Position numbers and translations under genes: made by a program. A model generated the notes under the pieces. The model was not told the DNA's origin and searched no databases. It worked only from the letters and a program-made list of their open reading frames with translations. Shown one piece after another: positions 1 to 64,000 of a DNA stretch of 64,000 bases (positions are counted from its first letter, which is position 1; each line of letters opens with the position of its first letter). The stretch is from Candidatus Parcubacteria bacterium (lineage in GTDB: Bacteria; Patescibacteriota; Minisyncoccia; Phycocordibacterales; JAKAEA01): NCBI GenBank assembly GCA_963806325.1, contig CAWDXL010000016.1, positions 68,043-132,042 on the forward strand, read 5' to 3'.

Positions 1-130
1 AGAGGGAATAGAGAAGAAAATTTTAAAATTGGCTGATGTAATTGCAGAAATTCCGATGAATGGCAAAAAAGAATCTCTCAACGTGAGCGTTTCATGCGGC
101 ATCGCGCTTTTTAGGATGCTAAATATATAA
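1..130 (+). CDS. SpoU/TrmH-family RNA methyltransferase, C-terminal fragment (5' end outside window)
   Basis: The frame starting at nt 2 is open from the window edge to TAA at 128-130. The tail IPMNGKKESLNVSVSCGIALF matches the SpoU/TrmH C-terminal knot motif (IPM.G...SLNVS.A.GI). Confidence 0.6.
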   Translation, partial: EGIEKKILKLADVIAEIPMNGKKESLNVSVSCGIALFRMLNI

Positions 131-1036
131 TTTTTGGTGGACTGGACAGAAATGTCCGCTTCGTCCGCCAATCATTTTTCTTTCAATAATGCCGCCGTCT
201 TTTTTTGAGCAGGGTTTCCCTGTAAGCCGATAAGCATGGTGCTTGTGCTGAAATTGCCCGCGTTCGCCATAAATATCTCTATAATCAGAATCCGAGCTGC
301 CGCCGAAATCGATACCTTTTTTAAGTATCACTTTTGAAGCAGTGTACATTTTTTTAAGCTGCGGCTGCGGAATTTTGCGTGGGTGCGATTGCGGATGGAC
401 ACTAGCTTCCCATAAAATTTCATCGGAATAAATATTTCCAATGCCGGCAATAATTTCTTGATCCATTAAAACATTCTTAATTCTTCCCAATGGCCTTTTA
501 AAAATAGCTTCTTTAAATACGCTATATGTAAATTCTTTAGAAAGGGGATCGGGGCCAAGATGCATGAGATCAAGTATTTGATGCTCGTTGGCAGTCTTGA
601 ATATAAATACTTTGGCAAATTTTCTTAGATCGGAAAAAACCAGATGCTTTTTTGAGGAGAGGGTGAATACTAAATGAAGATATTTATTGTACGGATCAAG
701 AAGCGGTCCCGATGTTTCATGCGGTTTCCACGTGTTTTCTTTTTTATTAAAAATATATTTTCCATACATGAGATGACCTGTCATCTTCATGTGAATCAAA
801 ATCGTGGTTTTATTAGATAGGTGAATAAGAACATTTTTCCCGCTGCGCGAAGCATGCGTGATTTTTGCTCCGATAACATCTCTTTTAAACTGCGAAAAAT
901 ATTCAGGATTTTTTATGTTCTGCTTGTTGGCATGAAAAAGGCTGTTGTAGTCGGTCCATACATCAATAATTTTGAGGCCTTGTACGGTTTTGTTGATACC
1001 GTTGACGGTCGTTTGGACTTCAGGCAGTTCGGGCAT
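119..1036 (-). CDS. mutM: Formamidopyrimidine-DNA glycosylase (Fpg/MutM)
   Basis: 305 aa. It has the hallmark N-terminus MPELPEV and a C-terminal zinc finger (CSKKDGG...GRSGHFCPVHQ). Confidence 0.92.
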   Translation of the reverse strand: MPELPEVQTTVNGINKTVQGLKIIDVWTDYNSLFHANKQNIKNPEYFSQFKRDVIGAKITHASRSGKNVLIHLSNKTTILIHMKMTGHLMYGKYIFNKKENTWKPHETSGPLLDPYNKYLHLVFTLSSKKHLVFSDLRKFAKVFIFKTANEHQILDLMHLGPDPLSKEFTYSVFKEAIFKRPLGRIKNVLMDQEIIAGIGNIYSDEILWEASVHPQSHPRKIPQPQLKKMYTASKVILKKGIDFGGSSDSDYRDIYGERGQFQHKHHAYRLTGKPCSKKDGGIIERKMIGGRSGHFCPVHQKLYI

Positions 1037-1160
1037 GTGACCATACTATATTTTTTTCCAGGATTTTTCAAAGAAATATATAACAGTTGCATATTTATTA
1101 ATTTTCTCTAGTATTGCGCTTAGAAACAGTAACATTATTTTGCTCAGAAAGGAGCATTGT

Positions 1161-2282
1161 ATGAGCGGACTTACGTATGATGGCGCAGGTGTACATTATA
1201 GCGATATGGATCCATTTAAAGTGGGGTGCCAGGAGACGGCATCAGGAACAGATCATTTCATTGATCGTTTTGGCTATTCTGCGGTCAGTGCCAGTCGCGG
1301 TGAGAGTGTATTTCTCATTGATGTTGGGGGTTACTATTTGGCGCATGTTGAAGAAGGATTGGGTACGAAGTATGTGGTGGCTGATGCAGTACGAGCATAC
1401 GGTGGTCCTAATCGCTGGGATGCAATTGCTATCGATACCGTAGCTATGGCTGTCAATGATCTAATCACTCTCGGCGCTCTGCCGATCTCCTACGCAGCTC
1501 ATGTAGCTGCTGGTGAATCTGAGTGGTTTGCTGATATGGAACGTGTTCGAGCTTGGGTGCATGGTATGCGTCAGGCAATGTCTTTATCACGATGTGTATG
1601 GGGTGGTGGCGAATCACCAACACTTCGTGACACTGTGACCCCGGGTGCTGTTGTCTTGAGTGGTTCTGCGGTTGGACAGATTAAGCCGAAGAAAAATCGG
1701 ATTGATCCAAGCTACATCAGAGCCGGCGACATTATCTATCACATCTACAGCTCTGGTGTTGGAGCCAATGGTCTCACGCTCTGCCGGAAGCTTGCGGACA
1801 GCTTGCCAGACGGCTATCACACACGGATGCAGAATGGTCGAATGTATGGAGAAGCACTGCTCGATCCGACCATTATCTATGTCCAGCTCATGGAGAGTCT
1901 TCTTAATGCTGGCATTGTTCCGCATTACGCTGTAAATGTGACGGGTCACGGCTACTGTAAGATTATGCGCGCGCCACAACCTTTCACGTATGTAATTGAC
2001 ACACTTCCGCCGCAGCGGACCATCTTCCATTTTATCCAGGAGAAAGGAGGAATTTCTGATCGTGAAATGTACGGTACGTTCAATATGGGTACAGGTTTTA
2101 TTTTGATTCTCGATCCGGACGATGTAACTCGTGTCGAGCAATGCGTTCAAAGCCTGCCGTCCGGCATGTTTGCCGGCACCGTCGGTGGCCATGTTGAAAA
2201 TGGTCCGAAGCGCGTGATTGTTAAGCGTGGCCCTAGACATCTCGACATTGAGTTTGCTGAGGAGTCGCTTAAAGTGCGGTAA
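1161..2282 (+). CDS. AIR synthase (PurM)-related protein
   Basis: PurM-like motifs are present: EEGLGTK, AMAVNDLITLGALP, GGGESP, SSGVGANGLTL. The ATG at 1161 sits 7 nt after AAGGAG and is preferred over the TTG at 1140. Confidence 0.7.
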   Translation: MSGLTYDGAGVHYSDMDPFKVGCQETASGTDHFIDRFGYSAVSASRGESVFLIDVGGYYLAHVEEGLGTKYVVADAVRAYGGPNRWDAIAIDTVAMAVNDLITLGALPISYAAHVAAGESEWFADMERVRAWVHGMRQAMSLSRCVWGGGESPTLRDTVTPGAVVLSGSAVGQIKPKKNRIDPSYIRAGDIIYHIYSSGVGANGLTLCRKLADSLPDGYHTRMQNGRMYGEALLDPTIIYVQLMESLLNAGIVPHYAVNVTGHGYCKIMRAPQPFTYVIDTLPPQRTIFHFIQEKGGISDREMYGTFNMGTGFILILDPDDVTRVEQCVQSLPSGMFAGTVGGHVENGPKRVIVKRGPRHLDIEFAEESLKVR

Positions 2283-2287
2283 AAACA

Positions 2288-2322
2288 AAGCCCCGGATTG
2301 CATGACATACAATCCGGGCTTA
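2288..2322. terminator. Bidirectional stem-loop between convergent genes
   Basis: aagccccggattg / caatccgggctt forms an inverted repeat with one bulge. It lies between the stops at 2282 and 2333. Confidence 0.55.
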
Positions 2323-2332
2323 TCTTATGTAT

Positions 2333-3631
2333 TTACTTTCTACCTGCAAGCACAATCTCCAATTCTTCCTGGGCCACTTTCGCGTCGCTCCATGGAGTCT
2401 TTTTGCCGTCAGCTTCCATGATATATGGATCGGTACCTTTGCCGGTAATAATGACCGTATCGTCTTTTCGAGCGAGGCTGATCGCTTTATGAATCGCTTG
2501 GCGTCTGTCCATAATAACCTCATATGGCGTGGTGGTGATGCCAGGCAGCATGTCATTAACGATTTTCATCGGATCCTCATCATACGGATCTTCATTAGTA
2601 AGAATGATGTGCGAAGCTTCACGATTTGCGACTTTTGCCATTTCGGGGCGCTTCCAGGTGTCGCGGCCGCCGCCGGTGTTGCCGAGGACGCAGATCTTTT
2701 GAGAGTCTTTAAATACGCCGTACACTTTTTCAAGCGAATCAGCGGTGTGGGCATAGTCGACAACCACGGTAAAATTTTGTCTGGAAGCAAGCGGGTGATG
2801 TGCCGGCAGTGTGATCTTTTGAACTCGGCCGGGAATACCTTTTAATTTTTTTAGTCCCTCGTCAGCAGTGGCCGGGCTCACTCCCTGGGTGGATGCGTAG
2901 GTGAGAGCTGCGAGAATATTGCAGATATTGAATATACCCTGGAGGTGCGAACGGATATTTCTTGTCTTATAGGTCATAAAAAGACCAAAGTGATCGAGAA
3001 TATAAGGCTCAGCCTGCTTCAAAAAGAATTTTTCAACATGAGCCGACGGAGCAGCGGCAATAAATTTATCACTGGCCGGATCATCAGCATTGACTACCAA
3101 TATCTTATTTTGTTTCGGAGAATTATTGAGGGCTTTTGCAAGTTTTAGTTTTGCGGCAAGGTAATTTTCAAAACCGCCGTGCGATTCGATATGTTCAGGG
3201 GAAATATTTAAAAACAGCAGAGCATTGAAATCGATGAACTTGTGTCGGTACTGCTTCGCCGCCTCCGACGTCATCTCAAGAATCGCATATTCGCAGCCGG
3301 CATCGACTGCCTGCCGCAAAAATTTCTGCAGGAAAAATCGGCCCGGCACGCTCATCTTATATTTGTTGTCCCACGTGCGGTCGTTGATCTTGAAACGAAT
3401 TGTTCCGGCTGCGGCAGTTTTTTTGCCCGCTGCTTCGAGAACGGCATTTAAAATTTCGGTGGTGCTCGATTTTCCTTTTGTACCGGTAATAACAACTACC
3501 TTGATCTCGCGGGAAGGGAACCGATATATCACCGCACCAAGCCATGCAAGCGTGTAGTGGTATGCAGGCTGCATTACTCTAAAGACCGGCGCAGGAATAA
3601 TTTTTTTGATTGGTCTGAGGATGCTGTCCAT
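2333..3631 (-). CDS. murE: Mur ligase family protein (MurE-like UDP-MurNAc-tripeptide synthetase)
   Basis: 432 aa. The P-loop is ITGTKGKSSTTEIL and the DYAHTADSLEKVY motif is typical of MurE. Confidence 0.72.
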   Translation of the reverse strand: MDSILRPIKKIIPAPVFRVMQPAYHYTLAWLGAVIYRFPSREIKVVVITGTKGKSSTTEILNAVLEAAGKKTAAAGTIRFKINDRTWDNKYKMSVPGRFFLQKFLRQAVDAGCEYAILEMTSEAAKQYRHKFIDFNALLFLNISPEHIESHGGFENYLAAKLKLAKALNNSPKQNKILVVNADDPASDKFIAAAPSAHVEKFFLKQAEPYILDHFGLFMTYKTRNIRSHLQGIFNICNILAALTYASTQGVSPATADEGLKKLKGIPGRVQKITLPAHHPLASRQNFTVVVDYAHTADSLEKVYGVFKDSQKICVLGNTGGGRDTWKRPEMAKVANREASHIILTNEDPYDEDPMKIVNDMLPGITTTPYEVIMDRRQAIHKAISLARKDDTVIITGKGTDPYIMEADGKKTPWSDAKVAQEELEIVLAGRK

Positions 3632-3641
3632 AAAGAATATA

Positions 3642-4211
3642 TTATTTTTTCGAGAGAATCTTGAGTGCTTGAGTCACGCATTCGCTGGTAGTAGTAACAT
3701 CCTTTGGAACTTTCTTCAAGGCCTCGCGGGCAGAACGTTCATCGTAGCCAAGAGCCTTGAGAGCCTCAAGACTGTCTGATTCGTGAGGCATCGATTCAGC
3801 ATCCTTCTCATCGTAGCCGTCAAATTTGTTGCGAAGCTCGAGGACAATTTTTTCGGCGGTCTTCTTGCCGAGCCCTGATACTTTGCTGAGATAGGCTGGA
3901 TCCTCTGTGATGGCCGCTTTTCTTATGGTGGCCGGATTTGTGACGTTTAAAATAGCCAGAGCGCTTTTTGGGCCGATACCTGAAACCCCAATAAGAAGCT
4001 CAAAAAATTCAAGCTCTTCGTGAGTGAGAAAGCCGTATAAATCCAGAGCATTTTCGCGAACTGCAAGATATGTCCACATGGAAATCTCGCCGGAGAGATT
4101 TTTTTCAAGGATACCGGCGGTGGTAAAGACTTTGTAGCCGATACCGTGGGTTTCAACAATAAAGAAGCGGGGATCAGCATATGTTACCGTGCCGGTAATC
4201 TTGGAAATCAT
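3642..4211 (-). CDS. ruvA: Holliday junction branch-migration protein RuvA
   Basis: 189 aa. The N-terminus MISKITGTV...VETHGIGYKV and the HhH region GVSGIGPKSALAIL are both RuvA-like. Confidence 0.9.
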   Translation of the reverse strand: MISKITGTVTYADPRFFIVETHGIGYKVFTTAGILEKNLSGEISMWTYLAVRENALDLYGFLTHEELEFFELLIGVSGIGPKSALAILNVTNPATIRKAAITEDPAYLSKVSGLGKKTAEKIVLELRNKFDGYDEKDAESMPHESDSLEALKALGYDERSAREALKKVPKDVTTTSECVTQALKILSKK

Positions 4212-4307
4212 AGCTGTATTTTACACCACCACCCCCATCCCCTCCTAGGATAAGGAGGGGAGACTCGGACCTTGCCTTTTTTCAAAGAATGCTGTACGAT
4301 GCTTTTC

Positions 4308-4574
4308 ATGCCAATTACATCTTCAGCCAAGAAAGCTCTTCGCGCTTCACACACAAAACATGTGTTCAACGAGCGCCGCAAGGACACCATGACGTCTATT
4401 ATAAAGACTGTTCGAAAGTTTGTTGCCGACAAGAATACCGCAGAGGCTGTAAAACACCTCACGGAAGCTTATAAAGCAATCGACAAAGCAGCAAAGACAA
4501 ATCTTATCAAGAAAAATACCGCAGCCCGCAAGAAATCCCGTCTAGCACATCTCATTGCGAAAGCAGGTAAATAA
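4308..4574 (+). CDS. rpsT: 30S ribosomal protein S20
   Basis: MPITSSAKKALRASHTKHVFNERRK... is a basic S20 pattern. The ATG at 4308 is preferred over the TTG at 4272. Confidence 0.9.
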   Translation: MPITSSAKKALRASHTKHVFNERRKDTMTSIIKTVRKFVADKNTAEAVKHLTEAYKAIDKAAKTNLIKKNTAARKKSRLAHLIAKAGK

Positions 4575-4583
4575 TATTAAACA

Positions 4584-4609
4584 AAAAATCCCCGAATGGG
4601 GATTTTTTG
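4584..4609 (+). terminator. Rho-independent terminator after rpsT
   Basis: The hairpin aaaaaatcccc-gaat-ggggatttttt ends in a T-run. Confidence 0.7.
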
Positions 4610-4630
4610 TTGCACTCAGAAGCCTTAATG

Positions 4631-4702
4631 TGCCCTCGCCAGGAATCGGACCTGGATCTTGAGTTCCGCAAACTCATGTTCGATCCATTGAACTACGAGG
4701 AC
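4631..4702 (-). tRNA. tRNA-Arg (anticodon GCG)
   Basis: Hand-folded cloverleaf on the minus strand: acceptor GTCCTCG/CGAGGGC, anticodon stem TGAGT/ACTCA with loop TTGCGGA, and T-arm CCAGG-TCCGATT-CCTGG. Confidence 0.8.
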
Positions 4703-4765
4703 GATATCTTTTGCGCGATAGTCCATACACTATCACAAAATCAAAAAAACCGAAACTGATATAGA

Positions 4766-5233
4766 TTACAGGCCAAAATATTCCAGCACTTTGTGGAATG
4801 CCGACTCGTGGTGGGGGATCTCTTCGAGGTGGCGTTTAAGCTCGCTGTGAATGTGGTCGGGGTGCGTATCGCCGATCGGAATAATAATATATGGCATCAG
4901 AAGTTTTTTTGATTTCAAAATAATCGACGGCAGGAGCTGCTCGTGCTCATCAATCCAAAATGATTCAATGTCTTTATAATGGTAGAATTTTTGCTCGACA
5001 AGAATACCCTTGCGGTGAAGCTCGATGTGAATCATATTTGGCGATCGTGCCGCATGGAGGCCGGCTGTGAAAGCGGCGATCAAAATGAAAATACCAAAGA
5101 GAATATTGCTAAAAAGGACGCAGAGGATCGCCGCTGACACAGCAATAATGCCGAGCGACCAGTACCAATCGGAAGTTTTTTCAATGTGGTGATGCTCAAC
5201 AGCATCCCAGCTGAGTACTTCGTTTGTATTCAT
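4766..5233 (-). CDS. Hypothetical membrane protein
   Basis: The start is trimmed to the ATG at 5233 (MNTNEVLSWD...) because the longer ORF form runs through tRNA-Ser. It has two hydrophobic helices followed by a soluble domain. Confidence 0.5.
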   Translation of the reverse strand: MNTNEVLSWDAVEHHHIEKTSDWYWSLGIIAVSAAILCVLFSNILFGIFILIAAFTAGLHAARSPNMIHIELHRKGILVEQKFYHYKDIESFWIDEHEQLLPSIILKSKKLLMPYIIIPIGDTHPDHIHSELKRHLEEIPHHESAFHKVLEYFGL

Positions 5234-5333
5234 ATCTAATAGTGTATCATATTTTGTTTTTGCAATCATACGGATTTTTGGTAGTATGGCTAAGCACGGA
5301 TACCTTCGCATAAGAATGCTTCGGTAATTCAAT

Positions 5334-5418
5334 GGAGGAGTGGCAGAGTGGTCTATCGCACCTGTCTTGAAAACAGGAGTCTCGCAAGGGACCGTGAGTT
5401 CGAATCTCACCTCCTCCG
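5334..5418 (+). tRNA. tRNA-Ser (anticodon TGA)
   Basis: Acceptor GGAGGAG/CTCCTCC, anticodon loop CTTGAAA, a long variable arm, and T-arm GTGAG-TTCGAAT-CTCAC. Confidence 0.9.
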
Positions 5419-5583
5419 CTAGGATTATTTAGTATCGGATGACGTCGAGGCCTATATTCATAGCCGTTTTTTTGAGGTAGTTCGAATCCCTTACCCATTG
5501 ACCCATCCGAGGTTCGAACTTTTAGTACTTATGATGAGATGGAAATTTGATTATTTCTGCTCATAAATGTAAATTTACCGCTA

Positions 5584-5790
5584 TTGTTAGTTAATGTTGG
5601 TAGCTATGGAATTCTAATTTTTTTGCTTGCCCTTCTAAACCAAAACCCAACATCTTATCTGTCTGTTTATACCTGGGCCTATAGAATATCTCTGGTGGCA
5701 ACCATGGCTGTTCCAATTATTATTTGTACTCTGCTTGTCATAAATATAGGCGATAGGGTATATAAATATCTTGCTACTTCGGTGCGGTAA
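5584..5790 (+). CDS. Small hypothetical membrane protein
   Basis: 68 codons with a TTG start and two hydrophobic segments. There is no other support. Confidence 0.25.
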   Translation: MLVNVGSYGILIFLLALLNQNPTSYLSVYTWAYRISLVATMAVPIIICTLLVINIGDRVYKYLATSVR

Positions 5791-5860
5791 AGTGCGGGGA
5801 TATTTTTGGTAATTTTAAATAGCTGCAAAGCAAAAAATTGCTTGATAAAGTAGCAAAACT

Positions 5861-6745
5861 ATGTTATCAATGCAGCAGATTATTCCTCAGTTTCTAAATG
5901 TACTTTCACAAATAGGTGTTGATATGAAAGACCGTCCTAAAGACGATGTGTTTAAGTCGGATGACAGAAGAGGACAGTTAACAACAGTATACAGGCTATC
6001 TGGTACTGAGAACGATGCTCCTCGTCCGTACTGGTATTCAAAAGAACTTTGCCTCCTTAGTTTTCTTGCAGCGTGTGAAGCCGTCGATGCTGGCAATGTC
6101 ATATCCGTTCTGTTGGTTGATAATCGTGATGCAGTTAGTTTGTCGCTCAGCGCTGTCATCAAAAAGGCTATCAGAACAGGTTTTGAAATCAGGTACGCAG
6201 CAGTGTCAGGGAATTGCAGCAGTTATGTAGAGGCCGCTGAGCTAAGTCTCTCCCTCTCGGATAAGAAGGGAACTATTCTCCTGTCCGAGGATGATTATCT
6301 TTGGCTTCCCGGGTCACTCTCTCAGATGATGAATGCCTTTACAGAGATTGACGCGGCTGACTACATCACGCCCTATGATCACCCTGTGAGGTATGATCCA
6401 GACTTCTCGGGAGGTGCGGACATTGCCCATTGGTGTTCCAGGATTTACTGCAGCAATCGTTCACACTTCAGGGCACATGAGTCTACCTGCATGACTTTCA
6501 TGGTTCGTGCAAATGTCTTGGCAGAAGATTTTAATGTGCACCGGGCATATGCAGAAGTGACGAAGAAGTGTCCTAACGACAGGGGGCTGTTTCGTTCACT
6601 TCAGCATCTGGGTGATAGTCAGATAATGTCCAAAAAAAGAAGACTTCTTTTGGGTCCAATGCCTTCGCTCGCAACCCATGTCCATCTGCCTTACCTGGCG
6701 CCGGTGGTTGACTGGGAACAGTATGCTTTAAAAATAAAAGGTTAG
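5861..6745 (+). CDS. Hypothetical protein, possibly a GT-A fold glycosyltransferase
   Basis: 294 aa, with a clean ORF in a GC-richer segment. It has an acidic SEDDYLW motif and sits beside a glycosylation cluster. The functional call is weak. Confidence 0.4.
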   Translation: MLSMQQIIPQFLNVLSQIGVDMKDRPKDDVFKSDDRRGQLTTVYRLSGTENDAPRPYWYSKELCLLSFLAACEAVDAGNVISVLLVDNRDAVSLSLSAVIKKAIRTGFEIRYAAVSGNCSSYVEAAELSLSLSDKKGTILLSEDDYLWLPGSLSQMMNAFTEIDAADYITPYDHPVRYDPDFSGGADIAHWCSRIYCSNRSHFRAHESTCMTFMVRANVLAEDFNVHRAYAEVTKKCPNDRGLFRSLQHLGDSQIMSKKRRLLLGPMPSLATHVHLPYLAPVVDWEQYALKIKG

Positions 6746-6766
6746 GGAGTCTGTCGTAAGGGTAAT

Positions 6767-6800
6767 AAAAGACGGTGTTTAAAACATGCCGTCTTTTTCT
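6767..6800. terminator. Stem-loop between convergent genes
   Basis: aaaagacgg ... ccgtctttt forms an inverted repeat followed by T-rich sequence. Confidence 0.5.
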
Positions 6801-6806
6801 ATTTAA

Positions 6807-7556
6807 TTAACAGCCATTATTTTTTTTATTAGCAGTTAATGTTAGAATTTGCGCCAGATTTTCTAGAGTATTCATATTAATAAATTTTTCAACCTCTAAA
6901 ATTTTATAGGAATAACCAAGGTTCAGTAATTTATTGTAGTAATCACCCATCTTTTCATTTTCCTCCTCGTTAATAACTTTTTTGAGATTTAGCAAACCGT
7001 CTTTTGAAATTATAAGTGATCCGCACCAGCGAAAAGAATTAAGGCCGAGAGGTACTTTTGTTTTTTCTACTATAACGTATCCATCTTCAGGGGAGTATCC
7101 AACCATACCTCCTTCTTTATAGTCCTCCGGCTGTGGTCGAGAAGCTAGCAAGTGCAACGATTTGTTGTCTAAGGAAACCGGCAAATTTTTAAATGGGTTA
7201 CTGGTGAAAAATATATCTGACAGTACGACTAGTGCATGATCATCAATAAATGATTCTAGGCCTGCAAGAGCAGAAATTGGGCCTTTTTCATGCAGGTTAT
7301 TTTTATATATCGTAATGTCTACATTATTATTTTTATATGCAAATATTGTTTTTTGTATATTTTCATATAGCTCTGGTCTGCAGGAAATAACTATTTTTTT
7401 AAAACCAGCATCAGTAAGCAATAATATCTGCTTTTCCAGCATGGTAGAGCCGTGTATTGGAAAGAGGAATTTTGGTATGTATTTGCTGATTGATCCAAAT
7501 CTTGTTGATAATCCGCCGGCTAGTATGATTGGTACCAATGTGTCTTTTGATCGCAT
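6807..7556 (-). CDS. Sugar-phosphate nucleotidyltransferase
   Basis: The N-terminal motif PIILAGGLSTRFG is the NTP_transferase signature G.G.R. Confidence 0.8.
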   Translation of the reverse strand: MRSKDTLVPIILAGGLSTRFGSISKYIPKFLFPIHGSTMLEKQILLLTDAGFKKIVISCRPELYENIQKTIFAYKNNNVDITIYKNNLHEKGPISALAGLESFIDDHALVVLSDIFFTSNPFKNLPVSLDNKSLHLLASRPQPEDYKEGGMVGYSPEDGYVIVEKTKVPLGLNSFRWCGSLIISKDGLLNLKKVINEEENEKMGDYYNKLLNLGYSYKILEVEKFINMNTLENLAQILTLTANKKNNGC

Positions 7557-7565
7557 GGTGAATTT

Positions 7566-8426
7566 TTAGATATCAGGCAAAACCCTTTTAATATACCTAG
7601 CCAGCTCCTCTGTGGTTTTATTGCCGGCATCCATTAAAAGATTCAATGTCTTCTTGTTTTTTGCTACGCTACTATTTTTTTCCGTTAAATCCCATATAGA
7701 TTTTTGTATTTCAAGCATTGTAGCAATCCGCCCTTTTAATTTATCTTCTGTCCACCAGTATGTCTGGCTCATCTGTTTTTCATGGACTCTGTATTTAACT
7801 AATATTTCATTTATGAAAAATATGTCATGTTTTAATGCAATCCTAAGAAACATATTGAAGTCAAAACTGTTAAAGACTAATTTATCAGAAAATTTTCCGA
7901 CCTCTTTAAATATCTTGCGGCGATATACAATTGTTGGGGCTATGGTTACACAGCAGTTTTTTTGTGCCGTATACAAAAGATACTCGGGTGCTTTTATTAA
8001 TCCTTCCTGAGGATAAAGATCTGACCAGATTGAAATATACTGTCCATCTTTGCTGACCTTATTAGCTTTGCAGTAAGAAAATGCAGCTCCTCTGTTGTTT
8101 TCAAGAGCGGCTATTGATTGAGCTAAAAATTCTGGTTCCATCATATCGTCATCATGGAATATAGAAAGATATTTTGTGTCTGATAGTTCTATTGCCTTGT
8201 TCCAGTTTGCGATTATTCCTATATTTTTTGGATGGCGAATGAATGTGACCCTGGAATCTCCAAATTCCTTGACAACCATTTCATTGTTTGTGTCTGAATG
8301 ATTATCTAAAATGAGCACTTTGAAGTTTTTGTATGTCTGGTTGAGGACGCTTTTAAGGCTTTCTTTGAGATACGCAGGTCTATTATAAGTTGGTATCGCT
8401 ACAGTAATTATGGGCTTTTTTGTCAT
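7566..8426 (-). CDS. Glycosyltransferase family 2
   Basis: ITVAIPTYNRPAYLKESLKSVLNQTY...ILDNHSD and a later DDD motif (FHDDDMM). Confidence 0.9.
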   Translation of the reverse strand: MTKKPIITVAIPTYNRPAYLKESLKSVLNQTYKNFKVLILDNHSDTNNEMVVKEFGDSRVTFIRHPKNIGIIANWNKAIELSDTKYLSIFHDDDMMEPEFLAQSIAALENNRGAAFSYCKANKVSKDGQYISIWSDLYPQEGLIKAPEYLLYTAQKNCCVTIAPTIVYRRKIFKEVGKFSDKLVFNSFDFNMFLRIALKHDIFFINEILVKYRVHEKQMSQTYWWTEDKLKGRIATMLEIQKSIWDLTEKNSSVAKNKKTLNLLMDAGNKTTEELARYIKRVLPDI

Positions 8427-8430
8427 TTTT

Positions 8431-9621
8431 TTATTTTAATAATTTTAGGCAAGCACTTATATAATTTTCAATTTTAGTTCTTTTGGCAAAATTTGGTTTA
8501 AGCTGGGTCGCTCGATGTTTATAGGTAGATACGTGTTTATTGAGATCTTGCATCGCGGCAAGGAGGGAATTAACCGTTCGAGTTTCATTCTTTGTATCGT
8601 AAGCAAAGGTGATACCACATTGTTTATGTTGCACAATTTCTTCACCCACAGCTGTGCCTTCTGAGGTTATTACGGGAATACCTAAATAGCCGCATTCTTC
8701 CGCTATACCCGATATTCTTTTGTCATAGTGCCGAGGATCATACGGTAAAACTACACATCTTGAATTTCTTAGAATGAGTTCGTAATCCTCCGAACTCATT
8801 TTATCTTCTACCCACGTAAGATTTTTCTTGTAATGTGTTTTGAGATAATCAATTCTGCTTTTAATATCGGAAAGTTTTTCTTCAGAAAAATAACGCAGAT
8901 TTGGCACATGAAAGAGGAAATGATATTTTTCATCCTCTTCCAGCAGTTGAATCACTGCTTCAATAAACAAATGAAGTCCTTTTTCTCTGCGTCCATCTCC
9001 TAAAAAAGAGAAAGCGAACTGTGGATTCTTTTTTGGGCTAGACCTTTTAAGGTAAACAGGCACATTTAGTATTGGCAGAACCTGTTTTGCCGCAGTACTC
9101 AGTGTTTGATTAAGCTTCTTTGATGTAGTGGTCGCAACAATAATATTTTTCTTTTTAAGATCAGGCAGTATTTTCTGAAATATTTTTTTATTCAGATTAA
9201 ACATCGCGTGATTTTGCACGGCGTCAGAATCTTTGGCTGGAGGATAAAACTGGTGAATGTGCAATAAAAAACGAGGACTGTCGGATTTCCTCGCTATTTT
9301 TCCTGCTACCGTTAGTTCATTGAAATGGGCTGTCGGGAAAATCATACTATCGTTCTTAGTTAAATTAAATTTATTAATAATATTGGATATGTAGGCTTCG
9401 GTAATTGCTGGATCGGAAGTTTCAAAGCACCCGACTGTAGCAAGAGGATAGATTTTTTTAAATGATTTTAAGGCACTCTCTTTTATGTTTTTATTGGAAA
9501 CCAAGAAAAATTTATATTTTGCTCCGGAATATTTTTTTGTATACCCATCAATAGCCCTCATTACTGTATATACGTGGCCAAAGTTGTCTTTCAGGTTTGG
9601 TTCTACAAATACAATTTTCAT
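8431..9621 (-). CDS. Glycosyltransferase, GT-B fold (GT1/GT4-like)
   Basis: The C-terminal segment EECGYLGIPVITSEGTAVGEEI resembles the GT4 sugar-donor region. The ATG at 9621 is preferred over the TTG at 9663. Confidence 0.7.
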   Translation of the reverse strand: MKIVFVEPNLKDNFGHVYTVMRAIDGYTKKYSGAKYKFFLVSNKNIKESALKSFKKIYPLATVGCFETSDPAITEAYISNIINKFNLTKNDSMIFPTAHFNELTVAGKIARKSDSPRFLLHIHQFYPPAKDSDAVQNHAMFNLNKKIFQKILPDLKKKNIIVATTTSKKLNQTLSTAAKQVLPILNVPVYLKRSSPKKNPQFAFSFLGDGRREKGLHLFIEAVIQLLEEDEKYHFLFHVPNLRYFSEEKLSDIKSRIDYLKTHYKKNLTWVEDKMSSEDYELILRNSRCVVLPYDPRHYDKRISGIAEECGYLGIPVITSEGTAVGEEIVQHKQCGITFAYDTKNETRTVNSLLAAMQDLNKHVSTYKHRATQLKPNFAKRTKIENYISACLKLLK

Positions 9622-9683
9622 GTTAGTTAAGCCTACACTAAAACAATATATACTTGTAGTCAAGACCCTGTTGTATTTTTTAG

Positions 9684-10202
9684 TTATAGTGACTGAACAC
9701 TTAATATTTTATTAAAAAACTCATATTTTCTTCTCATGTATTCTGCTAATGGCAAACCATCGGATTCATTTTTTAGATTCTCATACTCAGTTCTCAATTT
9801 AGGGTCACTCTGCAGTAATTCAAAGGTTTTTTCTTGCATCTGAAAACCGTCTGAGTTTTTGTCAGTTAAATATAATTCAATTTCAAATTCGTTTTGTACA
9901 AATTCCCATTTGATCAGTATCGGATTTTGTTTGCAAGGTTTTCCAAACATTTTTTCTAGAGTAGGTAAATATAAATGAAAATCATTGGGCTGGCTTAATA
10001 TGTGAATATCGATATCATTCTGGCCAGCTATACGAAGAGCGGCGGCACCCATAAATCTAACAGATAATTCCGGTAGCTTATTATTGATTGCAGCAATGAT
10101 TTGTTCAGCGGTGGTCTTTGTATTGTTATTGAACGGTTTGATGTGTAAAATCTTGTTTGGTGGTATCTTTTGCAGATACTTTTTTTGATCTGGTGTAAGC
10201 AC
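9684..10202 (-). CDS. GrpB-like / nucleotidyltransferase-fold protein
   Basis: The segment RFMGAAALRIAGQNDIDIHIL resembles the GrpB G-S-T..pGl...DID motif. The match is weak. Confidence 0.4.
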   Translation of the reverse strand: MLTPDQKKYLQKIPPNKILHIKPFNNNTKTTAEQIIAAINNKLPELSVRFMGAAALRIAGQNDIDIHILSQPNDFHLYLPTLEKMFGKPCKQNPILIKWEFVQNEFEIELYLTDKNSDGFQMQEKTFELLQSDPKLRTEYENLKNESDGLPLAEYMRRKYEFFNKILSVQSL

Positions 10203-10305
10203 GTAGCAAGTATATCATAGGTATTGTTATTGTTGCTATTTTGTGTTACTTTAGCGCTAGAAAAAAGTACGACTTGCAAGAGGTATTCTAATACCAGAAA
10301 GGAGA

Positions 10306-11988
10306 ATGAGCGTGATAAAAGCGAAACAACTTAATAAGAGTTACGGCTCATTGCATGTACTCTCCAGCGTCTCCTTCTCCCTCGACCGAGGCCAGAAGGT
10401 TGCATTGGTCGGAAACAATGGGACGGGTAAAACAACCTTGTTGAAGATTGTTGCTGGTTTCGAGGAGTCTGATTCAGGTGTTGTCGAACTAGCCAAGAAC
10501 ACCTGCGTCGGATATCTTCCGCAAGACAGCAGTCTTTCGGGAGAAGAAACAGTGTCGGTCTATTTGCGGAGAGTTGTAGGGATCGATGCTCTTGAGCGGG
10601 AGACTGAGGAACTTCTGCCTCATCTGGATGATCCAAAGAAAGCCATTCAGTATGACGATGCTCAGGAAAAATTCGGACGTCTCGATGGGTATGCTTTCGA
10701 TCATCGCATGGAGATCATGTTGTCGGGTTTCGGACTTGAAAGCGTTGGGCTTGAGCACAAGCTTTCGAATCTGAGCAGCGGACAGAAAAGCAAGGTTGTG
10801 CTTGCGGGCATATTGCTCAAAGGTGTTGACCTGCTTCTCCTGGACGAACCGACAAACAACCTCGATTTGCCGGCTCTGATCTGGCTCGAAGATTTTTTGC
10901 AAAAAACCGCGGCGGCATGTATTGTTGTTTCTCATGATCGCAGGTTCCTTGATCGTGTTGCTAGGAAGATTTTCGAGCTTGATCGGAATACCCATACCCT
11001 GTCTATTACGGGAGGATCCTATAGCGACTATTTGGATATGGTCGCGAAAAGGATTGCTCGACAGAGAGAAGCTTACCGTCTCCAGCAAGAAGAAATGGAG
11101 AGGTTGCAACATCAAGCTCGAGAAAAGCGGGCTGATGCGGTTCGGGGGACTCACTGGGTTGGTACCGACAACGATCGCGTCCTTCGGGGTTTCAAACGTG
11201 ATCGTGCAGGCAGATCTTTTCATGTGGCAAAAACCATTGAAAAGAGAATTGAGCAGATGGATCGGGTTGAAAAACCAATAGACAGAGATCCATTCGAGAT
11301 TCCTCTTGAAGCCGAGGTTGTTGCCGGCACTCTCGATGTTCGTCTTATCGATGTGGTGGCGGGGTATCCTAACGGCTTCAAGATCGGACCCGTGTCGATA
11401 GAAATTCGATACGGAGTCAGAGTCGGTGTCATGGGTCTTAATGGCACAGGGAAGTCGACACTGCTCAAAACCGTTACCAAACGGCTGCTGCCTCTAAGCG
11501 GCAAAATCGAGATGGGTTCTGGCATCAGAATTGGAAATATGATGCAAGAACACGAAACTCTTCCTCGTGAATTGACTCTGCTGGAGTTTATGATGAAGAG
11601 GCTTGGTTTAAGCGAGCAGGACTCTTATGCAAAGCTGGCGAGGTTTGGCTTTGATGAGAGACAGGTAAGATTGTCGATTGGTACGTTGAGTCCCGGCGGT
11701 CGCGCCCGTCTTCTGCTTTCTCTTTTTTCGGCTCAATCGGTCAACATGCTTGTATTAGATGAGCCGACGAACCATCTCGATCTCGAAGCTTTGGATGCTC
11801 TGGAGGAAACTCTCAAGACTTACCGGGGCACGGTTCTTCTAGTTTCGCACGATCGGCAGTTTCTTGAAAAATCTTTGCTGGATTATATATATGTACTATC
11901 AGACGGTACTCTTACAAGAGTTCCTGATTATGGTGCGTATGTTGATGCTGCAGAAGAAAAAGCACGGAGGCTTTTGAAGCTGTTGTGA
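10306..11988 (+). CDS. ABC-F family ATPase (two tandem ABC domains, no TMD)
   Basis: Two Walker A motifs (GNNGTGKTT, GLNGTGKST), two signature motifs (LSSGQKSK, LSPGGRAR), and two Walker B motifs (LLLDEPTN, LVLDEPTN). Confidence 0.9.
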   Translation: MSVIKAKQLNKSYGSLHVLSSVSFSLDRGQKVALVGNNGTGKTTLLKIVAGFEESDSGVVELAKNTCVGYLPQDSSLSGEETVSVYLRRVVGIDALERETEELLPHLDDPKKAIQYDDAQEKFGRLDGYAFDHRMEIMLSGFGLESVGLEHKLSNLSSGQKSKVVLAGILLKGVDLLLLDEPTNNLDLPALIWLEDFLQKTAAACIVVSHDRRFLDRVARKIFELDRNTHTLSITGGSYSDYLDMVAKRIARQREAYRLQQEEMERLQHQAREKRADAVRGTHWVGTDNDRVLRGFKRDRAGRSFHVAKTIEKRIEQMDRVEKPIDRDPFEIPLEAEVVAGTLDVRLIDVVAGYPNGFKIGPVSIEIRYGVRVGVMGLNGTGKSTLLKTVTKRLLPLSGKIEMGSGIRIGNMMQEHETLPRELTLLEFMMKRLGLSEQDSYAKLARFGFDERQVRLSIGTLSPGGRARLLLSLFSAQSVNMLVLDEPTNHLDLEALDALEETLKTYRGTVLLVSHDRQFLEKSLLDYIYVLSDGTLTRVPDYGAYVDAAEEKARRLLKLL

Positions 11989-12000
11989 ACAAGAGTACAG

Positions 12001-12040
12001 AACCCGACAAGTGCGATAACTTGTCGGGTTCTTTATTTTA
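12001..12040 (+). terminator. Rho-independent terminator
   Basis: aacccgacaagt-gcgata-acttgtcgggtt followed by ctttatttt. Confidence 0.7.
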
Positions 12041-12090
12041 TAAATATCCCTACCCAATAATTTTTCTATACGGTATATTTGTCTAGTACT

Positions 12091-12573
12091 ATGCGAAAAA
12101 TTCATTTGCGAGATGTTATTCTCGGCGGCCAAGATGGGCTGGTCAATGTGCTTGGTCTTACGCTTGGATTATTTGCGGCTCATGCCTCGGCGCGGGTTAT
12201 TTTGGTTGCTGGTCTTGCTGCTGGTTTTTCAGAAGCAATCTCAATGGGAGGTGTGGCATACACATCGGCGCTGGCTGATAAAGCTCGAGTGCGTTCATCA
12301 ACGAAAAGCCAAATCGTTTTTGAAGCGGCAGTTGTCGGTATCTCTGCAATTGTCGGTGCTTTTATTCCTATTTTTCCTTTCATATTCTTTACTACAGTGT
12401 CCGCTCTTGTTCTTGCTTTTGTTGTAAGTGTTGCTATTCTCTTTGTTATTGGTATTGCCCGCGGACGCACTATGAATGAGGTAAGTCCTATTCATTCCGG
12501 CATTCAAATGGCGGTCATTGGTGTAGTAAGTTCCATTGCCGGTTTTGTTGTTGGGTTGTTGCTTAAAGTGTAA
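12091..12573 (+). CDS. VIT1/CCC1-family iron/manganese transporter domain protein
   Basis: LRDVILGGQDGLVNVLGLTLG and SEAISMGGVAYTS are characteristic VIT family motifs. The ATG at 12091 is used as the start. Confidence 0.78.
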   Translation: MRKIHLRDVILGGQDGLVNVLGLTLGLFAAHASARVILVAGLAAGFSEAISMGGVAYTSALADKARVRSSTKSQIVFEAAVVGISAIVGAFIPIFPFIFFTTVSALVLAFVVSVAILFVIGIARGRTMNEVSPIHSGIQMAVIGVVSSIAGFVVGLLLKV

Positions 12574-12614
12574 TATTCAATTCTTTTTTTATCGAGCTCT
12601 GCCTTTTAAATTAG

Positions 12615-15083
12615 GTGAAAGTATACGATAATGGAGCCATGTCTACCATTATTTCGCATGGATTATCAGAACGGGAAGCAGAGAAAAGATTGCAGCACTA
12701 CGGCCCAAATGAAATCGTACAGCTGCACAAACTTTCCGGGCTTCTTGATTTTATTCTGCGCTTCAAAAATCCTCTGATTCTTATTCTTCTTATTGCCGCG
12801 GGTATTTCGGCTTTTTTTGGTGACTGGACGAGCTCGCTCATTATCATCGCTATTGTTTTTTTGAGTGTGGTGTTGGATTTTGCGAACACATATAAATCGG
12901 AGCGGGCTGCGGAAGCGCTCAAAAACAAAGTAAAAATAAATGTAAATGTTATTCGTGATGGCGTGACAAAAGCAATACCGCTCAGTCAAATCGTTCCCGG
13001 GGATCTTGTCATACTTACCGCAGGAAATATTATTCCGGCTGACGGCGAGGTGCTGCAGGCAAAGGATTTTTTTCTCAACGAATCATCGCTGACCGGTGAA
13101 TCGTTCCCGCTTGAAAAAGTCGTAAGCAACCCTATATATATGGGCAGCAGCGTCATTACCGGATATGGCGAGATGACAGTGACTGCTACAGGCCGATCAA
13201 CGAAATTTGGAAAAATTGCCGAATCGCTGAGCCAGAAAGAACAGCCGACAGATTTTGACCGGGGTATCAAGGATTTCAGCTATCTTATTATGAAGATAAC
13301 ATTCCTCCTTATTATCCTGGTCTTTTTTGTAAATGCTTTTTTGAAGCATAATATTCTTGAATCATTTCTCTTTGCTGCTGCGCTTGCCGTGGGTCTCACG
13401 CCCGAATTGTTGCCAATGATCATTGCGATGAATCTCTCGAAGGGAGCGATTGCCATGTCGAAGCATGGTGTCATTGTTAAAAAACTTTCCTCCATTCAAA
13501 ATTTCGGCAGCATGGATACGCTCTGTACTGATAAGACCGGTACGCTCACTGAAGATCATATCGTACTTATCAAATGTGTTGACGAGATGGGAAATGAACA
13601 AGATGATATTTTTCACTATTCATATCTCACGAGTACCTACCACACGGGTTTTGAAAATCCGCTTGATACCGCAATTAAGGATTTTAAGAAAGTAGATATA
13701 TCTGATTACAAAAAAATTGATGAAATTCCGTTTGATTTTGAGCGTCGCCGTTCGTCGGTAGTTGTCGAAAACAAAGGGGAGCGGATGCTTATTACGAAAG
13801 GTGCCCCGGAGGCAGTCCTTGCAATCAGTAGATTTACCGGAGTAAAAAATGAGGATCATGAGCCCACGCTGCGCCGCGCACGGCAAGAATATCAGAAACT
13901 GAGCAGGGAAGGGTTTAGGGTGCTCGGGATTAGTATAAAGAAAATTTCTGACATCAAAGATGTATATTCCCGCGACGAAGAAAAGGAAATGTCATTTGTT
14001 GGATTTATTGCATTTCTCGATCCTGCTAAGAAGAGTGTTACGGAGACGCTGAAGAATTTAATGGAGCACGGCATTAAGATAAAAATTCTTACCGGTGATT
14101 CCGAACTTGTCAGTCAGAAAATTTCCGATGATATACAGCTTGAGCTTGAAGGAACACTTCTTGGCAGCGATATTGATAAACTGACCGATCGCGCTTTGCA
14201 GATCAAAGTTGAGAAGACAACGCTTTTTGCCAGGCTTGCGCCCGAGCAGAAGGTGCGGGTGATTACCGCCCTTCGGAAAAATGGCCATGTGGTGGGCTAT
14301 TTAGGTGATGGTATCAACGATGCTCCATCGCTGCGGGCGGCTGATGTCGGGGTGTCTGTTAATAATGCGGTGGATGTCGCCAAAGATTCCGCAGACATTA
14401 TTCTTTTAAAAAAGAGCCTTGCCGATCTTATCCGTGGGGTAGCCGAGGGAAGAAAAATATTTAGCAATACTCTTAAATACCTGATGATGGCTTTGAGTTC
14501 CAATTTCGGCAACATGTTTTCAATGGCTGGCGCATCGCTCCTCTTGCCATTTTTGCCGATGCTGCCTGTTCAGATTTTGCTCAACAATCTCCTCTACGAC
14601 GCTTCGCAATTTACCATTCCTCTCGATAATGTTGATGCTGGAGATATTCTGAAGCCGCGCAAGCTGAATATAGAATTCATAAAAAGGTTCATGATCATAT
14701 TTGGATTTTTGAGCTCTGTATTTGATTTCATTACCTTTGGTCTGCTGTTTGTCTTTTTCCATTTTGCAGCAAGTTCGTTTCAAACCGGCTGGTTTGTAGA
14801 ATCGCTTATCACTCAGACACTCGTTATCTATATTATTCGTACCAGAAAAAATCCATTTATTCAAAGCCGCCCGAGCAAGCCGGTGGTGGCAAGCACGCTT
14901 CTTATGGTTGCTCTCGGTATCTTCCTCGCGCTCGGGCCTCTTGCAGGACTATTTAAATTTGGTCCGATTACGCTTGTGGCGCTTGGAGCTATTGTTGTAA
15001 CTACATTTGTCTACCTGCTTCTCACGGAAATTACCAAGAGATGGTTTTATAGAAGATTTACGCTGTCGCTTAACGAATACTAA
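12615..15083 (+). CDS. mgtA: Magnesium-translocating P-type ATPase
   Basis: DKTGTLT phosphorylation site, TGD, GDGINDAPSL, and the MgtA-typical IPFDFERRRSSVVV. The start may instead be the ATG at 12639. Confidence 0.9.
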   Translation: MKVYDNGAMSTIISHGLSEREAEKRLQHYGPNEIVQLHKLSGLLDFILRFKNPLILILLIAAGISAFFGDWTSSLIIIAIVFLSVVLDFANTYKSERAAEALKNKVKINVNVIRDGVTKAIPLSQIVPGDLVILTAGNIIPADGEVLQAKDFFLNESSLTGESFPLEKVVSNPIYMGSSVITGYGEMTVTATGRSTKFGKIAESLSQKEQPTDFDRGIKDFSYLIMKITFLLIILVFFVNAFLKHNILESFLFAAALAVGLTPELLPMIIAMNLSKGAIAMSKHGVIVKKLSSIQNFGSMDTLCTDKTGTLTEDHIVLIKCVDEMGNEQDDIFHYSYLTSTYHTGFENPLDTAIKDFKKVDISDYKKIDEIPFDFERRRSSVVVENKGERMLITKGAPEAVLAISRFTGVKNEDHEPTLRRARQEYQKLSREGFRVLGISIKKISDIKDVYSRDEEKEMSFVGFIAFLDPAKKSVTETLKNLMEHGIKIKILTGDSELVSQKISDDIQLELEGTLLGSDIDKLTDRALQIKVEKTTLFARLAPEQKVRVITALRKNGHVVGYLGDGINDAPSLRAADVGVSVNNAVDVAKDSADIILLKKSLADLIRGVAEGRKIFSNTLKYLMMALSSNFGNMFSMAGASLLLPFLPMLPVQILLNNLLYDASQFTIPLDNVDAGDILKPRKLNIEFIKRFMIIFGFLSSVFDFITFGLLFVFFHFAASSFQTGWFVESLITQTLVIYIIRTRKNPFIQSRPSKPVVASTLLMVALGIFLALGPLAGLFKFGPITLVALGAIVVTTFVYLLLTEITKRWFYRRFTLSLNEY

Positions 15084-15148
15084 AAATATTAAAGGATATA
15101 ACCTCGGTTTTATTGCAAAAGTAGGCCTGTTTTTGTAGAGTTGTGAGT

Positions 15149-15748
15149 ATGAAAGAAAAGAAGATCGAAAATATCGACAAGAAAGCAATCTCTCATTTTT
15201 TGTATGAAATAGGAACACTGCGAAAAGTGGCCCGCGCCCATCGCCAAATGCTCCTTGAAGACGATCTTTCCGATAATATCGCTTCACATTCTTATCGTGT
15301 GACTATTATCGGCTGGCTTTTGGCGAAGATGGAGAAAGCTGATCCATATAAAGTCGTCATGATGTGTCTTTTGCATGATACGGCCGAAGCTCGGAGCAAT
15401 GATCACAATTGGGTGCATAAAAGGTATGTAAAAATATTTGAAGATGAAATTATCGAAGACCAGCTTAAATCCTTGCCTGGCAGTGAGGAATTAAACGGTT
15501 TTGCAAAGGAATATGGAATGCGAGAAAGCGTAGAAGCAAAGATTGCCAAAGATGCCGATCTGATCGACCAAATCCTTTTGTTGAAAGAATATGAGCATAA
15601 AGGGAATAAAGAAGCAGGGAAGTGGCTTATTGGCAAAAAAGACGGGAAGAGAATGTTTACGCAAAGCGCTCGGGATTTGGTAAAAGAAATTTGCAGGCAG
15701 GAGCCTGGCGATTGGTGGCGGAATATCTGGACAGATAAAAATAGGTAA
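15149..15748 (+). CDS. HD-domain phosphohydrolase (YfbR-like)
   Basis: H...HD signature: HSYRVT ... LLHDTAEARSNDHN. Confidence 0.8.
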   Translation: MKEKKIENIDKKAISHFLYEIGTLRKVARAHRQMLLEDDLSDNIASHSYRVTIIGWLLAKMEKADPYKVVMMCLLHDTAEARSNDHNWVHKRYVKIFEDEIIEDQLKSLPGSEELNGFAKEYGMRESVEAKIAKDADLIDQILLLKEYEHKGNKEAGKWLIGKKDGKRMFTQSARDLVKEICRQEPGDWWRNIWTDKNR

Positions 15749-15870
15749 TTAACTATAGCAGTAATCTCCTTTTAAAAATGGAATTTGAGTGCAAAAAGCC
15801 TCAGCTATAGCGCGAAAGTTATATTCTGGTACTATTAGCCTATACAGTCTTAATAATTAATAAGAAAAAT

Positions 15871-16128
15871 ATGGAAAAGAAGGCAAACTCTGCGTTTATG
15901 AAGCCGATGAATGTTAGTCCGGAACTTGCCGCTGTGGTTGGCAAAGGACCAATGCCGCGATCTGAAGTTGTGAAAGCATTGTGGGTATACATCAAGAAGA
16001 ATAATCTTCAGGATCCAAGCAATAAGCGCAATATCAATGCCGATGATGTTCTCAAGAAAGTGTTTGACGGCAAATCAGTGGTAAACATGTTTGAAATGAC
16101 CAAGCTCGTTTCAAAACATCTTTCATAA
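15871..16128 (+). CDS. SWIB/MDM2 domain protein
   Basis: The 85-aa sequence MPRSEVVKALWVYIKKNNLQDPSNKRNINADDVLKKVF matches the SWIB consensus. Confidence 0.85.
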   Translation: MEKKANSAFMKPMNVSPELAAVVGKGPMPRSEVVKALWVYIKKNNLQDPSNKRNINADDVLKKVFDGKSVVNMFEMTKLVSKHLS

Positions 16129-16147
16129 TTACAGACCGAAAAGAAAA

Positions 16148-16194
16148 TTAAAAACAGTCTGATTTTAAACTAAAATCAGACTGTTTTTAATTTT
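16148..16194 (+). terminator. Rho-independent terminator
   Basis: aaaaacagtctgatttta / taaaatcagactgttttt is a perfect long inverted repeat followed by a T-run. Confidence 0.7.
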
Positions 16195-16226
16195 CTGAGA
16201 CATTGGCTGTATGGTATAGTAATCGC

Positions 16227-16637
16227 ATGAGATTTATGGGTATCGATTATGGTTCAAAGAGGATAGGTGTTGCCATTTCTGATGAAAATAACACTTTTGC
16301 ACTGCCAAAAAAAGTCATTGTTCATACACGACATGAGCCTGCGCACAAAATTGTGGATGAGTTGAACGAGATAAAATGCGACAACAGCATCACTCATATT
16401 ATTATCGGCGAATCAAAGAATTTTAAAGGCGAAGATAATTCAATCATGCCAGAGCTCCGTGCATTTAAAGAAACGCTTGAAAATGGTTTGGCGGTGCCGG
16501 TACTATTTGAACCTGAATTTCTTACATCGCATCAGGCAGCATCTATTCAGGGCGACCATGCACTGCTCGATGCTTCGGCTGCGGCGCTTATCCTGCAGAG
16601 TTATTTGGATAGGGTGAATGCCGCGGACAATAAATAA
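16227..16637 (+). CDS. ruvX: Holliday junction resolvase-like RuvX/YqgF
   Basis: MRFMGIDYGSKRIGVAISD is the YqgF N-terminal motif. An extended -10 box (TGgTATAGT) lies 6 nt upstream of the ATG. Confidence 0.88.
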   Translation: MRFMGIDYGSKRIGVAISDENNTFALPKKVIVHTRHEPAHKIVDELNEIKCDNSITHIIIGESKNFKGEDNSIMPELRAFKETLENGLAVPVLFEPEFLTSHQAASIQGDHALLDASAAALILQSYLDRVNAADNK

Positions 16638-16643
16638 TATTTT

Positions 16644-17030
16644 ATGAATACAATCACTATAGATGATTTTCAAAAAGTAGAAATAACCATAGGCAAAATA
16701 CTTTCTGCCGAAAAAATTCCAGACACTGATAAGCTTCTAAAACTTTCGGTTAGCTTTGGTATAAAAAAAGAAGGGGTAGAGGAGGGAATGGAAACGCAAT
16801 TTGAAATTAGACAAATCATTTCCGGCATCGCTTTATATTTCCCCGACGCGCAGGCGCTCGTTGGTACAAAATGTGCTTTTGTTACAAATCTTGCACCGAG
16901 AATAATTAAAGGCTTTGAAAGCCAGGGTATGATCTTGGCTGTTTCAACGCCCGCTACGGATGTATCAGCCGGTGCACTATCTCTTTTTAAGGTTGGGGAA
17001 GATATCCCCGAAGGAACGCGCGCGAGATAG
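16644..17030 (+). CDS. tRNA-binding domain protein (CsaA/EMAP-II-like)
   Basis: FQKVEITIGKILSAEKIPDTDKLLKLSV ... QGMILA is an OB-fold tRNA_bind pattern. Confidence 0.85.
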   Translation: MNTITIDDFQKVEITIGKILSAEKIPDTDKLLKLSVSFGIKKEGVEEGMETQFEIRQIISGIALYFPDAQALVGTKCAFVTNLAPRIIKGFESQGMILAVSTPATDVSAGALSLFKVGEDIPEGTRAR

Positions 17031-17069
17031 ATACTCGCAATCGGAGGTGTAGTATACTATAAGCATATT

Positions 17070-18149
17070 ATGTCTTCTTTGTTACGACGCAGTTTTATAA
17101 TGAGAGCTATACCGCCGCCGCTTTTTCTTGCGATGCCCGCAGTAGCGCTTGATGTATCCGATAAAGCTATCCGTTTTCTCGAGCTTACATCTGCTGCAAC
17201 AGGCTATCAGGTTGGAATGTTTGGTGAAGTAAAAATTCCTCCGGATGTTATTGAGGATGGGTTCATAAAAAATACTGACAAGCTTACGGCAATTCTTGAA
17301 AATCTGCGGAAGGAACATAAGCTGTCATTTGTAAACGTGTCGCTGCCTGGCGAAAAAGCATATCTTTTCCGCACCACGATTCCTCATATGGAACGGGAGG
17401 AAATACGAAGTGCATTGCAGTTTAAGATAGAAGAAAATGTGCCGATTGCCCTCGCCGATGCCGTTTTTGATTATGAAGTTGCCGATTCTGAAGATCCTTC
17501 TTCGCTTACGATTGATGCGAGCGTTACCGTCATTCATACGAAAGTCATTTCGAGCTATCTTAATGCATTTACCTCTGCCGGTCTGACGCCTCGTGAATTT
17601 AAAACAGAAGTTCAGGCTATTGCGCACGCAGTTATTGCACCACATGATAGCGGCAGCTATATAATTGTTGCGGTGCGCGAAACAAAAATTGTGCTTGTTA
17701 TTGTTTCGCGCGGTTCCGTTTATTTCAGCTCAACGCTTTCTGCAGGAGCACAATCAATTACTGACTCAATCAAGAAGCAGTTTGCCGTGGGTGATGAAGA
17801 AGCAAAAAAAATTGGGGCAGGCAAGGAAGTTCGTGATCGCAACGAATTATTCATGTCTCTTGTAAATGCCGCTTCAATCCTCCGCGATGAAGTGCAAAAA
17901 TTGTTTGCCTACTGGGATGATCATCCGGAGATCAGCAGGGGAGAAAAGATCAAGCGTATTATTCTCACCGGCTCTGCCTCGCTCTCAGGGCTCGACAATT
18001 ACTTGGCCGGAGCCTTCCCTGTGGAGGTAAAGATTGCCGATGCCTGGGAAAATGTGCTTGCACTCAATGCATATATTCCCCCGATTACCCGAGAAGAATC
18101 GCTCGACTATATTCCAGCAATCGGCCTCGCGCTGCCATATGATTTATAA
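17070..18149 (+). CDS. pilM: Type IV pilus assembly protein PilM
   Basis: 359 aa with an actin-like ATPase fold pattern (VALDVSDKAIRFLEL...). It is followed by PilN/PilO-like genes. Confidence 0.8.
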   Translation: MSSLLRRSFIMRAIPPPLFLAMPAVALDVSDKAIRFLELTSAATGYQVGMFGEVKIPPDVIEDGFIKNTDKLTAILENLRKEHKLSFVNVSLPGEKAYLFRTTIPHMEREEIRSALQFKIEENVPIALADAVFDYEVADSEDPSSLTIDASVTVIHTKVISSYLNAFTSAGLTPREFKTEVQAIAHAVIAPHDSGSYIIVAVRETKIVLVIVSRGSVYFSSTLSAGAQSITDSIKKQFAVGDEEAKKIGAGKEVRDRNELFMSLVNAASILRDEVQKLFAYWDDHPEISRGEKIKRIILTGSASLSGLDNYLAGAFPVEVKIADAWENVLALNAYIPPITREESLDYIPAIGLALPYDL

Positions 18150-18174
18150 TAATATCAGCCGTGATTAATTTTTT

Positions 18175-18705
18175 ATGATAAATCTTCTCCCTCAAGAACA
18201 GCAAAAAGTGCTTCAAAAAGAATATCATTTTCGGCGTGCTGCCGTTGCTATGTATTTTGTGAACGCCATACTCCTCATTGCGGTGATCCTTCTGATTCCA
18301 TCGTATGTTCTTGTGACATACCGCGCCGAAGCCACCATTCCCATCCAAAATTCAAATGAACAGGCAAAACGCACTGCACTTGCTACAGAGGTGGCGAATG
18401 ACAATATTATCCTCACCGCCCTTACACCGCCAGCGGCTTCAATTCCTCCAAGTTCCAGCATCTTCCTTATTATGGGCGATGTACCGGCTGGCGATAGTGT
18501 GACCTCGATTGATTACGAGCCTGGCTCAGCAGCGCCTTTTAGCATTACTGTCGGAGGTATTGCGGCGAGCAGGGAAAGTCTTCTTTCTTTTGTCGAAGCT
18601 TTGCGGCGGGAACCTACTATCGACTCTGTTAATTTGCCCATATCAAATTTTGCCAGTGATGCGGATATTCATTTTTCATTCATTGTAACCGGAAAAAATA
18701 TATGA
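18175..18705 (+). CDS. pilN: PilN-like fimbrial assembly protein
   Basis: The N-terminal MINLLPQEQQK followed by a single TM helix is typical of PilN. It overlaps the next gene by 4 nt. Confidence 0.7.
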   Translation: MINLLPQEQQKVLQKEYHFRRAAVAMYFVNAILLIAVILLIPSYVLVTYRAEATIPIQNSNEQAKRTALATEVANDNIILTALTPPAASIPPSSSIFLIMGDVPAGDSVTSIDYEPGSAAPFSITVGGIAASRESLLSFVEALRREPTIDSVNLPISNFASDADIHFSFIVTGKNI

Positions 18706-19262
18706 CAAGCCAGAAAAGCCGCACCTTATTTATTATACTCAGCATCGTCGCCTTTATTATTATCTGTGCCTATGTTTTTATTATTTTAAATATCCGTGCC
18801 AAAGTAGGGGATCTCTCAGTGTTGGAAGCGCAAACACAGGAAGAGCAAACATATGCGCGCGACAATCACACGCTTGAAAATCTTCTTATTGATACCAAGC
18901 CGGACATCGATAATCTTTCGGCGCACTTTGTGTCGTCTGACGGTACTGTACCGTTTATCGAATCGGTAGAAGCTCTTGCTACATCAAAGAAATTAACAAG
19001 TGCGGTCAGCTCAATTTCTGCGACAGATGCGCCGACTGACGGATTCTCGCTCATGAATGTCGTGCTTACCACCTCGGGTTCATGGTCCTCAACCTATGCT
19101 TTTCTGAAAGCGCTGGAAAGTATGCCGTATGAAATAAGTATTGCGAGCGCCGTGTTTAATCAGTCGGGCGGACAAATTCAGGCCGGCCTCGCAAAAGTGC
19201 CGGCTGCCGATCCGCACGGTTGGGATGCCACGTTCACCTTTAGTGTGCTGCAGAAAAAATAG
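18702..19262 (+). CDS. pilO: PilO-like pilus assembly protein
   Basis: The call rests on gene order, an N-terminal TM helix and a coiled segment. It is based on position and architecture only. Confidence 0.5.
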   Translation: MTSQKSRTLFIILSIVAFIIICAYVFIILNIRAKVGDLSVLEAQTQEEQTYARDNHTLENLLIDTKPDIDNLSAHFVSSDGTVPFIESVEALATSKKLTSAVSSISATDAPTDGFSLMNVVLTTSGSWSSTYAFLKALESMPYEISIASAVFNQSGGQIQAGLAKVPAADPHGWDATFTFSVLQKK

Positions 19263-19267
19263 CCATC

Positions 19268-19618
19268 ATGAAAAAAAATAATCTCAGTGATAGTATAAAA
19301 AAAATCAAGCGTCTGTTTACCAAAAAGGCCGACAGAAGCTATTGTCAAAATGCCGAGCATGATTGGCTTGTTATTCTCATGTGCTCCTGCGTTATGTGTG
19401 TCGGCGTGCTTGCGGTCGATGGTTATATTTTTTACAAGCTCAACCGGGGAGAATTATTTAATTCAGCGCCCATTCTTGCGCTTAAGGTGCCGGCGCTCAA
19501 TCGGCCACTCTTAGAGCAGGAAATAAATTTTTACCAGCAGAACCCCAGCACAGCAATGTTGCCGTCAGCAGAGCAAACTACTGCCACGACTACTGCAGCG
19601 ACATCAACAGCGAATTGA
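19268..19618 (+). CDS. Hypothetical membrane protein (last gene of the pil operon)
   Basis: 116 aa with one TM helix, lying 5 nt after the pilO-like gene. Confidence 0.4.
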   Translation: MKKNNLSDSIKKIKRLFTKKADRSYCQNAEHDWLVILMCSCVMCVGVLAVDGYIFYKLNRGELFNSAPILALKVPALNRPLLEQEINFYQQNPSTAMLPSAEQTTATTTAATSTAN

Positions 19619-19652
19619 CCCAGTGTGCTAAGACTGCTATAGTCTTTTAACC

Positions 19653-19724
19653 GCCCCCGTAGTTCAATGGATAGAACAGCGGACTTCTAAGCCGTTGATG
19701 TAGGTTCGATTCCTACCAGGGGCA
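19653..19724 (+). tRNA. tRNA-Arg (anticodon TCT)
   Basis: Acceptor GCCCCCG/CAGGGGC with one mismatch, anticodon loop CTTCTAA, and T-arm GTAGG-TTCGATT-CCTAC. Confidence 0.85.
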
Positions 19725-19778
19725 CACGGAGGGAGTGAGGAAGAGGTGGTTAGTAGATTTATATAGAAGAAATAATTT

Positions 19779-19851
19779 GCGCGATTAGCTCAGTTGGTAG
19801 AGCAGTCCGTTTACACCGGAAAGGTCGGGGGTTCAAGTCCCTCATCGCGCA
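19779..19851 (+). tRNA. tRNA-Val (anticodon TAC)
   Basis: Acceptor GCGCGAT/ATCGCGC, D-arm GCTC-AGTTGGTA-GAGC, anticodon loop TTTACAC, and T-arm GGGGG-TTCAAGT-CCCTC. Confidence 0.9.
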
Positions 19852-20009
19852 CAGAAGTCGAAGAATGTTACTGAAAAGTGGCTTTTTTCGTGCCTCAAAT
19901 ATGGCACTAGGAAGCTCCTAAAGGAGCTTCCGTGGGACTTGAAAGCCGGAAGGAGCGAAGGCGACTGAGGCGGGGTCGCAGAAATTTTCAGCAGAAAATT
20001 ATCTGTGAC

Positions 20010-20024
20010 CAAGTCCCTCATCGC
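20010..20024 (+). repeat. 15-nt direct repeat of the tRNA-Val 3' end (att-like scar)
   Basis: CAAGTCCCTCATCGC occurs at 19834-19848, inside tRNA-Val, and again at 20010-20024. Confidence 0.8.
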
Positions 20025-20107
20025 CAATAAAATTTCTTCTTGTATTTTTGTTATTTTTGCGTAATATTGCCGCTAGAGAAATAGTAATGTTAAAGAAAGG
20101 AAGTTGT

Positions 20108-20542
20108 ATGGTTTATCATACAAAACCAGCCGATTTTTCGGCTAAGTTTGAGATTGTCAGCTGCTTTGTGGAAGCTGATCGCGATATTCTCTTGCTCCTG
20201 CGTCAGGATAACAAACCGCAAGGCAACACGTTGGGTGTGCCAGCAGGAAAGGTTAATCCAAAGGAAGACCATCTTTCTGCGATTTTGAGGGAGATATATA
20301 AAGAGACTGGCTTTCATACCTTCTTCGAAGAACCTGAATTTTACGGTACTGTTTTTGTGCGCTATCCGGAGTATGACTTCGTATACCATATCTATCATCT
20401 AGATCTCCCGATGAAGATTCAGGTGCAAATTAATCCACAAGAGCATAAAGGGTTTGCGTGGGTGAAGCCTGAACAGGCGTTGCGCATGCGACTCATCGGT
20501 GATCTTGATGCGTGCATTAGATTATTCTATAAACTCCAATAG
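20108..20542 (+). CDS. NUDIX hydrolase
   Basis: Nudix box GKVNPKEDHLSAILREIYKETGF. The ATG at 20108 follows AAGGAAG. Confidence 0.85.
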   Translation: MVYHTKPADFSAKFEIVSCFVEADRDILLLLRQDNKPQGNTLGVPAGKVNPKEDHLSAILREIYKETGFHTFFEEPEFYGTVFVRYPEYDFVYHIYHLDLPMKIQVQINPQEHKGFAWVKPEQALRMRLIGDLDACIRLFYKLQ

Positions 20543-20584
20543 TAGATTGTGGTGAAACAATCGACTGTTCATGCGTACAAAAGC

Positions 20585-20622
20585 AAAAGCCGCTCCGGTA
20601 TTTCACTGAGGCGGTTTTTTAT
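20585..20622 (+). terminator. Rho-independent terminator
   Basis: aaaagccgc ... gcggtttttt followed by atttgt. Confidence 0.55.
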
Positions 20623-20698
20623 TTGTACCGAGATTATTTATCAGATTAAAAGTTGTTGATATATAATTGCGAGTTTATAAGTTACAATAGATTATATT

Positions 20699-21046
20699 AT
20701 GAAAATACCCACCTCTGTTCCAGAGCTTGGTTTCTACTATCACTACAAGCATGATCCACAGGGATCTATTAATAACTACGCGTACAAGCTGGTTGGCGTG
20801 GGTTGTCACACCGAAGATGACTGCCGTCCAGAAGATGCTGCTATGGCTGTGTACCGGCCTCTCTACGAAGATGCATCTGTGTACAAAGCTGGAAAACTTT
20901 TTGATCTTCGGCCGTTGGAAATGTGGATGGGGAATGTCCTCAAAGACGGAAAAACAGTTCCTCGATTTCAAAAAATTATAGACCCTTCTCTTATTGCAAA
21001 ACTTGAGGTGGTTCATCGTACAATGTATGATGCACAGCATGAATGA
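20699..21046 (+). CDS. DUF1653-like protein
   Basis: The pattern YYHYKH...YKLVGVGCHTEDD...AVYRPLY...LRPLEMW resembles DUF1653. Confidence 0.6.
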   Translation: MKIPTSVPELGFYYHYKHDPQGSINNYAYKLVGVGCHTEDDCRPEDAAMAVYRPLYEDASVYKAGKLFDLRPLEMWMGNVLKDGKTVPRFQKIIDPSLIAKLEVVHRTMYDAQHE

Positions 21047-21317
21047 TAAAGAAGTGTATTGCCTTGTATATGGCGATGTGCAAGGCGTTTCATATCGGCA
21101 GTACGCGCGCGAAAAGGCGCGTGCGCTTGGCGTGACCGGCTATGCCAAAAATATGGAAGATGGTACGGTGGAAGTGGTAGCCCAGGGTCCAGAGGAAACA
21201 TTACGAAATTATTTAGGATTTATTTCTGCGGGACCGGAAACTGCCCAAGTGGAAAGTATAAATGTCTCATGGGGGCCGATTGATGAAGAAAAATTCTCAA
21301 GTTTCGATGTCCTCTAA
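21039..21317 (+). CDS. acyP: Acylphosphatase
   Basis: VYGDVQGVSYRQYAREKARALGVTGYAKNMEDGTVEVVAQG is the acylphosphatase signature. It overlaps the upstream gene by 8 nt. Confidence 0.88.
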   Translation: MNDKEVYCLVYGDVQGVSYRQYAREKARALGVTGYAKNMEDGTVEVVAQGPEETLRNYLGFISAGPETAQVESINVSWGPIDEEKFSSFDVL

Positions 21318-22086
21318 TCTACCGCAGATAGAAATTTTATATGAAGATGCGCATGTGGTGGTTATTAATAAACCTGCAGGTTTGATCGTGCATGCTGATG
21401 GCAGAACAACAGAGCCTACTGTTGTTGATTGGATTTTAAAAAAATATGGAGAGGAAATAAAAGAAGTAGGGGAGCCGCTTCATATTCGCGCTGGTCAGCC
21501 TGCCGAAGAAATAATATACAGGCCGGGAATTGTTCACAGGCTGGATCGAGAAACATCAGGCGTGCTGGCGATTGCAAAAGATCAGGAAAGCTTCTTAAAT
21601 CTCAAACAGCAGTTTAAAGACAGGGAAACTGCTAAGACATATCTCGCGTTTGTGTATGGTGAAATAAAAGAAAAAGAAGGGACTATTAATCGCCCGATTG
21701 GAAAGAGTACTCGGGATTTTAGAATGTGGTCGGCTCAGCGCGGAGCAAAAGGCGAGCTGCGTGAAGCGGTGACCGATTATAAAGTGCTTGAGGCAACAGA
21801 AGGCCTGCATCAAGATGGATTTTCTTATGTAGAAGTGCACCCGAAGACTGGGAGAACACATCAGATACGCGTACATTTTAAAGCGATAAACTGCCCGGTA
21901 GTGTGCGATTCTTTGTATGCACCAAAGAGAAAACCTGCGCTTGGATTCAAACGTCTGGCTCTTCACGCAAAAATCCTTGAGTTTGCGGATTTTGACGGCA
22001 AGAAAGTGATGATAGAAGCGCCGCTGCCGGAGGATTTTAAAAGAGGATTGGAAGAGATAAAAAAGATGATAGAGGTTGCCAAATAA
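21283..22086 (+). CDS. RluA-family pseudouridine synthase
   Basis: [11 protein letters not shown] and the catalytic [11 protein letters not shown] motif. The start may instead be the ATG at 21307. Confidence 0.88.
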
Positions 22087-22117
22087 TGGCGCCTATGTTA
22101 GATTACTGCGTACATAT

Positions 22118-22555
22118 ATGGCAACAGCATCAATCAAAATTTCTCCGGTAAATATCGACGAACGCAAGTCTCTCGACCTTCGTGCCGGTGACACTGTAAA
22201 AGTGTGGCAGAAAATCAGAGAAGGAGATAAAACCCGCCTCCAAGCGTTTGAGGGCCTTGTTTTGGCCCGCAAACACGGCTCTGAAGCAGGTGCGACATTT
22301 ACGGTTCGCAAAGTAGCTTCGGGTGTAGGTGTTGAAAAAATCTTTCCTCTTTATTCTCCAAACATCGATAAAATTGATCTTATCCGCCGCGCCAAAGTCC
22401 GCCGCGCCAAACTTTATCACATTCGTGAAAAAGCCGCCAAGGAAATCAGTCGCGAAATGCGCCGCACCATGGTCATCAAGCCCCGCAAAGAAGTTGTGGC
22501 AGATGCTCCAGCCGAAACTCCCGCAGAACCGGCAGTAAGCAGCGAAGTAAAATAA
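22118..22555 (+). CDS. rplS: 50S ribosomal protein L19 with a C-terminal extension
   Basis: [31 protein letters not shown]...FTVRK...[13 protein letters not shown]...[10 protein letters not shown]. Confidence 0.92.
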
Positions 22556-22566
22556 AATCTCATTCA

Positions 22567-22607
22567 AAACACCCTCTCAAAAATTTGAGAGGGTGTTTTG
22601 TTTTTTT
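22567..22607 (+). terminator. Rho-independent terminator after rplS
   Basis: aaaacaccctctcaaa-aat-tttgagagggtgtttt followed by a T-run. Confidence 0.75.
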
Positions 22608-22652
22608 GGATGCTTTGACTTTATGCGTTTTTTAAGTAAGATGTGTCTACAT

Positions 22653-22736
22653 GCGCAGGTGGCGAAATTGGTAGACGCACTACCTTGAGGTGGTAGCGCC
22701 TTCACGGGCTTGGAGGTTCAAATCCTCTCCTGCGCA
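22653..22736 (+). tRNA. tRNA-Leu (anticodon GAG)
   Basis: Acceptor GCGCAGG/CCTGCGC, anticodon stem CTACC/GGTAG with loop TTGAGGT, and a long variable arm. Confidence 0.9.
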
Positions 22737-22780
22737 CAGTAATAAACTCTCATAATTATTTGTGAGTTTTTATTATATAT

Positions 22781-22853
22781 GGTGCTTATAGTGTAATGGT
22801 TAGCACTAGAGTTTGTGGAACTCTCAGTCTGGGTTCAAATCCCAGTAGGCACC
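22781..22853 (+). tRNA. tRNA-His (anticodon GTG)
   Basis: An extra 5' G(-1) opposite C73, anticodon loop TTGTGGA, and T-arm CTGGG-TTCAAAT-CCCAG. Confidence 0.9.
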
Positions 22854-24412
22854 CAATTTTGCATCTATTAGTTGTAGCTCAGAACGCTTTATATTAAGCG
22901 ATATTAGCGTTTCCGGACTTTTCTGATAGAGCTTGTTTTCCGTAATTAACATCTGAAAGAAGGGGGTCGAGTGCGCTTTTATTAGTTGGCCGTCTTGCAC
23001 CTCAAACTTTTCCCAGAAAAATGTCAGTAAGTTCCGTTTTAGGTCGAATGATGCCTTTTTGTATACTTGATATATATTCTTGCTGAATGAGATTATTTCT
23101 TGTGCCACATTAGCATCAAAGCCCCTGATGTCTTCTAGCTCTGATAGTCTAACGGAGAGGCTTTTAAGCTCGCCATTGCATTCATTTATCATTCTTTTGA
23201 ATGTCTCATCGTCAATTAATCCTATTTTGTCTTCAATCGTCTTTCTTTTTGCCTCCCAAGCAGTACGCATATTGACCAATGTCTGCCTATTGCGGTCATA
23301 GTCTTTCACTTGGCTGTCAAACATACCCTTGGTTTTTTCAATAATATTATTTGTGAAGCTCTCACTAAATTGGAGGTCTTTAAATTTCTCCGCCACTGCT
23401 TCCTCAAGGAGAACCTGGTCACAATAGAGGCCACAACCAGTTGGGTTAGTACATCGGTAATATATTTTCTTTTTTTCATATTTGACCTCACCAGTAAATT
23501 TTCTATTGTGGATTGGGCAAAACAGAAGACCTCCTAATAACCACTTATGCTTACGTCGTCGGCATCTATTGCCCGTATGAGCCTTGAGAACGAGCTGTAC
23601 TTGGTCAAAGGTTGCTTTATCAATCAAAGGCTCGTGCTTTGCCTTTTTAATATGTATATGACCCCATTTAAGCTCGCCAATATAAAATGGGTTAGCGAGA
23701 AATCTATACATGACACTTGGTGCAGTCTTTTTACCCGTCTTACTCCGTAAGCCTTTTTCATAAAATATATCTATCAATTCGTACACATTATAAGAACCTG
23801 TTGCGTACATCTGGAAGAACTCAGTCATGAGTTTTCCCATTTCAGGATGAGGTATAACTATTCTATCAGCCATCTTATCTGTATGTGTTTTGTCTGGGTT
23901 CTCAACATTAGTGTAACCTAATACGGCTCTACTAGGTAAATAACCAGCCGCGGCTTTTGCATAGGTAATTTTCTTTACTTTTTTCGACGTAATATCTTTA
24001 TGATATTGGCTAAATGAGGCAACCATTGTATCCATAACTGTAGACTCAGCACTACCATCTGGAGTTGCCATTTGACTGTACTTCAATTCAACATTATTTT
24101 TCTCCAGTAGTTCTTTAAACTGAAAATAAAACATAGTGTCTCTTGCAATTCTGTCAGAATGCACTGCATACACGGCCTTAATCTTTTTTTGTTTTTTACA
24201 AGCTCAATAATTTCTTGAATACCTTTTCGGTTTCTATTTCCTCCAGATTTTCCTTTGTCAATAATTATTTTTAGAACTGTGTATCCATCTTTTTCTATTT
24301 CATCTCGGCAAGCTTTTTCTTGATTACCTAATGATTGATTATCGATTTGGTCGAGGGTACTGACTCTACAATACCCAACAGCATATCCTTTTGAATTTAT
24401 TATTTCGTTCAT
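22824..24412 (-). pseudogene. Large serine recombinase, split into two ORFs (24083-24412 and 22824-24203) by a -1 frameshift in an A7 run
   Basis: The N-terminal ORF carries the catalytic motif GYCRVSTLDQ. The downstream frame continues with KIKAVYAVHSDRIARD, a recombinase domain and a Cys-rich zinc ribbon (CPIHN...YYRCTNPTGCGLYC). The frames join at T7 24184-24190 on the plus strand. Confidence 0.85.
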
Positions 24413-24413
24413 A

Positions 24414-24890
24414 TTATTTTTTATTAGTTATTAATTTCTTACTCAATTTTCTTTTGCTAGCCACTAAATCAGAATGGTAAGCATTAAAGACAGCAAACAT
24501 TGATTCAATAAGGTTAGATTCAGCAGAAGTATCTTGCTTTATATTTGCAAATCTAACCTCAATGTCATTTGTCTTACAGAGATTTTTAAACTTACCCCAC
24601 CTTTCTATATTTCTAGAAATTCTTTCTAAATTAGCACAATATATAAGCTCCACTTTCTTTTCGTTTACCAAGGTTTCCAATCTTTTGAATCCTTCTCTAG
24701 TAAAATCATCCGCGCTTTTTTGAGTATCAATGACAACCTCCTCAATATCAGCATTATCTCTAACAAGAGCTTGTATACAAGTTGTTGCCTGTTCAGCAAT
24801 CAGACGATTATTTAATAATGGGTCATCATTTCTAGCTCTGATGTAAATTACCGCCATCTTCCTATTTGATTTTTTTACTTCCATACTCAT
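24414..24890 (-). CDS. Resolvase-fold protein lacking the canonical catalytic serine
   Basis: AVIYIRARNDD aligns to the Y.RVS motif with Arg at the Ser position. The LERISRN motif (dRlsR) is retained. Its stop lies 1 nt before the integrase ATG. Confidence 0.65.
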   Translation of the reverse strand: MSMEVKKSNRKMAVIYIRARNDDPLLNNRLIAEQATTCIQALVRDNADIEEVVIDTQKSADDFTREGFKRLETLVNEKKVELIYCANLERISRNIERWGKFKNLCKTNDIEVRFANIKQDTSAESNLIESMFAVFNAYHSDLVASKRKLSKKLITNKK

Positions 24891-24909
24891 TTATTATTTG
24901 ATTAATTTT

Positions 24910-25122
24910 TTACCTCATGAATCCTGTGAAATGCACGAGGCGAGGGGAGACACCGAAATCTACAGCTCTTTTTGTCATGTATGAATTCAGAATTTTCAGT
25001 GGCTCCTTCGCCTGACATTTTGCAAGGTCATAACTTATATCTCCACGCTTCATCAATCGCTTAATCTCGTCTAACCTGATTTTCGCTAACTTAGCCTTTT
25101 CCTGCATGATTTCATTGCTCAT
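24910..25122 (-). CDS. Small hypothetical protein (first gene of the recombinase operon)
   Basis: 70 aa with an ATG start, lying downstream of a good promoter on the minus strand. Confidence 0.4.
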   Translation of the reverse strand: MSNEIMQEKAKLAKIRLDEIKRLMKRGDISYDLAKCQAKEPLKILNSYMTKRAVDFGVSPRLVHFTGFMR

Positions 25123-25158
25123 ATTGACATTAATTTAATTACGTTGCATTATAATTAA

Positions 25159-25186
25159 ATTATAATGTCTTGCCGTAACGAATCAA
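25159..25186 (-). promoter_or_regulatory. Sigma70-like promoter (minus strand): TTGATT-N16-TATAAT
   Basis: On the minus strand the -35 TTGATT is plus-strand aatcaa at 25181-25186 and the -10 TATAAT is at 25159-25164. Confidence 0.4.
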
Positions 25187-25210
25187 GGCTTATACAGCAA
25201 CGTTATCCAC

Positions 25211-26257
25211 CTATGTAATTTGATTCCAACTATATAAGTAGCGATTGTGTTGAGCTTTGGTTACAGCGATTATTCCTTCGGATAATAAGTTATCTAAAAC
25301 CTGCTTTACCATATTTTGGGAATATTTATTTGGAAGTTCATCTTTGATTTGCAGTATATCTATACTTTCTAGCTTAGTTTTTAACAAATCGGATATTTCA
25401 ATAATCGCCATTTCTTGCTTTTCTTTCTGTCTCTTATCCTCCCCATCGTAAGATAATTCCATTAGGCCATTCTCATTTTTACTAATCTTTACCTTGAAAG
25501 AAGGTACAGCTTCATCTTGTCGCAATTTGGTCTGTTCGAGATATAGACAGCTATTAGGTTTATCTAATTTAACTGCTATATGCACATCGACTCCTGCAAG
25601 AATGTCAGATGAACCTCTTAGACTTTGGGAGGGGTTATTGTAACCAGACGATTCTTTTCTGTGATGATGTGTAAAAATAATACTTGTTCCCGTTACTCTA
25701 ATTTTCTGCAAGCCTTCCAATACTTTTGCCATATCTCTTGAAGAATTTTCTTCTCCACGATGGATTCTAACTAATGAGTCAAAAATAACGAGTTTGATAT
25801 TTTTCTGTTTAACTACTTCAATGAGGTGATTTAAGTCTTCCTCCTTGTCAATTTTGAAGCCTATCTGATTGAGGTAATGAATTTGGAAATTATCATCAGC
25901 ATTTATCCCAAAGGCCCTTCCTCTCTTTTGAATTGTTCTAAGATTGTTTTCTTCGTCAACAAATAAAACTGAAGATTTTAATACTTCAAATTTATTCAAG
26001 AATAGGGAGCCTGATACAAGTGAATTTGCGATAGCCATAGTAATCCAAGTCTTAAAATTAGATGGACTACCTGAAATCACAGAAATAGTATCAAGAGGGA
26101 ATAGCTTATCAATCAACCACTCTTCTTTTCCGTAGTCAGCCTGAATAATTTCGTTAAGGGTTTTAGTTTTGAATCGGTTTATTGATTCATTCTCATTCTT
26201 GATTTCCATATCAAGTTGCTCGATAATTTTTTCTGATTGTTTAACAATTTCTGTCAT
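25211..26257 (-). CDS. AAA_25/RepA-like RecA-fold ATPase
   Basis: WLIDKLFPLDTISVISGSPSNFKTW is a P-loop with F in place of the second G. Walker B is KLVIFDSLVRIH. The start overlaps the stop of the upstream gene (ATGA). Confidence 0.7.
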   Translation of the reverse strand: MTEIVKQSEKIIEQLDMEIKNENESINRFKTKTLNEIIQADYGKEEWLIDKLFPLDTISVISGSPSNFKTWITMAIANSLVSGSLFLNKFEVLKSSVLFVDEENNLRTIQKRGRAFGINADDNFQIHYLNQIGFKIDKEEDLNHLIEVVKQKNIKLVIFDSLVRIHRGEENSSRDMAKVLEGLQKIRVTGTSIIFTHHHRKESSGYNNPSQSLRGSSDILAGVDVHIAVKLDKPNSCLYLEQTKLRQDEAVPSFKVKISKNENGLMELSYDGEDKRQKEKQEMAIIEISDLLKTKLESIDILQIKDELPNKYSQNMVKQVLDNLLSEGIIAVTKAQHNRYLYSWNQIT

Positions 26258-26898
26258 AGATTGAGTAGATACTTCACTGCTTCAACGAAAGTTAAACTAT
26301 GAAGTAATCTGATTAGAATAATAATATTTCCATTCCTGCCACAGCCGAAGCAGTGAAAAGTGTTTGTTTTAAGGTAGATTGTGAATGAGGGAGTTTTTTC
26401 ATTGTGTAGGGGACAACTACCGATTAAATTTTTGCCAACTCGCTTGAGTTTGATACTTAACACGCTTTCAATTGGAACTGATTCAGCCCTTTGAATATCT
26501 GCTTCGCTCAACCAATTTTTATTTGGCGGACTTGCGCCTGAGTAGAGGTTATCCAGCCGTTTTAGTCTTTTGATTTGATTTTGTATTTCTACTAGTCTTG
26601 GTATATCTAGATGCTTTACCACAGCTTTCCAGAACCATTGATTCTCAAGAGCAGATTTCTGGTTAATAATCCTAAGTTTGTCTTTGATTAATGATTCTTC
26701 CATCTTGTACTCCTTCTGCCACTCATAAATTTTTTCAATTATCACAGAGTGTGCCTCTGGAAATACTTTTTTCAACTCACCCTCAAAGAAATGGTTAGAT
26801 TTTTTCCATGCAACTTCCATAGCTTCAACTTCTCTCCAGAGCAGTAGGTCATCACGAAAATCCTCAGTCATGAGACTGGTAATATATCTATTTTCCAT
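26254..26898 (-). CDS. CHC2 zinc-finger (DnaG-type) protein without a recognisable TOPRIM domain
   Basis: The C-terminal CPLHNEKTPSFTIYLKTNTFHCFGCGRNGN is the CHC2 primase zinc finger. Confidence 0.7.
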   Translation of the reverse strand: MENRYITSLMTEDFRDDLLLWREVEAMEVAWKKSNHFFEGELKKVFPEAHSVIIEKIYEWQKEYKMEESLIKDKLRIINQKSALENQWFWKAVVKHLDIPRLVEIQNQIKRLKRLDNLYSGASPPNKNWLSEADIQRAESVPIESVLSIKLKRVGKNLIGSCPLHNEKTPSFTIYLKTNTFHCFGCGRNGNIIILIRLLHSLTFVEAVKYLLNL

Positions 26899-27079
26899 CT
26901 TCTTCTTTCTTCTTATTTTTTCGACTATGCTTTTCTTTAATTAACTGGAAAAATATTCGAGCTAATCTTTCGGCAGCAATATCGACCTCAGTTTTTTCTG
27001 TTTGTGTTTCTTGCTCCATCCATTCGATACTAAGTACTTCGATGATTGTGTTAAGTTGTGCCTATTTGTGCCTTATAGT

Positions 27080-27103
27080 AAAAAAGCCCTATTTAAAGGG
27101 CCA
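27080..27103 (-). terminator. Rho-independent terminator (minus strand)
   Basis: On the minus strand ggcccttt-aaa-tagggc is followed by tttttt. Confidence 0.55.
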
Positions 27104-27171
27104 ATAAACTCATTTAAAAAGTTATCAACAACAAAAAAGCAACCGTTTGCTAAGTCATCTGGGAAATGATT

Positions 27172-27630
27172 TTATTTTGAAAGTTTTAAACCAACTCCTC
27201 TGTTTGTTTCAATGATGCCCTTATCTGAACTCTTATCTAGCGACGTGTGTTCAAGTAGTGCTTTCACTCCGTTAGTAATACGTTCTACAATTTTTTTCTT
27301 GTTCTGACATTTCTCGTGATTTTTTGATTCAAGATATTTATTGATACTTTCGTATGTTGCAGAACCATCTTTTGTATAAAAAAGGAAAGATACTATATGG
27401 TAGTGTAAAGAACTTGTTCCACTAAAATCTATTTTTTTATCACCATAATAGAAATCATTGTCTCTTTGTGTTACAACGCGCCGCCCACTTATTGCTGTGG
27501 CGGGGGATTGAGAGTAGTTAATATTTGCTAGAACCGCATCAATATCAGCCTCATCTTTAGAACCTTTAAGAAATACTTTGTGTTTGAACAATAGATTACT
27601 CGATTTCGTTTTAAGAAAATTATCAAGGCT
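27172..27630 (-). CDS. OmpR/CadC-type winged-helix DNA-binding segment (no ATG anywhere; probably the C-terminal part of 27528-28247)
   Basis: IVERITNGVKALLEHT...IIETNRGVGLKL resembles the trans_reg_C recognition wing. The frame is open from 27630 and the only candidate start is the TTG at 27591. Confidence 0.5.
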   Translation of the reverse strand, partial: SLDNFLKTKSSNLLFKHKVFLKGSKDEADIDAVLANINYSQSPATAISGRRVVTQRDNDFYYGDKKIDFSGTSSLHYHIVSFLFYTKDGSATYESINKYLESKNHEKCQNKKKIVERITNGVKALLEHTSLDKSSDKGIIETNRGVGLKLSK

Positions 27631-28247
27631 TTATTCGCATCTTTGATACTCGAATTGGCTTTTTCTGACTCTTTCTCAGCAAAAAATAAGTTAGAAAATG
27701 GAAGTTTGTAAAACTTTTTTACCTCATACAGTAAATCATCTTTCAGTAATTTTTCAATATCCTTGCAAAGCTCAATGTATACCACATTATGTTCTTCTGT
27801 TACAGCCCTGACATCAGTTGCATAATAATTTAGTAGTTTAATCAGAATTACTACTTTTTCAGACAAGAGTTCCAGGTTATCTTTTTTAAGTTTTGATATA
27901 TCTTTAGCATATTTTTTAAGGCTTGCGGGTCGTGCTTCAAAAATAGCTACTTCCATTTGAGTGTCTTCTTCAATATAAAAACTATTCTCCTGCTCAGGAT
28001 AGTCTCTTACAGGTATAATCTCAGTAGTGTATTTTAAATTTTTTATTAACCCAATTTCTTTAAAATAATCAAGAATCGGATATAGTATATGAGAATCAGA
28101 ATTTCCCAGTTCGCCTAGTTGCATTTTTACTTTATGAAATTCCAATGGTTTTGATAGATTTTTTTTATTCAAATCATAAATTGCTCTCAACATTCTTTCG
28201 ATGAGTATTTGTGAAGGTTTTTTGATTTGTTCAGGACTGTTTTTCAT
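27528..28247 (-). CDS. Hypothetical protein (element regulator/replication region)
   Basis: 239 aa with an ATG start. The last ~30 residues look like out-of-frame read-through (see finding). Confidence 0.5.
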   Translation of the reverse strand: MKNSPEQIKKPSQILIERMLRAIYDLNKKNLSKPLEFHKVKMQLGELGNSDSHILYPILDYFKEIGLIKNLKYTTEIIPVRDYPEQENSFYIEEDTQMEVAIFEARPASLKKYAKDISKLKKDNLELLSEKVVILIKLLNYYATDVRAVTEEHNVVYIELCKDIEKLLKDDLLYEVKKFYKLPFSNLFFAEKESEKANSSIKDANKALIIFLKRNRVIYCSNTKYFLKVLKMRLILMRF

Positions 28248-28421
28248 TGTAAGTATAATAGTATTTTTTGCTCCAGTTTCTAGATTTTCAGGCCAGTCTC
28301 TAAACTTTTCATATTGAAGCCACTAACTAATTATTTAGTAGAACCCAACTATATATTCAGTATCTAAAATATGCAAAAAATAAACTAAGAGCATAAATGA
28401 CTGAAATGTAAGACCCCGTGA

Positions 28422-28465
28422 GTTTCTAGTTTTTTCCTACTATATATAGGGAATAAACTAGGAAC
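28422..28465. repeat. 44-bp imperfect palindrome centred on TATATATA
   Basis: gtttctagttttttc (28422-28436) matches the reverse complement of gaataaactaggaac (28451-28465) at 13 of 15 positions. Confidence 0.6.
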
Positions 28466-28483
28466 TGGTTTAAAACATGATTA

Positions 28484-28752
28484 TTACCCTATATTTTCAC
28501 ATAATATACAGATATTTTATGTGGAAGAATGGGGAGAAATGGGTAACTTTTTACGCAAGTTAGCCATATTCTATTACCCACTAAAAATAGTAATGGGTAA
28601 ATTTTAAAGCAGAGAATAATACTAAATTGTCTATATAAATGGTTGAAAATAGCGAGTCATTTACACAAGTTAAATGTAAATAGGTAAAAACAGGTAACTT
28701 TTTACACAGATTAGCCATTCTTGACACCCTATCTCAAATTGCAATTAGGTAA
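28484..28752. promoter_or_regulatory. Iteron-like repeat cluster (GGGTAA/AGGTAA motifs and 26-nt direct repeats)
   Basis: (G/A)GGTAA or its complement occurs at 28484, 28541, 28574, 28595, 28682, 28692 and 28747. The 26-mers at 28542-28567 and 28693-28718 are identical at 23 of 26 positions. A partial third copy lies at 28660-28672. Confidence 0.5.
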
Positions 28753-28807
28753 TTTGTATCAAATATTATTTACATTAATGCTTAGAATCTAGAAAATTTT
28801 AAAGCCT

Positions 28808-28835
28808 TTGAGAACTTCTAACTGTGCTATATAAT
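28808..28835 (+). promoter_or_regulatory. Sigma70-like promoter TTGAGA-N16-TATAAT
   Basis: The -35 is at 28808-28813 and the -10 at 28830-28835. It faces the cargo genes. Confidence 0.5.
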
Positions 28836-28842
28836 GCAAGCA

Positions 28843-29053
28843 CAACTGAATAAGTAGGCCTAAACTTAGAGTATTAACCCTCTAGGCATGGCCAGAAAGC
28901 GTTCCATACAAAAAACCCCGTTATCAATGGGCGTATGGAACGTTGCAAGTCGAAAGGCTTGTATTAAGGCGAAAGCCTTAACCTTGGTAGCGGGATTTTT
29001 CGTGCAACGAAAGTTCCTACTCCAAGGAGTCATTTTATTAGTTAATAATTTAT
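28843..29053 (+). promoter_or_regulatory. Structured ~210-nt leader / candidate cis-regulatory RNA
   Basis: There is a 12-bp stem (28898-28909 with 28933-28944) and a GNRA hairpin ttaaggc-gaaa-gccttaa (28964-28981) with a competing aaggc at 28954-28958. An outer stem (28982-28990 with 29017-29027) encloses the hairpin tttcg-tgcaa-cgaaa. Confidence 0.35.
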
Positions 29054-29755
29054 ATGAGTATAAAAACCCTGTGGCAGAGGAGAAAAAGACAAATTATTAT
29101 CGGCGGCAGTGTTATTTTATTAATACTGGTTGTCTGGACTGACATTGTTTCCAACAGGCCAACAACTATCACATTGATTCAACCTCAAGATGGGGCATCA
29201 ATACAGGCAAGCAGTACTATTATTGAAGGAATAGTTACTCCTAAAAATGCAATGGTTTCAGTTAATGGCATCCCAGTCATTCTAGATAGCAATGGTCAAT
29301 TTTCATCCGAAGTAGCTTTGCCTGATGCAACAAATACAATCACTGTTACCGCATTTGGTAACACTCCCACAACTTCAACCTTAACAATTAATCGCATCTT
29401 TGCTCCTGGAGAACAGGCTGAAATAGCAAAAGAGGCTGCTGATGCCAAAGCTCAAGCAGATGCAGACGAAAAAGCCGCCGAAGCGCAAGCCAAAGCTGCT
29501 CAAGAAGCATATGACAGCACTCCTGCTGGCAAAGCGTGCAAAGGTCATCCTGATTGGTCGGCAGATATTTGTGAAGTGCTTGGAAAGGGTCACGTTAGTA
29601 TTGGTATGGACGAAGAACAGGCTTTGGTGGGATGGGGTCAACCAGACCATGTCAATACAACGACTACCGTATTAGGCACGCATGAGCAGTGGGTCTACGA
29701 TTACTCCTCCTATCTTTATTTTGATAATGGAATATTAACCTCGATACAAAATTAG
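29054..29755 (+). CDS. Membrane-anchored secreted protein (Ig-like region, Ala/Glu-rich linker, small C-terminal beta domain)
   Basis: 233 aa. It has an N-terminal TM helix, and the C-terminal GMDEEQALVGWGQPDHV...HEQWVY...YLYFDNGILTSIQ resembles SmpA/OmlA-like domains. Confidence 0.55.
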   Translation: MSIKTLWQRRKRQIIIGGSVILLILVVWTDIVSNRPTTITLIQPQDGASIQASSTIIEGIVTPKNAMVSVNGIPVILDSNGQFSSEVALPDATNTITVTAFGNTPTTSTLTINRIFAPGEQAEIAKEAADAKAQADADEKAAEAQAKAAQEAYDSTPAGKACKGHPDWSADICEVLGKGHVSIGMDEEQALVGWGQPDHVNTTTTVLGTHEQWVYDYSSYLYFDNGILTSIQN

Positions 29756-29756
29756 T

Positions 29757-29984
29757 ATGAAAAAGTATCTAATTAAGCTCATACAGAGATACCAGCAAAA
29801 CATTTCACCAATCCTCAAGGAAAGAGGAGTTAGATGCTTGTATCAGCAGACCTGCTCCCACTATGGGGTTGCTGTCCTTAAAAAATACAGTGTTCCGGTG
29901 GCACTGACACTCATCACTTTCAGGTTGTTGAGCTGTAACCCAGTCAATGGTTACTTTAAACGCAGATTAGCAAGTAATAAATAA
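29757..29984 (+). CDS. yidD: Membrane protein insertion efficiency factor YidD
   Basis: LIQRYQQNISP...RCLYQQTCSHYG...FRLLSCNP matches the YidD pattern. The ATG lies 1 nt after the upstream stop. Confidence 0.72.
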   Translation: MKKYLIKLIQRYQQNISPILKERGVRCLYQQTCSHYGVAVLKKYSVPVALTLITFRLLSCNPVNGYFKRRLASNK

Positions 29985-29987
29985 AAT

Positions 29988-30254
29988 ATGGCAAAGGAAT
30001 ACAAAACGCTGATATACCAAGATAATCTTGAGGGCAGAACAAAAATGGCAAGTGAGATTGATACACTAGCTCAGGATGGTTGGCAAATAAAAAGCAAGGA
30101 GGTTGCTTCTCAAGGTTGGGATGCGGGGTCAACGTGCTGTTTAGGTTGCCTTTTTCTGCCTCTGGCACTTCTAGGCAAGAAAGACAATATCATTACGGTT
30201 ATTATGGAGCGAGAGAAGAAAGAGACTCCAGCTAAGGTTTCTCCCTCTGCGTAA
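29988..30254 (+). CDS. Small hypothetical protein with a C-terminal hydrophobic Cys-rich segment
   Basis: 88 aa with an ATG start, tightly spaced after yidD. Confidence 0.45.
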   Translation: MAKEYKTLIYQDNLEGRTKMASEIDTLAQDGWQIKSKEVASQGWDAGSTCCLGCLFLPLALLGKKDNIITVIMEREKKETPAKVSPSA

Positions 30255-30405
30255 AATCGTTTATACTAGACGAAAAGGCTTCTACTATTGCAATTACTCA
30301 TTATCTGCAATAACGAAGCCCATAGGGGATTTTACGCATAAATACGTATGTTTCTACATATTATTTCGATAAAATGATAAACTTGACATACCTCATCAAA
30401 AACTA

Positions 30406-33400
30406 ATGAATAGTACTTCTGAAAAAAGTGAATCAAATAAAAGTGGTTTAATCTTCATTCGAGATGTAGCCAAGTATTTTATGGACTTCCTTGAGACGGA
30501 TTTCCATAAGAGAAAGAATCCTAAAAGAAGTATTAAGCTTCGTGACAGCGATAACCTTTTAATAGGAATTAATCTTAATAAATATTCTTCCTTCAATACC
30601 AATATTTGGAAACTTATTAATCATAATTTTACTAAAAATAATGTAGACACTCTTGAGAAGGGAGTATACAAGACTTCGATTCCAAAGAATTTAGTTGACC
30701 TAATTAAATTACAAGCTGAAAAGATAGATAAAAAGCAGATTAATGATGCGATAAAAACAATATCAGATGAAATAGAGAAAGCATCAATTCTTTACAAAAA
30801 AGAATATGACAAAGCGTTAAATGCTTCTTTAGAGGAAAGTTCGAAGATTATAAAACAGGATTTAGTTTTACCTTTTATATCTCATATTGAAAAACCTTTA
30901 GAGAACCTGCAATTAGGTGATGAGAATAACATATACCTCATGGAGGAGGAGATGACAGCAGTCCTCTTGAGGCTCATTGAAAACAAAGTTTCTGAAATTC
31001 TTAACCTGTTAATTGTTGATAATAAAGTCAATATCGAAAAGGAATTAAAATCTGCCTTTGATTTTGACGATATTAAAAATAATATTATTAACTACTTTGA
31101 AAATATTCAGGTTGCAGACTTATTTTCTGAGGTGTTTGAGATGGAAAGAAATAGAAGCATCTTAGACAAGCAGGAATTCTATCTTTATTTTACAGATATT
31201 ACTTTCGATAAAATTAAGTACCCAATTTTTTATATCCCATTCTCGCTCAAAAAAGATAATGATATTTTTAGAATAGAGTTTGATTCTCAGATTTACATCA
31301 ATAAGAAAGCTCTTGAGTTTGCTGTTCAAGAATATAATAAAAATAAGGATTTGCACGGTAATCTAAAAAGCATAACGGAACGCATAATTTATCTAAGTCA
31401 GCATGAGACTGATTTGGTTGAAATACTAAACTCTATCCTCAAAGAAATAATTAATTTCTTTGAGCTTGATAGCGCTATTGATATTACAAATTCTGAACCG
31501 CTGCAAGTGGCCAGAAGTTTACTTGCGAGAGTATCCAATTCAACCTATATAAGTCTCTTTGATAAATCAGATGAGGCACTGGTAAATGATTATGAAGAAA
31601 TAGTTACCTTGCTTTCTTCCGAAGACAGTATTCTTGGAGATGCCTTTAATAAACTGATTGATAACTTCATCTATAAGAATCCTGAGCCTTTTAACCCTCA
31701 AGTGGAGGATGAGTGGGACAATTTAGACAATAAAGAAAAACTTGTTTCAGAACACCCGATACCTCTTAATAGTGAACAGCTACAAATTGTTTCGGCAATT
31801 AAGAAAGACGGATGCAAATACCTTACTGTAGAAGGTCCGCCTGGTACTGGTAAAAGTCATACTATAACCGCAATTATTTTTGATGCTATCTTAAAAAATA
31901 AGTCCGTATTGGTGCTCTCTGATAAGAAAGAAGCATTAGATGTGGTCGAGGATAAAATAACAGAAACAATAAACAAAGTACGACATGATAAGGATTTTCA
32001 AAATCCTATTTTAAGACTTGGAAAGACTGGTAGTACATATGGACAAATATTAGCAAAAGCTTCAATTGAAAAAATAAAAACTCATCATAGGGCTATTAAG
32101 AAAGATTATGATAATCTTCAACAAAATATTTCCAAGCTATCAAACTCAGTCAAGGAAGATTTGGAAGCCGAAGTACTAGCGTACAAAGATATTGATATTC
32201 ATGAAATTCAAGAATTTTCTGAGTTAGAAAAATATTTCATAGATAACAACCCCTTGGTGGATGTACAAGAAGTTACCCAAGTAACTGACTCTGGATTTGA
32301 GCTTGAAGAATTGAGAAAAATTATTCTTGATATACGGAAAAATGTTCAGAAAGACTCTTCGTTGAAAAACAAGATTTTTAATTTTATTAATATTTCTGAA
32401 AAAGAATTTTGCAGTCTCGCAGATTTCAAAAGTTTCATTAGTTATTTAGAGCTGATAGAGAGCAATATCCAAGCAGTCAAGGATACCTATAAGGATAAAA
32501 TTTCTACCCTAAAACAGTTCAAGCAATTTACAATAAAGGATTTAGAATATGTAAAAACGTATATTCAGAGCGTGGAAAATCTAAAAGGAAAGATATTTGG
32601 TTACATGTTTCGTAAAGAAAAACTCCAAAAACTTGATGTTGAGTTCAAAAATAATGTTCCATCAAGTCTATTTGAGACTCCCCATGAGCATATAGGGGAA
32701 CTGAGAGATGTTTATGAATTACTATACTTCGCATCCTCTCTCAATAAAGATATAAAGAATGATTGGTTAGATGTAACCGACTACTATAGATTTATTCATT
32801 GCTTATTGGCTGACGAAAACTATGGGGAGTACTTCAAGAATCTCATTAAACTTTCGGATGAAGTTACATATTTTGAAAGTATTATTTCAAGCTATCCACT
32901 AACAGCTCAGAAAACAGCTATATCTGTTTCAGATTTTAGTACCGTTATTAACAATAAATTCAGTGAGGTAAATGATTTAGAATTTAATCAACAAATAAGA
33001 TACATTAACTTAATTCAAAAATTAAATAATGACTTCAATAAAATCCCATCAATTAACTATGCGGGCCAAAAGAAAAATATAGAAGACCTCGTCACAGCCC
33101 AAGTTACTTATATGTTAGATGGTCGATTAATTGATTTCTATGAGAACAATAAAGCTGATGCAGAGACATTGAGAAATATTATAAAAAATAAACAAAGATT
33201 TCCCAAGGAAGAATTTTCTAAGATTAAAGAAGCTTTTCCATGCATATTGGCAGGAATTCGTGACTATGCGGAATATATACCGCTCCAACCTGACATATTC
33301 GATTTAGTTATTATAGACGAAGCTTCTCAGGTAAGTATTGCTCAGGCGTTTCCGGCATTATTGAGAGCAAAGAAGGTGCTTATTCTTGGAGACAAGAAAC

Positions 33401-34968
33401 AATTTAGCAACATAAAGGCCGCTCAAGCTCGCTCTGATACAAATAAAGAATATCTCAATAGACTTGAAGATTCATTTAAGACTCATGTATCTGTTGATGC
33501 AAGCAAGCTTGTTAAGCTTGGTAAATTTGATATCAAAACTTCAATATTAGAATTCTTTGAGTTTATCAGTAATTACAATATTCAACTACTCAAACATTTT
33601 CGAGGATACAAGGAAATAATTTCTTACTCAAATAAATACTTCTATCAAGAGAGTCTTCAGGTAATGAAAATTCGAGGCAAGGCAGTAGATGAAGTAATAA
33701 AGTTTTCCTTTATAGACAATACTGATATTGTCAGACCTGCACCCAATAGTAATGAAAATGAAGTTGATTTTATAATCTCAGAGCTTCAAAAAATAAAAGA
33801 ATCCAATAAAACTCCCACCGTTGGAATAATTACTCCACATACCAATCAGCAAAAGATTTTAGTTGATAAGATTAATAGGTTGGCAGATAGGGATTACTAT
33901 TTTGATAAGTTGAATTTGAAAATAATGACTTTCGATACTTGCCAAGGAGAAGAAAGAGACATTATTTACTATTCAATGGTAGCTGATAAAGATTCCGATA
34001 GGCTATGGGGTATTTTTATAAAAGACCTTACAAAAGTTGACATAGAAGAAGACGGCCAAATAAAAGCACAAAGATTAAATGTTGGTTTGAGTAGGGCAAA
34101 GGAATGTATGCACTTTGTCCTTAGTAAACCAATAGATGATTTCAACGGTTCAATTGGTGATGCTCTTCGACATTATCAATTTGTTCTTGATGAAGCAAAA
34201 AAAGAGAAAGATATTTCTCAAACTGACCAAAAATCTAAAATGGAGCCTGAGGTTATGAATTGGTTTTATCAAACAGAATTTTGGAATAAAAATAAAGACA
34301 GAATCGATTTCATACCTCAATTTGAAATAGGGAAGTACCTACGGCAGTTGGATAGAAATTATACACATCCAAACTACAAAGTTGATTTTCTATTGGTATA
34401 CAAAGATGAAGCAGAAAAAACTCATAAGATAGTTATTGAATATGATGGATTTGTAGAACACTTCTCTAATTTAGATGAAGTAAATGAATTCAATTACGAC
34501 CATTATTATTCAGATGACGACCTTTATCGTGAAAAAGTGATTGAGAGTTATGGGTATAAATTTTTAAGAATCAATCGTTTTAATATCGGGACTAATCCAA
34601 TGGCTACGCTTGATGAAAGAATAGGCAAAATAATCAAGGGCAGAAGATTAGAAAATCAGATACTCACTAGTATTCATGAGACCGTTGATGGATTGGAAAA
34701 TGGCGAAATGAAGGAGTGTCCGAAGTGTAAGGAAATTAGAAACCTCAGTGATTTCAAAGATTCGTCTTTGATTACGGGTCATGGTAGATTCTGTCAGAAC
34801 TGTAAAAACATTCACAAAGACAGGGTTATAACTAAATCTGTTCCTGTAGTAGATAACAGTAAAAAATGTCCAAAGTGTAGTTCAGGAATGATACTGAGAA
34901 ATGGCAGACGTGGTAAATTCTATGGATGCTCAAAATTTCCCTATTGTAGAGGAACAAGAGAAGTCTAA
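30406..34968 (+). CDS. 1520-aa SF1 (Upf1/AAA_11-AAA_12-type) helicase fused to a DUF559/Vsr-like endonuclease domain and C-terminal zinc ribbons
   Basis: Walker A GPPGTGKSH (31834-31857), Walker B DLVIIDEASQ (33301-33330), MTFDTCQGEERD and RLNVGLSRAKE. The nuclease-like block is VDFLLVY...IVIEYDGFVEHF...YGYKFLRINRF. The topoisomerase-type ribbon is CPKCSSGMILRNGRRGKFYGCSKFPYCRGT. Confidence 0.85.
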   Translation: MNSTSEKSESNKSGLIFIRDVAKYFMDFLETDFHKRKNPKRSIKLRDSDNLLIGINLNKYSSFNTNIWKLINHNFTKNNVDTLEKGVYKTSIPKNLVDLIKLQAEKIDKKQINDAIKTISDEIEKASILYKKEYDKALNASLEESSKIIKQDLVLPFISHIEKPLENLQLGDENNIYLMEEEMTAVLLRLIENKVSEILNLLIVDNKVNIEKELKSAFDFDDIKNNIINYFENIQVADLFSEVFEMERNRSILDKQEFYLYFTDITFDKIKYPIFYIPFSLKKDNDIFRIEFDSQIYINKKALEFAVQEYNKNKDLHGNLKSITERIIYLSQHETDLVEILNSILKEIINFFELDSAIDITNSEPLQVARSLLARVSNSTYISLFDKSDEALVNDYEEIVTLLSSEDSILGDAFNKLIDNFIYKNPEPFNPQVEDEWDNLDNKEKLVSEHPIPLNSEQLQIVSAIKKDGCKYLTVEGPPGTGKSHTITAIIFDAILKNKSVLVLSDKKEALDVVEDKITETINKVRHDKDFQNPILRLGKTGSTYGQILAKASIEKIKTHHRAIKKDYDNLQQNISKLSNSVKEDLEAEVLAYKDIDIHEIQEFSELEKYFIDNNPLVDVQEVTQVTDSGFELEELRKIILDIRKNVQKDSSLKNKIFNFINISEKEFCSLADFKSFISYLELIESNIQAVKDTYKDKISTLKQFKQFTIKDLEYVKTYIQSVENLKGKIFGYMFRKEKLQKLDVEFKNNVPSSLFETPHEHIGELRDVYELLYFASSLNKDIKNDWLDVTDYYRFIHCLLADENYGEYFKNLIKLSDEVTYFESIISSYPLTAQKTAISVSDFSTVINNKFSEVNDLEFNQQIRYINLIQKLNNDFNKIPSINYAGQKKNIEDLVTAQVTYMLDGRLIDFYENNKADAETLRNIIKNKQRFPKEEFSKIKEAFPCILAGIRDYAEYIPLQPDIFDLVIIDEASQVSIAQAFPALLRAKKVLILGDKKQFSNIKAAQARSDTNKEYLNRLEDSFKTHVSVDASKLVKLGKFDIKTSILEFFEFISNYNIQLLKHFRGYKEIISYSNKYFYQESLQVMKIRGKAVDEVIKFSFIDNTDIVRPAPNSNENEVDFIISELQKIKESNKTPTVGIITPHTNQQKILVDKINRLADRDYYFDKLNLKIMTFDTCQGEERDIIYYSMVADKDSDRLWGIFIKDLTKVDIEEDGQIKAQRLNVGLSRAKECMHFVLSKPIDDFNGSIGDALRHYQFVLDEAKKEKDISQTDQKSKMEPEVMNWFYQTEFWNKNKDRIDFIPQFEIGKYLRQLDRNYTHPNYKVDFLLVYKDEAEKTHKIVIEYDGFVEHFSNLDEVNEFNYDHYYSDDDLYREKVIESYGYKFLRINRFNIGTNPMATLDERIGKIIKGRRLENQILTSIHETVDGLENGEMKECPKCKEIRNLSDFKDSSLITGHGRFCQNCKNIHKDRVITKSVPVVDNSKKCPKCSSGMILRNGRRGKFYGCSKFPYCRGTREV

Positions 34969-35072
34969 ATAATATATAATATGGTCAACAAAATAAGGTT
35001 AATTGTCTTAGTTGTAAAAAAGACTGAGACACAGAAGCTAATCTAGCGTCTCAGTAGTCTGATTTAATATTC

Positions 35073-35654
35073 ATGTCACCTACAACATCAAAAGTAAAAA
35101 TAATCTTTGATTTACTCACTAAACTTTCTAGTGAAAAACGGCCAAATGTAATTCTTGTTTTAGAGAATGATATGATATTTTCCTACAAAGACCGTCTGAC
35201 TTGGAGACAATGGGCGTCTGGTTGGGATTTCATGAATAATTATGTAAATACAGCAAAACCTAAGCGGGGTGATGTCTTAGATTTCTTTGCTCAATTAGAG
35301 TTAATTGTTAACCAAATCTTTGTAGTTAATTTAGTGGAGAAGAATGATGTGGTTAAAAAATTTGAACAGATACTGGATACAATAGATTTTTTTTCAAAAA
35401 TAAGACTTTTAAATCAATGGTCATTAATAGATAATACCTTAAACGGGAAACTTACTTCTCTAAGAAAGGTGAGGAATGGTTTTGCTCATGTCTGGAATAT
35501 TGAGGAAGTTAAATATAAAAATAAACCAATTTTAGAAAATATTTCCAAGTTTAAAGAGGACGCCAGAGAGGTGTTTGTTTCTCTAGTAAAAATTTATAAT
35601 AGAGGTGAAATAAATCTAGATGTTTTAATTGAAAAATTAAAATTAAAAAATTAA
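35073..35654 (+). CDS. HEPN-superfamily protein (R-x4-H motif)
   Basis: FFSKIRLL...LTSLRKVRNGFAH, with RNGFAH at 35472-35489, fits the HEPN RN..AH motif of MtlR/Abi-like families. Confidence 0.55.
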   Translation: MSPTTSKVKIIFDLLTKLSSEKRPNVILVLENDMIFSYKDRLTWRQWASGWDFMNNYVNTAKPKRGDVLDFFAQLELIVNQIFVVNLVEKNDVVKKFEQILDTIDFFSKIRLLNQWSLIDNTLNGKLTSLRKVRNGFAHVWNIEEVKYKNKPILENISKFKEDAREVFVSLVKIYNRGEINLDVLIEKLKLKN

Positions 35655-35662
35655 TATCTAAA

Positions 35663-36166
35663 ATGAAAGAAGATATATTGCGTCAAAAAATAAGACGAGA
35701 ACTGTCTAATCTACCAATTGATACAGAGCCGAGAGCTATGTATTTATTAGTTGAAATAAGAAAAGTTCTTGAGCATGAAAATGTGAAAGGGGGAATTCTT
35801 CGTTTTTATTGTGACTGGGTTGTTCATACGAAATTAGACCGCTTTGGTGCCCAAGAAATTTATGACAAGATAAATAGTGAAAACACTGAAAGCTCTCAAA
35901 TAATCTCTTTTAATAAGTTAAAAAATGAACTTAAAAAGTTTCTCAAGGATAGGGATTTACAAACAGACCTTACAGACAAAAGTAATTTTTGGAAGACCTT
36001 TAAGGAAAAGTTGATTGATATTTTAGTTGATACTCCAATTGAGAAGATTGATAAAGTTATAGCTGGTTCATTCTTTTATCGAAAGGAGAATACTTCGGGT
36101 ATTCACTTTTGTTTCAAAGACAAAGATGGCGCAATAAGAAGTCTTGGTAGAATTATTGAGGAATAA
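35663..36166 (+). CDS. Hypothetical protein (partner of the HEPN gene)
   Basis: 167 aa with an ATG start 8 nt after the HEPN stop. No motif was recognised. Confidence 0.5.
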   Translation: MKEDILRQKIRRELSNLPIDTEPRAMYLLVEIRKVLEHENVKGGILRFYCDWVVHTKLDRFGAQEIYDKINSENTESSQIISFNKLKNELKKFLKDRDLQTDLTDKSNFWKTFKEKLIDILVDTPIEKIDKVIAGSFFYRKENTSGIHFCFKDKDGAIRSLGRIIEE

Positions 36167-36227
36167 TAAATTGCCAGAATCTTTTTATTTTGGATTTAAA
36201 TAAAATAATATTAAAGAATGTAATTCG

Positions 36228-36866
36228 ATGAATCTCCCTCAATCACTACTGCCTACTGAAAAGATGGAGGTTGATTTACCCAATGGTATAACCGTCTTAC
36301 TTCCTCTTTGTCGTCCTGTTTTTTCTCAATGGACAGGTGATGCAATTAATTTTGATTACGGCAAAAAGCCGGTACTTAACTATAAAGGAGAACCATGTTT
36401 TGCGGAGCTATTAATACTTCGCATGTTGCTTGCTGAGGGTTGGGAAGGGGTATGGATTGAAGCCTATGGTGGAACTCATTTTCTTAAAACTATGCCTAAA
36501 GCATGGAATTTGAAATCGGAACATGTATCTATCCCAGAAGACAAAGAAGCATTACTTAAAAGGATATGGAAAACGGGCAATACAAAAGCGTGCTTCGATG
36601 TGTTTGTCTGGCATGAAGGCCAGTATTTATTTCTTGAAGCGAAAAGAGACGGCAAAGATAAACTGACATCAGCTCAAGCAAAGTTTATAGAGGGAGCGTT
36701 AGCTTGCGGCGTACTGCCAGAACATATGATTATTATTGAATGGAAAACTGAAACAGCGGCAGAAAAGCTGTCCGATGAAAATATATCTGAGCTTGTAGGA
36801 TTTTTTGATGAGCTTCACAAATTTGATAGAGAAGATAAAGAAAAAAATGAGGAAGAAAAAGAATAA
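36228..36866 (+). CDS. VRR-NUC-like PD-(D/E)xK nuclease with an acidic C-terminal tail
   Basis: CFDVFVWHEGQYLFLEAKRDGKDKLTSAQAKFIEGALACG fits the D...E.K core followed by the VRR-NUC ls..Q motif. Confidence 0.6.
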   Translation: MNLPQSLLPTEKMEVDLPNGITVLLPLCRPVFSQWTGDAINFDYGKKPVLNYKGEPCFAELLILRMLLAEGWEGVWIEAYGGTHFLKTMPKAWNLKSEHVSIPEDKEALLKRIWKTGNTKACFDVFVWHEGQYLFLEAKRDGKDKLTSAQAKFIEGALACGVLPEHMIIIEWKTETAAEKLSDENISELVGFFDELHKFDREDKEKNEEEKE

Positions 36867-36982
36867 GCCAAAAGTTGCAGTCAAGCGAGCCGAAGGAGTA
36901 TCAGATGATGAAATACAACGACGACTGGCTAGAGCGTTTGATGTATTGTTTACAGCCACGGCAGGTAAGCTAAAATAGACTG

Positions 36983-37474
36983 ATGGCCACAATACTTATT
37001 TTAATAGTTGTAGTAATTATTGCTCTATTATTTTTTGTACTGAATAAATTAGGTGAGAGTAATAAAAAACAATGGGCGTATCAATACAAGAGAAAAGACT
37101 TCTTCTTATCTCGTGCGGAGCATGAGTGCTACGATGCCCTTATGCTCGCTGTGGGGAAGGATTATTACATCTTTGCTCAAGTTCACGTGCCAACCATTGT
37201 AGATAGTAAAGTCGTAGGCCAAAATTGGCGTGGCGCATTTCGCCATATCAACGAAAAGTCCGTTGATTTTGTATTGTGTGATAAAGCGTATATTTCACCC
37301 AAACTTGTTATTGAGCTAGATGACAGAACCCATGAACGTATTGATAGGGTAGAGCGAGATAAGGAGGTGGAGCGCATTTTGAAAGACGCTGGACTACCCT
37401 TACTTAGGTTAGAAAATAATGGGAAATTTAATACGGATGAATTAGCCCAAAAAATAACGTCTCTATTGAGTTAA
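36983..37474 (+). CDS. DUF2726 (endonuclease-like) protein with an N-terminal TM helix
   Basis: LSRAEHECYDAL...IFAQVHV...KSVDFVLCDKAYISPKLVIELDDRTH...RDKEVERILKDAGLPLLRL matches the DUF2726 pattern. Confidence 0.75.
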   Translation: MATILILIVVVIIALLFFVLNKLGESNKKQWAYQYKRKDFFLSRAEHECYDALMLAVGKDYYIFAQVHVPTIVDSKVVGQNWRGAFRHINEKSVDFVLCDKAYISPKLVIELDDRTHERIDRVERDKEVERILKDAGLPLLRLENNGKFNTDELAQKITSLLS

Positions 37475-37500
37475 AATTTTATTATTGCTAGGCTTACGGC

Positions 37501-37995
37501 ATGGCAATTATCACCAAAAAAATCCTGCCAGAATGGTTTGATGCAATTGCTTCTGGGCAGAAGAAGTATGAACTTCGTCTTGCTGATTTTGATATTCAGG
37601 AGGGAGATACACTTCGGTTGGAAGAATGGGTTGGAGAAGGAGAGGGTAGAAAGGCAACAGGTAGGGTGATAGAAAAGAAAATCAGCTATGTACGCAACTT
37701 TGATGTAGATACATGGATGAAACAACAGCCAGAAATTAAAGAAAAAGGAATGTATGTATTGCAGTTCGATGATTCTAAAAATGAGGCAGAGAAAAAGTAT
37801 GTTCAAGAAGAAACATATGGCCTACTGTTAATCGGTATTGCGTTCGGAATCATAGGTGGAATGGCCGCAAATGTGCTGGATAGAATATTTGGGCAATTTG
37901 GTGTTTGGTATGACCTCATTATTGTAATTTTGTTTGCCGTTGCTTGTGCGGGACTAACATATCTTCTGAAAAGAAAATTAAAATACATGAAGTAG
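37501..37995 (+). CDS. ASCH-like (DUF3850) domain protein with a C-terminal TM region
   Basis: KKILPEWFDAIASGQKKYELRLADFDIQEGDTLRLEEW...ATGRVIEKKISYV, then the hydrophobic LLLIGIAFGIIGG and LIIVILFAVACAGL. Confidence 0.65.
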   Translation: MAIITKKILPEWFDAIASGQKKYELRLADFDIQEGDTLRLEEWVGEGEGRKATGRVIEKKISYVRNFDVDTWMKQQPEIKEKGMYVLQFDDSKNEAEKKYVQEETYGLLLIGIAFGIIGGMAANVLDRIFGQFGVWYDLIIVILFAVACAGLTYLLKRKLKYMK

Positions 37996-38012
37996 AGACA
38001 ATTTAAAAAATT

Positions 38013-38489
38013 ATGGAAGCCAAATCTCAGAAAAAAATTGTTTACATTGATATGGATAACGTCTTAGTTGATTTTCCATCAGCTTTTTCTAAGATAGATA
38101 AAACCATATTTGAACAGTACGAGGATAAAGATGATATTCCTGGAATTTTCAAATTAATGGAACCGCTGAAAGGTGCACTCGAATCGTTTGCAACACTCTC
38201 TGAAAAGTTCGATGTATATATCTTGTCTACCGCCCCATGGAATAACCCGTCTGCATGGTCGGACAAGCTTGAGTGGATAAAGAAATATTTAGGTGAAGAT
38301 GCACGCAAAAGATTGATATTGACTCATCATAAAAATCTGAATAAAGGCGATTACCTGATTGACGATAGGACAAAAAACGGAGCATCTGAATTTGAGGGTG
38401 AGCACATACATTTCGGAACTGAAAAATTCCCAGACTGGAATAGTATCGTTGAGTATTTGTTAAAAACACGTAATAAGGCTGAGGTATAG
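38013..38489 (+). CDS. 5'(3')-deoxyribonucleotidase (NT5C-type HAD phosphatase)
   Basis: IVYIDMDNVLVDF is the DxDxV nucleophile motif. This is followed by YILSTAP and DYLIDDR. Confidence 0.75.
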   Translation: MEAKSQKKIVYIDMDNVLVDFPSAFSKIDKTIFEQYEDKDDIPGIFKLMEPLKGALESFATLSEKFDVYILSTAPWNNPSAWSDKLEWIKKYLGEDARKRLILTHHKNLNKGDYLIDDRTKNGASEFEGEHIHFGTEKFPDWNSIVEYLLKTRNKAEV

Positions 38490-38732
38490 TTTTAGACTAT
38501 TTCTCAAAAAGCAGAGTTAACTTAGCGTAGAACCTTACGCTTGAATCCATATGACTGCTGTGGCTAGATATGGGTACTGTTTTTGATGCAGCATAGCTCT
38601 TGTTAAATTCAACTAACATACAAGCGTTTTACGGATTCTTATAATTCCTTCTAAGTAATGAATGTTTAACTCATCCTATAGAACCCTTAATTAGCAATGT
38701 AAAATAGAGTTTCTTCTAATTTCTCCTAACAT

Positions 38733-40160
38733 TTAGAAGTTGGCTTCGTAATAACTCTTTCTTGATTCACCAACTAAATGTAACAAACTCATCTCCTGCA
38801 TTTTCTTTAAATCATAGTTAATAGTCTGTCGAGGCACATCAGGCATTATCCTCTCACATTCTTTAGCAGTGATTCTTTTATTCTCTACAAGGTAGTTCCA
38901 AATCTTCACTTGTCTTTCATTAAGCTTGCTTAATTCTTGTCCCATCAATACAACCCGAAAACTATTTGATGTGTTTTTAAAAATAGGAGGAAGGAGCTTC
39001 CACTCTTTCATTGTTGTAAAAACAATATCAATACCTCTACCGTATTCCTCTAAATAATCAAGCTCTTTTAATCGTGCGGCAATAATCTCATTTCTGCTTA
39101 CTTGAGCATCTTTTATATTTTCAACAGTAACACCTGGTGGTAGAGAGCCTGGATTAAAAATTTCAATTCTATCTTCAAATAAGTTTACTTGCGTATACGT
39201 TTCAGTGATTTTGTAATCGCGGTGAATAATTGCATTGGCCACAAGCTCACGTGTGGCTTTTTCTGGATACTCGTATCTTTCTTCACGCTTGGTTCCAACA
39301 ATCTTTGCACTTTTCTTGATGTTTCTAAGGATAAATTTCTGAATGTCATCAATCTGGGTATCCAAAGTGCCGTCAATATCAGTGCTATCAATAATATCTG
39401 AAGCGACATTTGAACCCTTATACTTCACACATCTCACGACATATCGGCTGAAATTCTGCTTATTCTGAGGTCGTTCTTTTGAGAATATGAGGTAGCCGGC
39501 AACTGTAGGGAACTTTGCACCATTAAACTCATCTGCGATACCAAGATTTTTTAAAAGCTCGAAATTTATATCACTTAGAGAAACATCACGTTTTGCTCTT
39601 TGACCACTCTTTACAAGCAAATCAAGAATTTTTTCTTTAGATAAGTCTTCAAGTGCAGTTCCTTCTGCTTGCTGAGTATCGAACTTTAACTTTTTTGAAT
39701 TTTCAATAAGCTGTCGCATCTCTTCATCAGTCATTTTCCTGTCGGTGTTGCCGTCGCGAATACAAGCTCCATTAGGCATACCCGCTGGCTTATAGTAGCA
39801 GGGTTTAAATTGGTCAGGGCATTCAGGAATATAAACGGTAAGAATATTTTTCCCCTCAATTTCTAAAATATGATAGTCGGGACGTATGGTAGTACTCATC
39901 TCATTGCTCGTGAGGTCGCTCATCTTTTCTTGTAGAATAGACAAATTATCAACTCCTAAAATCTCTACGGTCTTGCTATCTCTCTTCTCAATAATGCCGA
40001 ACACGATGATGCCTCCACCTGGTCTGTGGGAGAAAGAAGACACCGTTTCCCACATCTTTCTGGGTAAGCCACCTCTGCCGTCCTTAAATTCAATCCCAGG
40101 AGTTTCAGACGCATATTTTATGGCCTCCTCAACAAGTTTTTTGATTTCTCTCTTGTCCAT
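38733..40160 (-). CDS. AlbA_2 (Schlafen-like) + HATPase_c_4 + C-terminal wHTH protein
   Basis: ETPGIEFKDG...SSFSHRPGGGIIVFGI is the AlbA_2 part, TRELVANAIIHRDY the HATPase_c_4 part, and the C-terminus is HTH-like. Confidence 0.8.
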   Translation of the reverse strand: MDKREIKKLVEEAIKYASETPGIEFKDGRGGLPRKMWETVSSFSHRPGGGIIVFGIIEKRDSKTVEILGVDNLSILQEKMSDLTSNEMSTTIRPDYHILEIEGKNILTVYIPECPDQFKPCYYKPAGMPNGACIRDGNTDRKMTDEEMRQLIENSKKLKFDTQQAEGTALEDLSKEKILDLLVKSGQRAKRDVSLSDINFELLKNLGIADEFNGAKFPTVAGYLIFSKERPQNKQNFSRYVVRCVKYKGSNVASDIIDSTDIDGTLDTQIDDIQKFILRNIKKSAKIVGTKREERYEYPEKATRELVANAIIHRDYKITETYTQVNLFEDRIEIFNPGSLPPGVTVENIKDAQVSRNEIIAARLKELDYLEEYGRGIDIVFTTMKEWKLLPPIFKNTSNSFRVVLMGQELSKLNERQVKIWNYLVENKRITAKECERIMPDVPRQTINYDLKKMQEMSLLHLVGESRKSYYEANF

Positions 40161-40291
40161 GAACTACTATCTTATCACTTTCTGAGAATAGCAAGAAATA
40201 CACATGAGAGTATGAGGGCAGAAAGTCATGAAGGCATTGTCAGGGGAGGGATAGATTTACATTTCCAAGAATTTGAGCTAGCTTTTAGTAC

Positions 40292-40630
40292 ATGAAGCCA
40301 ATCAATCGCTCCATCGTCCTCATACGACCCAAGCGAATGTTTATCAAATGGGCAAACTCAGTATCCAACATTGATGGAGAACTTACGCCTGAGTACTATC
40401 AAAGCCATGCTTCTGCTGTATTGATACCCCCATGCTTCTTTGAGAAAGACCTACGAGCCTATATCAATACAATCTGGGAAGACATCTTCAAACACGAACT
40501 CTCAATCAGGAATACTGATGAATCATTGTGGCCGCAAGGTAGGACTCAAAAAATGTTCTGGCAGTGGTTTGATGTAGAGCTTCGCCCCACAGTTGTTGAC
40601 TCATGCACCGAACCTTTCAAGAAAGAATAA
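40292..40630 (+). CDS. Hypothetical protein
   Basis: 112 aa with an ATG start. No motif was recognised. Confidence 0.4.
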   Translation: MKPINRSIVLIRPKRMFIKWANSVSNIDGELTPEYYQSHASAVLIPPCFFEKDLRAYINTIWEDIFKHELSIRNTDESLWPQGRTQKMFWQWFDVELRPTVVDSCTEPFKKE

Positions 40631-40636
40631 AATAAA

Positions 40637-41371
40637 ATGAAATGGTCTGCATTTATCTTAAATATTCCTTGGACATTAATAGGTCTGATTGTTGTTGTTA
40701 TTTCGATTCCAAAGAGACTTAGCTTTAATAAAGAACATCTAGCATTTGTTTTTGAAGTAAAAAGCTTCTGGTGGTATACATGGCTTCCAAATAAAAAAGG
40801 AACAAGAGCAATGGCTGTGGGACATGTTGTCCTGTTAGGAGAGAATATTTTAAGAAATGATTTAGAACATGAACTGGCTCATGTAGAACAAAGTATTAGG
40901 CAACCTTTTATTCATCCATTTTTAACTTTGTATCATAGTTGGAGGTATGGTTATATCAATAGCAAATATGAAGTAGAAGCATATGGTAAAACAGGAAGTA
41001 TATATGTATCACATGAATTTAATTTTGGAGATGACAAAGAACTGGTAGTTAAGTTAAAAAATCTAGTTTTAGAAGGAAAAAAAATAGCTACCACAGGCTT
41101 ATATAAGGAAGGTCAGGTAATCCCTAAAGTTGGAGAATATGGAGCAATTGTAGATGGTAATAAAAAGCGTTTCTGCATAGTTCAATATACGAGTACAGAG
41201 GTAAAACCATTTCTTGAAGTTGGATTTGATTATATTAAAAAAGAAGGTGAGGGAGATAGAAATGTAGAAGAATGGAGAGAAAAACATCGAAAATTCTTTT
41301 CTCACAATTCTTCATTTAACGATAAATCTTTAGTTGTCTGTGAGGAGTTTAAATTGACTGATATACTTTAG
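40637..41371 (+). CDS. Membrane-anchored HExxH (zincin-like) domain fused to an ASCH domain
   Basis: An N-terminal TM helix, HELAHVEQ, then an ASCH pattern: LEGKKIATTGLY...PKVGEYGAIVDGNKKRFCIVQYTSTEVKPF...EGEGDRNVEEWREKHRKFF. Confidence 0.55.
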   Translation: MKWSAFILNIPWTLIGLIVVVISIPKRLSFNKEHLAFVFEVKSFWWYTWLPNKKGTRAMAVGHVVLLGENILRNDLEHELAHVEQSIRQPFIHPFLTLYHSWRYGYINSKYEVEAYGKTGSIYVSHEFNFGDDKELVVKLKNLVLEGKKIATTGLYKEGQVIPKVGEYGAIVDGNKKRFCIVQYTSTEVKPFLEVGFDYIKKEGEGDRNVEEWREKHRKFFSHNSSFNDKSLVVCEEFKLTDIL

Positions 41372-41373
41372 AT

Positions 41374-42171
41374 ATGGAAAAACTATCATCAGACCAGAAT
41401 AACGAAACTCCGTTTGGCGATAATTTGGTTGAAAGCGGAATATCCGAAGTTCATAAAGGCAGAGGCAAACTTTTTGAATTTGAGCATAATCTTGATAAGG
41501 TGGTGCGTGTTGAAAGTTTTGATGCTTTGGAAAAAAGGTATAAAGGTCAAGTTGACCCAATCACAGTGGCTGGTTTTGGTAAGAAACTTTATGGAGAATT
41601 AGAAAGCGATTATGGTATCACAGCTCCTGTAGAATTTGTTGTCGGTAAAGATGTTCGAGGAAGGAATGTCGTTTATGGCATTACTGATAAAATTGAAGGA
41701 GAGAATTTAGATAAAATAAAAGTTACTTCTGAAATTACTGAAGAGGTGGAAAAACTATATGCAAAAATTGCTCAGTATTACTTAGACAAATTATCAAAAG
41801 ATGAAATGTACCTTGCGGATATAAATAATGCTAGCCAGTATGTGTTTGGAAAGCGAAAGAGTGATGAATTGGCAAAAATATATCTAATTGATACTGATTT
41901 ATATATTCGTGATGGCAAAGTGGCGTTGTACAACATTGTTTTGTGGCTCGTCCGTCATATGAGTTCTGTTGAAAGAAAATATAACAAAAAATTCAATCAA
42001 GCTAGAAACATTATCGGACAACTATTGCATGAGCCGGTGCCGCAAAGCGTAAATGAAAAAGGAAAGATTGTTGCAGAAGAAATTATCACAAAAGCGTTAG
42101 GGTATATCAGTGGTGAAATTCCTGAGGATGATGATGACGCTCATCCTATTTTTTCAAATTTGGAGGGCTAA
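41374..42171 (+). CDS. Hypothetical protein, possibly a protein-kinase-like/APH fold
   Basis: ITDKIEGENL, YLADINNASQYVF and IYLIDTDLY loosely resemble the hinge, catalytic loop and DFG region. The match is weak. Confidence 0.35.
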   Translation: MEKLSSDQNNETPFGDNLVESGISEVHKGRGKLFEFEHNLDKVVRVESFDALEKRYKGQVDPITVAGFGKKLYGELESDYGITAPVEFVVGKDVRGRNVVYGITDKIEGENLDKIKVTSEITEEVEKLYAKIAQYYLDKLSKDEMYLADINNASQYVFGKRKSDELAKIYLIDTDLYIRDGKVALYNIVLWLVRHMSSVERKYNKKFNQARNIIGQLLHEPVPQSVNEKGKIVAEEIITKALGYISGEIPEDDDDAHPIFSNLEG

Positions 42172-42218
42172 TAAAGTCATGGCAGTATGCAAACTGCTTC
42201 TTTTTAGGAAAATAGGCA

Positions 42219-42806
42219 TTAAAATTCAACTGCTTCTTTTTGAGCTACAACCTTCAAAAAACGAATCTGCATAAGGATTTTATCCATAAACGAGCCATCC
42301 TTTAATGCCTCACTAATATTATTATGGTAGCGACCCAACTTAGGTCTTATTATAACTTCTGAATCCGCCTTTGTTTTAAGGGTTTTTATCAAATATGGAT
42401 TTTTGTAATCAACGACTTTGAGACGCATTAATTCTTCAAAAAGAGGGGAGTAATGAAATTTTATTATAACTCCATCTTTGACCTCAAAACTATTAAAAAA
42501 GAAATCAATAAAGCGCTTCTGAAGTTTTTCTGGTGCTTGTATGTAAGTGTTATAAACATCTTTAGTAAAGCTAAGGATCTCACTCACAATTTCAGTGTTT
42601 GTTTCTTTGGTTTTCTGCAGTTTATTGATTTGAATGTCGATATTGCCGACCGCGACGTCAATCTCCTCTTTAATACGCGTATAATCGCTTCTAGACAGAG
42701 TTTCATCGAGTAAACGATCCTCAGCCGTCTTAAGTTTTGCTTCCCAAGCATTCTTTCGGTTCAGAAGACCTCTGTGTCTGGTGTGGTATTGGGTCCGTGC
42801 GTCAGC
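42219..42806 (-). pseudogene. Truncated large serine recombinase (C-terminal ~195 codons only)
   Basis: The frame is open from 42806. NRKNAWEAKLKTAEDRL and FFFNSFEVKDGVIIKFHYSPLFEELM parallel MRTAWEAKRKTIEDKI and FFWEKFEVQDGQLIKAHSTPFFQMLI of the 22824-24203 recombinase. No catalytic or recombinase domain lies upstream. Confidence 0.75.
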
Positions 42807-43250
42807 TTAGGGCAACACAAGCGGCTTATATGGTTATTTTGCGAAACAAAAATATACCTAATCAAAACTGGGAGCCCTGGTTAGCTGAACAAAAGACTTT
42901 TACACCTCCTCGCTACGCTTATATTTCCAGAGATAAGCTTATAAAAATGTACGGTTCCTCAGCTAGAACCGCAGAGATTACGGAGTAGTTATTTAAAGGA
43001 GGATTAATCACAGGCACTCCATAAGTTGTTTGTTAGAGAGATAGGCTGATAATGGGAATTTTTAGGATGATTGCCAATCATACATCTAAATAACATTTTG
43101 AATATAGACAGTAGCGTCATTTTTCCTCTCAAAAATAGTTCTAACATCCTCTACGACGGCACCCCTTGTAGTTCTAATTAGGAGGTTGTTCGAAAGTGTT
43201 TGTAGGAACATAATGAATAGAAGTAATTTAACAGTCTAATTTTTTATTAT

Positions 43251-43424
43251 ATGCACGCACTCACTGGATTCTTCGTCGGTATCACAATTGCTTTGGTTGT
43301 AGTGTTATGCATCACCTTTTTTATCGATGGTGGTGTTAAATTCAATAGCACCGTTATATTTGTTGCCGGTTTCGTGATAGGCATGCTTACTCTCTATATC
43401 AAAATAAAAATACTTGGTTTTTAA
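43251..43424 (+). CDS. Small two-TM membrane protein (57 aa, below the ORF-track cutoff)
   Basis: ATG to TAA encoding MHALTGFFVGITIALVVVLCITFFIDGGVKFNSTVIFVAGFVIGMLTLYIKIKILGF. Confidence 0.35.
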   Translation: MHALTGFFVGITIALVVVLCITFFIDGGVKFNSTVIFVAGFVIGMLTLYIKIKILGF

Positions 43425-43543
43425 TTAGATCATCTTGTGATTAGGAGGGTGGCTGTTGCTATAAGGCAGAATGACAAGTGTCCCGAATTTGATATGCTTA
43501 TGTCAAAGTCGGGCAGATCTCGTTATTAACCAATATAAATTAT

Positions 43544-43924
43544 ATGAATATAACTATTGTTCTCGCACAAATGTTGGGAATTGTTTTGACGGTGATAGGC
43601 TTGTCGATACTTATCAGTAGAAAAGGTGTCATGGCGACTCTTGAAGAAGCTACAAATAACCGTGGTTTTTTGTGGTTTTATGGACTTTTCGCTCTCATGC
43701 TGGGTGCTGTGATTATTGCACTTAATAATGTATGGAGTTCTGGCGGTTTACAGCTTACTGTTACGATTATAGGGTGGTTGGCTCTATTGAAAGGGGTATA
43801 TATATTAATTTTCCCAAATTTTGCAGCTTCTCTTTACAGAAAGTGCAACAAGAGCAGCATCATGCTTCTCGCCGGATTTGTTGTATTGATTGTCGGTGTA
43901 ATTTTATTGTTTGTCGCATTTTAA
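43544..43924 (+). CDS. Hypothetical integral membrane protein
   Basis: 126 aa with four hydrophobic helices. Confidence 0.55.
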   Translation: MNITIVLAQMLGIVLTVIGLSILISRKGVMATLEEATNNRGFLWFYGLFALMLGAVIIALNNVWSSGGLQLTVTIIGWLALLKGVYILIFPNFAASLYRKCNKSSIMLLAGFVVLIVGVILLFVAF

Positions 43925-44215
43925 TTACGCTTTTTAATCACGCTCTTCACTGAGGGAATATAGGGGGAAAAATAAGAAGGGGATAAGTCAATTCTTATTG
44001 TCTTTATTTTGCTATACTTGAGTCGTGTAAAACTGACTGAAGGTTTTTATTATTTTATGGAAAATATGGTAACTAAAAATTATCAAGTATGATTACTCCC
44101 GATTCTTATAGCTTTTATCAAAAGTGGTCTTGCCCAAGGGAAGACAAAACAAGACATTAGCAATACGCTCGTATCCCAGGGTGGCTGGTCTGCTGCCGAT
44201 GTTAATGAGGCATTC

Positions 44216-45466
44216 ATGTCGGTGGAAGGAAGTAATAATGTGCCGGCTCCTACCGCAACCACCCGGCCTACCGATAAACCTTCAACTGCAGCATCTGTAT
44301 TGTCCCCATTGCCTGCGACATCAATCAAAGCCATGCAAGGATTGGCATCTTTTACTTCAATGCCTTCATCTTCGCTGCAGAATATAGTCTATGCTGGATT
44401 TTGGAACCGATTGCTCGCGATGATACTCGATGGTTTTATTTTGTCTGTAAGTGCTGTAATTATCGCTCTGGTAACTGCTGTCTTTTTTCATAATAAAACT
44501 GTGATCGAAGGTGTGGGATTGCTGATATTTATTGTTTCCATAATCTATTATATTGAAATGGAAGCATCTTCCTATCAAGCGACAATTGGAAAATTATTGA
44601 TGGGGATTAAAGTTGTTGATCTGACCGGCAATAAGATTTCTGTAGGCAGATCGGCAGGCCGCTTCTTCTCAAAGTATATTTCCAGCATATTCCTTATCGG
44701 CTTTCTCATGCAGCCTTTTACTAAAAAAAAGCAGGCTCTGCATGACATGATTGCTGGCACGCTTGTTATTAAAACGCAGAAGGCGAGCGCCGGCAAAATC
44801 ATTATGATTTTTATAGGCTGTCTTCTTGCTATGGTAATCTGTGCTGTTGTGTTTTTCACCTATGTGTTTGCAGCTTTTTCTTCTTTTGGATTATCATCGG
44901 TACGTCAAATTACAGCTTCTATTCCGCAACATCTGGCCACCTCAACAGTTTCGCAGACGGCTCAGAATGCTGCCAGCACATCAATGGCTACTTCAACCGG
45001 AAAAATGCCCGCAAGCTTCTCTTGTCTCAATGTACAAAGTGTAAAATACAGCAGTCCAATCGCTAAAAATAATAGTTTCTTTATTGGCTGGGGTAATAGT
45101 TTTATTGATCCAAAAACATCTGGAGATTATGGGAAAATCACAAGTGTTGCCTGGGTTCCGTTGGCAGCAAAAGTTGGTACTAATACCAATCTCGTGCCCC
45201 TCACTATAACGCCTTTCACTCAGCCAAACAGCAGCCCTATTGGTACACTGTCAAATTATAGAAATGGAATCATGTCGGTTGTATGTACTGATGGTAAAAA
45301 AGTAAGTGCATATATTCCTGATTTTGTGTATAAGCAGACGAGTGTAAAGAGCTCAGAATACATCAACAACAAAGGCATGAGTTTTAACATATTGTATGTA
45401 GCAGCTGATGGTTCGACGTACTATGATGCTGCAATGACAAAACTCGCACGCTCGGCTTCAAATTAA
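44216..45466 (+). CDS. RDD-family membrane protein; conserved N-terminal module encoded upstream (44093-44215) without an in-frame canonical start
   Basis: The RDD motif is YAGFWNRLLAMILDGFI. The same frame is open from 44093 and encodes ...IKSGLAQGKTKQDISNTLVSQGGWSAADVNEAF. Confidence 0.75.
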   Translation: MSVEGSNNVPAPTATTRPTDKPSTAASVLSPLPATSIKAMQGLASFTSMPSSSLQNIVYAGFWNRLLAMILDGFILSVSAVIIALVTAVFFHNKTVIEGVGLLIFIVSIIYYIEMEASSYQATIGKLLMGIKVVDLTGNKISVGRSAGRFFSKYISSIFLIGFLMQPFTKKKQALHDMIAGTLVIKTQKASAGKIIMIFIGCLLAMVICAVVFFTYVFAAFSSFGLSSVRQITASIPQHLATSTVSQTAQNAASTSMATSTGKMPASFSCLNVQSVKYSSPIAKNNSFFIGWGNSFIDPKTSGDYGKITSVAWVPLAAKVGTNTNLVPLTITPFTQPNSSPIGTLSNYRNGIMSVVCTDGKKVSAYIPDFVYKQTSVKSSEYINNKGMSFNILYVAADGSTYYDAAMTKLARSASN

Positions 45467-45604
45467 AATAAAAAATGATCTGCTGTTTAGAGCGGTAGCT
45501 AAAGATCATGACTCATCTTGACGGCGATTCTCAAAAGGCATAAGCTCTTGCTTAGACAGCCTGCGCATGAATGCGTAGGTAAAAATTTACGAAGGGAGTT
45601 TCAC

Positions 45605-45913
45605 ATGTTGACGCAGGAAATGGAAAAACGTATCAAGAATTTGACTCGCGGCCAGCCCGATCTCCTGCGGCAGCTAGAGGAGTCAATAAGGAGACATGGT
45701 TCAGGTCGAATGGATCCCTTTCTGCAGGGACTGGAGGCCATGGATCACGGCGATATTGACGCGGATCTCGATCTCGGAAGACTTTTTGAAGAATTCAAAA
45801 ATTCTGAGGGGGGCACGCCGAGCTTCGACCTGTTTTTCCAGACAGTAGCCGGCATACGGCGGAAATTTGAGTCTTCCACAAAGAAGATAGAGAGAATCGG
45901 CGCCGCTGTGTGA
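45605..45913 (+). CDS. Hypothetical protein
   Basis: The ATG at 45605 lies 6 nt after GGGAG. It encodes a 102-aa acidic helical protein. Confidence 0.45.
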   Translation: MLTQEMEKRIKNLTRGQPDLLRQLEESIRRHGSGRMDPFLQGLEAMDHGDIDADLDLGRLFEEFKNSEGGTPSFDLFFQTVAGIRRKFESSTKKIERIGAAV

Positions 45914-46038
45914 GAGGATGTTCTGTAAAAAGTACCAAAACTCTGTCCTTGTTGGGCAGAGTTTTATTATATAACTTAATCATTAGGTGTGTGCAGAAGT
46001 GGAAAGATTTTGCGGCGTGCAGTATAATCGGACATATT

Positions 46039-46593
46039 ATGTCTCTGTATACTGGAAAGGGGGATGGCGGTACCACAAAAACATTTGGCTGTAATCAGCG
46101 TATTTCTAAAAGTTCAGCAATTACCGAGGCGCTCGGCTCTCTCGATGAAATCAATTCTTTCTTGGGCATATGCAAAGTGAAGGCAAAAGAATCTGGTTTT
46201 CTGCTCGGTGAAAAATCTTTTGCGTCAATTGTGGGAGATTTACAGCAGTCACTTTTTTTAATTCAGGCTGAAATGGCTGGATCGACAATGACAACAGCTC
46301 AGGAAAAAGTCGCCTGGGCAAGTGCTCTGGTAGATGCAGGAGAAAAAGAATTGCCGCCGATTACGACATTTTTTGTGTCAGGCGGCACCGAGCTCGCAGC
46401 CATCTTTGATGTATCTCGTACACTGGCTCGTCGGGCAGAACGGCGCGTGGTGGGGGTGGCTGAAGAAGGGAAAATTGTTGTTGGTCCTCACACGCTTGCA
46501 TTCTTAAACAGACTTTCAAGTGTATTGTACGTGCTGGCTCGTCTTAGCAATCACAAGTCGGGAATTATAGAAGAGAAGCCGACATATAAATAA
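46039..46593 (+). CDS. PduO-type ATP:cob(I)alamin adenosyltransferase
   Basis: MSLYTGKGDGGTTK...ITEALGSLDEINSFLG...RTLARRAERR is the classic PduO/MMAB pattern. TATAAT lies at 46023-46028. Confidence 0.85.
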   Translation: MSLYTGKGDGGTTKTFGCNQRISKSSAITEALGSLDEINSFLGICKVKAKESGFLLGEKSFASIVGDLQQSLFLIQAEMAGSTMTTAQEKVAWASALVDAGEKELPPITTFFVSGGTELAAIFDVSRTLARRAERRVVGVAEEGKIVVGPHTLAFLNRLSSVLYVLARLSNHKSGIIEEKPTYK

Positions 46594-46699
46594 AACTAAA
46601 AACTAAAAAAGAGATTAACTTTGTTGTGATTAGAAATGGAAGGAGTACTATTAATACAGAAACTGATCTGTAGCAAAAAATTATAAACAGGAGGTTGGT

Positions 46700-46966
46700 A
46701 TGCAATTACTGCATGTTGGATATGGTCGGGTAGAAGGGGAAAATCCAATAGTCTGCCCACACTGCGGCCGATTGATGACATGGGCGGGACGCATCAATCT
46801 CTTGCTTCAGCCGCCATATGTACGCACCACACTTTTGATGGGTGGCGTTCCAAAATATATTTGCGAGCATGGTTGTACATGTGAAAATACGTTTGGTCCA
46901 CCTTCTGAGCTCGCGTGTGCAATTTTTGAAGGATATATGGTTCCGGTTGATACTTCGTGCGTATAG
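46700..46966 (+). CDS. Small Cys-rich hypothetical protein
   Basis: AGGAGG lies 6 nt upstream of the ATG. It has CPHCG and CEHGCTC motifs. Confidence 0.5.
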   Translation: MQLLHVGYGRVEGENPIVCPHCGRLMTWAGRINLLLQPPYVRTTLLMGGVPKYICEHGCTCENTFGPPSELACAIFEGYMVPVDTSCV

Positions 46967-47092
46967 GTGCGCTGGACAGGTGCGGGAGGCTGAAAACCTA
47001 TTTCGGCCTCCTTTCTTTCTCATAAAATGAAGAAACACAGATGTGGTACACTCTTGTGAGTATAAAAATAGAAATAATATTTTAAAATATCA

Positions 47093-48412
47093 ATGGTAAA
47101 TCCTCAATTAGTGGAGTACCTCAAAATGTATTCCCAGAAAGGCATGAGTCAAGAGGCAGTCGCAAGCTTGCTGAGAGCACAAGGCTGGTCCATGCCTGAA
47201 ATAGAAGAGGCTTTTAAAAGTTTGTCCGATGTATCGTTGCCAATTTCATCAATACCGCAAAAAGAAAATAATCAAACAGCAATTCCTTCTGTTCCGCAGA
47301 AAAACATTCCCCAGAATCAAAAAAGAAAATCATATACCGGGCTCATTCTTGCCACCATCGTTATTATTCTTTTCGTTTTGGCGGGCGGCGCGTATGCGTA
47401 CTATAAAATCGTTGTTACAAATCTTTATCCGCGCGCTATCCTTGAAAGGAGTTTTCTCGCCTCTCTGAATGTAAAAACACTTTCTTTCATGGCCACAAGC
47501 ACGGGGCAAGTATCAGACGCTATCGGCAGCGAAATTCCCTCCTCAGGAAATTTTACAGTTACCTCAGATGGCTCAATTGATCTTCATTCCATTGATCTAC
47601 CTCTTTTTGATCTTAATTTTGGAGCGAACGCTAGCTTTGGAAATGCTACAACTACCGGTTCCCTCACGCTGGGAATTGCTGCTATCTACACCAATAAAAA
47701 CCTCTATCTTAATCTAAAGAATCTCGATCTCGCATACTCATCTGTTGATCCAAAAGCTGCAAGTACCCAATCAATTGTTGCGACGATAAATGGATTTGTA
47801 CGCTCATTAGAAAATAAATGGATACAAATAGATGCTAGTCCAATCAGTGCCACGACATCATCTCAGTATTTTCTCTCCGACACCGATAAGGCTGCGATTC
47901 GTGGTTATGTGGCTGGCATGAGTTATATTACTGCAACCAATAATGTTGGGACTGAAATTATACATGGAATTCCCACATATCATCTTAAAGTATCAGTTCT
48001 CCCGGGTCAGCAGTTTGTTGATCTTGTGCGAAAAATAAGTCTTGAGAAACAACCCGATATTCAAAAAAATATGCAGGCGTTTAATGCTCAGATGAATAAT
48101 GTGTCAAAAACAGCGAATCAAAAGATTGATTTCGATATCTGGATAGGGCAGAGCGACTCCATGATTTATAAGATTGTGACGAGCCCCGTCACTGTATCCG
48201 ATGAAAAATCTGGCACCGTGTCGACCACAAGCCAGGAGGTGTCGCTGAGTAATTATAACGAGCCCCTCTCTATCGCTGTTCCTCAAGGTGCAGCATCTCT
48301 TCAGCAGCTTCTCCAAAATATTTTCAGTGGATTTATGAGTACTACTACAGTAAAAAAAGCTTCACCTACAGTAGTAAAAACAACGACAAAAAAATCACTC
48401 CTCACACGGTAA
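47093..48412 (+). CDS. Membrane-anchored hypothetical protein with the same N-terminal module (…GMSQEAVASLLRAQGWSMPEIEEAF)
   Basis: 439 aa, with a TM helix after the N-terminal module and then a large extracytoplasmic domain. Confidence 0.6.
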   Translation: MVNPQLVEYLKMYSQKGMSQEAVASLLRAQGWSMPEIEEAFKSLSDVSLPISSIPQKENNQTAIPSVPQKNIPQNQKRKSYTGLILATIVIILFVLAGGAYAYYKIVVTNLYPRAILERSFLASLNVKTLSFMATSTGQVSDAIGSEIPSSGNFTVTSDGSIDLHSIDLPLFDLNFGANASFGNATTTGSLTLGIAAIYTNKNLYLNLKNLDLAYSSVDPKAASTQSIVATINGFVRSLENKWIQIDASPISATTSSQYFLSDTDKAAIRGYVAGMSYITATNNVGTEIIHGIPTYHLKVSVLPGQQFVDLVRKISLEKQPDIQKNMQAFNAQMNNVSKTANQKIDFDIWIGQSDSMIYKIVTSPVTVSDEKSGTVSTTSQEVSLSNYNEPLSIAVPQGAASLQQLLQNIFSGFMSTTTVKKASPTVVKTTTKKSLLTR

Positions 48413-48602
48413 AAAATAGTAGCATGTCTGTATAATGTTTAATACATAAAGCTTTTTTGGCAGCCTCCTTGACCTATGGGGTAAAGGTGTTGAGCTGTTG
48501 TTTGGCGTCAGAAAACCTTTATCAGGGCGTCTTAGTAGGTGAAATCTCTTGTCGAGGTTATTACAATATTTTACTAAATTTACTACTTAATTTTATAATT
48601 TT

Positions 48603-48788
48603 ATGAAATCTTACAATGTAAAACATGGAGTAAAAAATACATATCGCTCCATAGTAAAAGGAGTTAAATATGCAAATTTGAAGATTAAGGATACTGTGGA
48701 AGCAACCTCTTTGCGAAAAATGCAAAAACAAAAATTACTTTTAGAAAGTCTTATAAAGAATTTTTACGGTGCTCAACAGCCTGCCTGA
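48603..48788 (+). CDS. Small basic hypothetical protein
   Basis: 61 aa with an ATG start, followed by a terminator. Confidence 0.35.
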   Translation: MKSYNVKHGVKNTYRSIVKGVKYANLKIKDTVEATSLRKMQKQKLLLESLIKNFYGAQQPA

Positions 48789-48823
48789 TGGGTATCTTGT
48801 CTGACAAGTCTAAACTTAAAAAA

Positions 48824-48860
48824 CTACCTGCTGCTCGTAAACGTGGCAGGCAGTTTTTTT
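48824..48860 (+). terminator. Rho-independent terminator
   Basis: ctacctgc ... gcaggcag (7 of 8 bp) followed by T7. Confidence 0.6.
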
Positions 48861-48959
48861 AAATCCTACTCTGATCTTATTGTTGTTTGTGTGGACAGCT
48901 AGTATAAGGAGAGTGAGAATAGTAGGAGTTTCTTGGTAAAGAAGGTATAATGATGATAT

Positions 48960-49070
48960 ATGGCAAAAAGAATGGCGGTCAACACAAAAAACAGCGCATC
49001 ACGTTCTAAAAAAACGAAAAAGCGCCTTGCAATAAAATATGCGAGGCTTGCGAAGCAAAAGAGTAAGTAA
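48960..49070 (+). CDS. 36-aa highly basic peptide (not in the ORF track)
   Basis: MAKRMAVNTKNSASRSKKTKKRLAIKYARLAKQKSK. TATAAT at 48946-48951 lies 8 nt upstream of the ATG, and the hairpin ccacaaaaa/tttttgtgg lies downstream. Confidence 0.3.
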   Translation: MAKRMAVNTKNSASRSKKTKKRLAIKYARLAKQKSK

Positions 49071-49135
49071 TCCTGTTGTGGGTTGCTGGCTGCCACAAAA
49101 ATCAACATTTTTGTGGTGTTTAATGGTATAAAAAT

Positions 49136-49399
49136 GTGAACTTGCTCAAACTAAGGAGTGAAATAAATAAGGTTGATAATAAAATAATTGTGCTTCTTGC
49201 CAAGAGACAGTCTTTTATGTCTGTTATGGGAATATACAAGAGACGGCATGACATAGCCATATACCAGCCCCAAAGAGAACGGGAAATATTGGCCAAACTG
49301 GAAAATTTAGCTGCAAAGAAGAAATTGGATTCTCTGCTCATACAAAAAGTTTTTAAGGCGATTTTCAAAAATTCGAAGGATATACAAAGACATGTATAG
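49136..49399 (+). CDS. Chorismate mutase (AroQ class)
   Basis: LRSEINKVDNKIIVLLAKR...IYQPQREREIL is the CM_2 pattern. The start is GTG. Confidence 0.8.
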   Translation: MNLLKLRSEINKVDNKIIVLLAKRQSFMSVMGIYKRRHDIAIYQPQREREILAKLENLAAKKKLDSLLIQKVFKAIFKNSKDIQRHV

Positions 49400-49504
49400 T
49401 TTTTGTAGCAGTATACGGTATCTACGGTAGTCTATTAAACTTTCACCTTGCAATTTTTCTTAAATTAGTTAAGATACTAACACATTATCCATACAACGTC
49501 CCGC

Positions 49505-49939
49505 ATGCAGCGAAAAAAATATATTGAAGAGTTATTAGAAAATATCCAAGTATTGAAACATAAGCTGTTTTCAGGCGCGGTGTGCTATCTCGGTGAAGGT
49601 TCTATTACCGCTTCACAATGGCTCGTGCTCCGGCAAATTCAGCAGCACGAAGGTACAACCCTCAAGGAAATCGCGCAGTCACTTGCCATGACTTCAAGCG
49701 CTGTGACGCAGCTTGTCGAGGTTCTCGTTGGGAAAGAGTATGTTATTAAAAAAACTAATGCCGATGATCGCCGGGAGCTCAAACTTATGCTCTCTGAAAA
49801 AAGCAGAAAACATATTGCGTCGCTCCGTGAAAAAAGAATTGGAGACATGGAAAATATTTTCAACACTCTCAACGATAAAGAATTTGAAGAATATTGCCGT
49901 TTGCATGCAAAAATAGCGCAGCATATGGCATCTAAATAA
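49505..49939 (+). CDS. MarR-family transcriptional regulator
   Basis: ITASQWLVLRQIQQHEGTTLKEIAQSLAMTSSAVTQLVEVLVGKEYVIKKTNADDRR. Confidence 0.88.
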   Translation: MQRKKYIEELLENIQVLKHKLFSGAVCYLGEGSITASQWLVLRQIQQHEGTTLKEIAQSLAMTSSAVTQLVEVLVGKEYVIKKTNADDRRELKLMLSEKSRKHIASLREKRIGDMENIFNTLNDKEFEEYCRLHAKIAQHMASK

Positions 49940-49957
49940 ATACCCCCTATTTTTTAT

Positions 49958-51718
49958 ATGGAACAAAAAAATAATACACAAGAACGCGCACTTCCGCCGG
50001 CACCCAGTCTTTCTGCTTTGATGCGCCGGTATATACATGTCATCAGTATTCTGGTTGTGCTTACGGTTGTTGCTAATGCACTTAGTCTTTCGATTCCGAG
50101 CATTATGGCGTCATCTATCGATACCTTTGCCGGCGGCCACTTTAGTATGGAATATCTCGTTGTTGAATTTTCTATTATTGCTTTTTTTATTTTCATATTT
50201 ACATACCTCCAAAACATTGTGCAGGTATATGCGTCCGAGCAGGTGGCTCGCGATATGCGCAACGAAATCGCTGCAAAAATTTCAGTGCAGCCGTACTCAT
50301 ATATTGAACGAATGACGCCTGCCAAGCTTCTAACAAATCTTACTTCGGACGTGGATGCGGTAAAGACGTTTGTGTCGACAGCCATTGCATCTATTATTTC
50401 ATCCGTTTTTCTTGTCCTCGGCACGGCGGTGCTGCTTTTGCATATCAATTGGCGGCTTGGACTTGCTGTGCTTGCGGTGGTTCCGATTATCGCCATTATT
50501 TTTTATGTGGTTTTGAGCAAAGTGCGAAAATTATTCGTGAAATCACAGGAAGCAATTGATTGGCTCAATAAAGTTATCAGTGAAAGTGTTCTTGGTGCTG
50601 CTCTTATCCGTCTGCTTAATTCGCAAAACACGGAATATGATAAATTTATAGACGCTAATACCGAAGCAAAGCGCATCAGCCTTGAAATTCTCGGATTGTT
50701 TGCGAGTCTTGTGCCGGTCATCACATTTTTTACGAATCTCGCGATGCTTGCCATTATTTTGATCGGCGGCCATTTTGTGATCGGCGGCACGATGTCGCTT
50801 GGAAATTTTACTGCGTTCAATACGTATCTCGCAATTCTTATTTTTCCAATACTTATTATTGGATTTATGAGCAACGTTATAGCTCAGGCTCAGGCATCAT
50901 ACGGGCGTATTTTGCAGGTGCTCAATGCTCCTGTTGAGAAGAAAACAGGCGGCCTCAAAATAGCTCTTCATGGGGATATTGAGGTCAAGCATGTGAGTGT
51001 AAGTTTTGGGCAGAAATCAGCTCTCAAAGACGTTTCCTTTTCAGTGCCTGCCGGCAGCAAGACGGCTATTATTGGTCCTACTGCTGCAGGCAAGACACAG
51101 CTTTTATATTTATTGACAGGTCTTCTCGCACCGACGAGCGGTTCAGTATATTTTGACGGGAAAGATTTGAATGAGTACGACAAGGCGAGCTTGCATAATC
51201 AGGTCGGATTTGTGTTCCAGGACAGTGTTATGTTCAACCTGAGCTTGCGCGAAAATATTGCATTCAGCAACACCGTAAAAGATAGCGATATTGAAAAAGC
51301 TATAGACACCGCCGAGCTCCAAGATTTTATCGGTACATTGCCGCAAAAGTTGGACACTATTGTGTCGGAACGGGGGACGAGCCTTTCGGGAGGGCAAAAA
51401 CAGCGTATTATGCTTGCCCGCGCTCTTGCACTCAATCCAAAAGTCTTGTTGCTCGACGATTTTACTGCCCGTGTTGATGCCAATACCGAGCGAAAAATTC
51501 TCAGCAATGTCAGCAAGAATTATCCGGAGATCACGCTCATATCAGTCACTCAAAAAATTTCATCTATCGAGCATTATGATCAGATTATTGTGCTCATGGA
51601 AGGGGAGCTTTTAGCAAGCGGTACGCATCAGCAACTGCTGGAATCATCTCCTGAATATGTTCAAATCTATCAGTCGCAGCGGAGCACAAATCAATATGAA
51701 TTGAATGCAGAAAAATAA
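49958..51718 (+). CDS. ABC exporter, fused TMD-NBD half-transporter (degenerate-site subunit)
   Basis: Six TM helices, Walker A GPTAAGKT, signature LSGGQKQR, and Walker B LLLDDFTA with D in place of the catalytic E. Confidence 0.9.
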   Translation: MEQKNNTQERALPPAPSLSALMRRYIHVISILVVLTVVANALSLSIPSIMASSIDTFAGGHFSMEYLVVEFSIIAFFIFIFTYLQNIVQVYASEQVARDMRNEIAAKISVQPYSYIERMTPAKLLTNLTSDVDAVKTFVSTAIASIISSVFLVLGTAVLLLHINWRLGLAVLAVVPIIAIIFYVVLSKVRKLFVKSQEAIDWLNKVISESVLGAALIRLLNSQNTEYDKFIDANTEAKRISLEILGLFASLVPVITFFTNLAMLAIILIGGHFVIGGTMSLGNFTAFNTYLAILIFPILIIGFMSNVIAQAQASYGRILQVLNAPVEKKTGGLKIALHGDIEVKHVSVSFGQKSALKDVSFSVPAGSKTAIIGPTAAGKTQLLYLLTGLLAPTSGSVYFDGKDLNEYDKASLHNQVGFVFQDSVMFNLSLRENIAFSNTVKDSDIEKAIDTAELQDFIGTLPQKLDTIVSERGTSLSGGQKQRIMLARALALNPKVLLLDDFTARVDANTERKILSNVSKNYPEITLISVTQKISSIEHYDQIIVLMEGELLASGTHQQLLESSPEYVQIYQSQRSTNQYELNAEK

Positions 51719-51730
51719 ATCGTATATTTC

Positions 51731-53506
51731 ATGAATTATTCTCTTACAAAAACAGACATAGAAAGGGAAAAGGAAAAAGGCGTATTGGCCACCGCGTGGC
51801 GCCGCCTTGTGCCCCTGATGAAAGAAGAGGGACAGGCGGTGACGATCGCTCTTATAGCTATTCTTGTGAATGCAGCGACCACGCTCGTTGTACCTCTTAT
51901 TATTGCTCATATTATTGATGTGTATATTGTTAGCAAAGATTTTCACGGAGTGCTGGTATTTTCCGGCCTGCTCTTTGCCGTCTTTATGATTGGGCTTGGT
52001 GCGAGCTATGTGCAAGTCAAATCGATGGGAGGAGTCGGCCGCCGCCTTCTTTTCAATCTGCGCAATAAAATATTCAACAAGCTTCAGGAGCTTCCGGTAG
52101 CATTTTTCAATCAAAACAAGGCGGGTGATTTGATTTCGCGCATCAACAACGATACCGATAAGCTCAACCAATTTTTCTCACAGGCGCTTATGCAATTTAT
52201 CGGCAACCTCGCGCTTATTGCCGGCACGACGGTTTTTCTCTTGGTTATCAACATTAAGCTTGGTATTGTTGCGCTGATTCCAGCTATTCTTGCATTAATC
52301 GTCACTCAGCTGCTGTCTCCGTGGGTGAAGCGCACAAGTTTGAGAAGTTTGCGTACGCTCGGCGCGATGAGCGGAGAAATTCAGGAAAGCATCAACAATT
52401 TCAAGGTCATTGTTGCGTTCAACCGGCTCGATTATTTTCGAACGAAGTTCAAAGAGTCGAATGAAACCAATTATGCTGCTTCTGTATCAGCTGGCATCGC
52501 GAGCAATATTTTCAATCCGCTCTACGCGCTTTCCTCAGCGCTCGCTCAGCTTGCAGTGCTCGCGTATGGAATCTATTTGATCTTATCAGGCCATTTCGCT
52601 ATCGGCTTGCTTATCGGCTTTCTGCTCTACGTCAACAACTTTTATACTCCGCTTCGCCAGCTCGCATCCGTGTGGCCTTCACTTCAGCTGGCGCTTGCCG
52701 GTCTTGATCGCATTTCGGAGGTATTATCGCTTGAATCTGATATAACGGTCATGCCAAAGGAGGTGCCGCATGCGCCTTCCTCGCCTGATGCGGTGCTTGA
52801 ATTCAAAAATGTATTTTTCAGCTATACGTCCGGAAAAGATATTTTAAAGAATATTAATTTTACCCTCGAACGTGGAAAGACGTATGCGCTTGTCGGCCCG
52901 ACCGGCGGTGGCAAGACCACGACCGCCTCGCTCATGGCTCGTCTCTACGATCCATCGAAAGGTGCAATTTATTTGGAAGGTAAAGACATTCGGCTGTATG
53001 AGCCCGATACGCGCGCAAAAAAGATCGGCTTTATTTTGCAGGAACCATTTCTCTTTACGGGCACGGTGCGTGAAAATATTTTGTACGGCAACCAAGAGTA
53101 TCAATCTCATTCAAATGAGGAACTGGCAGACGTGCTTGAAAAAGTCCACCTCACAAAGCTTCTCTCGCGATTTTCCAACGGTCTTGATACTCCTGTTGCT
53201 TCAAGTGGCGATGCTATTAGCCTCGGACAGAAACAACTGATTGCCTTTATTCGTGCCGCGCTCCGCAATCCGGATATTCTTATTTTGGATGAAGCCACGG
53301 CAAATATCGATACCATCACCGAGCAGCTTCTCGATGAAATTCTCAACAAGCTTCCGCCAAAGACCACAAAAGTTATTATTGCTCACCGCCTCAATACTAT
53401 TGAAAACGCCGACGATATCTTCTTCGTGAATGGCGGAGAAATCACTCATGCCGGCTCCATGCAGCAAGCTGTCGACATGCTCCTCCACGGCAAGCGACAG
53501 AGCTAG
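51731..53506 (+). CDS. ABC exporter, fused TMD-NBD half-transporter (consensus-site subunit)
   Basis: Walker A GPTGGGKTT, Walker B ILILDEATANID, and a non-canonical signature ISLGQKQ. Confidence 0.9.
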   Translation: MNYSLTKTDIEREKEKGVLATAWRRLVPLMKEEGQAVTIALIAILVNAATTLVVPLIIAHIIDVYIVSKDFHGVLVFSGLLFAVFMIGLGASYVQVKSMGGVGRRLLFNLRNKIFNKLQELPVAFFNQNKAGDLISRINNDTDKLNQFFSQALMQFIGNLALIAGTTVFLLVINIKLGIVALIPAILALIVTQLLSPWVKRTSLRSLRTLGAMSGEIQESINNFKVIVAFNRLDYFRTKFKESNETNYAASVSAGIASNIFNPLYALSSALAQLAVLAYGIYLILSGHFAIGLLIGFLLYVNNFYTPLRQLASVWPSLQLALAGLDRISEVLSLESDITVMPKEVPHAPSSPDAVLEFKNVFFSYTSGKDILKNINFTLERGKTYALVGPTGGGKTTTASLMARLYDPSKGAIYLEGKDIRLYEPDTRAKKIGFILQEPFLFTGTVRENILYGNQEYQSHSNEELADVLEKVHLTKLLSRFSNGLDTPVASSGDAISLGQKQLIAFIRAALRNPDILILDEATANIDTITEQLLDEILNKLPPKTTKVIIAHRLNTIENADDIFFVNGGEITHAGSMQQAVDMLLHGKRQS

Positions 53507-53548
53507 CAATACAGAAAAATTTGTATCAATATTTGATATACTTTAACG

Positions 53549-54709
53549 ATGAAAATAATTCTTGCCTCAGATGTAAGCTTTTTGTTGAAATACGGCTACG
53601 ATTTGACGGGTATTTCCAAAGGCCAATTAAGGATCGGGTATGTCACTACCGCTTCAAAAGCAGCACGGGACCAGTCTTTCTTTGAAGAGGTAAAAAGAAA
53701 GATAAAAGAGAATGGATATTCTTTTGAAGAAATAGATATTGAAGGCACAAGCAAACAAGAATTAAAAGATTTTTTCACCGATAAAAATGTTATCCATGTC
53801 GAGGGCGGCAACACATTCTATCTATTAAAAGCAATACGGCAGGGAGAATTCGGTGAATTCTTGAAAGAGTGGCTTGATGAGGATAAAGTGTATATTGGTA
53901 CAAGTGCAGGAGCATATATCATGTGTCCGACGATCGAGGTAGCGACGTGGAATGATAATGGAAAAGATAAATTTGGTGTGACTGATTTTAAAGCTCTTAA
54001 TTTTGTTCCATTTGTTTTGAAGGTTCATTATAAAAATGATATGGAAGCTATGGTGAAAGAAAAAATGAAGACTCTTAAATATCCATTGCGCATACTGCGT
54101 GACGGACAGGGAATCGTTGTTGAAGATGGTGAGTATACTTTTGTAGGGGATGGGGAGGAAGTTGTCTTAAATGCTCCGGAACAATTCGATGTGTTGGATA
54201 ACCAAGGAAATCCTACAGGAAAGATCAAGCTTCGTTGCGATGTCCACAAAGATGGTGATTGGCATCGGGCTGTGCACGTGTGGATTATGAATAGTCAGGG
54301 GCAATTTTTAATACAAAAAAGATCTCCGCAAAAAGATAGCGATCCCAATCGCTGGGACATATCTGTGGCTGGGCATATTTCAGCAGGAGAGACGAGTATT
54401 GATACTGTTGTAAAAGAAGTGTGGGAAGAGATTGGTACTCACTTAAAAAAGTCTGATTTTAAATATCTTTTTACAACAATTTCACAATCAGTTCAAAAAA
54501 ACGGAATGTTCATTAATAATGAATTTGATGATGTGTATCTGGCAAAGCTTGATCTTGATATATCAAAAATTGTATTACAGAAGGAAGAAGTGGTCGAAGT
54601 AAAATGGGTTGACCAGAAAGTGTTGTCTGATGCATACTCCAGAAAAGATTCTTCATATGTCCTGCATGAAGAAGAGTATGCAAAATTGTTGGAATATTTA
54701 AACAGATAA
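53549..54709 (+). CDS. Peptidase S51 (PepE-like) domain fused to a NUDIX hydrolase domain
   Basis: The N-terminal half has IHVEGGNTFYLL and YIGTSAGAYI. The C-terminal half has the Nudix box GHISAGETSIDTVVKEVWEEIG. Confidence 0.7.
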   Translation: MKIILASDVSFLLKYGYDLTGISKGQLRIGYVTTASKAARDQSFFEEVKRKIKENGYSFEEIDIEGTSKQELKDFFTDKNVIHVEGGNTFYLLKAIRQGEFGEFLKEWLDEDKVYIGTSAGAYIMCPTIEVATWNDNGKDKFGVTDFKALNFVPFVLKVHYKNDMEAMVKEKMKTLKYPLRILRDGQGIVVEDGEYTFVGDGEEVVLNAPEQFDVLDNQGNPTGKIKLRCDVHKDGDWHRAVHVWIMNSQGQFLIQKRSPQKDSDPNRWDISVAGHISAGETSIDTVVKEVWEEIGTHLKKSDFKYLFTTISQSVQKNGMFINNEFDDVYLAKLDLDISKIVLQKEEVVEVKWVDQKVLSDAYSRKDSSYVLHEEEYAKLLEYLNR

Positions 54710-54711
54710 CT

Positions 54712-55257
54712 ATGAATATTAAGAAAGGTCCTTGGACAGTGACAGACAGTAAAATTGTCTACAAAAATCCTTGGATTAAAGTTCGTGAAGATAAGGTAAT
54801 TAGGCCCGATAAGAAAGAGGGGATTTTCGGAGTGGTTGAGCAAAAAGGTGGGGTGTCTGTAATTCCCATGGACACGAATAGAAATGTGTATCTGACTCAA
54901 GAATATCATTATGCAGTTGAGCGAGTCACTATAGAAGCTATCAGCGGTGGTATTGATACAGGAGAAAACAAGCTTGAAGCTGCACAGCGGGAACTGAAAG
55001 AAGAAACAGGATTTACCGCAAAAAAGTGGATATATTTGGGTGTTGTTGACCCTTTTACCAGTGTCATAGTTTCTCCGAATCATTTATATCTTGCAGAGGA
55101 TCTTATAAAAGGAGAGTCAGCTCAAGAAGGCACTGAAACAATCAAGGTGGTCAAAGTTTCTTTTGAAAAAGCTTTGGATATGGTCATGCGTAGTGAAATT
55201 ACCCACGGCGCAAGCTGTGTGGCATTGTTTAAGATAAAAAATCTTCTCAAAAAATAG
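54712..55257 (+). CDS. NUDIX hydrolase (ADP-ribose pyrophosphatase-like)
   Basis: Nudix box GGIDTGENKLEAAQRELKEETGF. Confidence 0.85.
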   Translation: MNIKKGPWTVTDSKIVYKNPWIKVREDKVIRPDKKEGIFGVVEQKGGVSVIPMDTNRNVYLTQEYHYAVERVTIEAISGGIDTGENKLEAAQRELKEETGFTAKKWIYLGVVDPFTSVIVSPNHLYLAEDLIKGESAQEGTETIKVVKVSFEKALDMVMRSEITHGASCVALFKIKNLLKK

Positions 55258-55323
55258 AAATAAACACCAGTAATATGGTCGGCTCTTGACCGTCTGTGTG
55301 TGGTATACTAAAGTCAATATTAT

Positions 55324-55872
55324 ATGGACAATAAAAATTTTAAGTTGAATAAAGAAGACTTTATTTTATACATACTAAATAAACTAGAACCAGATAAAAG
55401 CGACAAGATTCGTCTCAATAAACTCGCTTTCTTTGTGGAGTTTGCTTATCTGCTTAAATTTAATCACAATTTAAGCAATACTGAGTACGCGGCTATTGAT
55501 ATGGGGCCGGTAATCGATGACTACGATAGTGTTCTCAGAGATATGCAAAAAAGGGGTTTGCTTAAAATCGATGGTTATGTAATAAGACCTCTTAAATCTC
55601 CCTCAGCTGAAATATCCGCTGATCTCCGCATATTTATGGACAGTGTTGTTGATAAGTATTCAAAACTCACAAAAAATGAGCTGATAGGCCTGTCTCATCT
55701 TACTGATGCTTATAAAATTACCACAAATAATGAACGTGAGATGGGTAATAAGATAAATAAAAAACTCGCGCTGCTAGAGACTTTTCTTATAGATGATGAA
55801 CATAATAGCCAACTTTTAGAAAATGAATTACCTAAGGTGGATCGCTCGCAACTAATCCGATATGCTAGATAG
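55324..55872 (+). CDS. Panacea (DUF4065/SocA-like) domain antitoxin candidate
   Basis: IRLNKLAFFVEFAYLLKFNHNLSNTEYAAIDMGPVIDDY resembles DUF4065. It overlaps the downstream toxin gene by 11 nt. Confidence 0.6.
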   Translation: MDNKNFKLNKEDFILYILNKLEPDKSDKIRLNKLAFFVEFAYLLKFNHNLSNTEYAAIDMGPVIDDYDSVLRDMQKRGLLKIDGYVIRPLKSPSAEISADLRIFMDSVVDKYSKLTKNELIGLSHLTDAYKITTNNEREMGNKINKKLALLETFLIDDEHNSQLLENELPKVDRSQLIRYAR

Positions 55873-56179
55873 TTCTTATACAATCTACATTGAAAAGAGA
55901 TTCGATAAATGTTTGAAAGATTTATCGGAGGATGTAAAGGAAGTTTTTAACGAAAAAATGGAGTATTTTCGAAAGAATCCTTTACATCCAAGCCTTAACA
56001 CAAAAGCATATAATGTTGGTAAGAAAAAACTTAAGGAGCTTGGAGTAGATCAGGTATTTGAATTTTATATTAATCGCAAGGATTATCGCTGTGTTTTTTA
56101 TGTCACACACGAACCGAAAGAAATTATAATTGTGTATATTGGCAATCATACTCAAATTAAAAATAAGCTCAGCAAATAG
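55862..56179 (+). CDS. RelE/ParE-superfamily toxin (YafQ-like)
   Basis: 105 aa. F.KCLKDL...FRKNPLHPSLNTKAY...DYRCVFYVTHEPKEIIIVYIGNH is a typical RelE/ParE layout. Confidence 0.65.
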   Translation: MLDSSYTIYIEKRFDKCLKDLSEDVKEVFNEKMEYFRKNPLHPSLNTKAYNVGKKKLKELGVDQVFEFYINRKDYRCVFYVTHEPKEIIIVYIGNHTQIKNKLSK

Positions 56180-56191
56180 AACCTATAGCAT

Positions 56192-56608
56192 ATGATCACA
56201 CGAAGCATATTTAAAGCGTACGACGTGCGGGGGTTATATCCCCAAGAAGTCAACGACGAATCTGTTCGGGCTATTTGTGAAGCTCTTGTTGAAATGTGGC
56301 CAGCAGGGGATGTTGTTGTTGCACACGATGGCAGGCACGGTTCGCAGAAGCTGGCCAAACGTGCTGCCGATGAGATTGTACGCGTAGGGCAAGCAGCGGG
56401 CAAGAAATTTAATAGTATCTTTGTAGGTTTGGCTACCACACCAATGTTTTATTTTTTGGTGAATCATTTTAATGCTGTCGGCGGTGCAATGATCACTGCT
56501 TCCCATAATCCAAAGGAGTACAACGGTGTTAAAGCAGTGTGTGCCGCAGCGCTGCCGGTGAGCGGGACGGAGCTTCTTTCTATAATCGACAAACGCCATG
56601 GACTATAA
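56192..56608 (+). CDS. Phosphomannomutase/phosphoglucomutase, N-terminal part (domain I)
   Basis: FKAYDVRGLYP and the catalytic loop TASHNPKEYNGVK. It ends at TAA 56606-56608. Confidence 0.85.
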   Translation: MITRSIFKAYDVRGLYPQEVNDESVRAICEALVEMWPAGDVVVAHDGRHGSQKLAKRAADEIVRVGQAAGKKFNSIFVGLATTPMFYFLVNHFNAVGGAMITASHNPKEYNGVKAVCAAALPVSGTELLSIIDKRHGL

Positions 56609-57473
56609 AAAAATATACATTGATTTCTTGAAGAAAAAAATAGACATTAAGAAACCGCTGACAGTGGTTTTTGATGCATCAAACGGTCCAGCCGGCATGA
56701 TTGTAAAAGGCCTCTGGGAAGGAACGTTGGTAAGACCTATTATAATTAACGATAATCTTGATCCAGATTTTAAGGCCCATGGACCCAATCCGCTTTTAGA
56801 AGGGGCTTCAAACGATTGTACGCGAATGATAAAAGAACATGGTGCCGATATCGGTGTCATATTCGATGCAGACGGGGATAGAGCTATTTTTGTTGATGAT
56901 CAGGGTATTGTTGTTCCGTCCTGTTTTATTGCTGCGCTTATGTTTAAAGAAACAAAACCTCCGTATGTTGCTGATGAGCTTGTATATCAGTCACTCCGTA
57001 TGCTCGATATTATTCCTGAAAATGATATCTTGCCGTCCCGTATTGGAGCGCGGTTTATAAAAGAGAGAATGAGAAACGACGGGGGGACAATCGGTGCTGA
57101 AAATTCAGGCCACTATTACTTCAAAGAATTTTTCAATGCCGACTCTGGAATTTTTTCCGCTATCATGGTGCTCAATGCTCTATCAAAAATGAATCAGTCT
57201 ATTTCGGCATGGAAAAAACAATTTGCTGAACATACTGTATTTACGAAGGAAATAAAAATTGAGGGAAAAGATATGGCAAAAATTTTGGCTGTTATCGAAC
57301 AGCGCTATAAAACATCAGCAAAACATATGGATAAGCGTGACGGTCTGACGCTTGTATTCGATACCGCATGGTTTAATATTCGGGCTTCAAATACCGAGCC
57401 GATCCTGCGTATTATTGCGGGGGGGTCGGGTGATATGCAGAAAAAGGCGAAAGAGATTGAAGTGTTTATTTAA
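56598..57473 (+). CDS. Phosphomannomutase/phosphoglucomutase, domains II-IV
   Basis: The metal loop FDADGDR, the sugar loop GAENSGHYYF, and the phosphate-binding RASNTEP. Confidence 0.85.
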   Translation: MDYKKIYIDFLKKKIDIKKPLTVVFDASNGPAGMIVKGLWEGTLVRPIIINDNLDPDFKAHGPNPLLEGASNDCTRMIKEHGADIGVIFDADGDRAIFVDDQGIVVPSCFIAALMFKETKPPYVADELVYQSLRMLDIIPENDILPSRIGARFIKERMRNDGGTIGAENSGHYYFKEFFNADSGIFSAIMVLNALSKMNQSISAWKKQFAEHTVFTKEIKIEGKDMAKILAVIEQRYKTSAKHMDKRDGLTLVFDTAWFNIRASNTEPILRIIAGGSGDMQKKAKEIEVFI

Positions 57474-57530
57474 ATTATATGGTAGAGTTATGGCATTACA
57501 ACATGCTGTAAGTTTTTTATCATATAACTC

Positions 57531-60473
57531 ATGAAAAAATATCAAACGCTTCTCTCCTTCATTATTATTTTACTATTCGCTTCGGGCTGTGCTGTCTTTA
57601 TCTACGCATCAGCTCGTCAATTGTCTCCTCAACAAAAATTGGCCGGCGCGGCTGCAGCCACTCCGACCGGCGGCACATGCTGTTTTGCTGTGTATGGAAT
57701 TGATAACCCTGGACAGAGTGGAATGCTTCAAAAAACAGCTCAGACATGGCTCAATAATCAGTCGGGATGCAGTACAAAACAAATTTTTCCTGCAGCTAAT
57801 TTCAATAGCGATGAATTAAAAGGTCAATACAATTGTTCATCTGTAAGTGTTTTTCATGCCGAACACGGTCCGATCTGTGCAAAAGTAGCAAATGTAGCCC
57901 AGGTCTGTGTTGATTCATTCGGGTGCAATATAAGTGTTCACAGTCTCTCATGTCAGTCATTTAAGGATATACCAACGGCCCAGCAGTATATTGCCAGTCT
58001 TCAAAGCAGTCTCAAAGGACAACAAACTGTTTCTGTTACTGGACAGCAATACTATGGCTGGATGGATAGTAATCCAAGCGAATATGCCTTTGATGAAGCC
58101 ACCTTTACCGTGACAGCGACTCAGACGAACTGTTCAGTCGGGGAGTGCAGTGCGGCAGGTTTAACATGCGGCCCTATTGGAAGCTCTGCGCAATGTAAAG
58201 ATGAGGGTGGTAGTGTTGTGACTCAGAATTGCTGCCCAGTTGATAATTCCATCTCTTCTATTACAGGACAAGAGAATGGTGTGACCGCTGATCCTGGGCA
58301 GACGTGTGCAAATGCAAAAACACAAGGAGTGTGCACCGGTGATCCTAGCAATTGGAATCTTTCTCATGGGGTGGAATGTCCCAATCAATGGACATCTGGT
58401 ATGACTCAGGACGTTCCTGCTCAGCTTGTGCAAACATGTACGACCAATAGCATGTGCCAATATACGTGCGGATCAGGTTCAGTATATGTCCCAGCAACTG
58501 CAACCGCTGCCGCTGATTGTTCGCTAGGAAATACATGTATAAATCAGCCGAATAATGCTACTATGTGTGACCCTATAAATGGCGACCAAGGTTTGACAGG
58601 CGAAACACAGAGTAAATTGGTAGATAGCTGCCTAACAGGGACAAGTGCCACAGATAAATGTACCTTTATATGCAATATCGGCTACATCAAGCAGGGTGAT
58701 GTGTGCGTGCCGGATCCTGCAGGTATGCAAACGCCCGATGGCTGTGATCCCATGATTATCACTGCCACCGTCAAAGATTCAATAGGAAATCTAATGCCGA
58801 ATACAAAGGTTCAACTTATTGATACTTCAGCAAATCCGAATGTGACATTTGCCAGCACTACCGACGCGACCGGCAACGTTGTTTTTCAGAACCTGGCTAT
58901 GTTGATATTTAAGGATAAATACTCACTCACAGCATTGAGTCCTAACGCTGCAAAATATGATGACTCAAATCCTGTCGCTATCGCTACCAACGTCAATACT
59001 CAAAACTATGCAAGCACACTAGAACTTTTGTTTAATGGTAGCCCTATCACCGATATTACCGTCACTCCAAATCCTGCGAGCAGTAGTAGTATTACAAATA
59101 CTGGTACAGGTAGTATTGCTACCATCAATTGGAAAGCTCCGGATTTTCGATCAACACAGACGTATAGAATTGATCTGATGGATTCTACTGGCCACACGCT
59201 CATTAAAAATATTACTCCATCCACAACACTATCAAGCGCTGGTTATTCATGGAATGGGGATCCGTCAATCCCAGCCGGCCAGTACAAGATTAAGATAACT
59301 GCTGTTGTTCCGGGTGTGACAAGCTCAAGCCCTACTACTTTTTTAAATTTGAGCCCGGTTTTTAATCTCGTTACATTAGTGTCTCCTGTTGTAACTATCA
59401 CGAGCAATACGGGCCTTACCCCTGCTACCGCCATTGCTTCTGGTTCGAATATTACTCTGGCATTCACTATTAATTATGGGAACGATCCAACAACGTCCTG
59501 CAATGCAAGCGGTGCCTGGGGTCCTGGTCTTGTCGGCATATTGCCTAGCAGTCAGACTCAGCCTATACAGAATGTCACTACAACATCAACTTACACTCTA
59601 ACCTGTACAAATCGTGCAGGTACAAATAGTGCTAGTGTTACGGTGTATACTATAGCTCCCACTTTCACATTGACGAGCACTCTTGTGCCTCCAGTAAGCG
59701 GAGCAGCTTGCGCTGCCAAAACATTCACAATATCTCTCAATCCTACAACACCTCTTCCATCTGGATTTACGTATACAGCAACAATTTATACTGATTATAA
59801 TGTATTGGGAACACTTACATCACCATCTCAAACACTTAATGCTACCATTACAACAAATACTTCCGGGGTTGTTGTTAGTGCGAGTGGTGCCGGTCCTTTT
59901 ACATATCCTCTTAGCACGACAGCTGCAAATTCTCCGCTTAATCAAAGTGCAAAGATTGTGCTTATAAATGCGAGTGGTGCTATCGTTGGTACTTACTATT
60001 CCAATATTATCTATGGCTCTGTTCCTACAGGGGTATGTAATAATGGTACACCAGCATTTACCTTGAGCGGAACAGCATTTGGTCTTGCCATGGCAAACAC
60101 CTCTTGTGTTCCGAACAATACTCCGTTCACTGTAATTCTTTCAGGCACAAACATTCCCGCAGGAACCAATACATACGCAGTGACACTCTACGCGATGAAT
60201 GCTGTGGCCGATTATATACCTCTTGCAACAACAGACACCAGCTCCTTGCCGTTTACAACATCGCTTGTCGTGAAGTTTCCGTCGGCGGGAATACCTCCTG
60301 TGGGGAGTGTAATCTTTGACGGTAAAAATCTTGGTAGTGATACCGGATACGAACCTGTCTATGCTAAAGTTGCTATACAAAATTCGGCGGGTACTACTAT
60401 TGGGACATATACCTCTGCCATACAAACTGTGGTCACCCCCGACTATCCGATCAATACACCGATGTGTAAGTAG
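57531..60473 (+). CDS. 980-aa secreted/cell-surface protein (Cys-rich N-terminal half, Ig-like repeats)
   Basis: An N-terminal TM/signal anchor and a dense Cys region at residues ~210-400. One module (…SNITLAFTINYGNDPTTSCNASGAW…TYTLTCTNRAGTNSASVTV) is shared with the 62038 protein. Confidence 0.7.
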   Translation: MKKYQTLLSFIIILLFASGCAVFIYASARQLSPQQKLAGAAAATPTGGTCCFAVYGIDNPGQSGMLQKTAQTWLNNQSGCSTKQIFPAANFNSDELKGQYNCSSVSVFHAEHGPICAKVANVAQVCVDSFGCNISVHSLSCQSFKDIPTAQQYIASLQSSLKGQQTVSVTGQQYYGWMDSNPSEYAFDEATFTVTATQTNCSVGECSAAGLTCGPIGSSAQCKDEGGSVVTQNCCPVDNSISSITGQENGVTADPGQTCANAKTQGVCTGDPSNWNLSHGVECPNQWTSGMTQDVPAQLVQTCTTNSMCQYTCGSGSVYVPATATAAADCSLGNTCINQPNNATMCDPINGDQGLTGETQSKLVDSCLTGTSATDKCTFICNIGYIKQGDVCVPDPAGMQTPDGCDPMIITATVKDSIGNLMPNTKVQLIDTSANPNVTFASTTDATGNVVFQNLAMLIFKDKYSLTALSPNAAKYDDSNPVAIATNVNTQNYASTLELLFNGSPITDITVTPNPASSSSITNTGTGSIATINWKAPDFRSTQTYRIDLMDSTGHTLIKNITPSTTLSSAGYSWNGDPSIPAGQYKIKITAVVPGVTSSSPTTFLNLSPVFNLVTLVSPVVTITSNTGLTPATAIASGSNITLAFTINYGNDPTTSCNASGAWGPGLVGILPSSQTQPIQNVTTTSTYTLTCTNRAGTNSASVTVYTIAPTFTLTSTLVPPVSGAACAAKTFTISLNPTTPLPSGFTYTATIYTDYNVLGTLTSPSQTLNATITTNTSGVVVSASGAGPFTYPLSTTAANSPLNQSAKIVLINASGAIVGTYYSNIIYGSVPTGVCNNGTPAFTLSGTAFGLAMANTSCVPNNTPFTVILSGTNIPAGTNTYAVTLYAMNAVADYIPLATTDTSSLPFTTSLVVKFPSAGIPPVGSVIFDGKNLGSDTGYEPVYAKVAIQNSAGTTIGTYTSAIQTVVTPDYPINTPMCK

Positions 60474-60516
60474 TTTTCAAAGTTTTTTCTTAAGAAGAGC
60501 AGAGGCATTGGTATAC

Positions 60517-60546
60517 TTGACTTTTTAGGTATATATGTGGTATAAT
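60517..60546 (+). promoter_or_regulatory. Sigma70-like promoter TTGACT-N18-TATAAT (TGg extended -10)
   Basis: The -35 is at 60517-60522 and the -10 at 60541-60546. Confidence 0.45.
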
Positions 60547-60610
60547 CAGAATTAGTTGGCTGTAGCTCTTTTCGAGTAGAAAACAACACTTTTTGCTTTT
60601 TGGAGGCTTT

Positions 60611-60838
60611 ATGAAACTGTTTGTTTTGCTGGTCCTCGGTCTCGCAATGTTTTGTGGGGCCGGCTGTACGGTGGTGGTGGCCGAGCGTCTGCCATCACCC
60701 CGATATTGTTACGTGGAGCGATGGACGCTCCACGACAGCCCCGAATGGGTCTGGGTAGGACCTGGCCCGCATGATTGTCGAATTCTGCACCACCATTATT
60801 ACCAAACCAGGGAATTGGTCAGGGTGCAGAGGTGGTAA
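60611..60838 (+). CDS. Small putative lipoprotein
   Basis: GGAGG lies 5 nt upstream of the ATG. MKLFVLLVLGLAMFCGAGC has a lipobox-like GAGC. Confidence 0.5.
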   Translation: MKLFVLLVLGLAMFCGAGCTVVVAERLPSPRYCYVERWTLHDSPEWVWVGPGPHDCRILHHHYYQTRELVRVQRW

Positions 60839-60861
60839 AATTTTTCAAGGGAATATTCCCG

Positions 60862-60899
60862 GCGCGATCAATTGTTAATTACGACAGATCGCGCTTTTT
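60862..60899 (+). terminator. Rho-independent terminator
   Basis: gcgcgatc ... gatcgcgc followed by tttttg. Confidence 0.65.
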
Positions 60900-60934
60900 G
60901 ATTGCACGAAAGGACTGCTGTTACAACTCGTCTG

Positions 60935-60963
60935 TTGAACTGAACCAAAAAACATACTATAGT
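60935..60963 (+). promoter_or_regulatory. Sigma70-like promoter TTGAAC-N17-TATAGT upstream of mscL
   Basis: The -35 is at 60935-60940 and the -10 at 60958-60963. Confidence 0.45.
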
Positions 60964-60999
60964 AGCTGGGATTAAATTATTACACTAATTTTATTACTC

Positions 61000-61401
61000 A
61001 TGTGGAAAGAATTTAAACAATTTTTGCTTCGGGGGAATGTGGTGGATCTCGCGATTGGCGTCGTGGTCGGCGCGGCGTTTGGCACGGTAGTCACGTCATT
61101 GGTTTCTGATTTATTGACGCCACTCATCGCAGCAGTGGCAAAAGTGCCAGATTTTTCCGGACTTCTCTTCACGATAAATGGCAGTAAGTTTATGTATGGA
61201 CACTTTATTAATACGCTTATCTCCTTTATTCTGGTAGCAGCAACAGTATTCTTCTTTGTGGTGAAGCCAATGAATCTGCTCGTATCTCTTTCACACAAAG
61301 AGCCGCCGGCCGATCCGACGACAAAAAAATGCAAAGAATGCCTCAGTGAAATTCCCATTGACGCCAAACGCTGTGCTCATTGCACGCAGCCGGTAGTCTA
61401 G
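61000..61401 (+). CDS. mscL: Large-conductance mechanosensitive channel MscL with a C-terminal zinc-ribbon tail
   Basis: MWKEFKQFLLRGNVVDLAIGVVVGAAFG is the MscL signature. The tail is CKECLSEIPIDAKRCAHC. Confidence 0.92.
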   Translation: MWKEFKQFLLRGNVVDLAIGVVVGAAFGTVVTSLVSDLLTPLIAAVAKVPDFSGLLFTINGSKFMYGHFINTLISFILVAATVFFFVVKPMNLLVSLSHKEPPADPTTKKCKECLSEIPIDAKRCAHCTQPVV

Positions 61402-61889
61402 TCAGATTTTGATTTCCAAAATTCTCCCCACTCTTTAAGAAAATCAGAGCTGCTCCAGAGCTTGTCGAAGCCGACGCCTGATATTATTTCGATGCCATTT
61501 TTTTGGCATGTTTTCCATTCCGGAATTGTTGAAGCGTCGATTCTGTCGCCGCCCTTTGTAAATATGTGAGGTTTTATTTTTTCCAACGCCACACAAACTG
61601 TCTGATCATTGAATATTTCAAAAGGAATAACATAATCGACGCCTCTCAAGTGTGACACTATGTGGCATCGGGTTGCCAAATCCATAAAAGGCTTACCTTT
61701 TTTGACCCTTAAAAAATTATCACCATTCACAATCACCACAAGCGTATCTCCGTAGTGCTTAGATTCGTAGATGCATGACACATGTCCCGGATGAATTGGA
61801 TCAAATCCTCCTGATGTACACACTATTTTACCTAACGCGGGGCGCAGTTTTTGAAATTCATCAAACGAAATTGTGCGCGCCGGTTTCAT
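61398..61889 (-). CDS. Cytidylyltransferase-like (HIGH-motif) nucleotidyltransferase, RfaE domain II-like
   Basis: VCTSGGFDPIHPGHVSCI is the CTP_transf_like H.GH motif. Confidence 0.75.
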   Translation of the reverse strand: MKPARTISFDEFQKLRPALGKIVCTSGGFDPIHPGHVSCIYESKHYGDTLVVIVNGDNFLRVKKGKPFMDLATRCHIVSHLRGVDYVIPFEIFNDQTVCVALEKIKPHIFTKGGDRIDASTIPEWKTCQKNGIEIISGVGFDKLWSSSDFLKEWGEFWKSKSD

Positions 61890-62037
61890 GCAGGGAAGTA
61901 TAAAGCATGGCGGAGATTTAATAAAGTAATAAGATTTTTTTCCACATATGCACCACTATCCTTTTGCGCTATATATAAGGTGTTGTATTATGGTGGAGTA
62001 CCTTACCAGCATAATCAATATCATTTCACTTAATCTT

Positions 62038-64000
62038 ATGAAGAAATTATTATCATTCGGGCTGGTGCTCCTTGCGCCGTTTGCACTAGCTGCAACAGCA
62101 ATTTTTATTCCCGCTTCGACCGCAGCAGCAAGTACCCCTTCTGTGACTTTTACTGCAAATCCCACATCAGTTGTCCAGGGATCAGCGTCAACCCTCACCT
62201 GGGCTATTAATAGCGGCGGCGATCCAAATCTGTTTTGTTCCGCACAAGGAACCAATGTTGGGCCTAAAAGTGATGGTTTTCCTTGGATTGCCACATTAAA
62301 TGGGTCAGGGCCGACGGCATCCGGTTCATTTGCAACGGGGGGTCTCTACAAAACGGGTAATACATATACGTATTCGATAAACTGCTATGATACTGTAGGC
62401 GGTCCAATTCTTGCTTCTGCAAGTGTTTCAGTTACCGTTGTTCCTCCAGCAGTTACATATCCATCGATGACTCTCACTGTAAGTCCAAATCCAATAGATC
62501 CCGGTATGTCATCTACACTTTCTTGGACGGTGAATAATGGCGGAGATTCAAATGCGACATGTTTTCTTAATGGAGACATGGATGGCAGTGGTACAATAGT
62601 AAATACACCAATTCCAGCAACCAACGGTTCTCAGCTCGTAGGTCCATTTAAAAACACAGATGGGGGAGGACACTATGCTATTTCATGCACCAATTCATAC
62701 GCTACGCAATATGCGTTTGCTACGCTTACTATCAATCCGCCGCAAGCAACTCCTCCAATAGTCACTATCACATCTGCTCCAGCTTCAGTATATTCAGGAT
62801 CGTTTCCTATGTTAAGTTATACGGTTGATTGGGGTAATTACCCAGCCGACTGTCTTGCAATAAATGATAATACCGGCAGTGTTATTGCTGATGTTCCAAC
62901 AAGCACCGGGGGGGTGGGAAGTATTCAAACTGCCCCTATGTTGCCAATAACAACTGCCACTACGTACACAATAAAATGTACAAGTGCAGGGGGGACAGGC
63001 AGTAGCGCCCCGGTTACAGTGGCTATTAATACCCCTGTTCAAAATCCGAATTCATCGTTGTCAATAAATTTGGTAGCGACTCCAACGAGTGTAAGCTCCG
63101 GCGGAGCCTCAGAAATCAGCTGGACTGTGAGCGGTGGTGATTCTGGATTGCAATGTACAATTATTGATGATGCAAACGGTGCGTCTCAAGTAATCTATAG
63201 TACGCAGATAAATACAGGTCCGCTTACTGCCACAACAGGATTTACGCTGAATTGCACAGATGGTGCAAATACAAACAGTGCTACCGTTACAGTGAATGTC
63301 TCTGCTCCCACATCTCCTGTAATTCAAACTCCGACCCCAACAGCTACTACCACAATACCTGCCTCCCCCTCCACCATCTACACCACCCCTACCGTCCACC
63401 TCACTGCTACTCCAACGTCAGTAAGCTATGGTATGGGCTCTACCCTCACCTGGGCAGTCTCAAACGGCGGTGATCCCTCAACTTCTTGTAATGGAACAGG
63501 CGGCTGGAATGGTTCACTCTCAGCCACGGGTGCCTCCTGGTCTACCGGCGCGCTCACCACGACCACGACCTACACCCTAACCTGCACCAATACTGCTGGC
63601 CAAAATAGCGCAAACGTCACGGTGACGGTTGCCCCTCAAACTATCCAATCAAATGTAATCACTGCTACTCCTCAGTCATCCACCTATGCTCTGCCAACAG
63701 CTACTATCCACGCCACACCGCTCTCGGTTATGGCTGGTCAATCATCCACCCTCACCTGGACAGTCAATACCGGCGGTGATTCAGGAACAACCTGTACTCT
63801 CAGTGACTCCAACAACAACTCTGCCCAGGTCTCAGCCGGCACCAGCCAATCAACCACCGGCCCTCTCTCTACTACTACCACCTATACCTTCGACTGCACC
63901 AACTCCGCTGGTCAAGGCTATCCAGTGAGTGCTACCGTCGTCGTTGTTGGAACTGCTGCCGCTGCCACACCCGTAATCACTCCTACGACATCCGCGACTG
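62038..64000 (+). CDS. Secreted protein with at least 6 tandem ~85-100-aa two-cysteine Ig-like repeats (3' end outside window; absent from the ORF track)
   Basis: The ATG is at 62038, the signal peptide is MKKLLSFGLVLLAPFALAATA, and there is no stop up to nt 64000. The repeated pattern is ...TPTSV..G.sSTLTW.V..GGD....C......TTTYTL.CTN.AG.NSA.VTV. Confidence 0.8.
   Translation, partial: MKKLLSFGLVLLAPFALAATAIFIPASTAAASTPSVTFTANPTSVVQGSASTLTWAINSGGDPNLFCSAQGTNVGPKSDGFPWIATLNGSGPTASGSFATGGLYKTGNTYTYSINCYDTVGGPILASASVSVTVVPPAVTYPSMTLTVSPNPIDPGMSSTLSWTVNNGGDSNATCFLNGDMDGSGTIVNTPIPATNGSQLVGPFKNTDGGGHYAISCTNSYATQYAFATLTINPPQATPPIVTITSAPASVYSGSFPMLSYTVDWGNYPADCLAINDNTGSVIADVPTSTGGVGSIQTAPMLPITTATTYTIKCTSAGGTGSSAPVTVAINTPVQNPNSSLSINLVATPTSVSSGGASEISWTVSGGDSGLQCTIIDDANGASQVIYSTQINTGPLTATTGFTLNCTDGANTNSATVTVNVSAPTSPVIQTPTPTATTTIPASPSTIYTTPTVHLTATPTSVSYGMGSTLTWAVSNGGDPSTSCNGTGGWNGSLSATGASWSTGALTTTTTYTLTCTNTAGQNSANVTVTVAPQTIQSNVITATPQSSTYALPTATIHATPLSVMAGQSSTLTWTVNTGGDSGTTCTLSDSNNNSAQVSAGTSQSTTGPLSTTTTYTFDCTNSAGQGYPVSATVVVVGTAAAATPVITPTTSAT

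What the first reader, a model, noticed from the sequence alone, without database searches (positions are those of the whole stretch)
22854..43160. ~20-kb AT-rich integrative element beside tRNA-His in a CPR-like genome
A tRNA-Leu/tRNA-His pair is followed at once by a serine recombinase ORF whose last 30 nt (22824-22853) lie inside the tRNA-His 3' half. The region then contains a second resolvase-fold gene, a CHC2 zinc-finger gene and an AAA_25 ATPase gene. These are followed by a regulator, an 800-bp non-coding hub, ~13 kb of cargo and a truncated second recombinase.

Composition drops visibly. Spot counts give 17/60 GC at 30421-30480 versus 32/60 at 10381-10440. I saw no capsid, terminase, portal or tail genes, so this is not a complete prophage. 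An integrative plasmid-like or satellite-like element fits better. Serine recombinases are less commonly tRNA-associated than tyrosine integrases, so the tRNA adjacency deserves checking.
Basis: partly seen in the sequence, partly recalled or inferred. Interest (0 to 1): 0.7.

Follow-up and report, generated by a model that had tools for sequence, protein, structure and literature searches.

The report
Serine-integrase island in tRNA-His gene
A roughly 20-kb AT-rich mobile island sits at the very 3' end of a tRNA-His gene in a Patescibacteria genome; it was put there by a serine integrase from a large, apparently undescribed lineage that targets tRNA genes, a habit so far credited almost only to tyrosine integrases.

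Summary
Window ~22852-43161 is foreign DNA (34.6% GC against ~42.5% in both flanks). It abuts tRNA-His(GTG), and a large serine recombinase (LSR) ORF ends 30 nt inside that tRNA.

The adjacency is not chance. In 36 of 49 metagenomic relatives with a complete 3' end, the LSR overlaps a convergent tRNA gene, and tRNA identity tracks LSR similarity. Junction alignments put the crossover at tRNA positions ~70-73 (CAC|CC). The tRNA T-loop motif GTTCAAATC lies 11-19 bp from the centre in the attB half-site. Its mimic GTTCTAACA lies at 16-24 bp in the attP arm. This matches the published 5-bp LSR attB/attP offset.

The attP arm also encodes a conserved integrase tail (GAVVEDVRTIFE.RNDATIYIP), which integration replaces with tRNA-antisense codons.

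The island carries a RepA-like helicase, a primase zinc-finger gene, a LOOT RNA (found in every close relative sampled) and ~13 kb of defence-like cargo. It has no virion or conjugation genes.

This copy is decaying. Its LSR is frameshifted in an A7 run, the second resolvase-fold gene lacks the catalytic serine, and the right end holds a relic of a second LSR element.

Unresolved: whether the main unit ends at 42.33 or 43.16 kb. No excision was shown.

The parts
22653..22737 (+). tRNA-Leu(gag). Host context, part of the conserved L19 - tRNA-Leu - tRNA-His synteny.
   Evidence: ARAGORN; Rfam; synteny in 80 related loci.
22782..22854 (+). tRNA-His(gtg), the integration target. The T-loop GTTCAAATC (22833-22841) is the outer motif of the B half-site. 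The crossover centre is about A22851/C22852, within the constant CACCC.
   Evidence: The geometry matches Rutherford 2013.
22827..22880 (.). attL: tRNA-derived B arm plus element P' arm (CAATTTTGCATCTATTAGTTG; outer motif TATTAGTTG at 22866-22874).
   Evidence: Junction alignment of about 20 tRNA-His loci; half-site alignment; the closest relative L149 shares TAGTTG at the same offset.
22824..24412 (-). Large serine recombinase LSR-A, made up of Resolvase, Recombinase and Zn_ribbon_recom domains. It is split into two ORFs (24083-24412 and 22824-24173) by a frameshift in an A7 run at 24184-24190. One extra A gives a 529-aa protein.
   Evidence: Pfam; frame analysis. The same frameshift is in the independent Logan assembly. 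Intact homologs are 40-52% identical.
24414..24890 (-). Resolvase-domain-only paralog (158 aa) that lacks the nucleophilic serine (IRARND instead of CRVSTLDQ).
   Evidence: Pfam; alignment.
25211..26257 (-). AAA_25 ATPase, a RepA-like / primase-associated helicase.
   Evidence: Pfam; PHROGs primase/helicase families; 22-24% identity to plasmid 'helicase RepA family' proteins.
26254..26898 (-). CHC2 (DnaG-type) zinc-finger protein with no Toprim domain. Its stop overlaps the start of the AAA_25 gene.
   Evidence: Pfam; PHROGs DNA primase families.
27172..28247 (-). Function not established.
   Evidence: No Pfam or PHROGs hits. No BLAST similarity to genes in the same position in related elements.
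28248..29053 (.). Divergent control region. It has 40-nt direct repeats (28528-28567 and 28679-28718), four GGGTAA/TTACCC copies against 0.28 expected, and the best sigma70-like promoter in the region (28808-28835).
28857..28980 (+). LOOT RNA (Rfam RF03000), full length. It is antisense to the LSR module and lies 74 nt upstream of the first cargo gene.
   Evidence: 81.1 bits against a gathering score of 46.4. Present in all sampled LSR-A-type elements.
29054..30254 (+). Three small cargo genes: a membrane/secreted protein with a Glucodextran_B-like domain (29054-29755), a YidD homolog (29757-29984) and a DUF4177-like protein (29988-30254).
   Evidence: Pfam.
30406..34968 (+). 1520-aa SF1 helicase (AAA_11/AAA_12) with a Top1-type zinc ribbon. 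Defence-like: it matches PDC-S37, Mokosh MkoA/MkoC and Hhe models.
   Evidence: Pfam; PADLOC. A 60%-identical homolog lies in another tRNA-His LSR element, L088.
35073..42171 (.). Remaining cargo: unknowns (35073-36866), DUF2726 (36983-37474), DUF3850/ASCH (37501-37995), NT5C nucleotidase (38013-38489), Schlafen AlbA_2 plus HATPase_c_4 (38733-40160, minus strand), an unknown (40292-40630), ASCH (40637-41371) and an unknown 265-aa protein (41374-42171).
   Evidence: Pfam; PADLOC; PHROGs. 41374-42171 has a 60%-identical homolog beside a P-arm scar in L017.
42300..42360 (.). Inner junction: a candidate P arm (…CACTAATATTATTATGGTAGCG), centre at about A42333, then the P' arm of a second element (CCCAACTTAGGTCTTATTATAAC).
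   Evidence: No relatives of the left arm were found. The symmetry test was not significant.
42327..42803 (-). LSR-B remnant. Only the C-terminal ~160 residues of a second large serine recombinase remain, with no catalytic, recombinase or zinc-ribbon domains.
   Evidence: BLASTP/tblastn.
43086..43165 (-). Outer attR: a family-type P arm that encodes the conserved excised-state integrase tail (RGAVVEDVRTIFERKNDATVYIQNVI*). Outer motif GTTCTAACA, centre at about A43161. Host sequence resumes at TTGTAG (43166).
   Evidence: 77% identical to L017 19650-19718. Homologous to the attP-type junction of L097. 13 copies in related loci all end at ACGGCACCC. Codon-position entropy 0.57/0.48/0.91.

Best explanation
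Window ~22852-43161 is a composite integrative island, produced by at least two integration events at the extreme 3' end of the host tRNA-His(GTG) gene. The integrases were large serine recombinases from a widespread lineage that targets tRNA genes.

Proposed mechanism:
- The integrase dimer binds attB. Its left half-site is the tRNA T-arm plus the 3' acceptor strand. The T-loop motif GTTCAAATC lies 11-19 bp from the centre.
- It binds attP, whose arms carry a T-loop-like motif (GTTCTAACA / GTTATAATA) 5 bp further out, at 16-24 bp.
- Strand exchange occurs within the invariant CAC|CC. Only the last 2-3 nt of the tRNA are replaced, and the tRNA stays intact.
- attP lies across the 3' end of the integrase gene. 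The excised form therefore encodes a conserved tail of about 22 aa, and integration replaces that tail with tRNA-antisense codons.

Contents of the island:
- a plasmid-like replication module (RepA-like helicase and a primase zinc-finger protein);
- a LOOT RNA at the divergent control region;
- about 13 kb of defence-like cargo.

This copy is probably immobilised. Its integrase is frameshifted, the adjacent resolvase-fold paralog is catalytically dead, and the right end retains a truncated second integrase.

Shown here: element anatomy, clade-wide tRNA association, crossover position, att-arm homology, coding constraint on the tail, and the LOOT association.
Inferred: which protein domain reads which motif, replication after excision, any function of the tail swap, and the defence role of the cargo.
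For: Anatomy and composition.

The LSR runs into tRNA-His in the window and in L001, L008, L046 and L073. In L080 it runs into tRNA-Ser.

Metagenome survey: 36 of 49 LSR relatives with an in-contig stop overlap a convergent tRNA, and one more has a tRNA 147 nt away. Only about 1% of bases in those loci are tRNA. tRNA identity follows LSR similarity: the 33-37% identity group is all tRNA-His.

Closest intact relatives: P0002, P0011, P0024 and P0029 all sit at tRNA-His in the same L19/PseudoU-synthase neighbourhood, each with different cargo.

Crossover: host acceptor stems vary up to CACCC(CA), and then a conserved element sequence begins. The Ser/Asp (CCGCCA) and Val/Arg/Leu (GCACCA) groups behave the same way.

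Unrecombined attP-type junctions: L097 and L114.

attR scars ending at ACGGCACCC lie downstream of tRNA-His in ten host loci.

Half-site motifs fall at bp 16-24 in P-type arms and at bp 11-19 in the tRNA arm. These are the positions given for the zinc-ribbon-domain motif of LI integrase in PMC3783163.

Tail: third-codon-position entropy is 0.91, against 0.57 and 0.48 for positions 1 and 2. Tails of the same type occur in P0021, P0040 and P0006.

LOOT.

Decay.
Against: - No same-species genome with an empty site was available. The best L19 match is only 73-78% identical.
- No excised circle or read-level evidence was obtained.
- Half-site symmetry alone is not significant against an AT-rich null.
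- The inner junction arm at 42.3 kb has no relatives. It does not encode the conserved tail, so the boundary of the main unit is ambiguous.
- In L017 the homolog of 41374-42171 lies 25 bp from a family-type P arm. In the window, 925 bp intervene.
- The backbone genes (helicase, zinc finger, dead resolvase) are not shared with other elements of the clade. The replication role is therefore inferred from family names only.
- The far end of an A-type relative could not be located.
Confidence: 0.8

Rival explanations
1. Architecture rival. This is one element spanning 22852-43161 whose own attP arm is the 43.1-kb segment. The 925-bp stretch holding the LSR-B fragment (42172-43096) would then be an internal relic, for example from an earlier tandem pair that later moved as a unit (accretion), not the start of a separate second element.
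For: - LSR-A fused at the centre to the 43.1-kb arm gives an in-frame conserved tail, KLGAVVEDVRTIFERKNDATVYI.
- All 40-52% relatives caught in the unrecombined state carry DVRT-type tails.
- In L017 the homolog of 41374-42171 lies directly beside a family-type P arm.
- The 42.3-kb arm has no relatives.
Against: - The 42.3-kb arm and the P' arm of LSR-A share ACTAATA at exactly symmetric positions (7 of 9 matches at bp 16-24). The 43.1-kb arm matches the P' arm of the LSR-B remnant equally well (7 of 9). The cross-pairs match 5 of 9.
- A P'(B) arm with a tRNA-like stub is what a tandem integration leaves behind.
- The LSR-B fragment is still an open frame of 195 codons, so the adjacent arm is unlikely to be heavily eroded.
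Confidence: 0.4
2. It is a phage satellite or a degraded prophage that relies on a helper virus for packaging, not a plasmid-like or purely chromosomal island.
For: - The size (~20 kb), the integrase at one end, a primase/helicase-type module and several cargo proteins match PHROGs families.
- One distant LSR relative with a convergent tRNA-Pro lies on an IMG/VR contig, L160.
Against: - No capsid, portal, terminase, tail or lysis genes in Pfam or PHROGs.
- The backbone helicase has no relative in IMG/VR.
- Viral LSR hits are only 21-26% identical.
- No known satellite hallmark genes were found.
Confidence: 0.1
3. It is an integrative mobilizable element that spreads by hijacking a conjugative system. 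The RepA-like helicase and zinc-finger protein would serve transfer or establishment.
For: - The AAA_25 protein resembles plasmid RepA-family helicases at 22-24% identity.
- L001, a related LSR/tRNA-His element, carries a protein that resembles a coupling protein by eye (ORF 9512-10804). That ORF was not scanned against any family library.
Against: - No relaxase, coupling protein or type IV secretion gene was detected in the window's element.
- Conjugation is poorly documented in these ultra-small bacteria (own knowledge).
- No oriT was sought or found.
Confidence: 0.15
4. It is not mobile DNA at all, but a native low-GC variable region with a domesticated or decaying recombinase that happens to lie beside tRNA-His.
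For: - The window has another low-GC patch of host glycosyltransferase genes at 6.8-10.2 kb.
- The recombinase here is broken.
Against: - None of the element's backbone or cargo genes was found in the 80 related L19 loci. The exceptions are LSR homologs, one CHC2 hit in L001 and one 41374-42171 homolog in L017.
- Relatives carry unrelated cargo at the same site.
- attP-type and attR-type junctions exist.
- The left edge of the GC drop coincides with the tRNA.
Confidence: 0.03

Closest known systems
Phage-type large serine integrases (LI/A118, phiC31, Bxb1, TP901-1)
   Same: - Domain order Resolvase - Recombinase - zinc ribbon.
- Short att sites.
- Outer half-site motif at bp 16-24 in attP and bp 11-19 in attB, as described for LI integrase.
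   Different: - The target is the 3' end of a tRNA gene, and the tRNA T-loop serves as the outer attB motif.
- attP overlaps the 3' end of the integrase gene.
- The integrase tail changes on integration.
- The carriers are non-viral islands in Patescibacteria.
tRNA-targeting genomic islands with tyrosine integrases (Islander/P4-type)
   Same: - Integration at the 3' part of a tRNA gene with the tRNA preserved.
- Integrase gene next to the tRNA.
- Variable cargo, tandem arrays and scars at a hotspot.
   Different: - The enzyme family is unrelated: no Phage_integrase domain was found.
- Only a few nt of the tRNA are shared between attP and attB, so there is no long displaced tRNA fragment.
- Mageeney et al. 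[quoted passage not shown]
SCCmec / CcrAB elements
   Same: Large serine recombinases insert cargo islands at the extreme 3' end of a conserved housekeeping gene, and composite or tandem arrays are common (own knowledge).
   Different: - That target is a protein-coding gene (rlmH/orfX).
- Two active recombinases are used.
- No overlap of the integrase ORF with the att site is described.
Integration-dependent gene truncation (mycobacteriophage BPs/Brujita immunity; SSV1 integrase partition)
   Same: attP lies inside a gene, so integration changes that gene's product (own knowledge).
   Different: - Those systems use tyrosine integrases.
- The affected gene is the repressor, or the integrase is split in two.
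- Here only the last ~22 aa of a serine integrase are exchanged. A regulatory role is untested.
LOOT RNA (Rfam RF03000)
   Same: Full-length match well above the gathering score, in the window and in eight further elements.
   Different: Rfam lists it only as an sRNA gene. The link to LSR/tRNA-His islands, and its fixed position at the head of the cargo operon, were not found in the held literature.

Membership tests
Large serine recombinase (serine integrase) | N-terminal resolvase catalytic domain with a nucleophilic serine | tested here: met
   PF00239 on both fragments. The YCRVSTLDQ motif aligns with intact homologs.
Large serine recombinase (serine integrase) | Recombinase domain followed by a zinc-ribbon domain | tested here: met
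   PF07508 (E = 5e-12) and PF13408 (E = 6e-06).
Large serine recombinase (serine integrase) | Single intact reading frame | tested here: not met
   Frameshift in the A7 run at 24184-24190, present in two assemblies. 60+ homologs are intact.
Large serine recombinase (serine integrase) | attP and attB half-sites with the outer (zinc-ribbon-domain) motif offset by 5 bp | tested here: met
   GTTC-type motif at bp 16-24 in P-type arms and bp 11-19 in the tRNA arm. Positions as in PMC3783163. The assignment of the motif to that domain is inferred.
Large serine recombinase (serine integrase) | Catalysis of attP x attB recombination | not testable with these tools
   Needs a biochemical or in vivo assay.
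Integrative genetic element / genomic island | Bounded by recombinant att sites at a conserved target | tested here: met
   attL at tRNA-His. Outer attR is homologous to the P arm of the L097 attP-type junction.
Integrative genetic element / genomic island | Sporadic presence, with empty or differently occupied sites in relatives | tested here: met
   Many relatives have tRNA-His with no LSR, or with different cargo. No same-species empty site was available.
Integrative genetic element / genomic island | Compositional deviation from the host | tested here: met
   0.346 against 0.425 GC; the largest tetranucleotide distance in the window.
Integrative genetic element / genomic island | Excision to a circular form | not testable with these tools
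   No reads were available. The only hint is that Logan contigs break inside the outer att core.
Prophage | Capsid, portal, terminase and tail genes | tested here: not met
   None in Pfam or PHROGs for any ORF of 80 aa or more.
Integrative conjugative / mobilizable element | Relaxase, coupling protein or type IV secretion genes | tested here: not met
   No such Pfam domains in the element.
Plasmid-like replicon | Replicative helicase plus primase/initiator and an origin | tested here: inconclusive
   - AAA_25 resembles RepA helicases at 22-24% identity.
- The CHC2 protein lacks a Toprim or polymerase domain.
- Repeats in the hub are enriched but have no assigned role.
Tyrosine-integrase tRNA island | Tyrosine recombinase and a long displaced tRNA 3' fragment | tested here: not met
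   No Phage_integrase domain. No repeat of the tRNA 3' half at up to 3 mismatches.
LOOT RNA (RF03000) | Covariance-model score above Rfam's gathering threshold over the full model | tested here: met
   81.1 bits against 46.4, model positions 1-121 of 121.
Known anti-phage systems (Mokosh, Hhe, PDC-S37) | Full-length match to the system's protein(s) and the complete gene set | tested here: inconclusive
   The 1520-aa helicase matches only the helicase cores (residues ~945-1284) of PDC-S37, MkoA/MkoC and Hhe. No partner genes were identified.

The most novel reading that the evidence does not exclude
These are members of a dedicated tRNA-gene-targeting lineage of large serine integrases that read the universal tRNA T-loop as their outer attB motif. 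In this lineage, integration rewrites the integrase's own C-terminus, replacing a conserved ~22-aa tail with tRNA-antisense codons. That swap would act as a built-in directionality or commitment switch, with LOOT RNA as a conserved regulatory partner of the module.
Probability: 0.25. Interest if true: 0.85.

Novelty: new variant of a known kind. Interest (0 to 1): 0.68.

Why it matters
The island itself is an ordinary kind of object. The way it was inserted is not.

- The field's working view is that tRNA genes are targets of tyrosine integrases, and that serine integrases are 'not known for targeting tRNA genes' (PMC7192596).
- Here a large serine-integrase lineage is systematically tied to the 3' ends of tRNA-His, -Ser, -Asp, -Val, -Arg and -Leu genes.
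- Its att geometry fits the structural model for serine integrases. This suggests how a single protein scaffold can move between tRNA targets: a constant T-loop motif combined with a variable acceptor end.
- That gives testable, naturally orthogonal integrase/att pairs whose landing sites exist in every genome.
- It gives an orphan RNA family (LOOT) a genomic home.
- It shows that ultra-small Patescibacteria genomes maintain an active hotspot for exchanging defence-gene islands.
- The integration-dependent exchange of the integrase tail is a new candidate mechanism for controlling directionality.

Tried and rejected
1. Long direct repeat of the tRNA-His 3' half as attR: none at up to 3 mismatches. 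Rejected as an expectation once the enzyme family was clear.
2. My first model, with the crossover at CCCA|GTAG inside the tRNA. It came from where the LSR-B fragment stops resembling LSR-A. I rejected it because about 20 host tRNAs differ right up to CACCC.
3. Half-site inverted symmetry as a statistical test of the two candidate right ends: not significant (scores 11-14 against a null mean of 12.2).
4. Same-species empty site: not obtainable. The window's genome is not in the species-representative set, and exact-protein lookups returned only one run, ERR10755936.
5. Locating the far end of A-type relatives (L156, L149, L153, L158): no convincing site.
6. Relatives of the 42.3-kb arm: none.
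7. A shared backbone across the clade: Res2, AAA_25, CHC2 and the two unknown genes are not found in other elements.
8. Programmed frameshift in the LSR: unlikely, because all homologs are single ORFs without the A-run context.
9. LOOT as a leader of one specific gene family: the downstream genes are unrelated.
10. LOOT literature: nothing useful in the held library or supplements.
11. Virus and plasmid collections: no close relatives.

Full report
**1. The observation**

ARAGORN finds tRNA-Leu(gag) at 22653-22737 and tRNA-His(gtg) at 22782-22854, both on the + strand. A minus-strand ORF with Resolvase, Recombinase and Zn_ribbon_recom domains ends at 22824, so its last 30 nt are antisense to the tRNA-His T-arm and acceptor strand.

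Continuing away from the tRNA along the same minus-strand block come:
- a resolvase-domain-only gene (24414-24890);
- an AAA_25 gene (25211-26257);
- a CHC2 zinc-finger gene (26254-26898);
- two ORFs with no family (27172-28247);
- an 806-bp stretch with no long ORF.

These are followed by 13.1 kb of plus-strand cargo and a C-terminal fragment of a second recombinase at 42327-42803.

GC is 0.346 for 22855-42327, against 0.427 on the left and 0.424 on the right. Tetranucleotide distance to the flanks peaks across the region. The left edge is sharp at the tRNA and the right edge is gradual. Every ORF of at least 80 aa was scanned with Pfam, and most with PHROGs. No virion, lysis, relaxase or secretion genes were found. 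The description is therefore confirmed, with the corrections below.

**2. Corrections to the description**

- The recombinase is split. The N-terminal 109-aa ORF (24083-24412) and the 449-aa ORF (22824-24173) are in different frames. They are joined by adding one A to an A7 run at 24184-24190, which gives a 529-aa protein.
- An independent Logan assembly of run ERR10755936 carries the same frameshift.
- More than 60 homologs at 40-52% identity are intact single ORFs of 515-562 aa. The split is therefore a derived defect.
- The second resolvase-fold protein has IRARND where recombinases have CRVSTxDQ, so it lacks the nucleophilic serine.

**3. Host and site**

The L19 protein upstream of the tRNAs finds Patescibacteria (Parcubacteria/Paceibacteria-type) genomes at up to 73-78% identity. 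The order L19 - tRNA-Leu(gag) - (CobAT in some) - tRNA-His(gtg) is conserved across those loci. Homologs of window gene 43544-43924 lie 1-4 kb downstream of tRNA-His in L015, L018 and L022. This fits host DNA resuming by about 43.2-43.5 kb.

**4. The tRNA adjacency is a property of a recombinase clade**

- In L001, L008, L046 and L073 an LSR homolog also runs into tRNA-His. In L080 one runs through tRNA-Ser(tga).
- A metagenome scan with an LSR alignment returned 65 loci. Of 49 with an in-contig stop, 36 overlap a convergent tRNA gene and one more has a tRNA 147 nt away. Only about 1% of bases in those loci are tRNA genes.
- Three of the 12 exceptions simply run out of contig within 50 nt of the stop.
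- tRNA identity follows LSR similarity. The 33-37% identity group is all tRNA-His. The 25-27% group is tRNA-Ser (four anticodons) or tRNA-Asp. More distant members are at tRNA-Val, -Arg or -Leu.
- The closest intact relatives (P0002, P0011, P0024, P0029) all lie at tRNA-His in the same AcylP - PseudoU synthase - L19 neighbourhood, in different hosts and with unrelated cargo.

**5. Where recombination occurs**

When about 20 tRNA-His junctions are aligned, the host acceptor stems differ right up to an invariant CACCC(CA). After that, a conserved element sequence begins (AACGGTATCTAATATAAC in the commonest type). The window has AATTTTGCATCTATTAGTTG with the same spacing.
- In the Ser/Asp group the constant part is CCGCCA, followed by GATTTCCAAGTTTGAACC.
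- In the Val/Arg/Leu group it is GCACCA.

The crossover is therefore at the extreme 3' end of the tRNA, and only the last few nucleotides come from the element. This explains why no long repeat of the tRNA 3' half exists.

**6. The other arm of attP**

L097 is an LSR of the tRNA-His group with no tRNA. Its junction reads …AGTTCTTACATCCCACACAACGG·CACCCCA·AACGGTATCTAATATAAC…. This is either an unrecombined attP or a tandem junction.

The ~69 nt to the left of the centre are homologous to window 43097-43165 and to L017 19650-19718 (77% identity). A profile of these three finds further copies downstream of tRNA-His, in the tRNA's orientation:
- one each in L002, L006, L030, L031, L075 and L080;
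- two in L072;
- three in L025;
- a second copy in L097.

Nearly all end at …ACGGCACCC(C), followed by unrelated sequence. These are attR scars of serial integrations. L114 shows the equivalent unrecombined junction for the Ser/Asp type.

**7. Geometry**

With half-sites aligned on the A of CAC, all P-type arms carry a related motif at bp 16-24 from the centre:

| Half-site | Motif |
|---|---|
| window 43.1-kb arm | GTTCTAACA |
| L097 P | GTTCTTACA |
| L097 P' | GTTATATTA |
| P' of the LSR-B fragment | GTTATAATA |
| P' of LSR-A | CAACTAATA |
| window 42.3-kb arm | TCACTAATA |

In the tRNA arm, the T-loop GTTCAAATC lies at bp 11-19. Rutherford et al. 2013 (PMC3783163) place the zinc-ribbon-domain motif of LI integrase at bp 16-24 in attP and 5 bp closer to the centre, at bp 11-19, in attB. 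The match is exact. That the zinc-ribbon domain reads this motif is my inference. A plain inverted-symmetry score was not significant against an AT-rich null, so the argument rests on cross-locus conservation and position.

**8. The attP arm is also coding**

On the LSR strand, the 13 P-arm copies translate to GAVVEDVRTIFE(K/R)(R/K)NDATIYIP. Column entropy is 0.57, 0.48 and 0.91 for codon positions 1, 2 and 3. Homologs caught in the unrecombined state carry tails of the same type (P0021 IVDNVRTIIQRQNEYIYIP, P0040, P0006). Integrated copies end in tRNA-antisense peptides such as GAYWDLNPD or QGSNLRPIA. Integration therefore exchanges the integrase's C-terminal tail. Whether this has any functional consequence is untested.

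**9. The right end is composite**

The LSR-B fragment (42327-42803) keeps its own P' arm (CCCAACTTAGGTCTTATTATAAC) and a 10-nt tRNA-like stub (GTAGCGACCC, compared with GTAGGCACCC in the tRNA). Similarity stops to the left of that stub. Two readings remain.

- *Tandem model.* Element A runs from 22852 to about 42333 and ends in its own diverged P arm. A decayed element B occupies 42334-43161. Support comes from ACTAATA lying at symmetric positions in the 42.3-kb arm and in P'(A), with 7 of 9 matches for the cognate pairs against 5 of 9 for the cross-pairs.
- *Single-unit model.* The unit spans 22852-43161 and the LSR-B piece is an internal relic. Three points support it. LSR-A joined to the 43.1-kb arm gives the conserved tail in frame. 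All relatives have DVRT-type tails. In L017 a 60%-identical homolog of 41374-42171 lies 25 bp from a family-type arm.

The 42.3-kb arm has no relatives. I rate the two models at about 0.5 and 0.4. Either way, at least two integration events are recorded.

**10. What the element carries**

- *Backbone.* The AAA_25 protein matches PHROGs primase/helicase families and, at 22-24% identity, plasmid RepA-family helicases. The CHC2 protein is a primase-type zinc finger without a catalytic domain. No close relatives were found in IMG/VR or the plasmid collection.
- *Control region.* It contains 40-nt direct repeats, four GGGTAA/TTACCC copies against 0.28 expected, the best promoter-like site (TTGAGA-16-TATAAT, 28808-28835) and, 21 nt downstream of it, a full-length LOOT RNA (RF03000; 81.1 bits, gathering score 46.4).
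- *LOOT elsewhere.* LOOT is also present in the elements of P0002, P0011, P0021 (plus a second copy in the neighbouring element), P0024, P0029, L008 and L114. It was not found in the host-only loci searched. It is always antisense to the LSR. Wherever I checked, it lies 20-75 nt upstream of the first gene of the cargo operon and in the same orientation, and those first genes are unrelated to each other.
- *Cargo.* The cargo looks defensive. A 1520-aa SF1 helicase matches the PDC-S37, Mokosh and Hhe cores, and a 60%-identical copy lies in another tRNA-His element, L088. The rest comprises DUF2726, two ASCH proteins, an NT5C nucleotidase and a Schlafen/AlbA_2-HATPase protein.

**11. Comparison with what is known**

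Mageeney et al. [quoted passage not shown] They found 14 of 297 such islands and said experimental proof would be required (PMC7192596). Searches of the held library found no later description of a tRNA-targeting serine-integrase lineage, and none in Patescibacteria.

The island is a new member of a known kind. The integration system is a new variant: it has serine-integrase chemistry and site geometry, tyrosine-integrase-like target choice, and an attP that overlaps the integrase's own 3' end.

**12. Limits**

- No same-species empty site and no read-level evidence of excision were available.
- Logan contigs break inside the outer att core: L083 ends at 43164 and L159 starts at 43137. This is only a hint of an alternative junction.
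- This copy's integrase is broken, so present-day mobility is doubtful.
- The replication and defence roles are inferred from family names.

Noticed in passing
window 28857-28980 (+); also L149 6991-7108, L151 8014-8133 and 13806-13922, L008 8598-8712, L114 4186-4311, L152 3277-3399, L156 7274-7391, L158 6693-6814: LOOT RNA (Rfam RF03000) is present in every LSR-A-type element sampled. It is always antisense to the integrase and heads the cargo-side operon, whose first genes are unrelated. It could be a leader/processivity element or a regulatory sRNA of these islands.
   Followed up: partly
window 24414-24890 (-): A resolvase-domain-only protein whose catalytic serine is replaced by arginine. 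It is a dead paralog encoded directly upstream of the integrase gene, with unknown role (accessory subunit or decay product).
   Followed up: partly
window 24184-24190: The integrase frameshift lies in an A7 homopolymer, and A8 would restore the frame. Slipped-strand on/off switching is conceivable but untested. Both assemblies show A7.
   Followed up: partly
window 28480-28720: Four GGGTAA/TTACCC copies (0.28 expected) and two 40-nt direct repeats 151 bp apart, each containing a TAACTT…AAGTTA palindrome. These look like iterons or operators, possibly an origin.
   Followed up: partly
window 6807-10202: A second low-GC patch (~0.35) encodes a nucleotidyltransferase, GT2 and GT1 glycosyltransferases and a GrpB protein. 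This is an ordinary surface-polysaccharide cluster, not an element.
   Followed up: yes
window 29757-29984 (+): A YidD (membrane-protein insertion efficiency factor) homolog is carried inside the island, just after a membrane/secreted protein gene.
   Followed up: no
L017 10416-10982 and 10524-18686: An LSR C-terminal remnant runs into tRNA-Leu(gag). It is followed by an 8-kb island with an OLD-type ATPase plus UvrD-like helicase (Gabija-like) and RelE-type toxins. tRNA-Leu is therefore a second LSR hotspot in the same neighbourhood.
   Followed up: partly
L025 4722-4788, 6471-6533, 7147-7210; L072 11266-11322, 12758-12792: Several attR-type P-arm scars lie in series downstream of a single tRNA-His. 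They record repeated integration and decay at this site.
   Followed up: partly
window 45910-46593 compared with L004, L012-L015, L018, L022 and others: The cobalamin adenosyltransferase gene lies between tRNA-Leu and tRNA-His in many relatives. In the window it lies 2.7 kb to the right of the island. No tRNA remnant was detected after it.
   Followed up: partly
L083 end (window 43164) and L159 start (window 43137): Contigs of the independent Logan assembly break inside the outer att core. This is compatible with an alternative junction, or with related elements in the same sample.
   Followed up: partly
L160 3239-4787 (IMG/VR UViG_3300029206_000079): A distant LSR relative (24% identity) on a contig classed as viral also ends at a convergent tRNA-Pro(ggg). 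The habit may therefore extend to some viruses.
   Followed up: no
L131-L147 (peat and bog metagenomes): The Val/Arg/Leu-targeting members lie in visibly GC-richer sequence than the Patescibacteria loci. The clade probably extends beyond Patescibacteria, but taxonomy was not checked.
   Followed up: no

Follow-up and report, generated by a model that had tools for sequence, protein, structure and literature searches.

Integrases such as those of phiC31, Bxb1, TP901-1 and A118, which we take to be of the same kind as the protein considered here, carry a resolvase domain with the YxRVSTxxQ and SDRxAR motifs, followed by a Recombinase domain, a zinc ribbon and a long C-terminal region. The same arrangement is predicted for a protein of about 529 residues encoded, like those enzymes, at the edge of an integrated element, in a stretch of 64,000 nucleotides (C16:68043-132042; hereafter the window) of G000, the draft genome of an ultra-small bacterium of the CPR/Paceibacteria type (921,032 bases in 23 contigs, rated 85% complete). 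Two features distinguish it from the phiC31-type enzymes: its gene lies in two reading frames in the assembly, and its lineage adjoins tRNA-His, at five of six related loci. The first of these we regard as probably the result of an indel error in the consensus sequence, the integrase being intact in the organism.

The integrase gene is read from the minus strand. Its N-terminal open frame extends from an ATG at 24412 to 24083 (109 aa), the final 33 aa being out of frame, and this leaves an N-terminal piece of 76 in-frame codons (24185..24412), delimited by the open frame and by a match to positions 1-63 of the Resolvase profile PF00239 (E 2.5e-14); the motif YCRVSTLDQ is found here. The second frame is open from 24203 to a stop at 22824 and reads ..KKQKKIKAVYAVHSDRIARD..; on the evidence of Pfam and of the alignment of homologues, its contribution to the protein would be a C-terminal piece of 453 codons plus the stop (22824..24185), free of any further lesion. 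This piece takes up the Resolvase profile at positions 61-143, with the motif HSDRIARD, and thus supplies the rest of the catalytic domain, as the preliminary description had claimed for the -1 frame; the Recombinase domain (PF07508; E 5.7e-12, 46.2 bits against a cut-off of 21.1), the zinc ribbon (Zn_ribbon_recom, PF13408; E 6.3e-06, 26.9 bits against a cut-off of 25.3) and the long C-terminal region follow in that order. The catalytic domain with its nucleophile serine is therefore split over the two pieces, the succession of PF07508 and PF13408 that marks large serine recombinases lies wholly within the second, and the single polypeptide typical of these enzymes is represented in the deposited sequence by two frames. 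Judged from its domains, the gene is that of an ordinary large serine recombinase, or serine integrase.

At the meeting point of the two frames the minus strand has gta aaa aac aaa aaa aga, in which six A residues (24197-24192), a C (24191) and seven A residues (24190-24184) follow one another. The observation that the integrase is interrupted at the A7 run (24184..24190) and that the frames rejoin by a -1 shift is thus confirmed, and the product obtained by re-reading one base at 24185, or by adding one A, comprises 76 + 453 = 529 aa, instead of the approximately 540 aa first proposed. Runs of this length are commonplace in the genome, which holds 313 A7 and 309 T7. Homology confines the switch of frame to the interval between ..ELV and IKAVY.., where lysines are encoded in both frames, and the indel could consequently sit in either run, the A6 run (24192..24197), which lies one base upstream of the A7 run, being by homology an equally possible position. 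When the frames are joined by the addition of one base the interval contains 13 residues, one more than in all 10 aligned homologues; when they are joined by the removal of two bases it contains 12, as in the homologues.

A search with the C-terminal piece returned 73 proteins, one of them the window's own. The next 44 (E <=1e-69, 435-562 aa, 34-52% identity) are, without exception, single chains with both PF00239 and PF07508. When both pieces were aligned with 10 of the 72 non-self homologues they fitted these proteins end to end, with neither gap nor overlap at ..GIQE.I.L....KKI.AVY..HSDRIARN, and the nearly invariant residues were retained. Neither this seamless fit nor the way in which the profile coordinates abut is due to chance. 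Moreover, six of 100 related genomes encode a homologue of the integrase (E <=1e-30), and none of the six genes has an internal stop. Where the break would fall, the nearest homologue (531 aa, 52% identity) has KLVKEGGVTNIY, and the lysine run is absent from it. Closer relatives of the integrase were not found on record, the best non-self match being this one at 52% identity, and the protein is a new and distant member of a known family, the large serine recombinases.

Assemblies that are long-read and poorly polished are known to retain indels by which genes are fragmented (PMC9262707, PMC12007338, PMC8812927). We took a census of such breaks in G000 that was blind to homopolymers, in which all pairs of open frames on the same strand that could be joined by a single indel, each frame contributing 70 codons or more, were collected. 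Of 510 raw junctions, 202 had coding potential on both sides and 196 could be tested, six having been dropped at chunk borders. Pfam searches with the 369 pieces identified split genes at 34 of the 196 junctions; leaving aside the integrase, 33 of the other 195 junctions are of this type. In 22 of the 34, the two pieces match one family with abutting profile coordinates (PGK, MreB, MnmA, M32 peptidase, DnaK, CysRS, IleRS, Rpe, an aminotransferase, PGA_cap, TopA, ComM, TraG/VirB4, GH130, UvrD, RuvB, the integrase of the window, a TMEM43-like protein, PilM twice, a ResIII helicase and PALP). In the remaining 12, consecutive domains of one canonical protein have been separated; these are DEAD from Helicase_C, SecD, SecF, NusA, transketolase, GTP_EFTU from EF-G_D2 (an EF-G-like GTPase), ParB, the Toprim domain from the core of TopA, domains I and II of PGM, LigA, sigma-70 and PilB. 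TopA is broken twice.

The 34 breaks are spread over 13 of the 23 contigs, at a density of about 1 per 27 kb. At 22 of them the sequence has one base too many and at 12 one too few. Single-base breaks scattered over all the larger contigs, in both directions, often at or near homopolymers and in essential genes that have a single copy here and are unbroken in relatives, resemble the gene-fragmenting indels of draft assemblies, especially long-read ones. DnaK, the sole copy of which is cut in G000, is a single open frame in all 12 of the related genomes compared. The core of TopA, a single-copy protein that is in two pieces in G000, was matched in 11 relatives and is a single open frame in 10 of them; in the other it is cut by the end of a contig, and one further relative gave no match. 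These tallies include two unpublished genomes (G002 and G008), and become 10 of 10 and 8 of 9 without them. The likeness to described draft errors is imperfect in that only five of the 34 zones within which the frames can be joined hold a run of at least 7, and 11 contain nothing above 4; the short zones of UvrD (11 nt) and NusA (13 nt) have runs of 3-4 only. It is imperfect also in that a second assembly, Logan, repeats two of the breaks, those of the integrase and of PGM. A living cell would be unable to carry all these lesions, and the assembly therefore has a high rate of consensus indels, of about one per 27 kb. The same breaks probably also depress the completeness estimate of 85%, as compared with the 92-100% of most relatives. 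Any pseudogene, split gene or recoding site read from this draft thus needs confirmation at the level of the reads.

An initial census was restricted to homopolymers (A/T runs of at least 7, G/C runs of at least 6), and in it PGK, an IleRS-like synthetase, a PGM-like mutase, GH130, the TMEM43-like protein and PilM were also found in two frames. The view that the problem is specific to homopolymers, which this census had suggested, was abandoned, the breaks in PGK, PGM and GH130 being beside the run and not inside it. HisRS, which had been listed as a split gene at a G6 run, reads through intact at that position, and HsdS, a probable split in the same census, failed the coding-potential filter and is excluded from the 34. 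HisRS, ZIP, a Mur ligase, S9, ATP synthase b/delta and YibE_F are possibly split but were not counted. Besides that of the integrase, one of the 34 breaks is in the window itself, where a PGM/PMM-type mutase lies in two frames (domain I, then domains II-IV) at about 56586-56608 on the plus strand. The zone in which the mutase frames can be joined is 23 nt long and contains runs of 3 at most; it is closed by a TAA with which an A7 run begins, and the second piece opens with its own ATG.

The preliminary description had put forward three explanations for the break in the integrase gene, namely a sequencing error, an inactivating mutation, and programmed frameshifting or slippage, and had chosen none of them. 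The first is now the best supported, on account of the 33 further frame breaks in the same assembly; the second keeps a part of its probability; and the third is poorly supported in view of the phase of the site, its predicted folding, the Rfam search and the homologues. The break is present in the deposited sequence, its two pieces fit one protein, and equivalent breaks occur in genes that cannot be broken. As one of 34, the break in the integrase needs no special explanation, and it would share the cause of the others. Under the preferred reading, a length error of one base, or of two, would have arisen at the A6-C-A7 tract in the draft consensus, and the organism would probably have an uninterrupted gene. 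The pieces are otherwise flawless, as judged by the abutting Pfam coordinates, by the alignment with 10 homologues and by the clean frame of 453 codons; many of the other split genes are essential, and two of these, DnaK and TopA, are single-copy and whole in relatives. The occurrence of indels in both senses fits noise and not a mechanism, and at the density observed a gene of 1.6 kb that contains an A6-C-A7 tract is likely to be hit. However, the Logan assembly repeats the break, and the A7 run would be real if the reads behind Logan are accurate. Moreover, the integrases of resident elements do decay by frameshift, so that the prior for a real lesion is far above that for DnaK; since the integrase is a gene of a mobile element, and real decay is common in such genes, the inference of an error is a probabilistic one. 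The small number of joinable zones that hold a run of at least 7 also counts against this reading.

A genuine and recent inactivation, in which slipped-strand loss or gain of a base in the A tract would have left the integrase dead and the element immobilized, with decay just starting, is unlikely, although far from negligible. Homopolymers are natural hot spots of mutation, and the absence of any other lesion in the gene is what a very recent event would leave. Beside the element lies what is left of an older, related integrase (see below), which indicates that elements do die at this locus. The exact N-terminal piece of 109 aa, including its out-of-frame tail, is recorded from both Logan and NCBI/ENA, and more than one assembler has therefore produced the break. 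Yet the break in the PGM/GlmM-like gene recurs in Logan too, so that agreement between the two assemblies is no proof that a break is real. With 33 other conserved genes broken in the assembly, many of them indispensable, one more broken gene carries little evidential weight, and the remainder of the integrase, as well as the neighbouring replication genes, is intact.

How much weight the Logan record can bear was gauged with the other breaks and with intact controls. Among the upstream pieces of 10 broken genes, taken from their predicted starts, seven are in the sequence collection, six of them from NCBI/ENA only and one, PGM, from Logan also; of 10 intact genes taken as controls, the collection contains nine, two of which are in Logan. 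The three upstream pieces and the one control that it lacks were probably missed through a wrongly assigned start codon. Logan thus covers G000 patchily and cannot serve as a clean truth set. With only two of nine controls represented, the absence of broken pieces from Logan is uninformative, and the idea that Logan holds the broken genes in an intact form was discarded for the same reason. An intact PGK of this organism was found in none of the sources of the collection, where the best non-self match has 71% identity. The repetition of the integrase and PGM breaks in Logan would be expected if both assemblies drew on the same reads and these had systematic errors, and also if the lesions are real. 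Metagenome contigs searched with the exact pattern, allowing A5-A9 at the site, yielded no stretch that matched. In a soil-metagenome run, X1 (share 0.09), a contig of 151 nt and depth 3 is identical to the window over 147 nt (24373-24519), and thus the element or a close relative is present in at least one other data set. This contig is the sole read-derived sequence that could be placed, and it stops short of the A run.

A third possibility is that the A7 run is real and that the integrase is expressed through it, either at low dose by -1 ribosomal or transcriptional slippage or in a phase-variable manner, the length of the tract switching mobility on and off. We consider this very improbable. 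A -1 shift on the run does yield a protein of the form expected for the family, a small amount of a recombinase is all that is needed, and by analogy with dnaX, with elements of the IS3 family and with slippage sites an A6-C-A7 tract can slip. As at the -1 frameshift sites of dnaX and of the IS3 family, an A-rich slippery tract here joins the overlapping frames of a recombinase-type gene. In contrast to those sites, the heptamer in the window is out of phase, and neither a Shine-Dalgarno-like element, nor structure above chance, nor conservation accompanies it. The canonical heptamer A AAA AAG, on which the preliminary description had placed the slip, is indeed present; however, it lies in the target frame, the incoming codons being AAA AAA AGA, and neither of the heptamers that are in phase, C AAA AAA or A AAA AGA, can re-pair without a mismatch. 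The 30 nt upstream of the tract are devoid of a GGAGG-like Shine-Dalgarno sequence, which counts against recoding, and the fold of nested base pairs predicted for the 89 nt downstream (-17 kcal/mol, z = -1.06) is equalled by 29 of 200 shuffled sequences. A search of 22500-25500 against Rfam detected no frameshift element, two tRNAs being the only matches above threshold. Thus, the slippery heptamer in the incoming frame, the stimulatory element and the conservation that characterize programmed -1 sites are all wanting. Transcriptional slippage is efficient on runs from about 9 upwards, and the run here is of 7, which counts against slippage. Nor is the frameshift conserved, the 44 closest homologues being single chains, the six related loci open and the nearest homologue devoid of the lysine run; the comparison of orthologues for the same A run, suggested at the outset, thus counts against programming. 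A literature search combining serine integrase, frameshift and homopolymer retrieved no recoded or phase-variable serine integrase. That a real A7 run serves as a slippage-prone or length-variable switch for the dose, or the on/off state, of a serine integrase that targets tRNA-His in an ultra-small CPR bacterium is highly improbable. If true, an integrative element would have its mobility governed by a contingency locus, and a regulatory frameshift would be the first for serine integrases; the evidence points instead to an artefact of assembly.

Error-prone restoration of frame at poly(A) tracts has been described in insect endosymbionts, which G000 resembles in its small genome and in frameshifts associated with A runs, and from which it differs in that the run here is only 7 and that many other breaks have no run. 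The corresponding reading, that all the breaks are real and are tolerated through transcription or translation error-prone enough to restore frames across the genome, could draw on the spread of 34 breaks over 13 contigs and on the repetition of two of them (the integrase and PGM) in a second assembly, but is exceedingly improbable, as slippage would be unable to rescue the 11 breaks in zones with no run above 4, or those of UvrD, NusA and PGM, as the breaks are in both directions, and as the relatives have none in DnaK or TopA.

The consensus-error reading, if correct, leaves the element with an uninterrupted integrase gene of ordinary type, and the position of the gene suggests its target. 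A gene for tRNA-His(GTG) (22782..22854, plus strand) is convergent with the integrase gene and overlaps its 3' end, so that the final codons of the integrase are read from the 3' end of the tRNA gene, which is the inferred site of integration. At five of the six homologous loci, the integrase gene is likewise convergent to, and overlaps, tRNA-His; the sixth, more distant, adjoins tRNA-Ser. Several homologues terminate in GAY(W/R)(D/E)(L/S)NPD, which is the tRNA gene read backwards. A resolvase-type integrase that targets tRNA-Ser is known in a filamentous phage. The GC content, about 44% elsewhere, drops to about 33% from about 23 to about 44 kb of the window. A replication module (25211..26898) lies upstream of the integrase, and in it Pfam identifies an AAA_25 (RepA/DnaB-like) ATPase (25211-26257, minus strand) and a CHC2 primase zinc-finger protein (26254-26898, minus strand). 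Scans of the cargo against Pfam and PHROGs gave results consistent with independent nuclease or defence-type genes, and virion genes were not detected in the element by the same scans.

At the other side lies the C-terminal remnant of a second integrase, of about 155 aa (42324..42794, minus strand), which matches residues 299-454 with 30% identity (E 2e-21). The remnant adjoins a 12-nt copy of the tRNA-His 3' end (42327-42338; 2 mismatches), and no fuller copy of the tRNA end was found within the window. We infer that the remnant and the 12-nt copy form the right border of the element, which would then be about 19.5 kb long (approximately 22845-42326) and inserted in the 3' end of the tRNA-His gene beside the relic of an earlier element. 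This configuration suggests the tandem accretion of two elements at one tRNA. In the excised form of the element the C-terminal tail of the integrase would differ from that of the integrated form and would exceed it by about 38 aa. Tyrosine integrases are usually held responsible for genomic islands in tRNA genes (PMC4383910), and large serine recombinases on tRNA-associated elements are mentioned for 27 of 937 marine elements (10.1101/2020.12.28.424599). A search of the literature, which was not exhaustive, retrieved nothing on this CPR lineage.

The integrase gene is preceded by a gene coding for a stand-alone resolvase catalytic domain of 158 aa (24414..24890, minus strand), which ends one base ahead of the integrase ATG. 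This protein, 28% identical to a member of the family, has another residue in place of the nucleophile serine, its sequence being YIRARND where the family has YxRVST. A word-based search with the protein found only itself, and a HMMER search of 1.84 billion representatives gave 91 matches including the query, many of them stand-alone proteins of 130-165 aa. Alignment of 14 of the 90 non-self matches showed that nine of the 12 small ones lack the serine and mostly have Ala instead. Tandems of a small gene followed by that of a large recombinase were seen at four loci (from L151, L153, L154 and L155), a biased sample that was picked for visible small frames; the serine is lost in two of them (G098, 156 aa, RTN; G062, 152 aa, RTA) and kept in the other two (G203, 249 aa; G115, 145 aa). 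The 158-aa protein may be a catalytically inactive partner by which the integrase is regulated. This gene without the serine and the habit of the lineage of residing at tRNA-His are the parts of the locus that deserve a separate look.

Outside the element, after the gene for L19 and before a tRNA-Leu gene, positions 22542-22607 (plus strand) give a sub-threshold match to the PyrG leader of Rfam (39.4 bits against a gathering threshold of 65; E 0.004), which is probably only a terminator-like hairpin.
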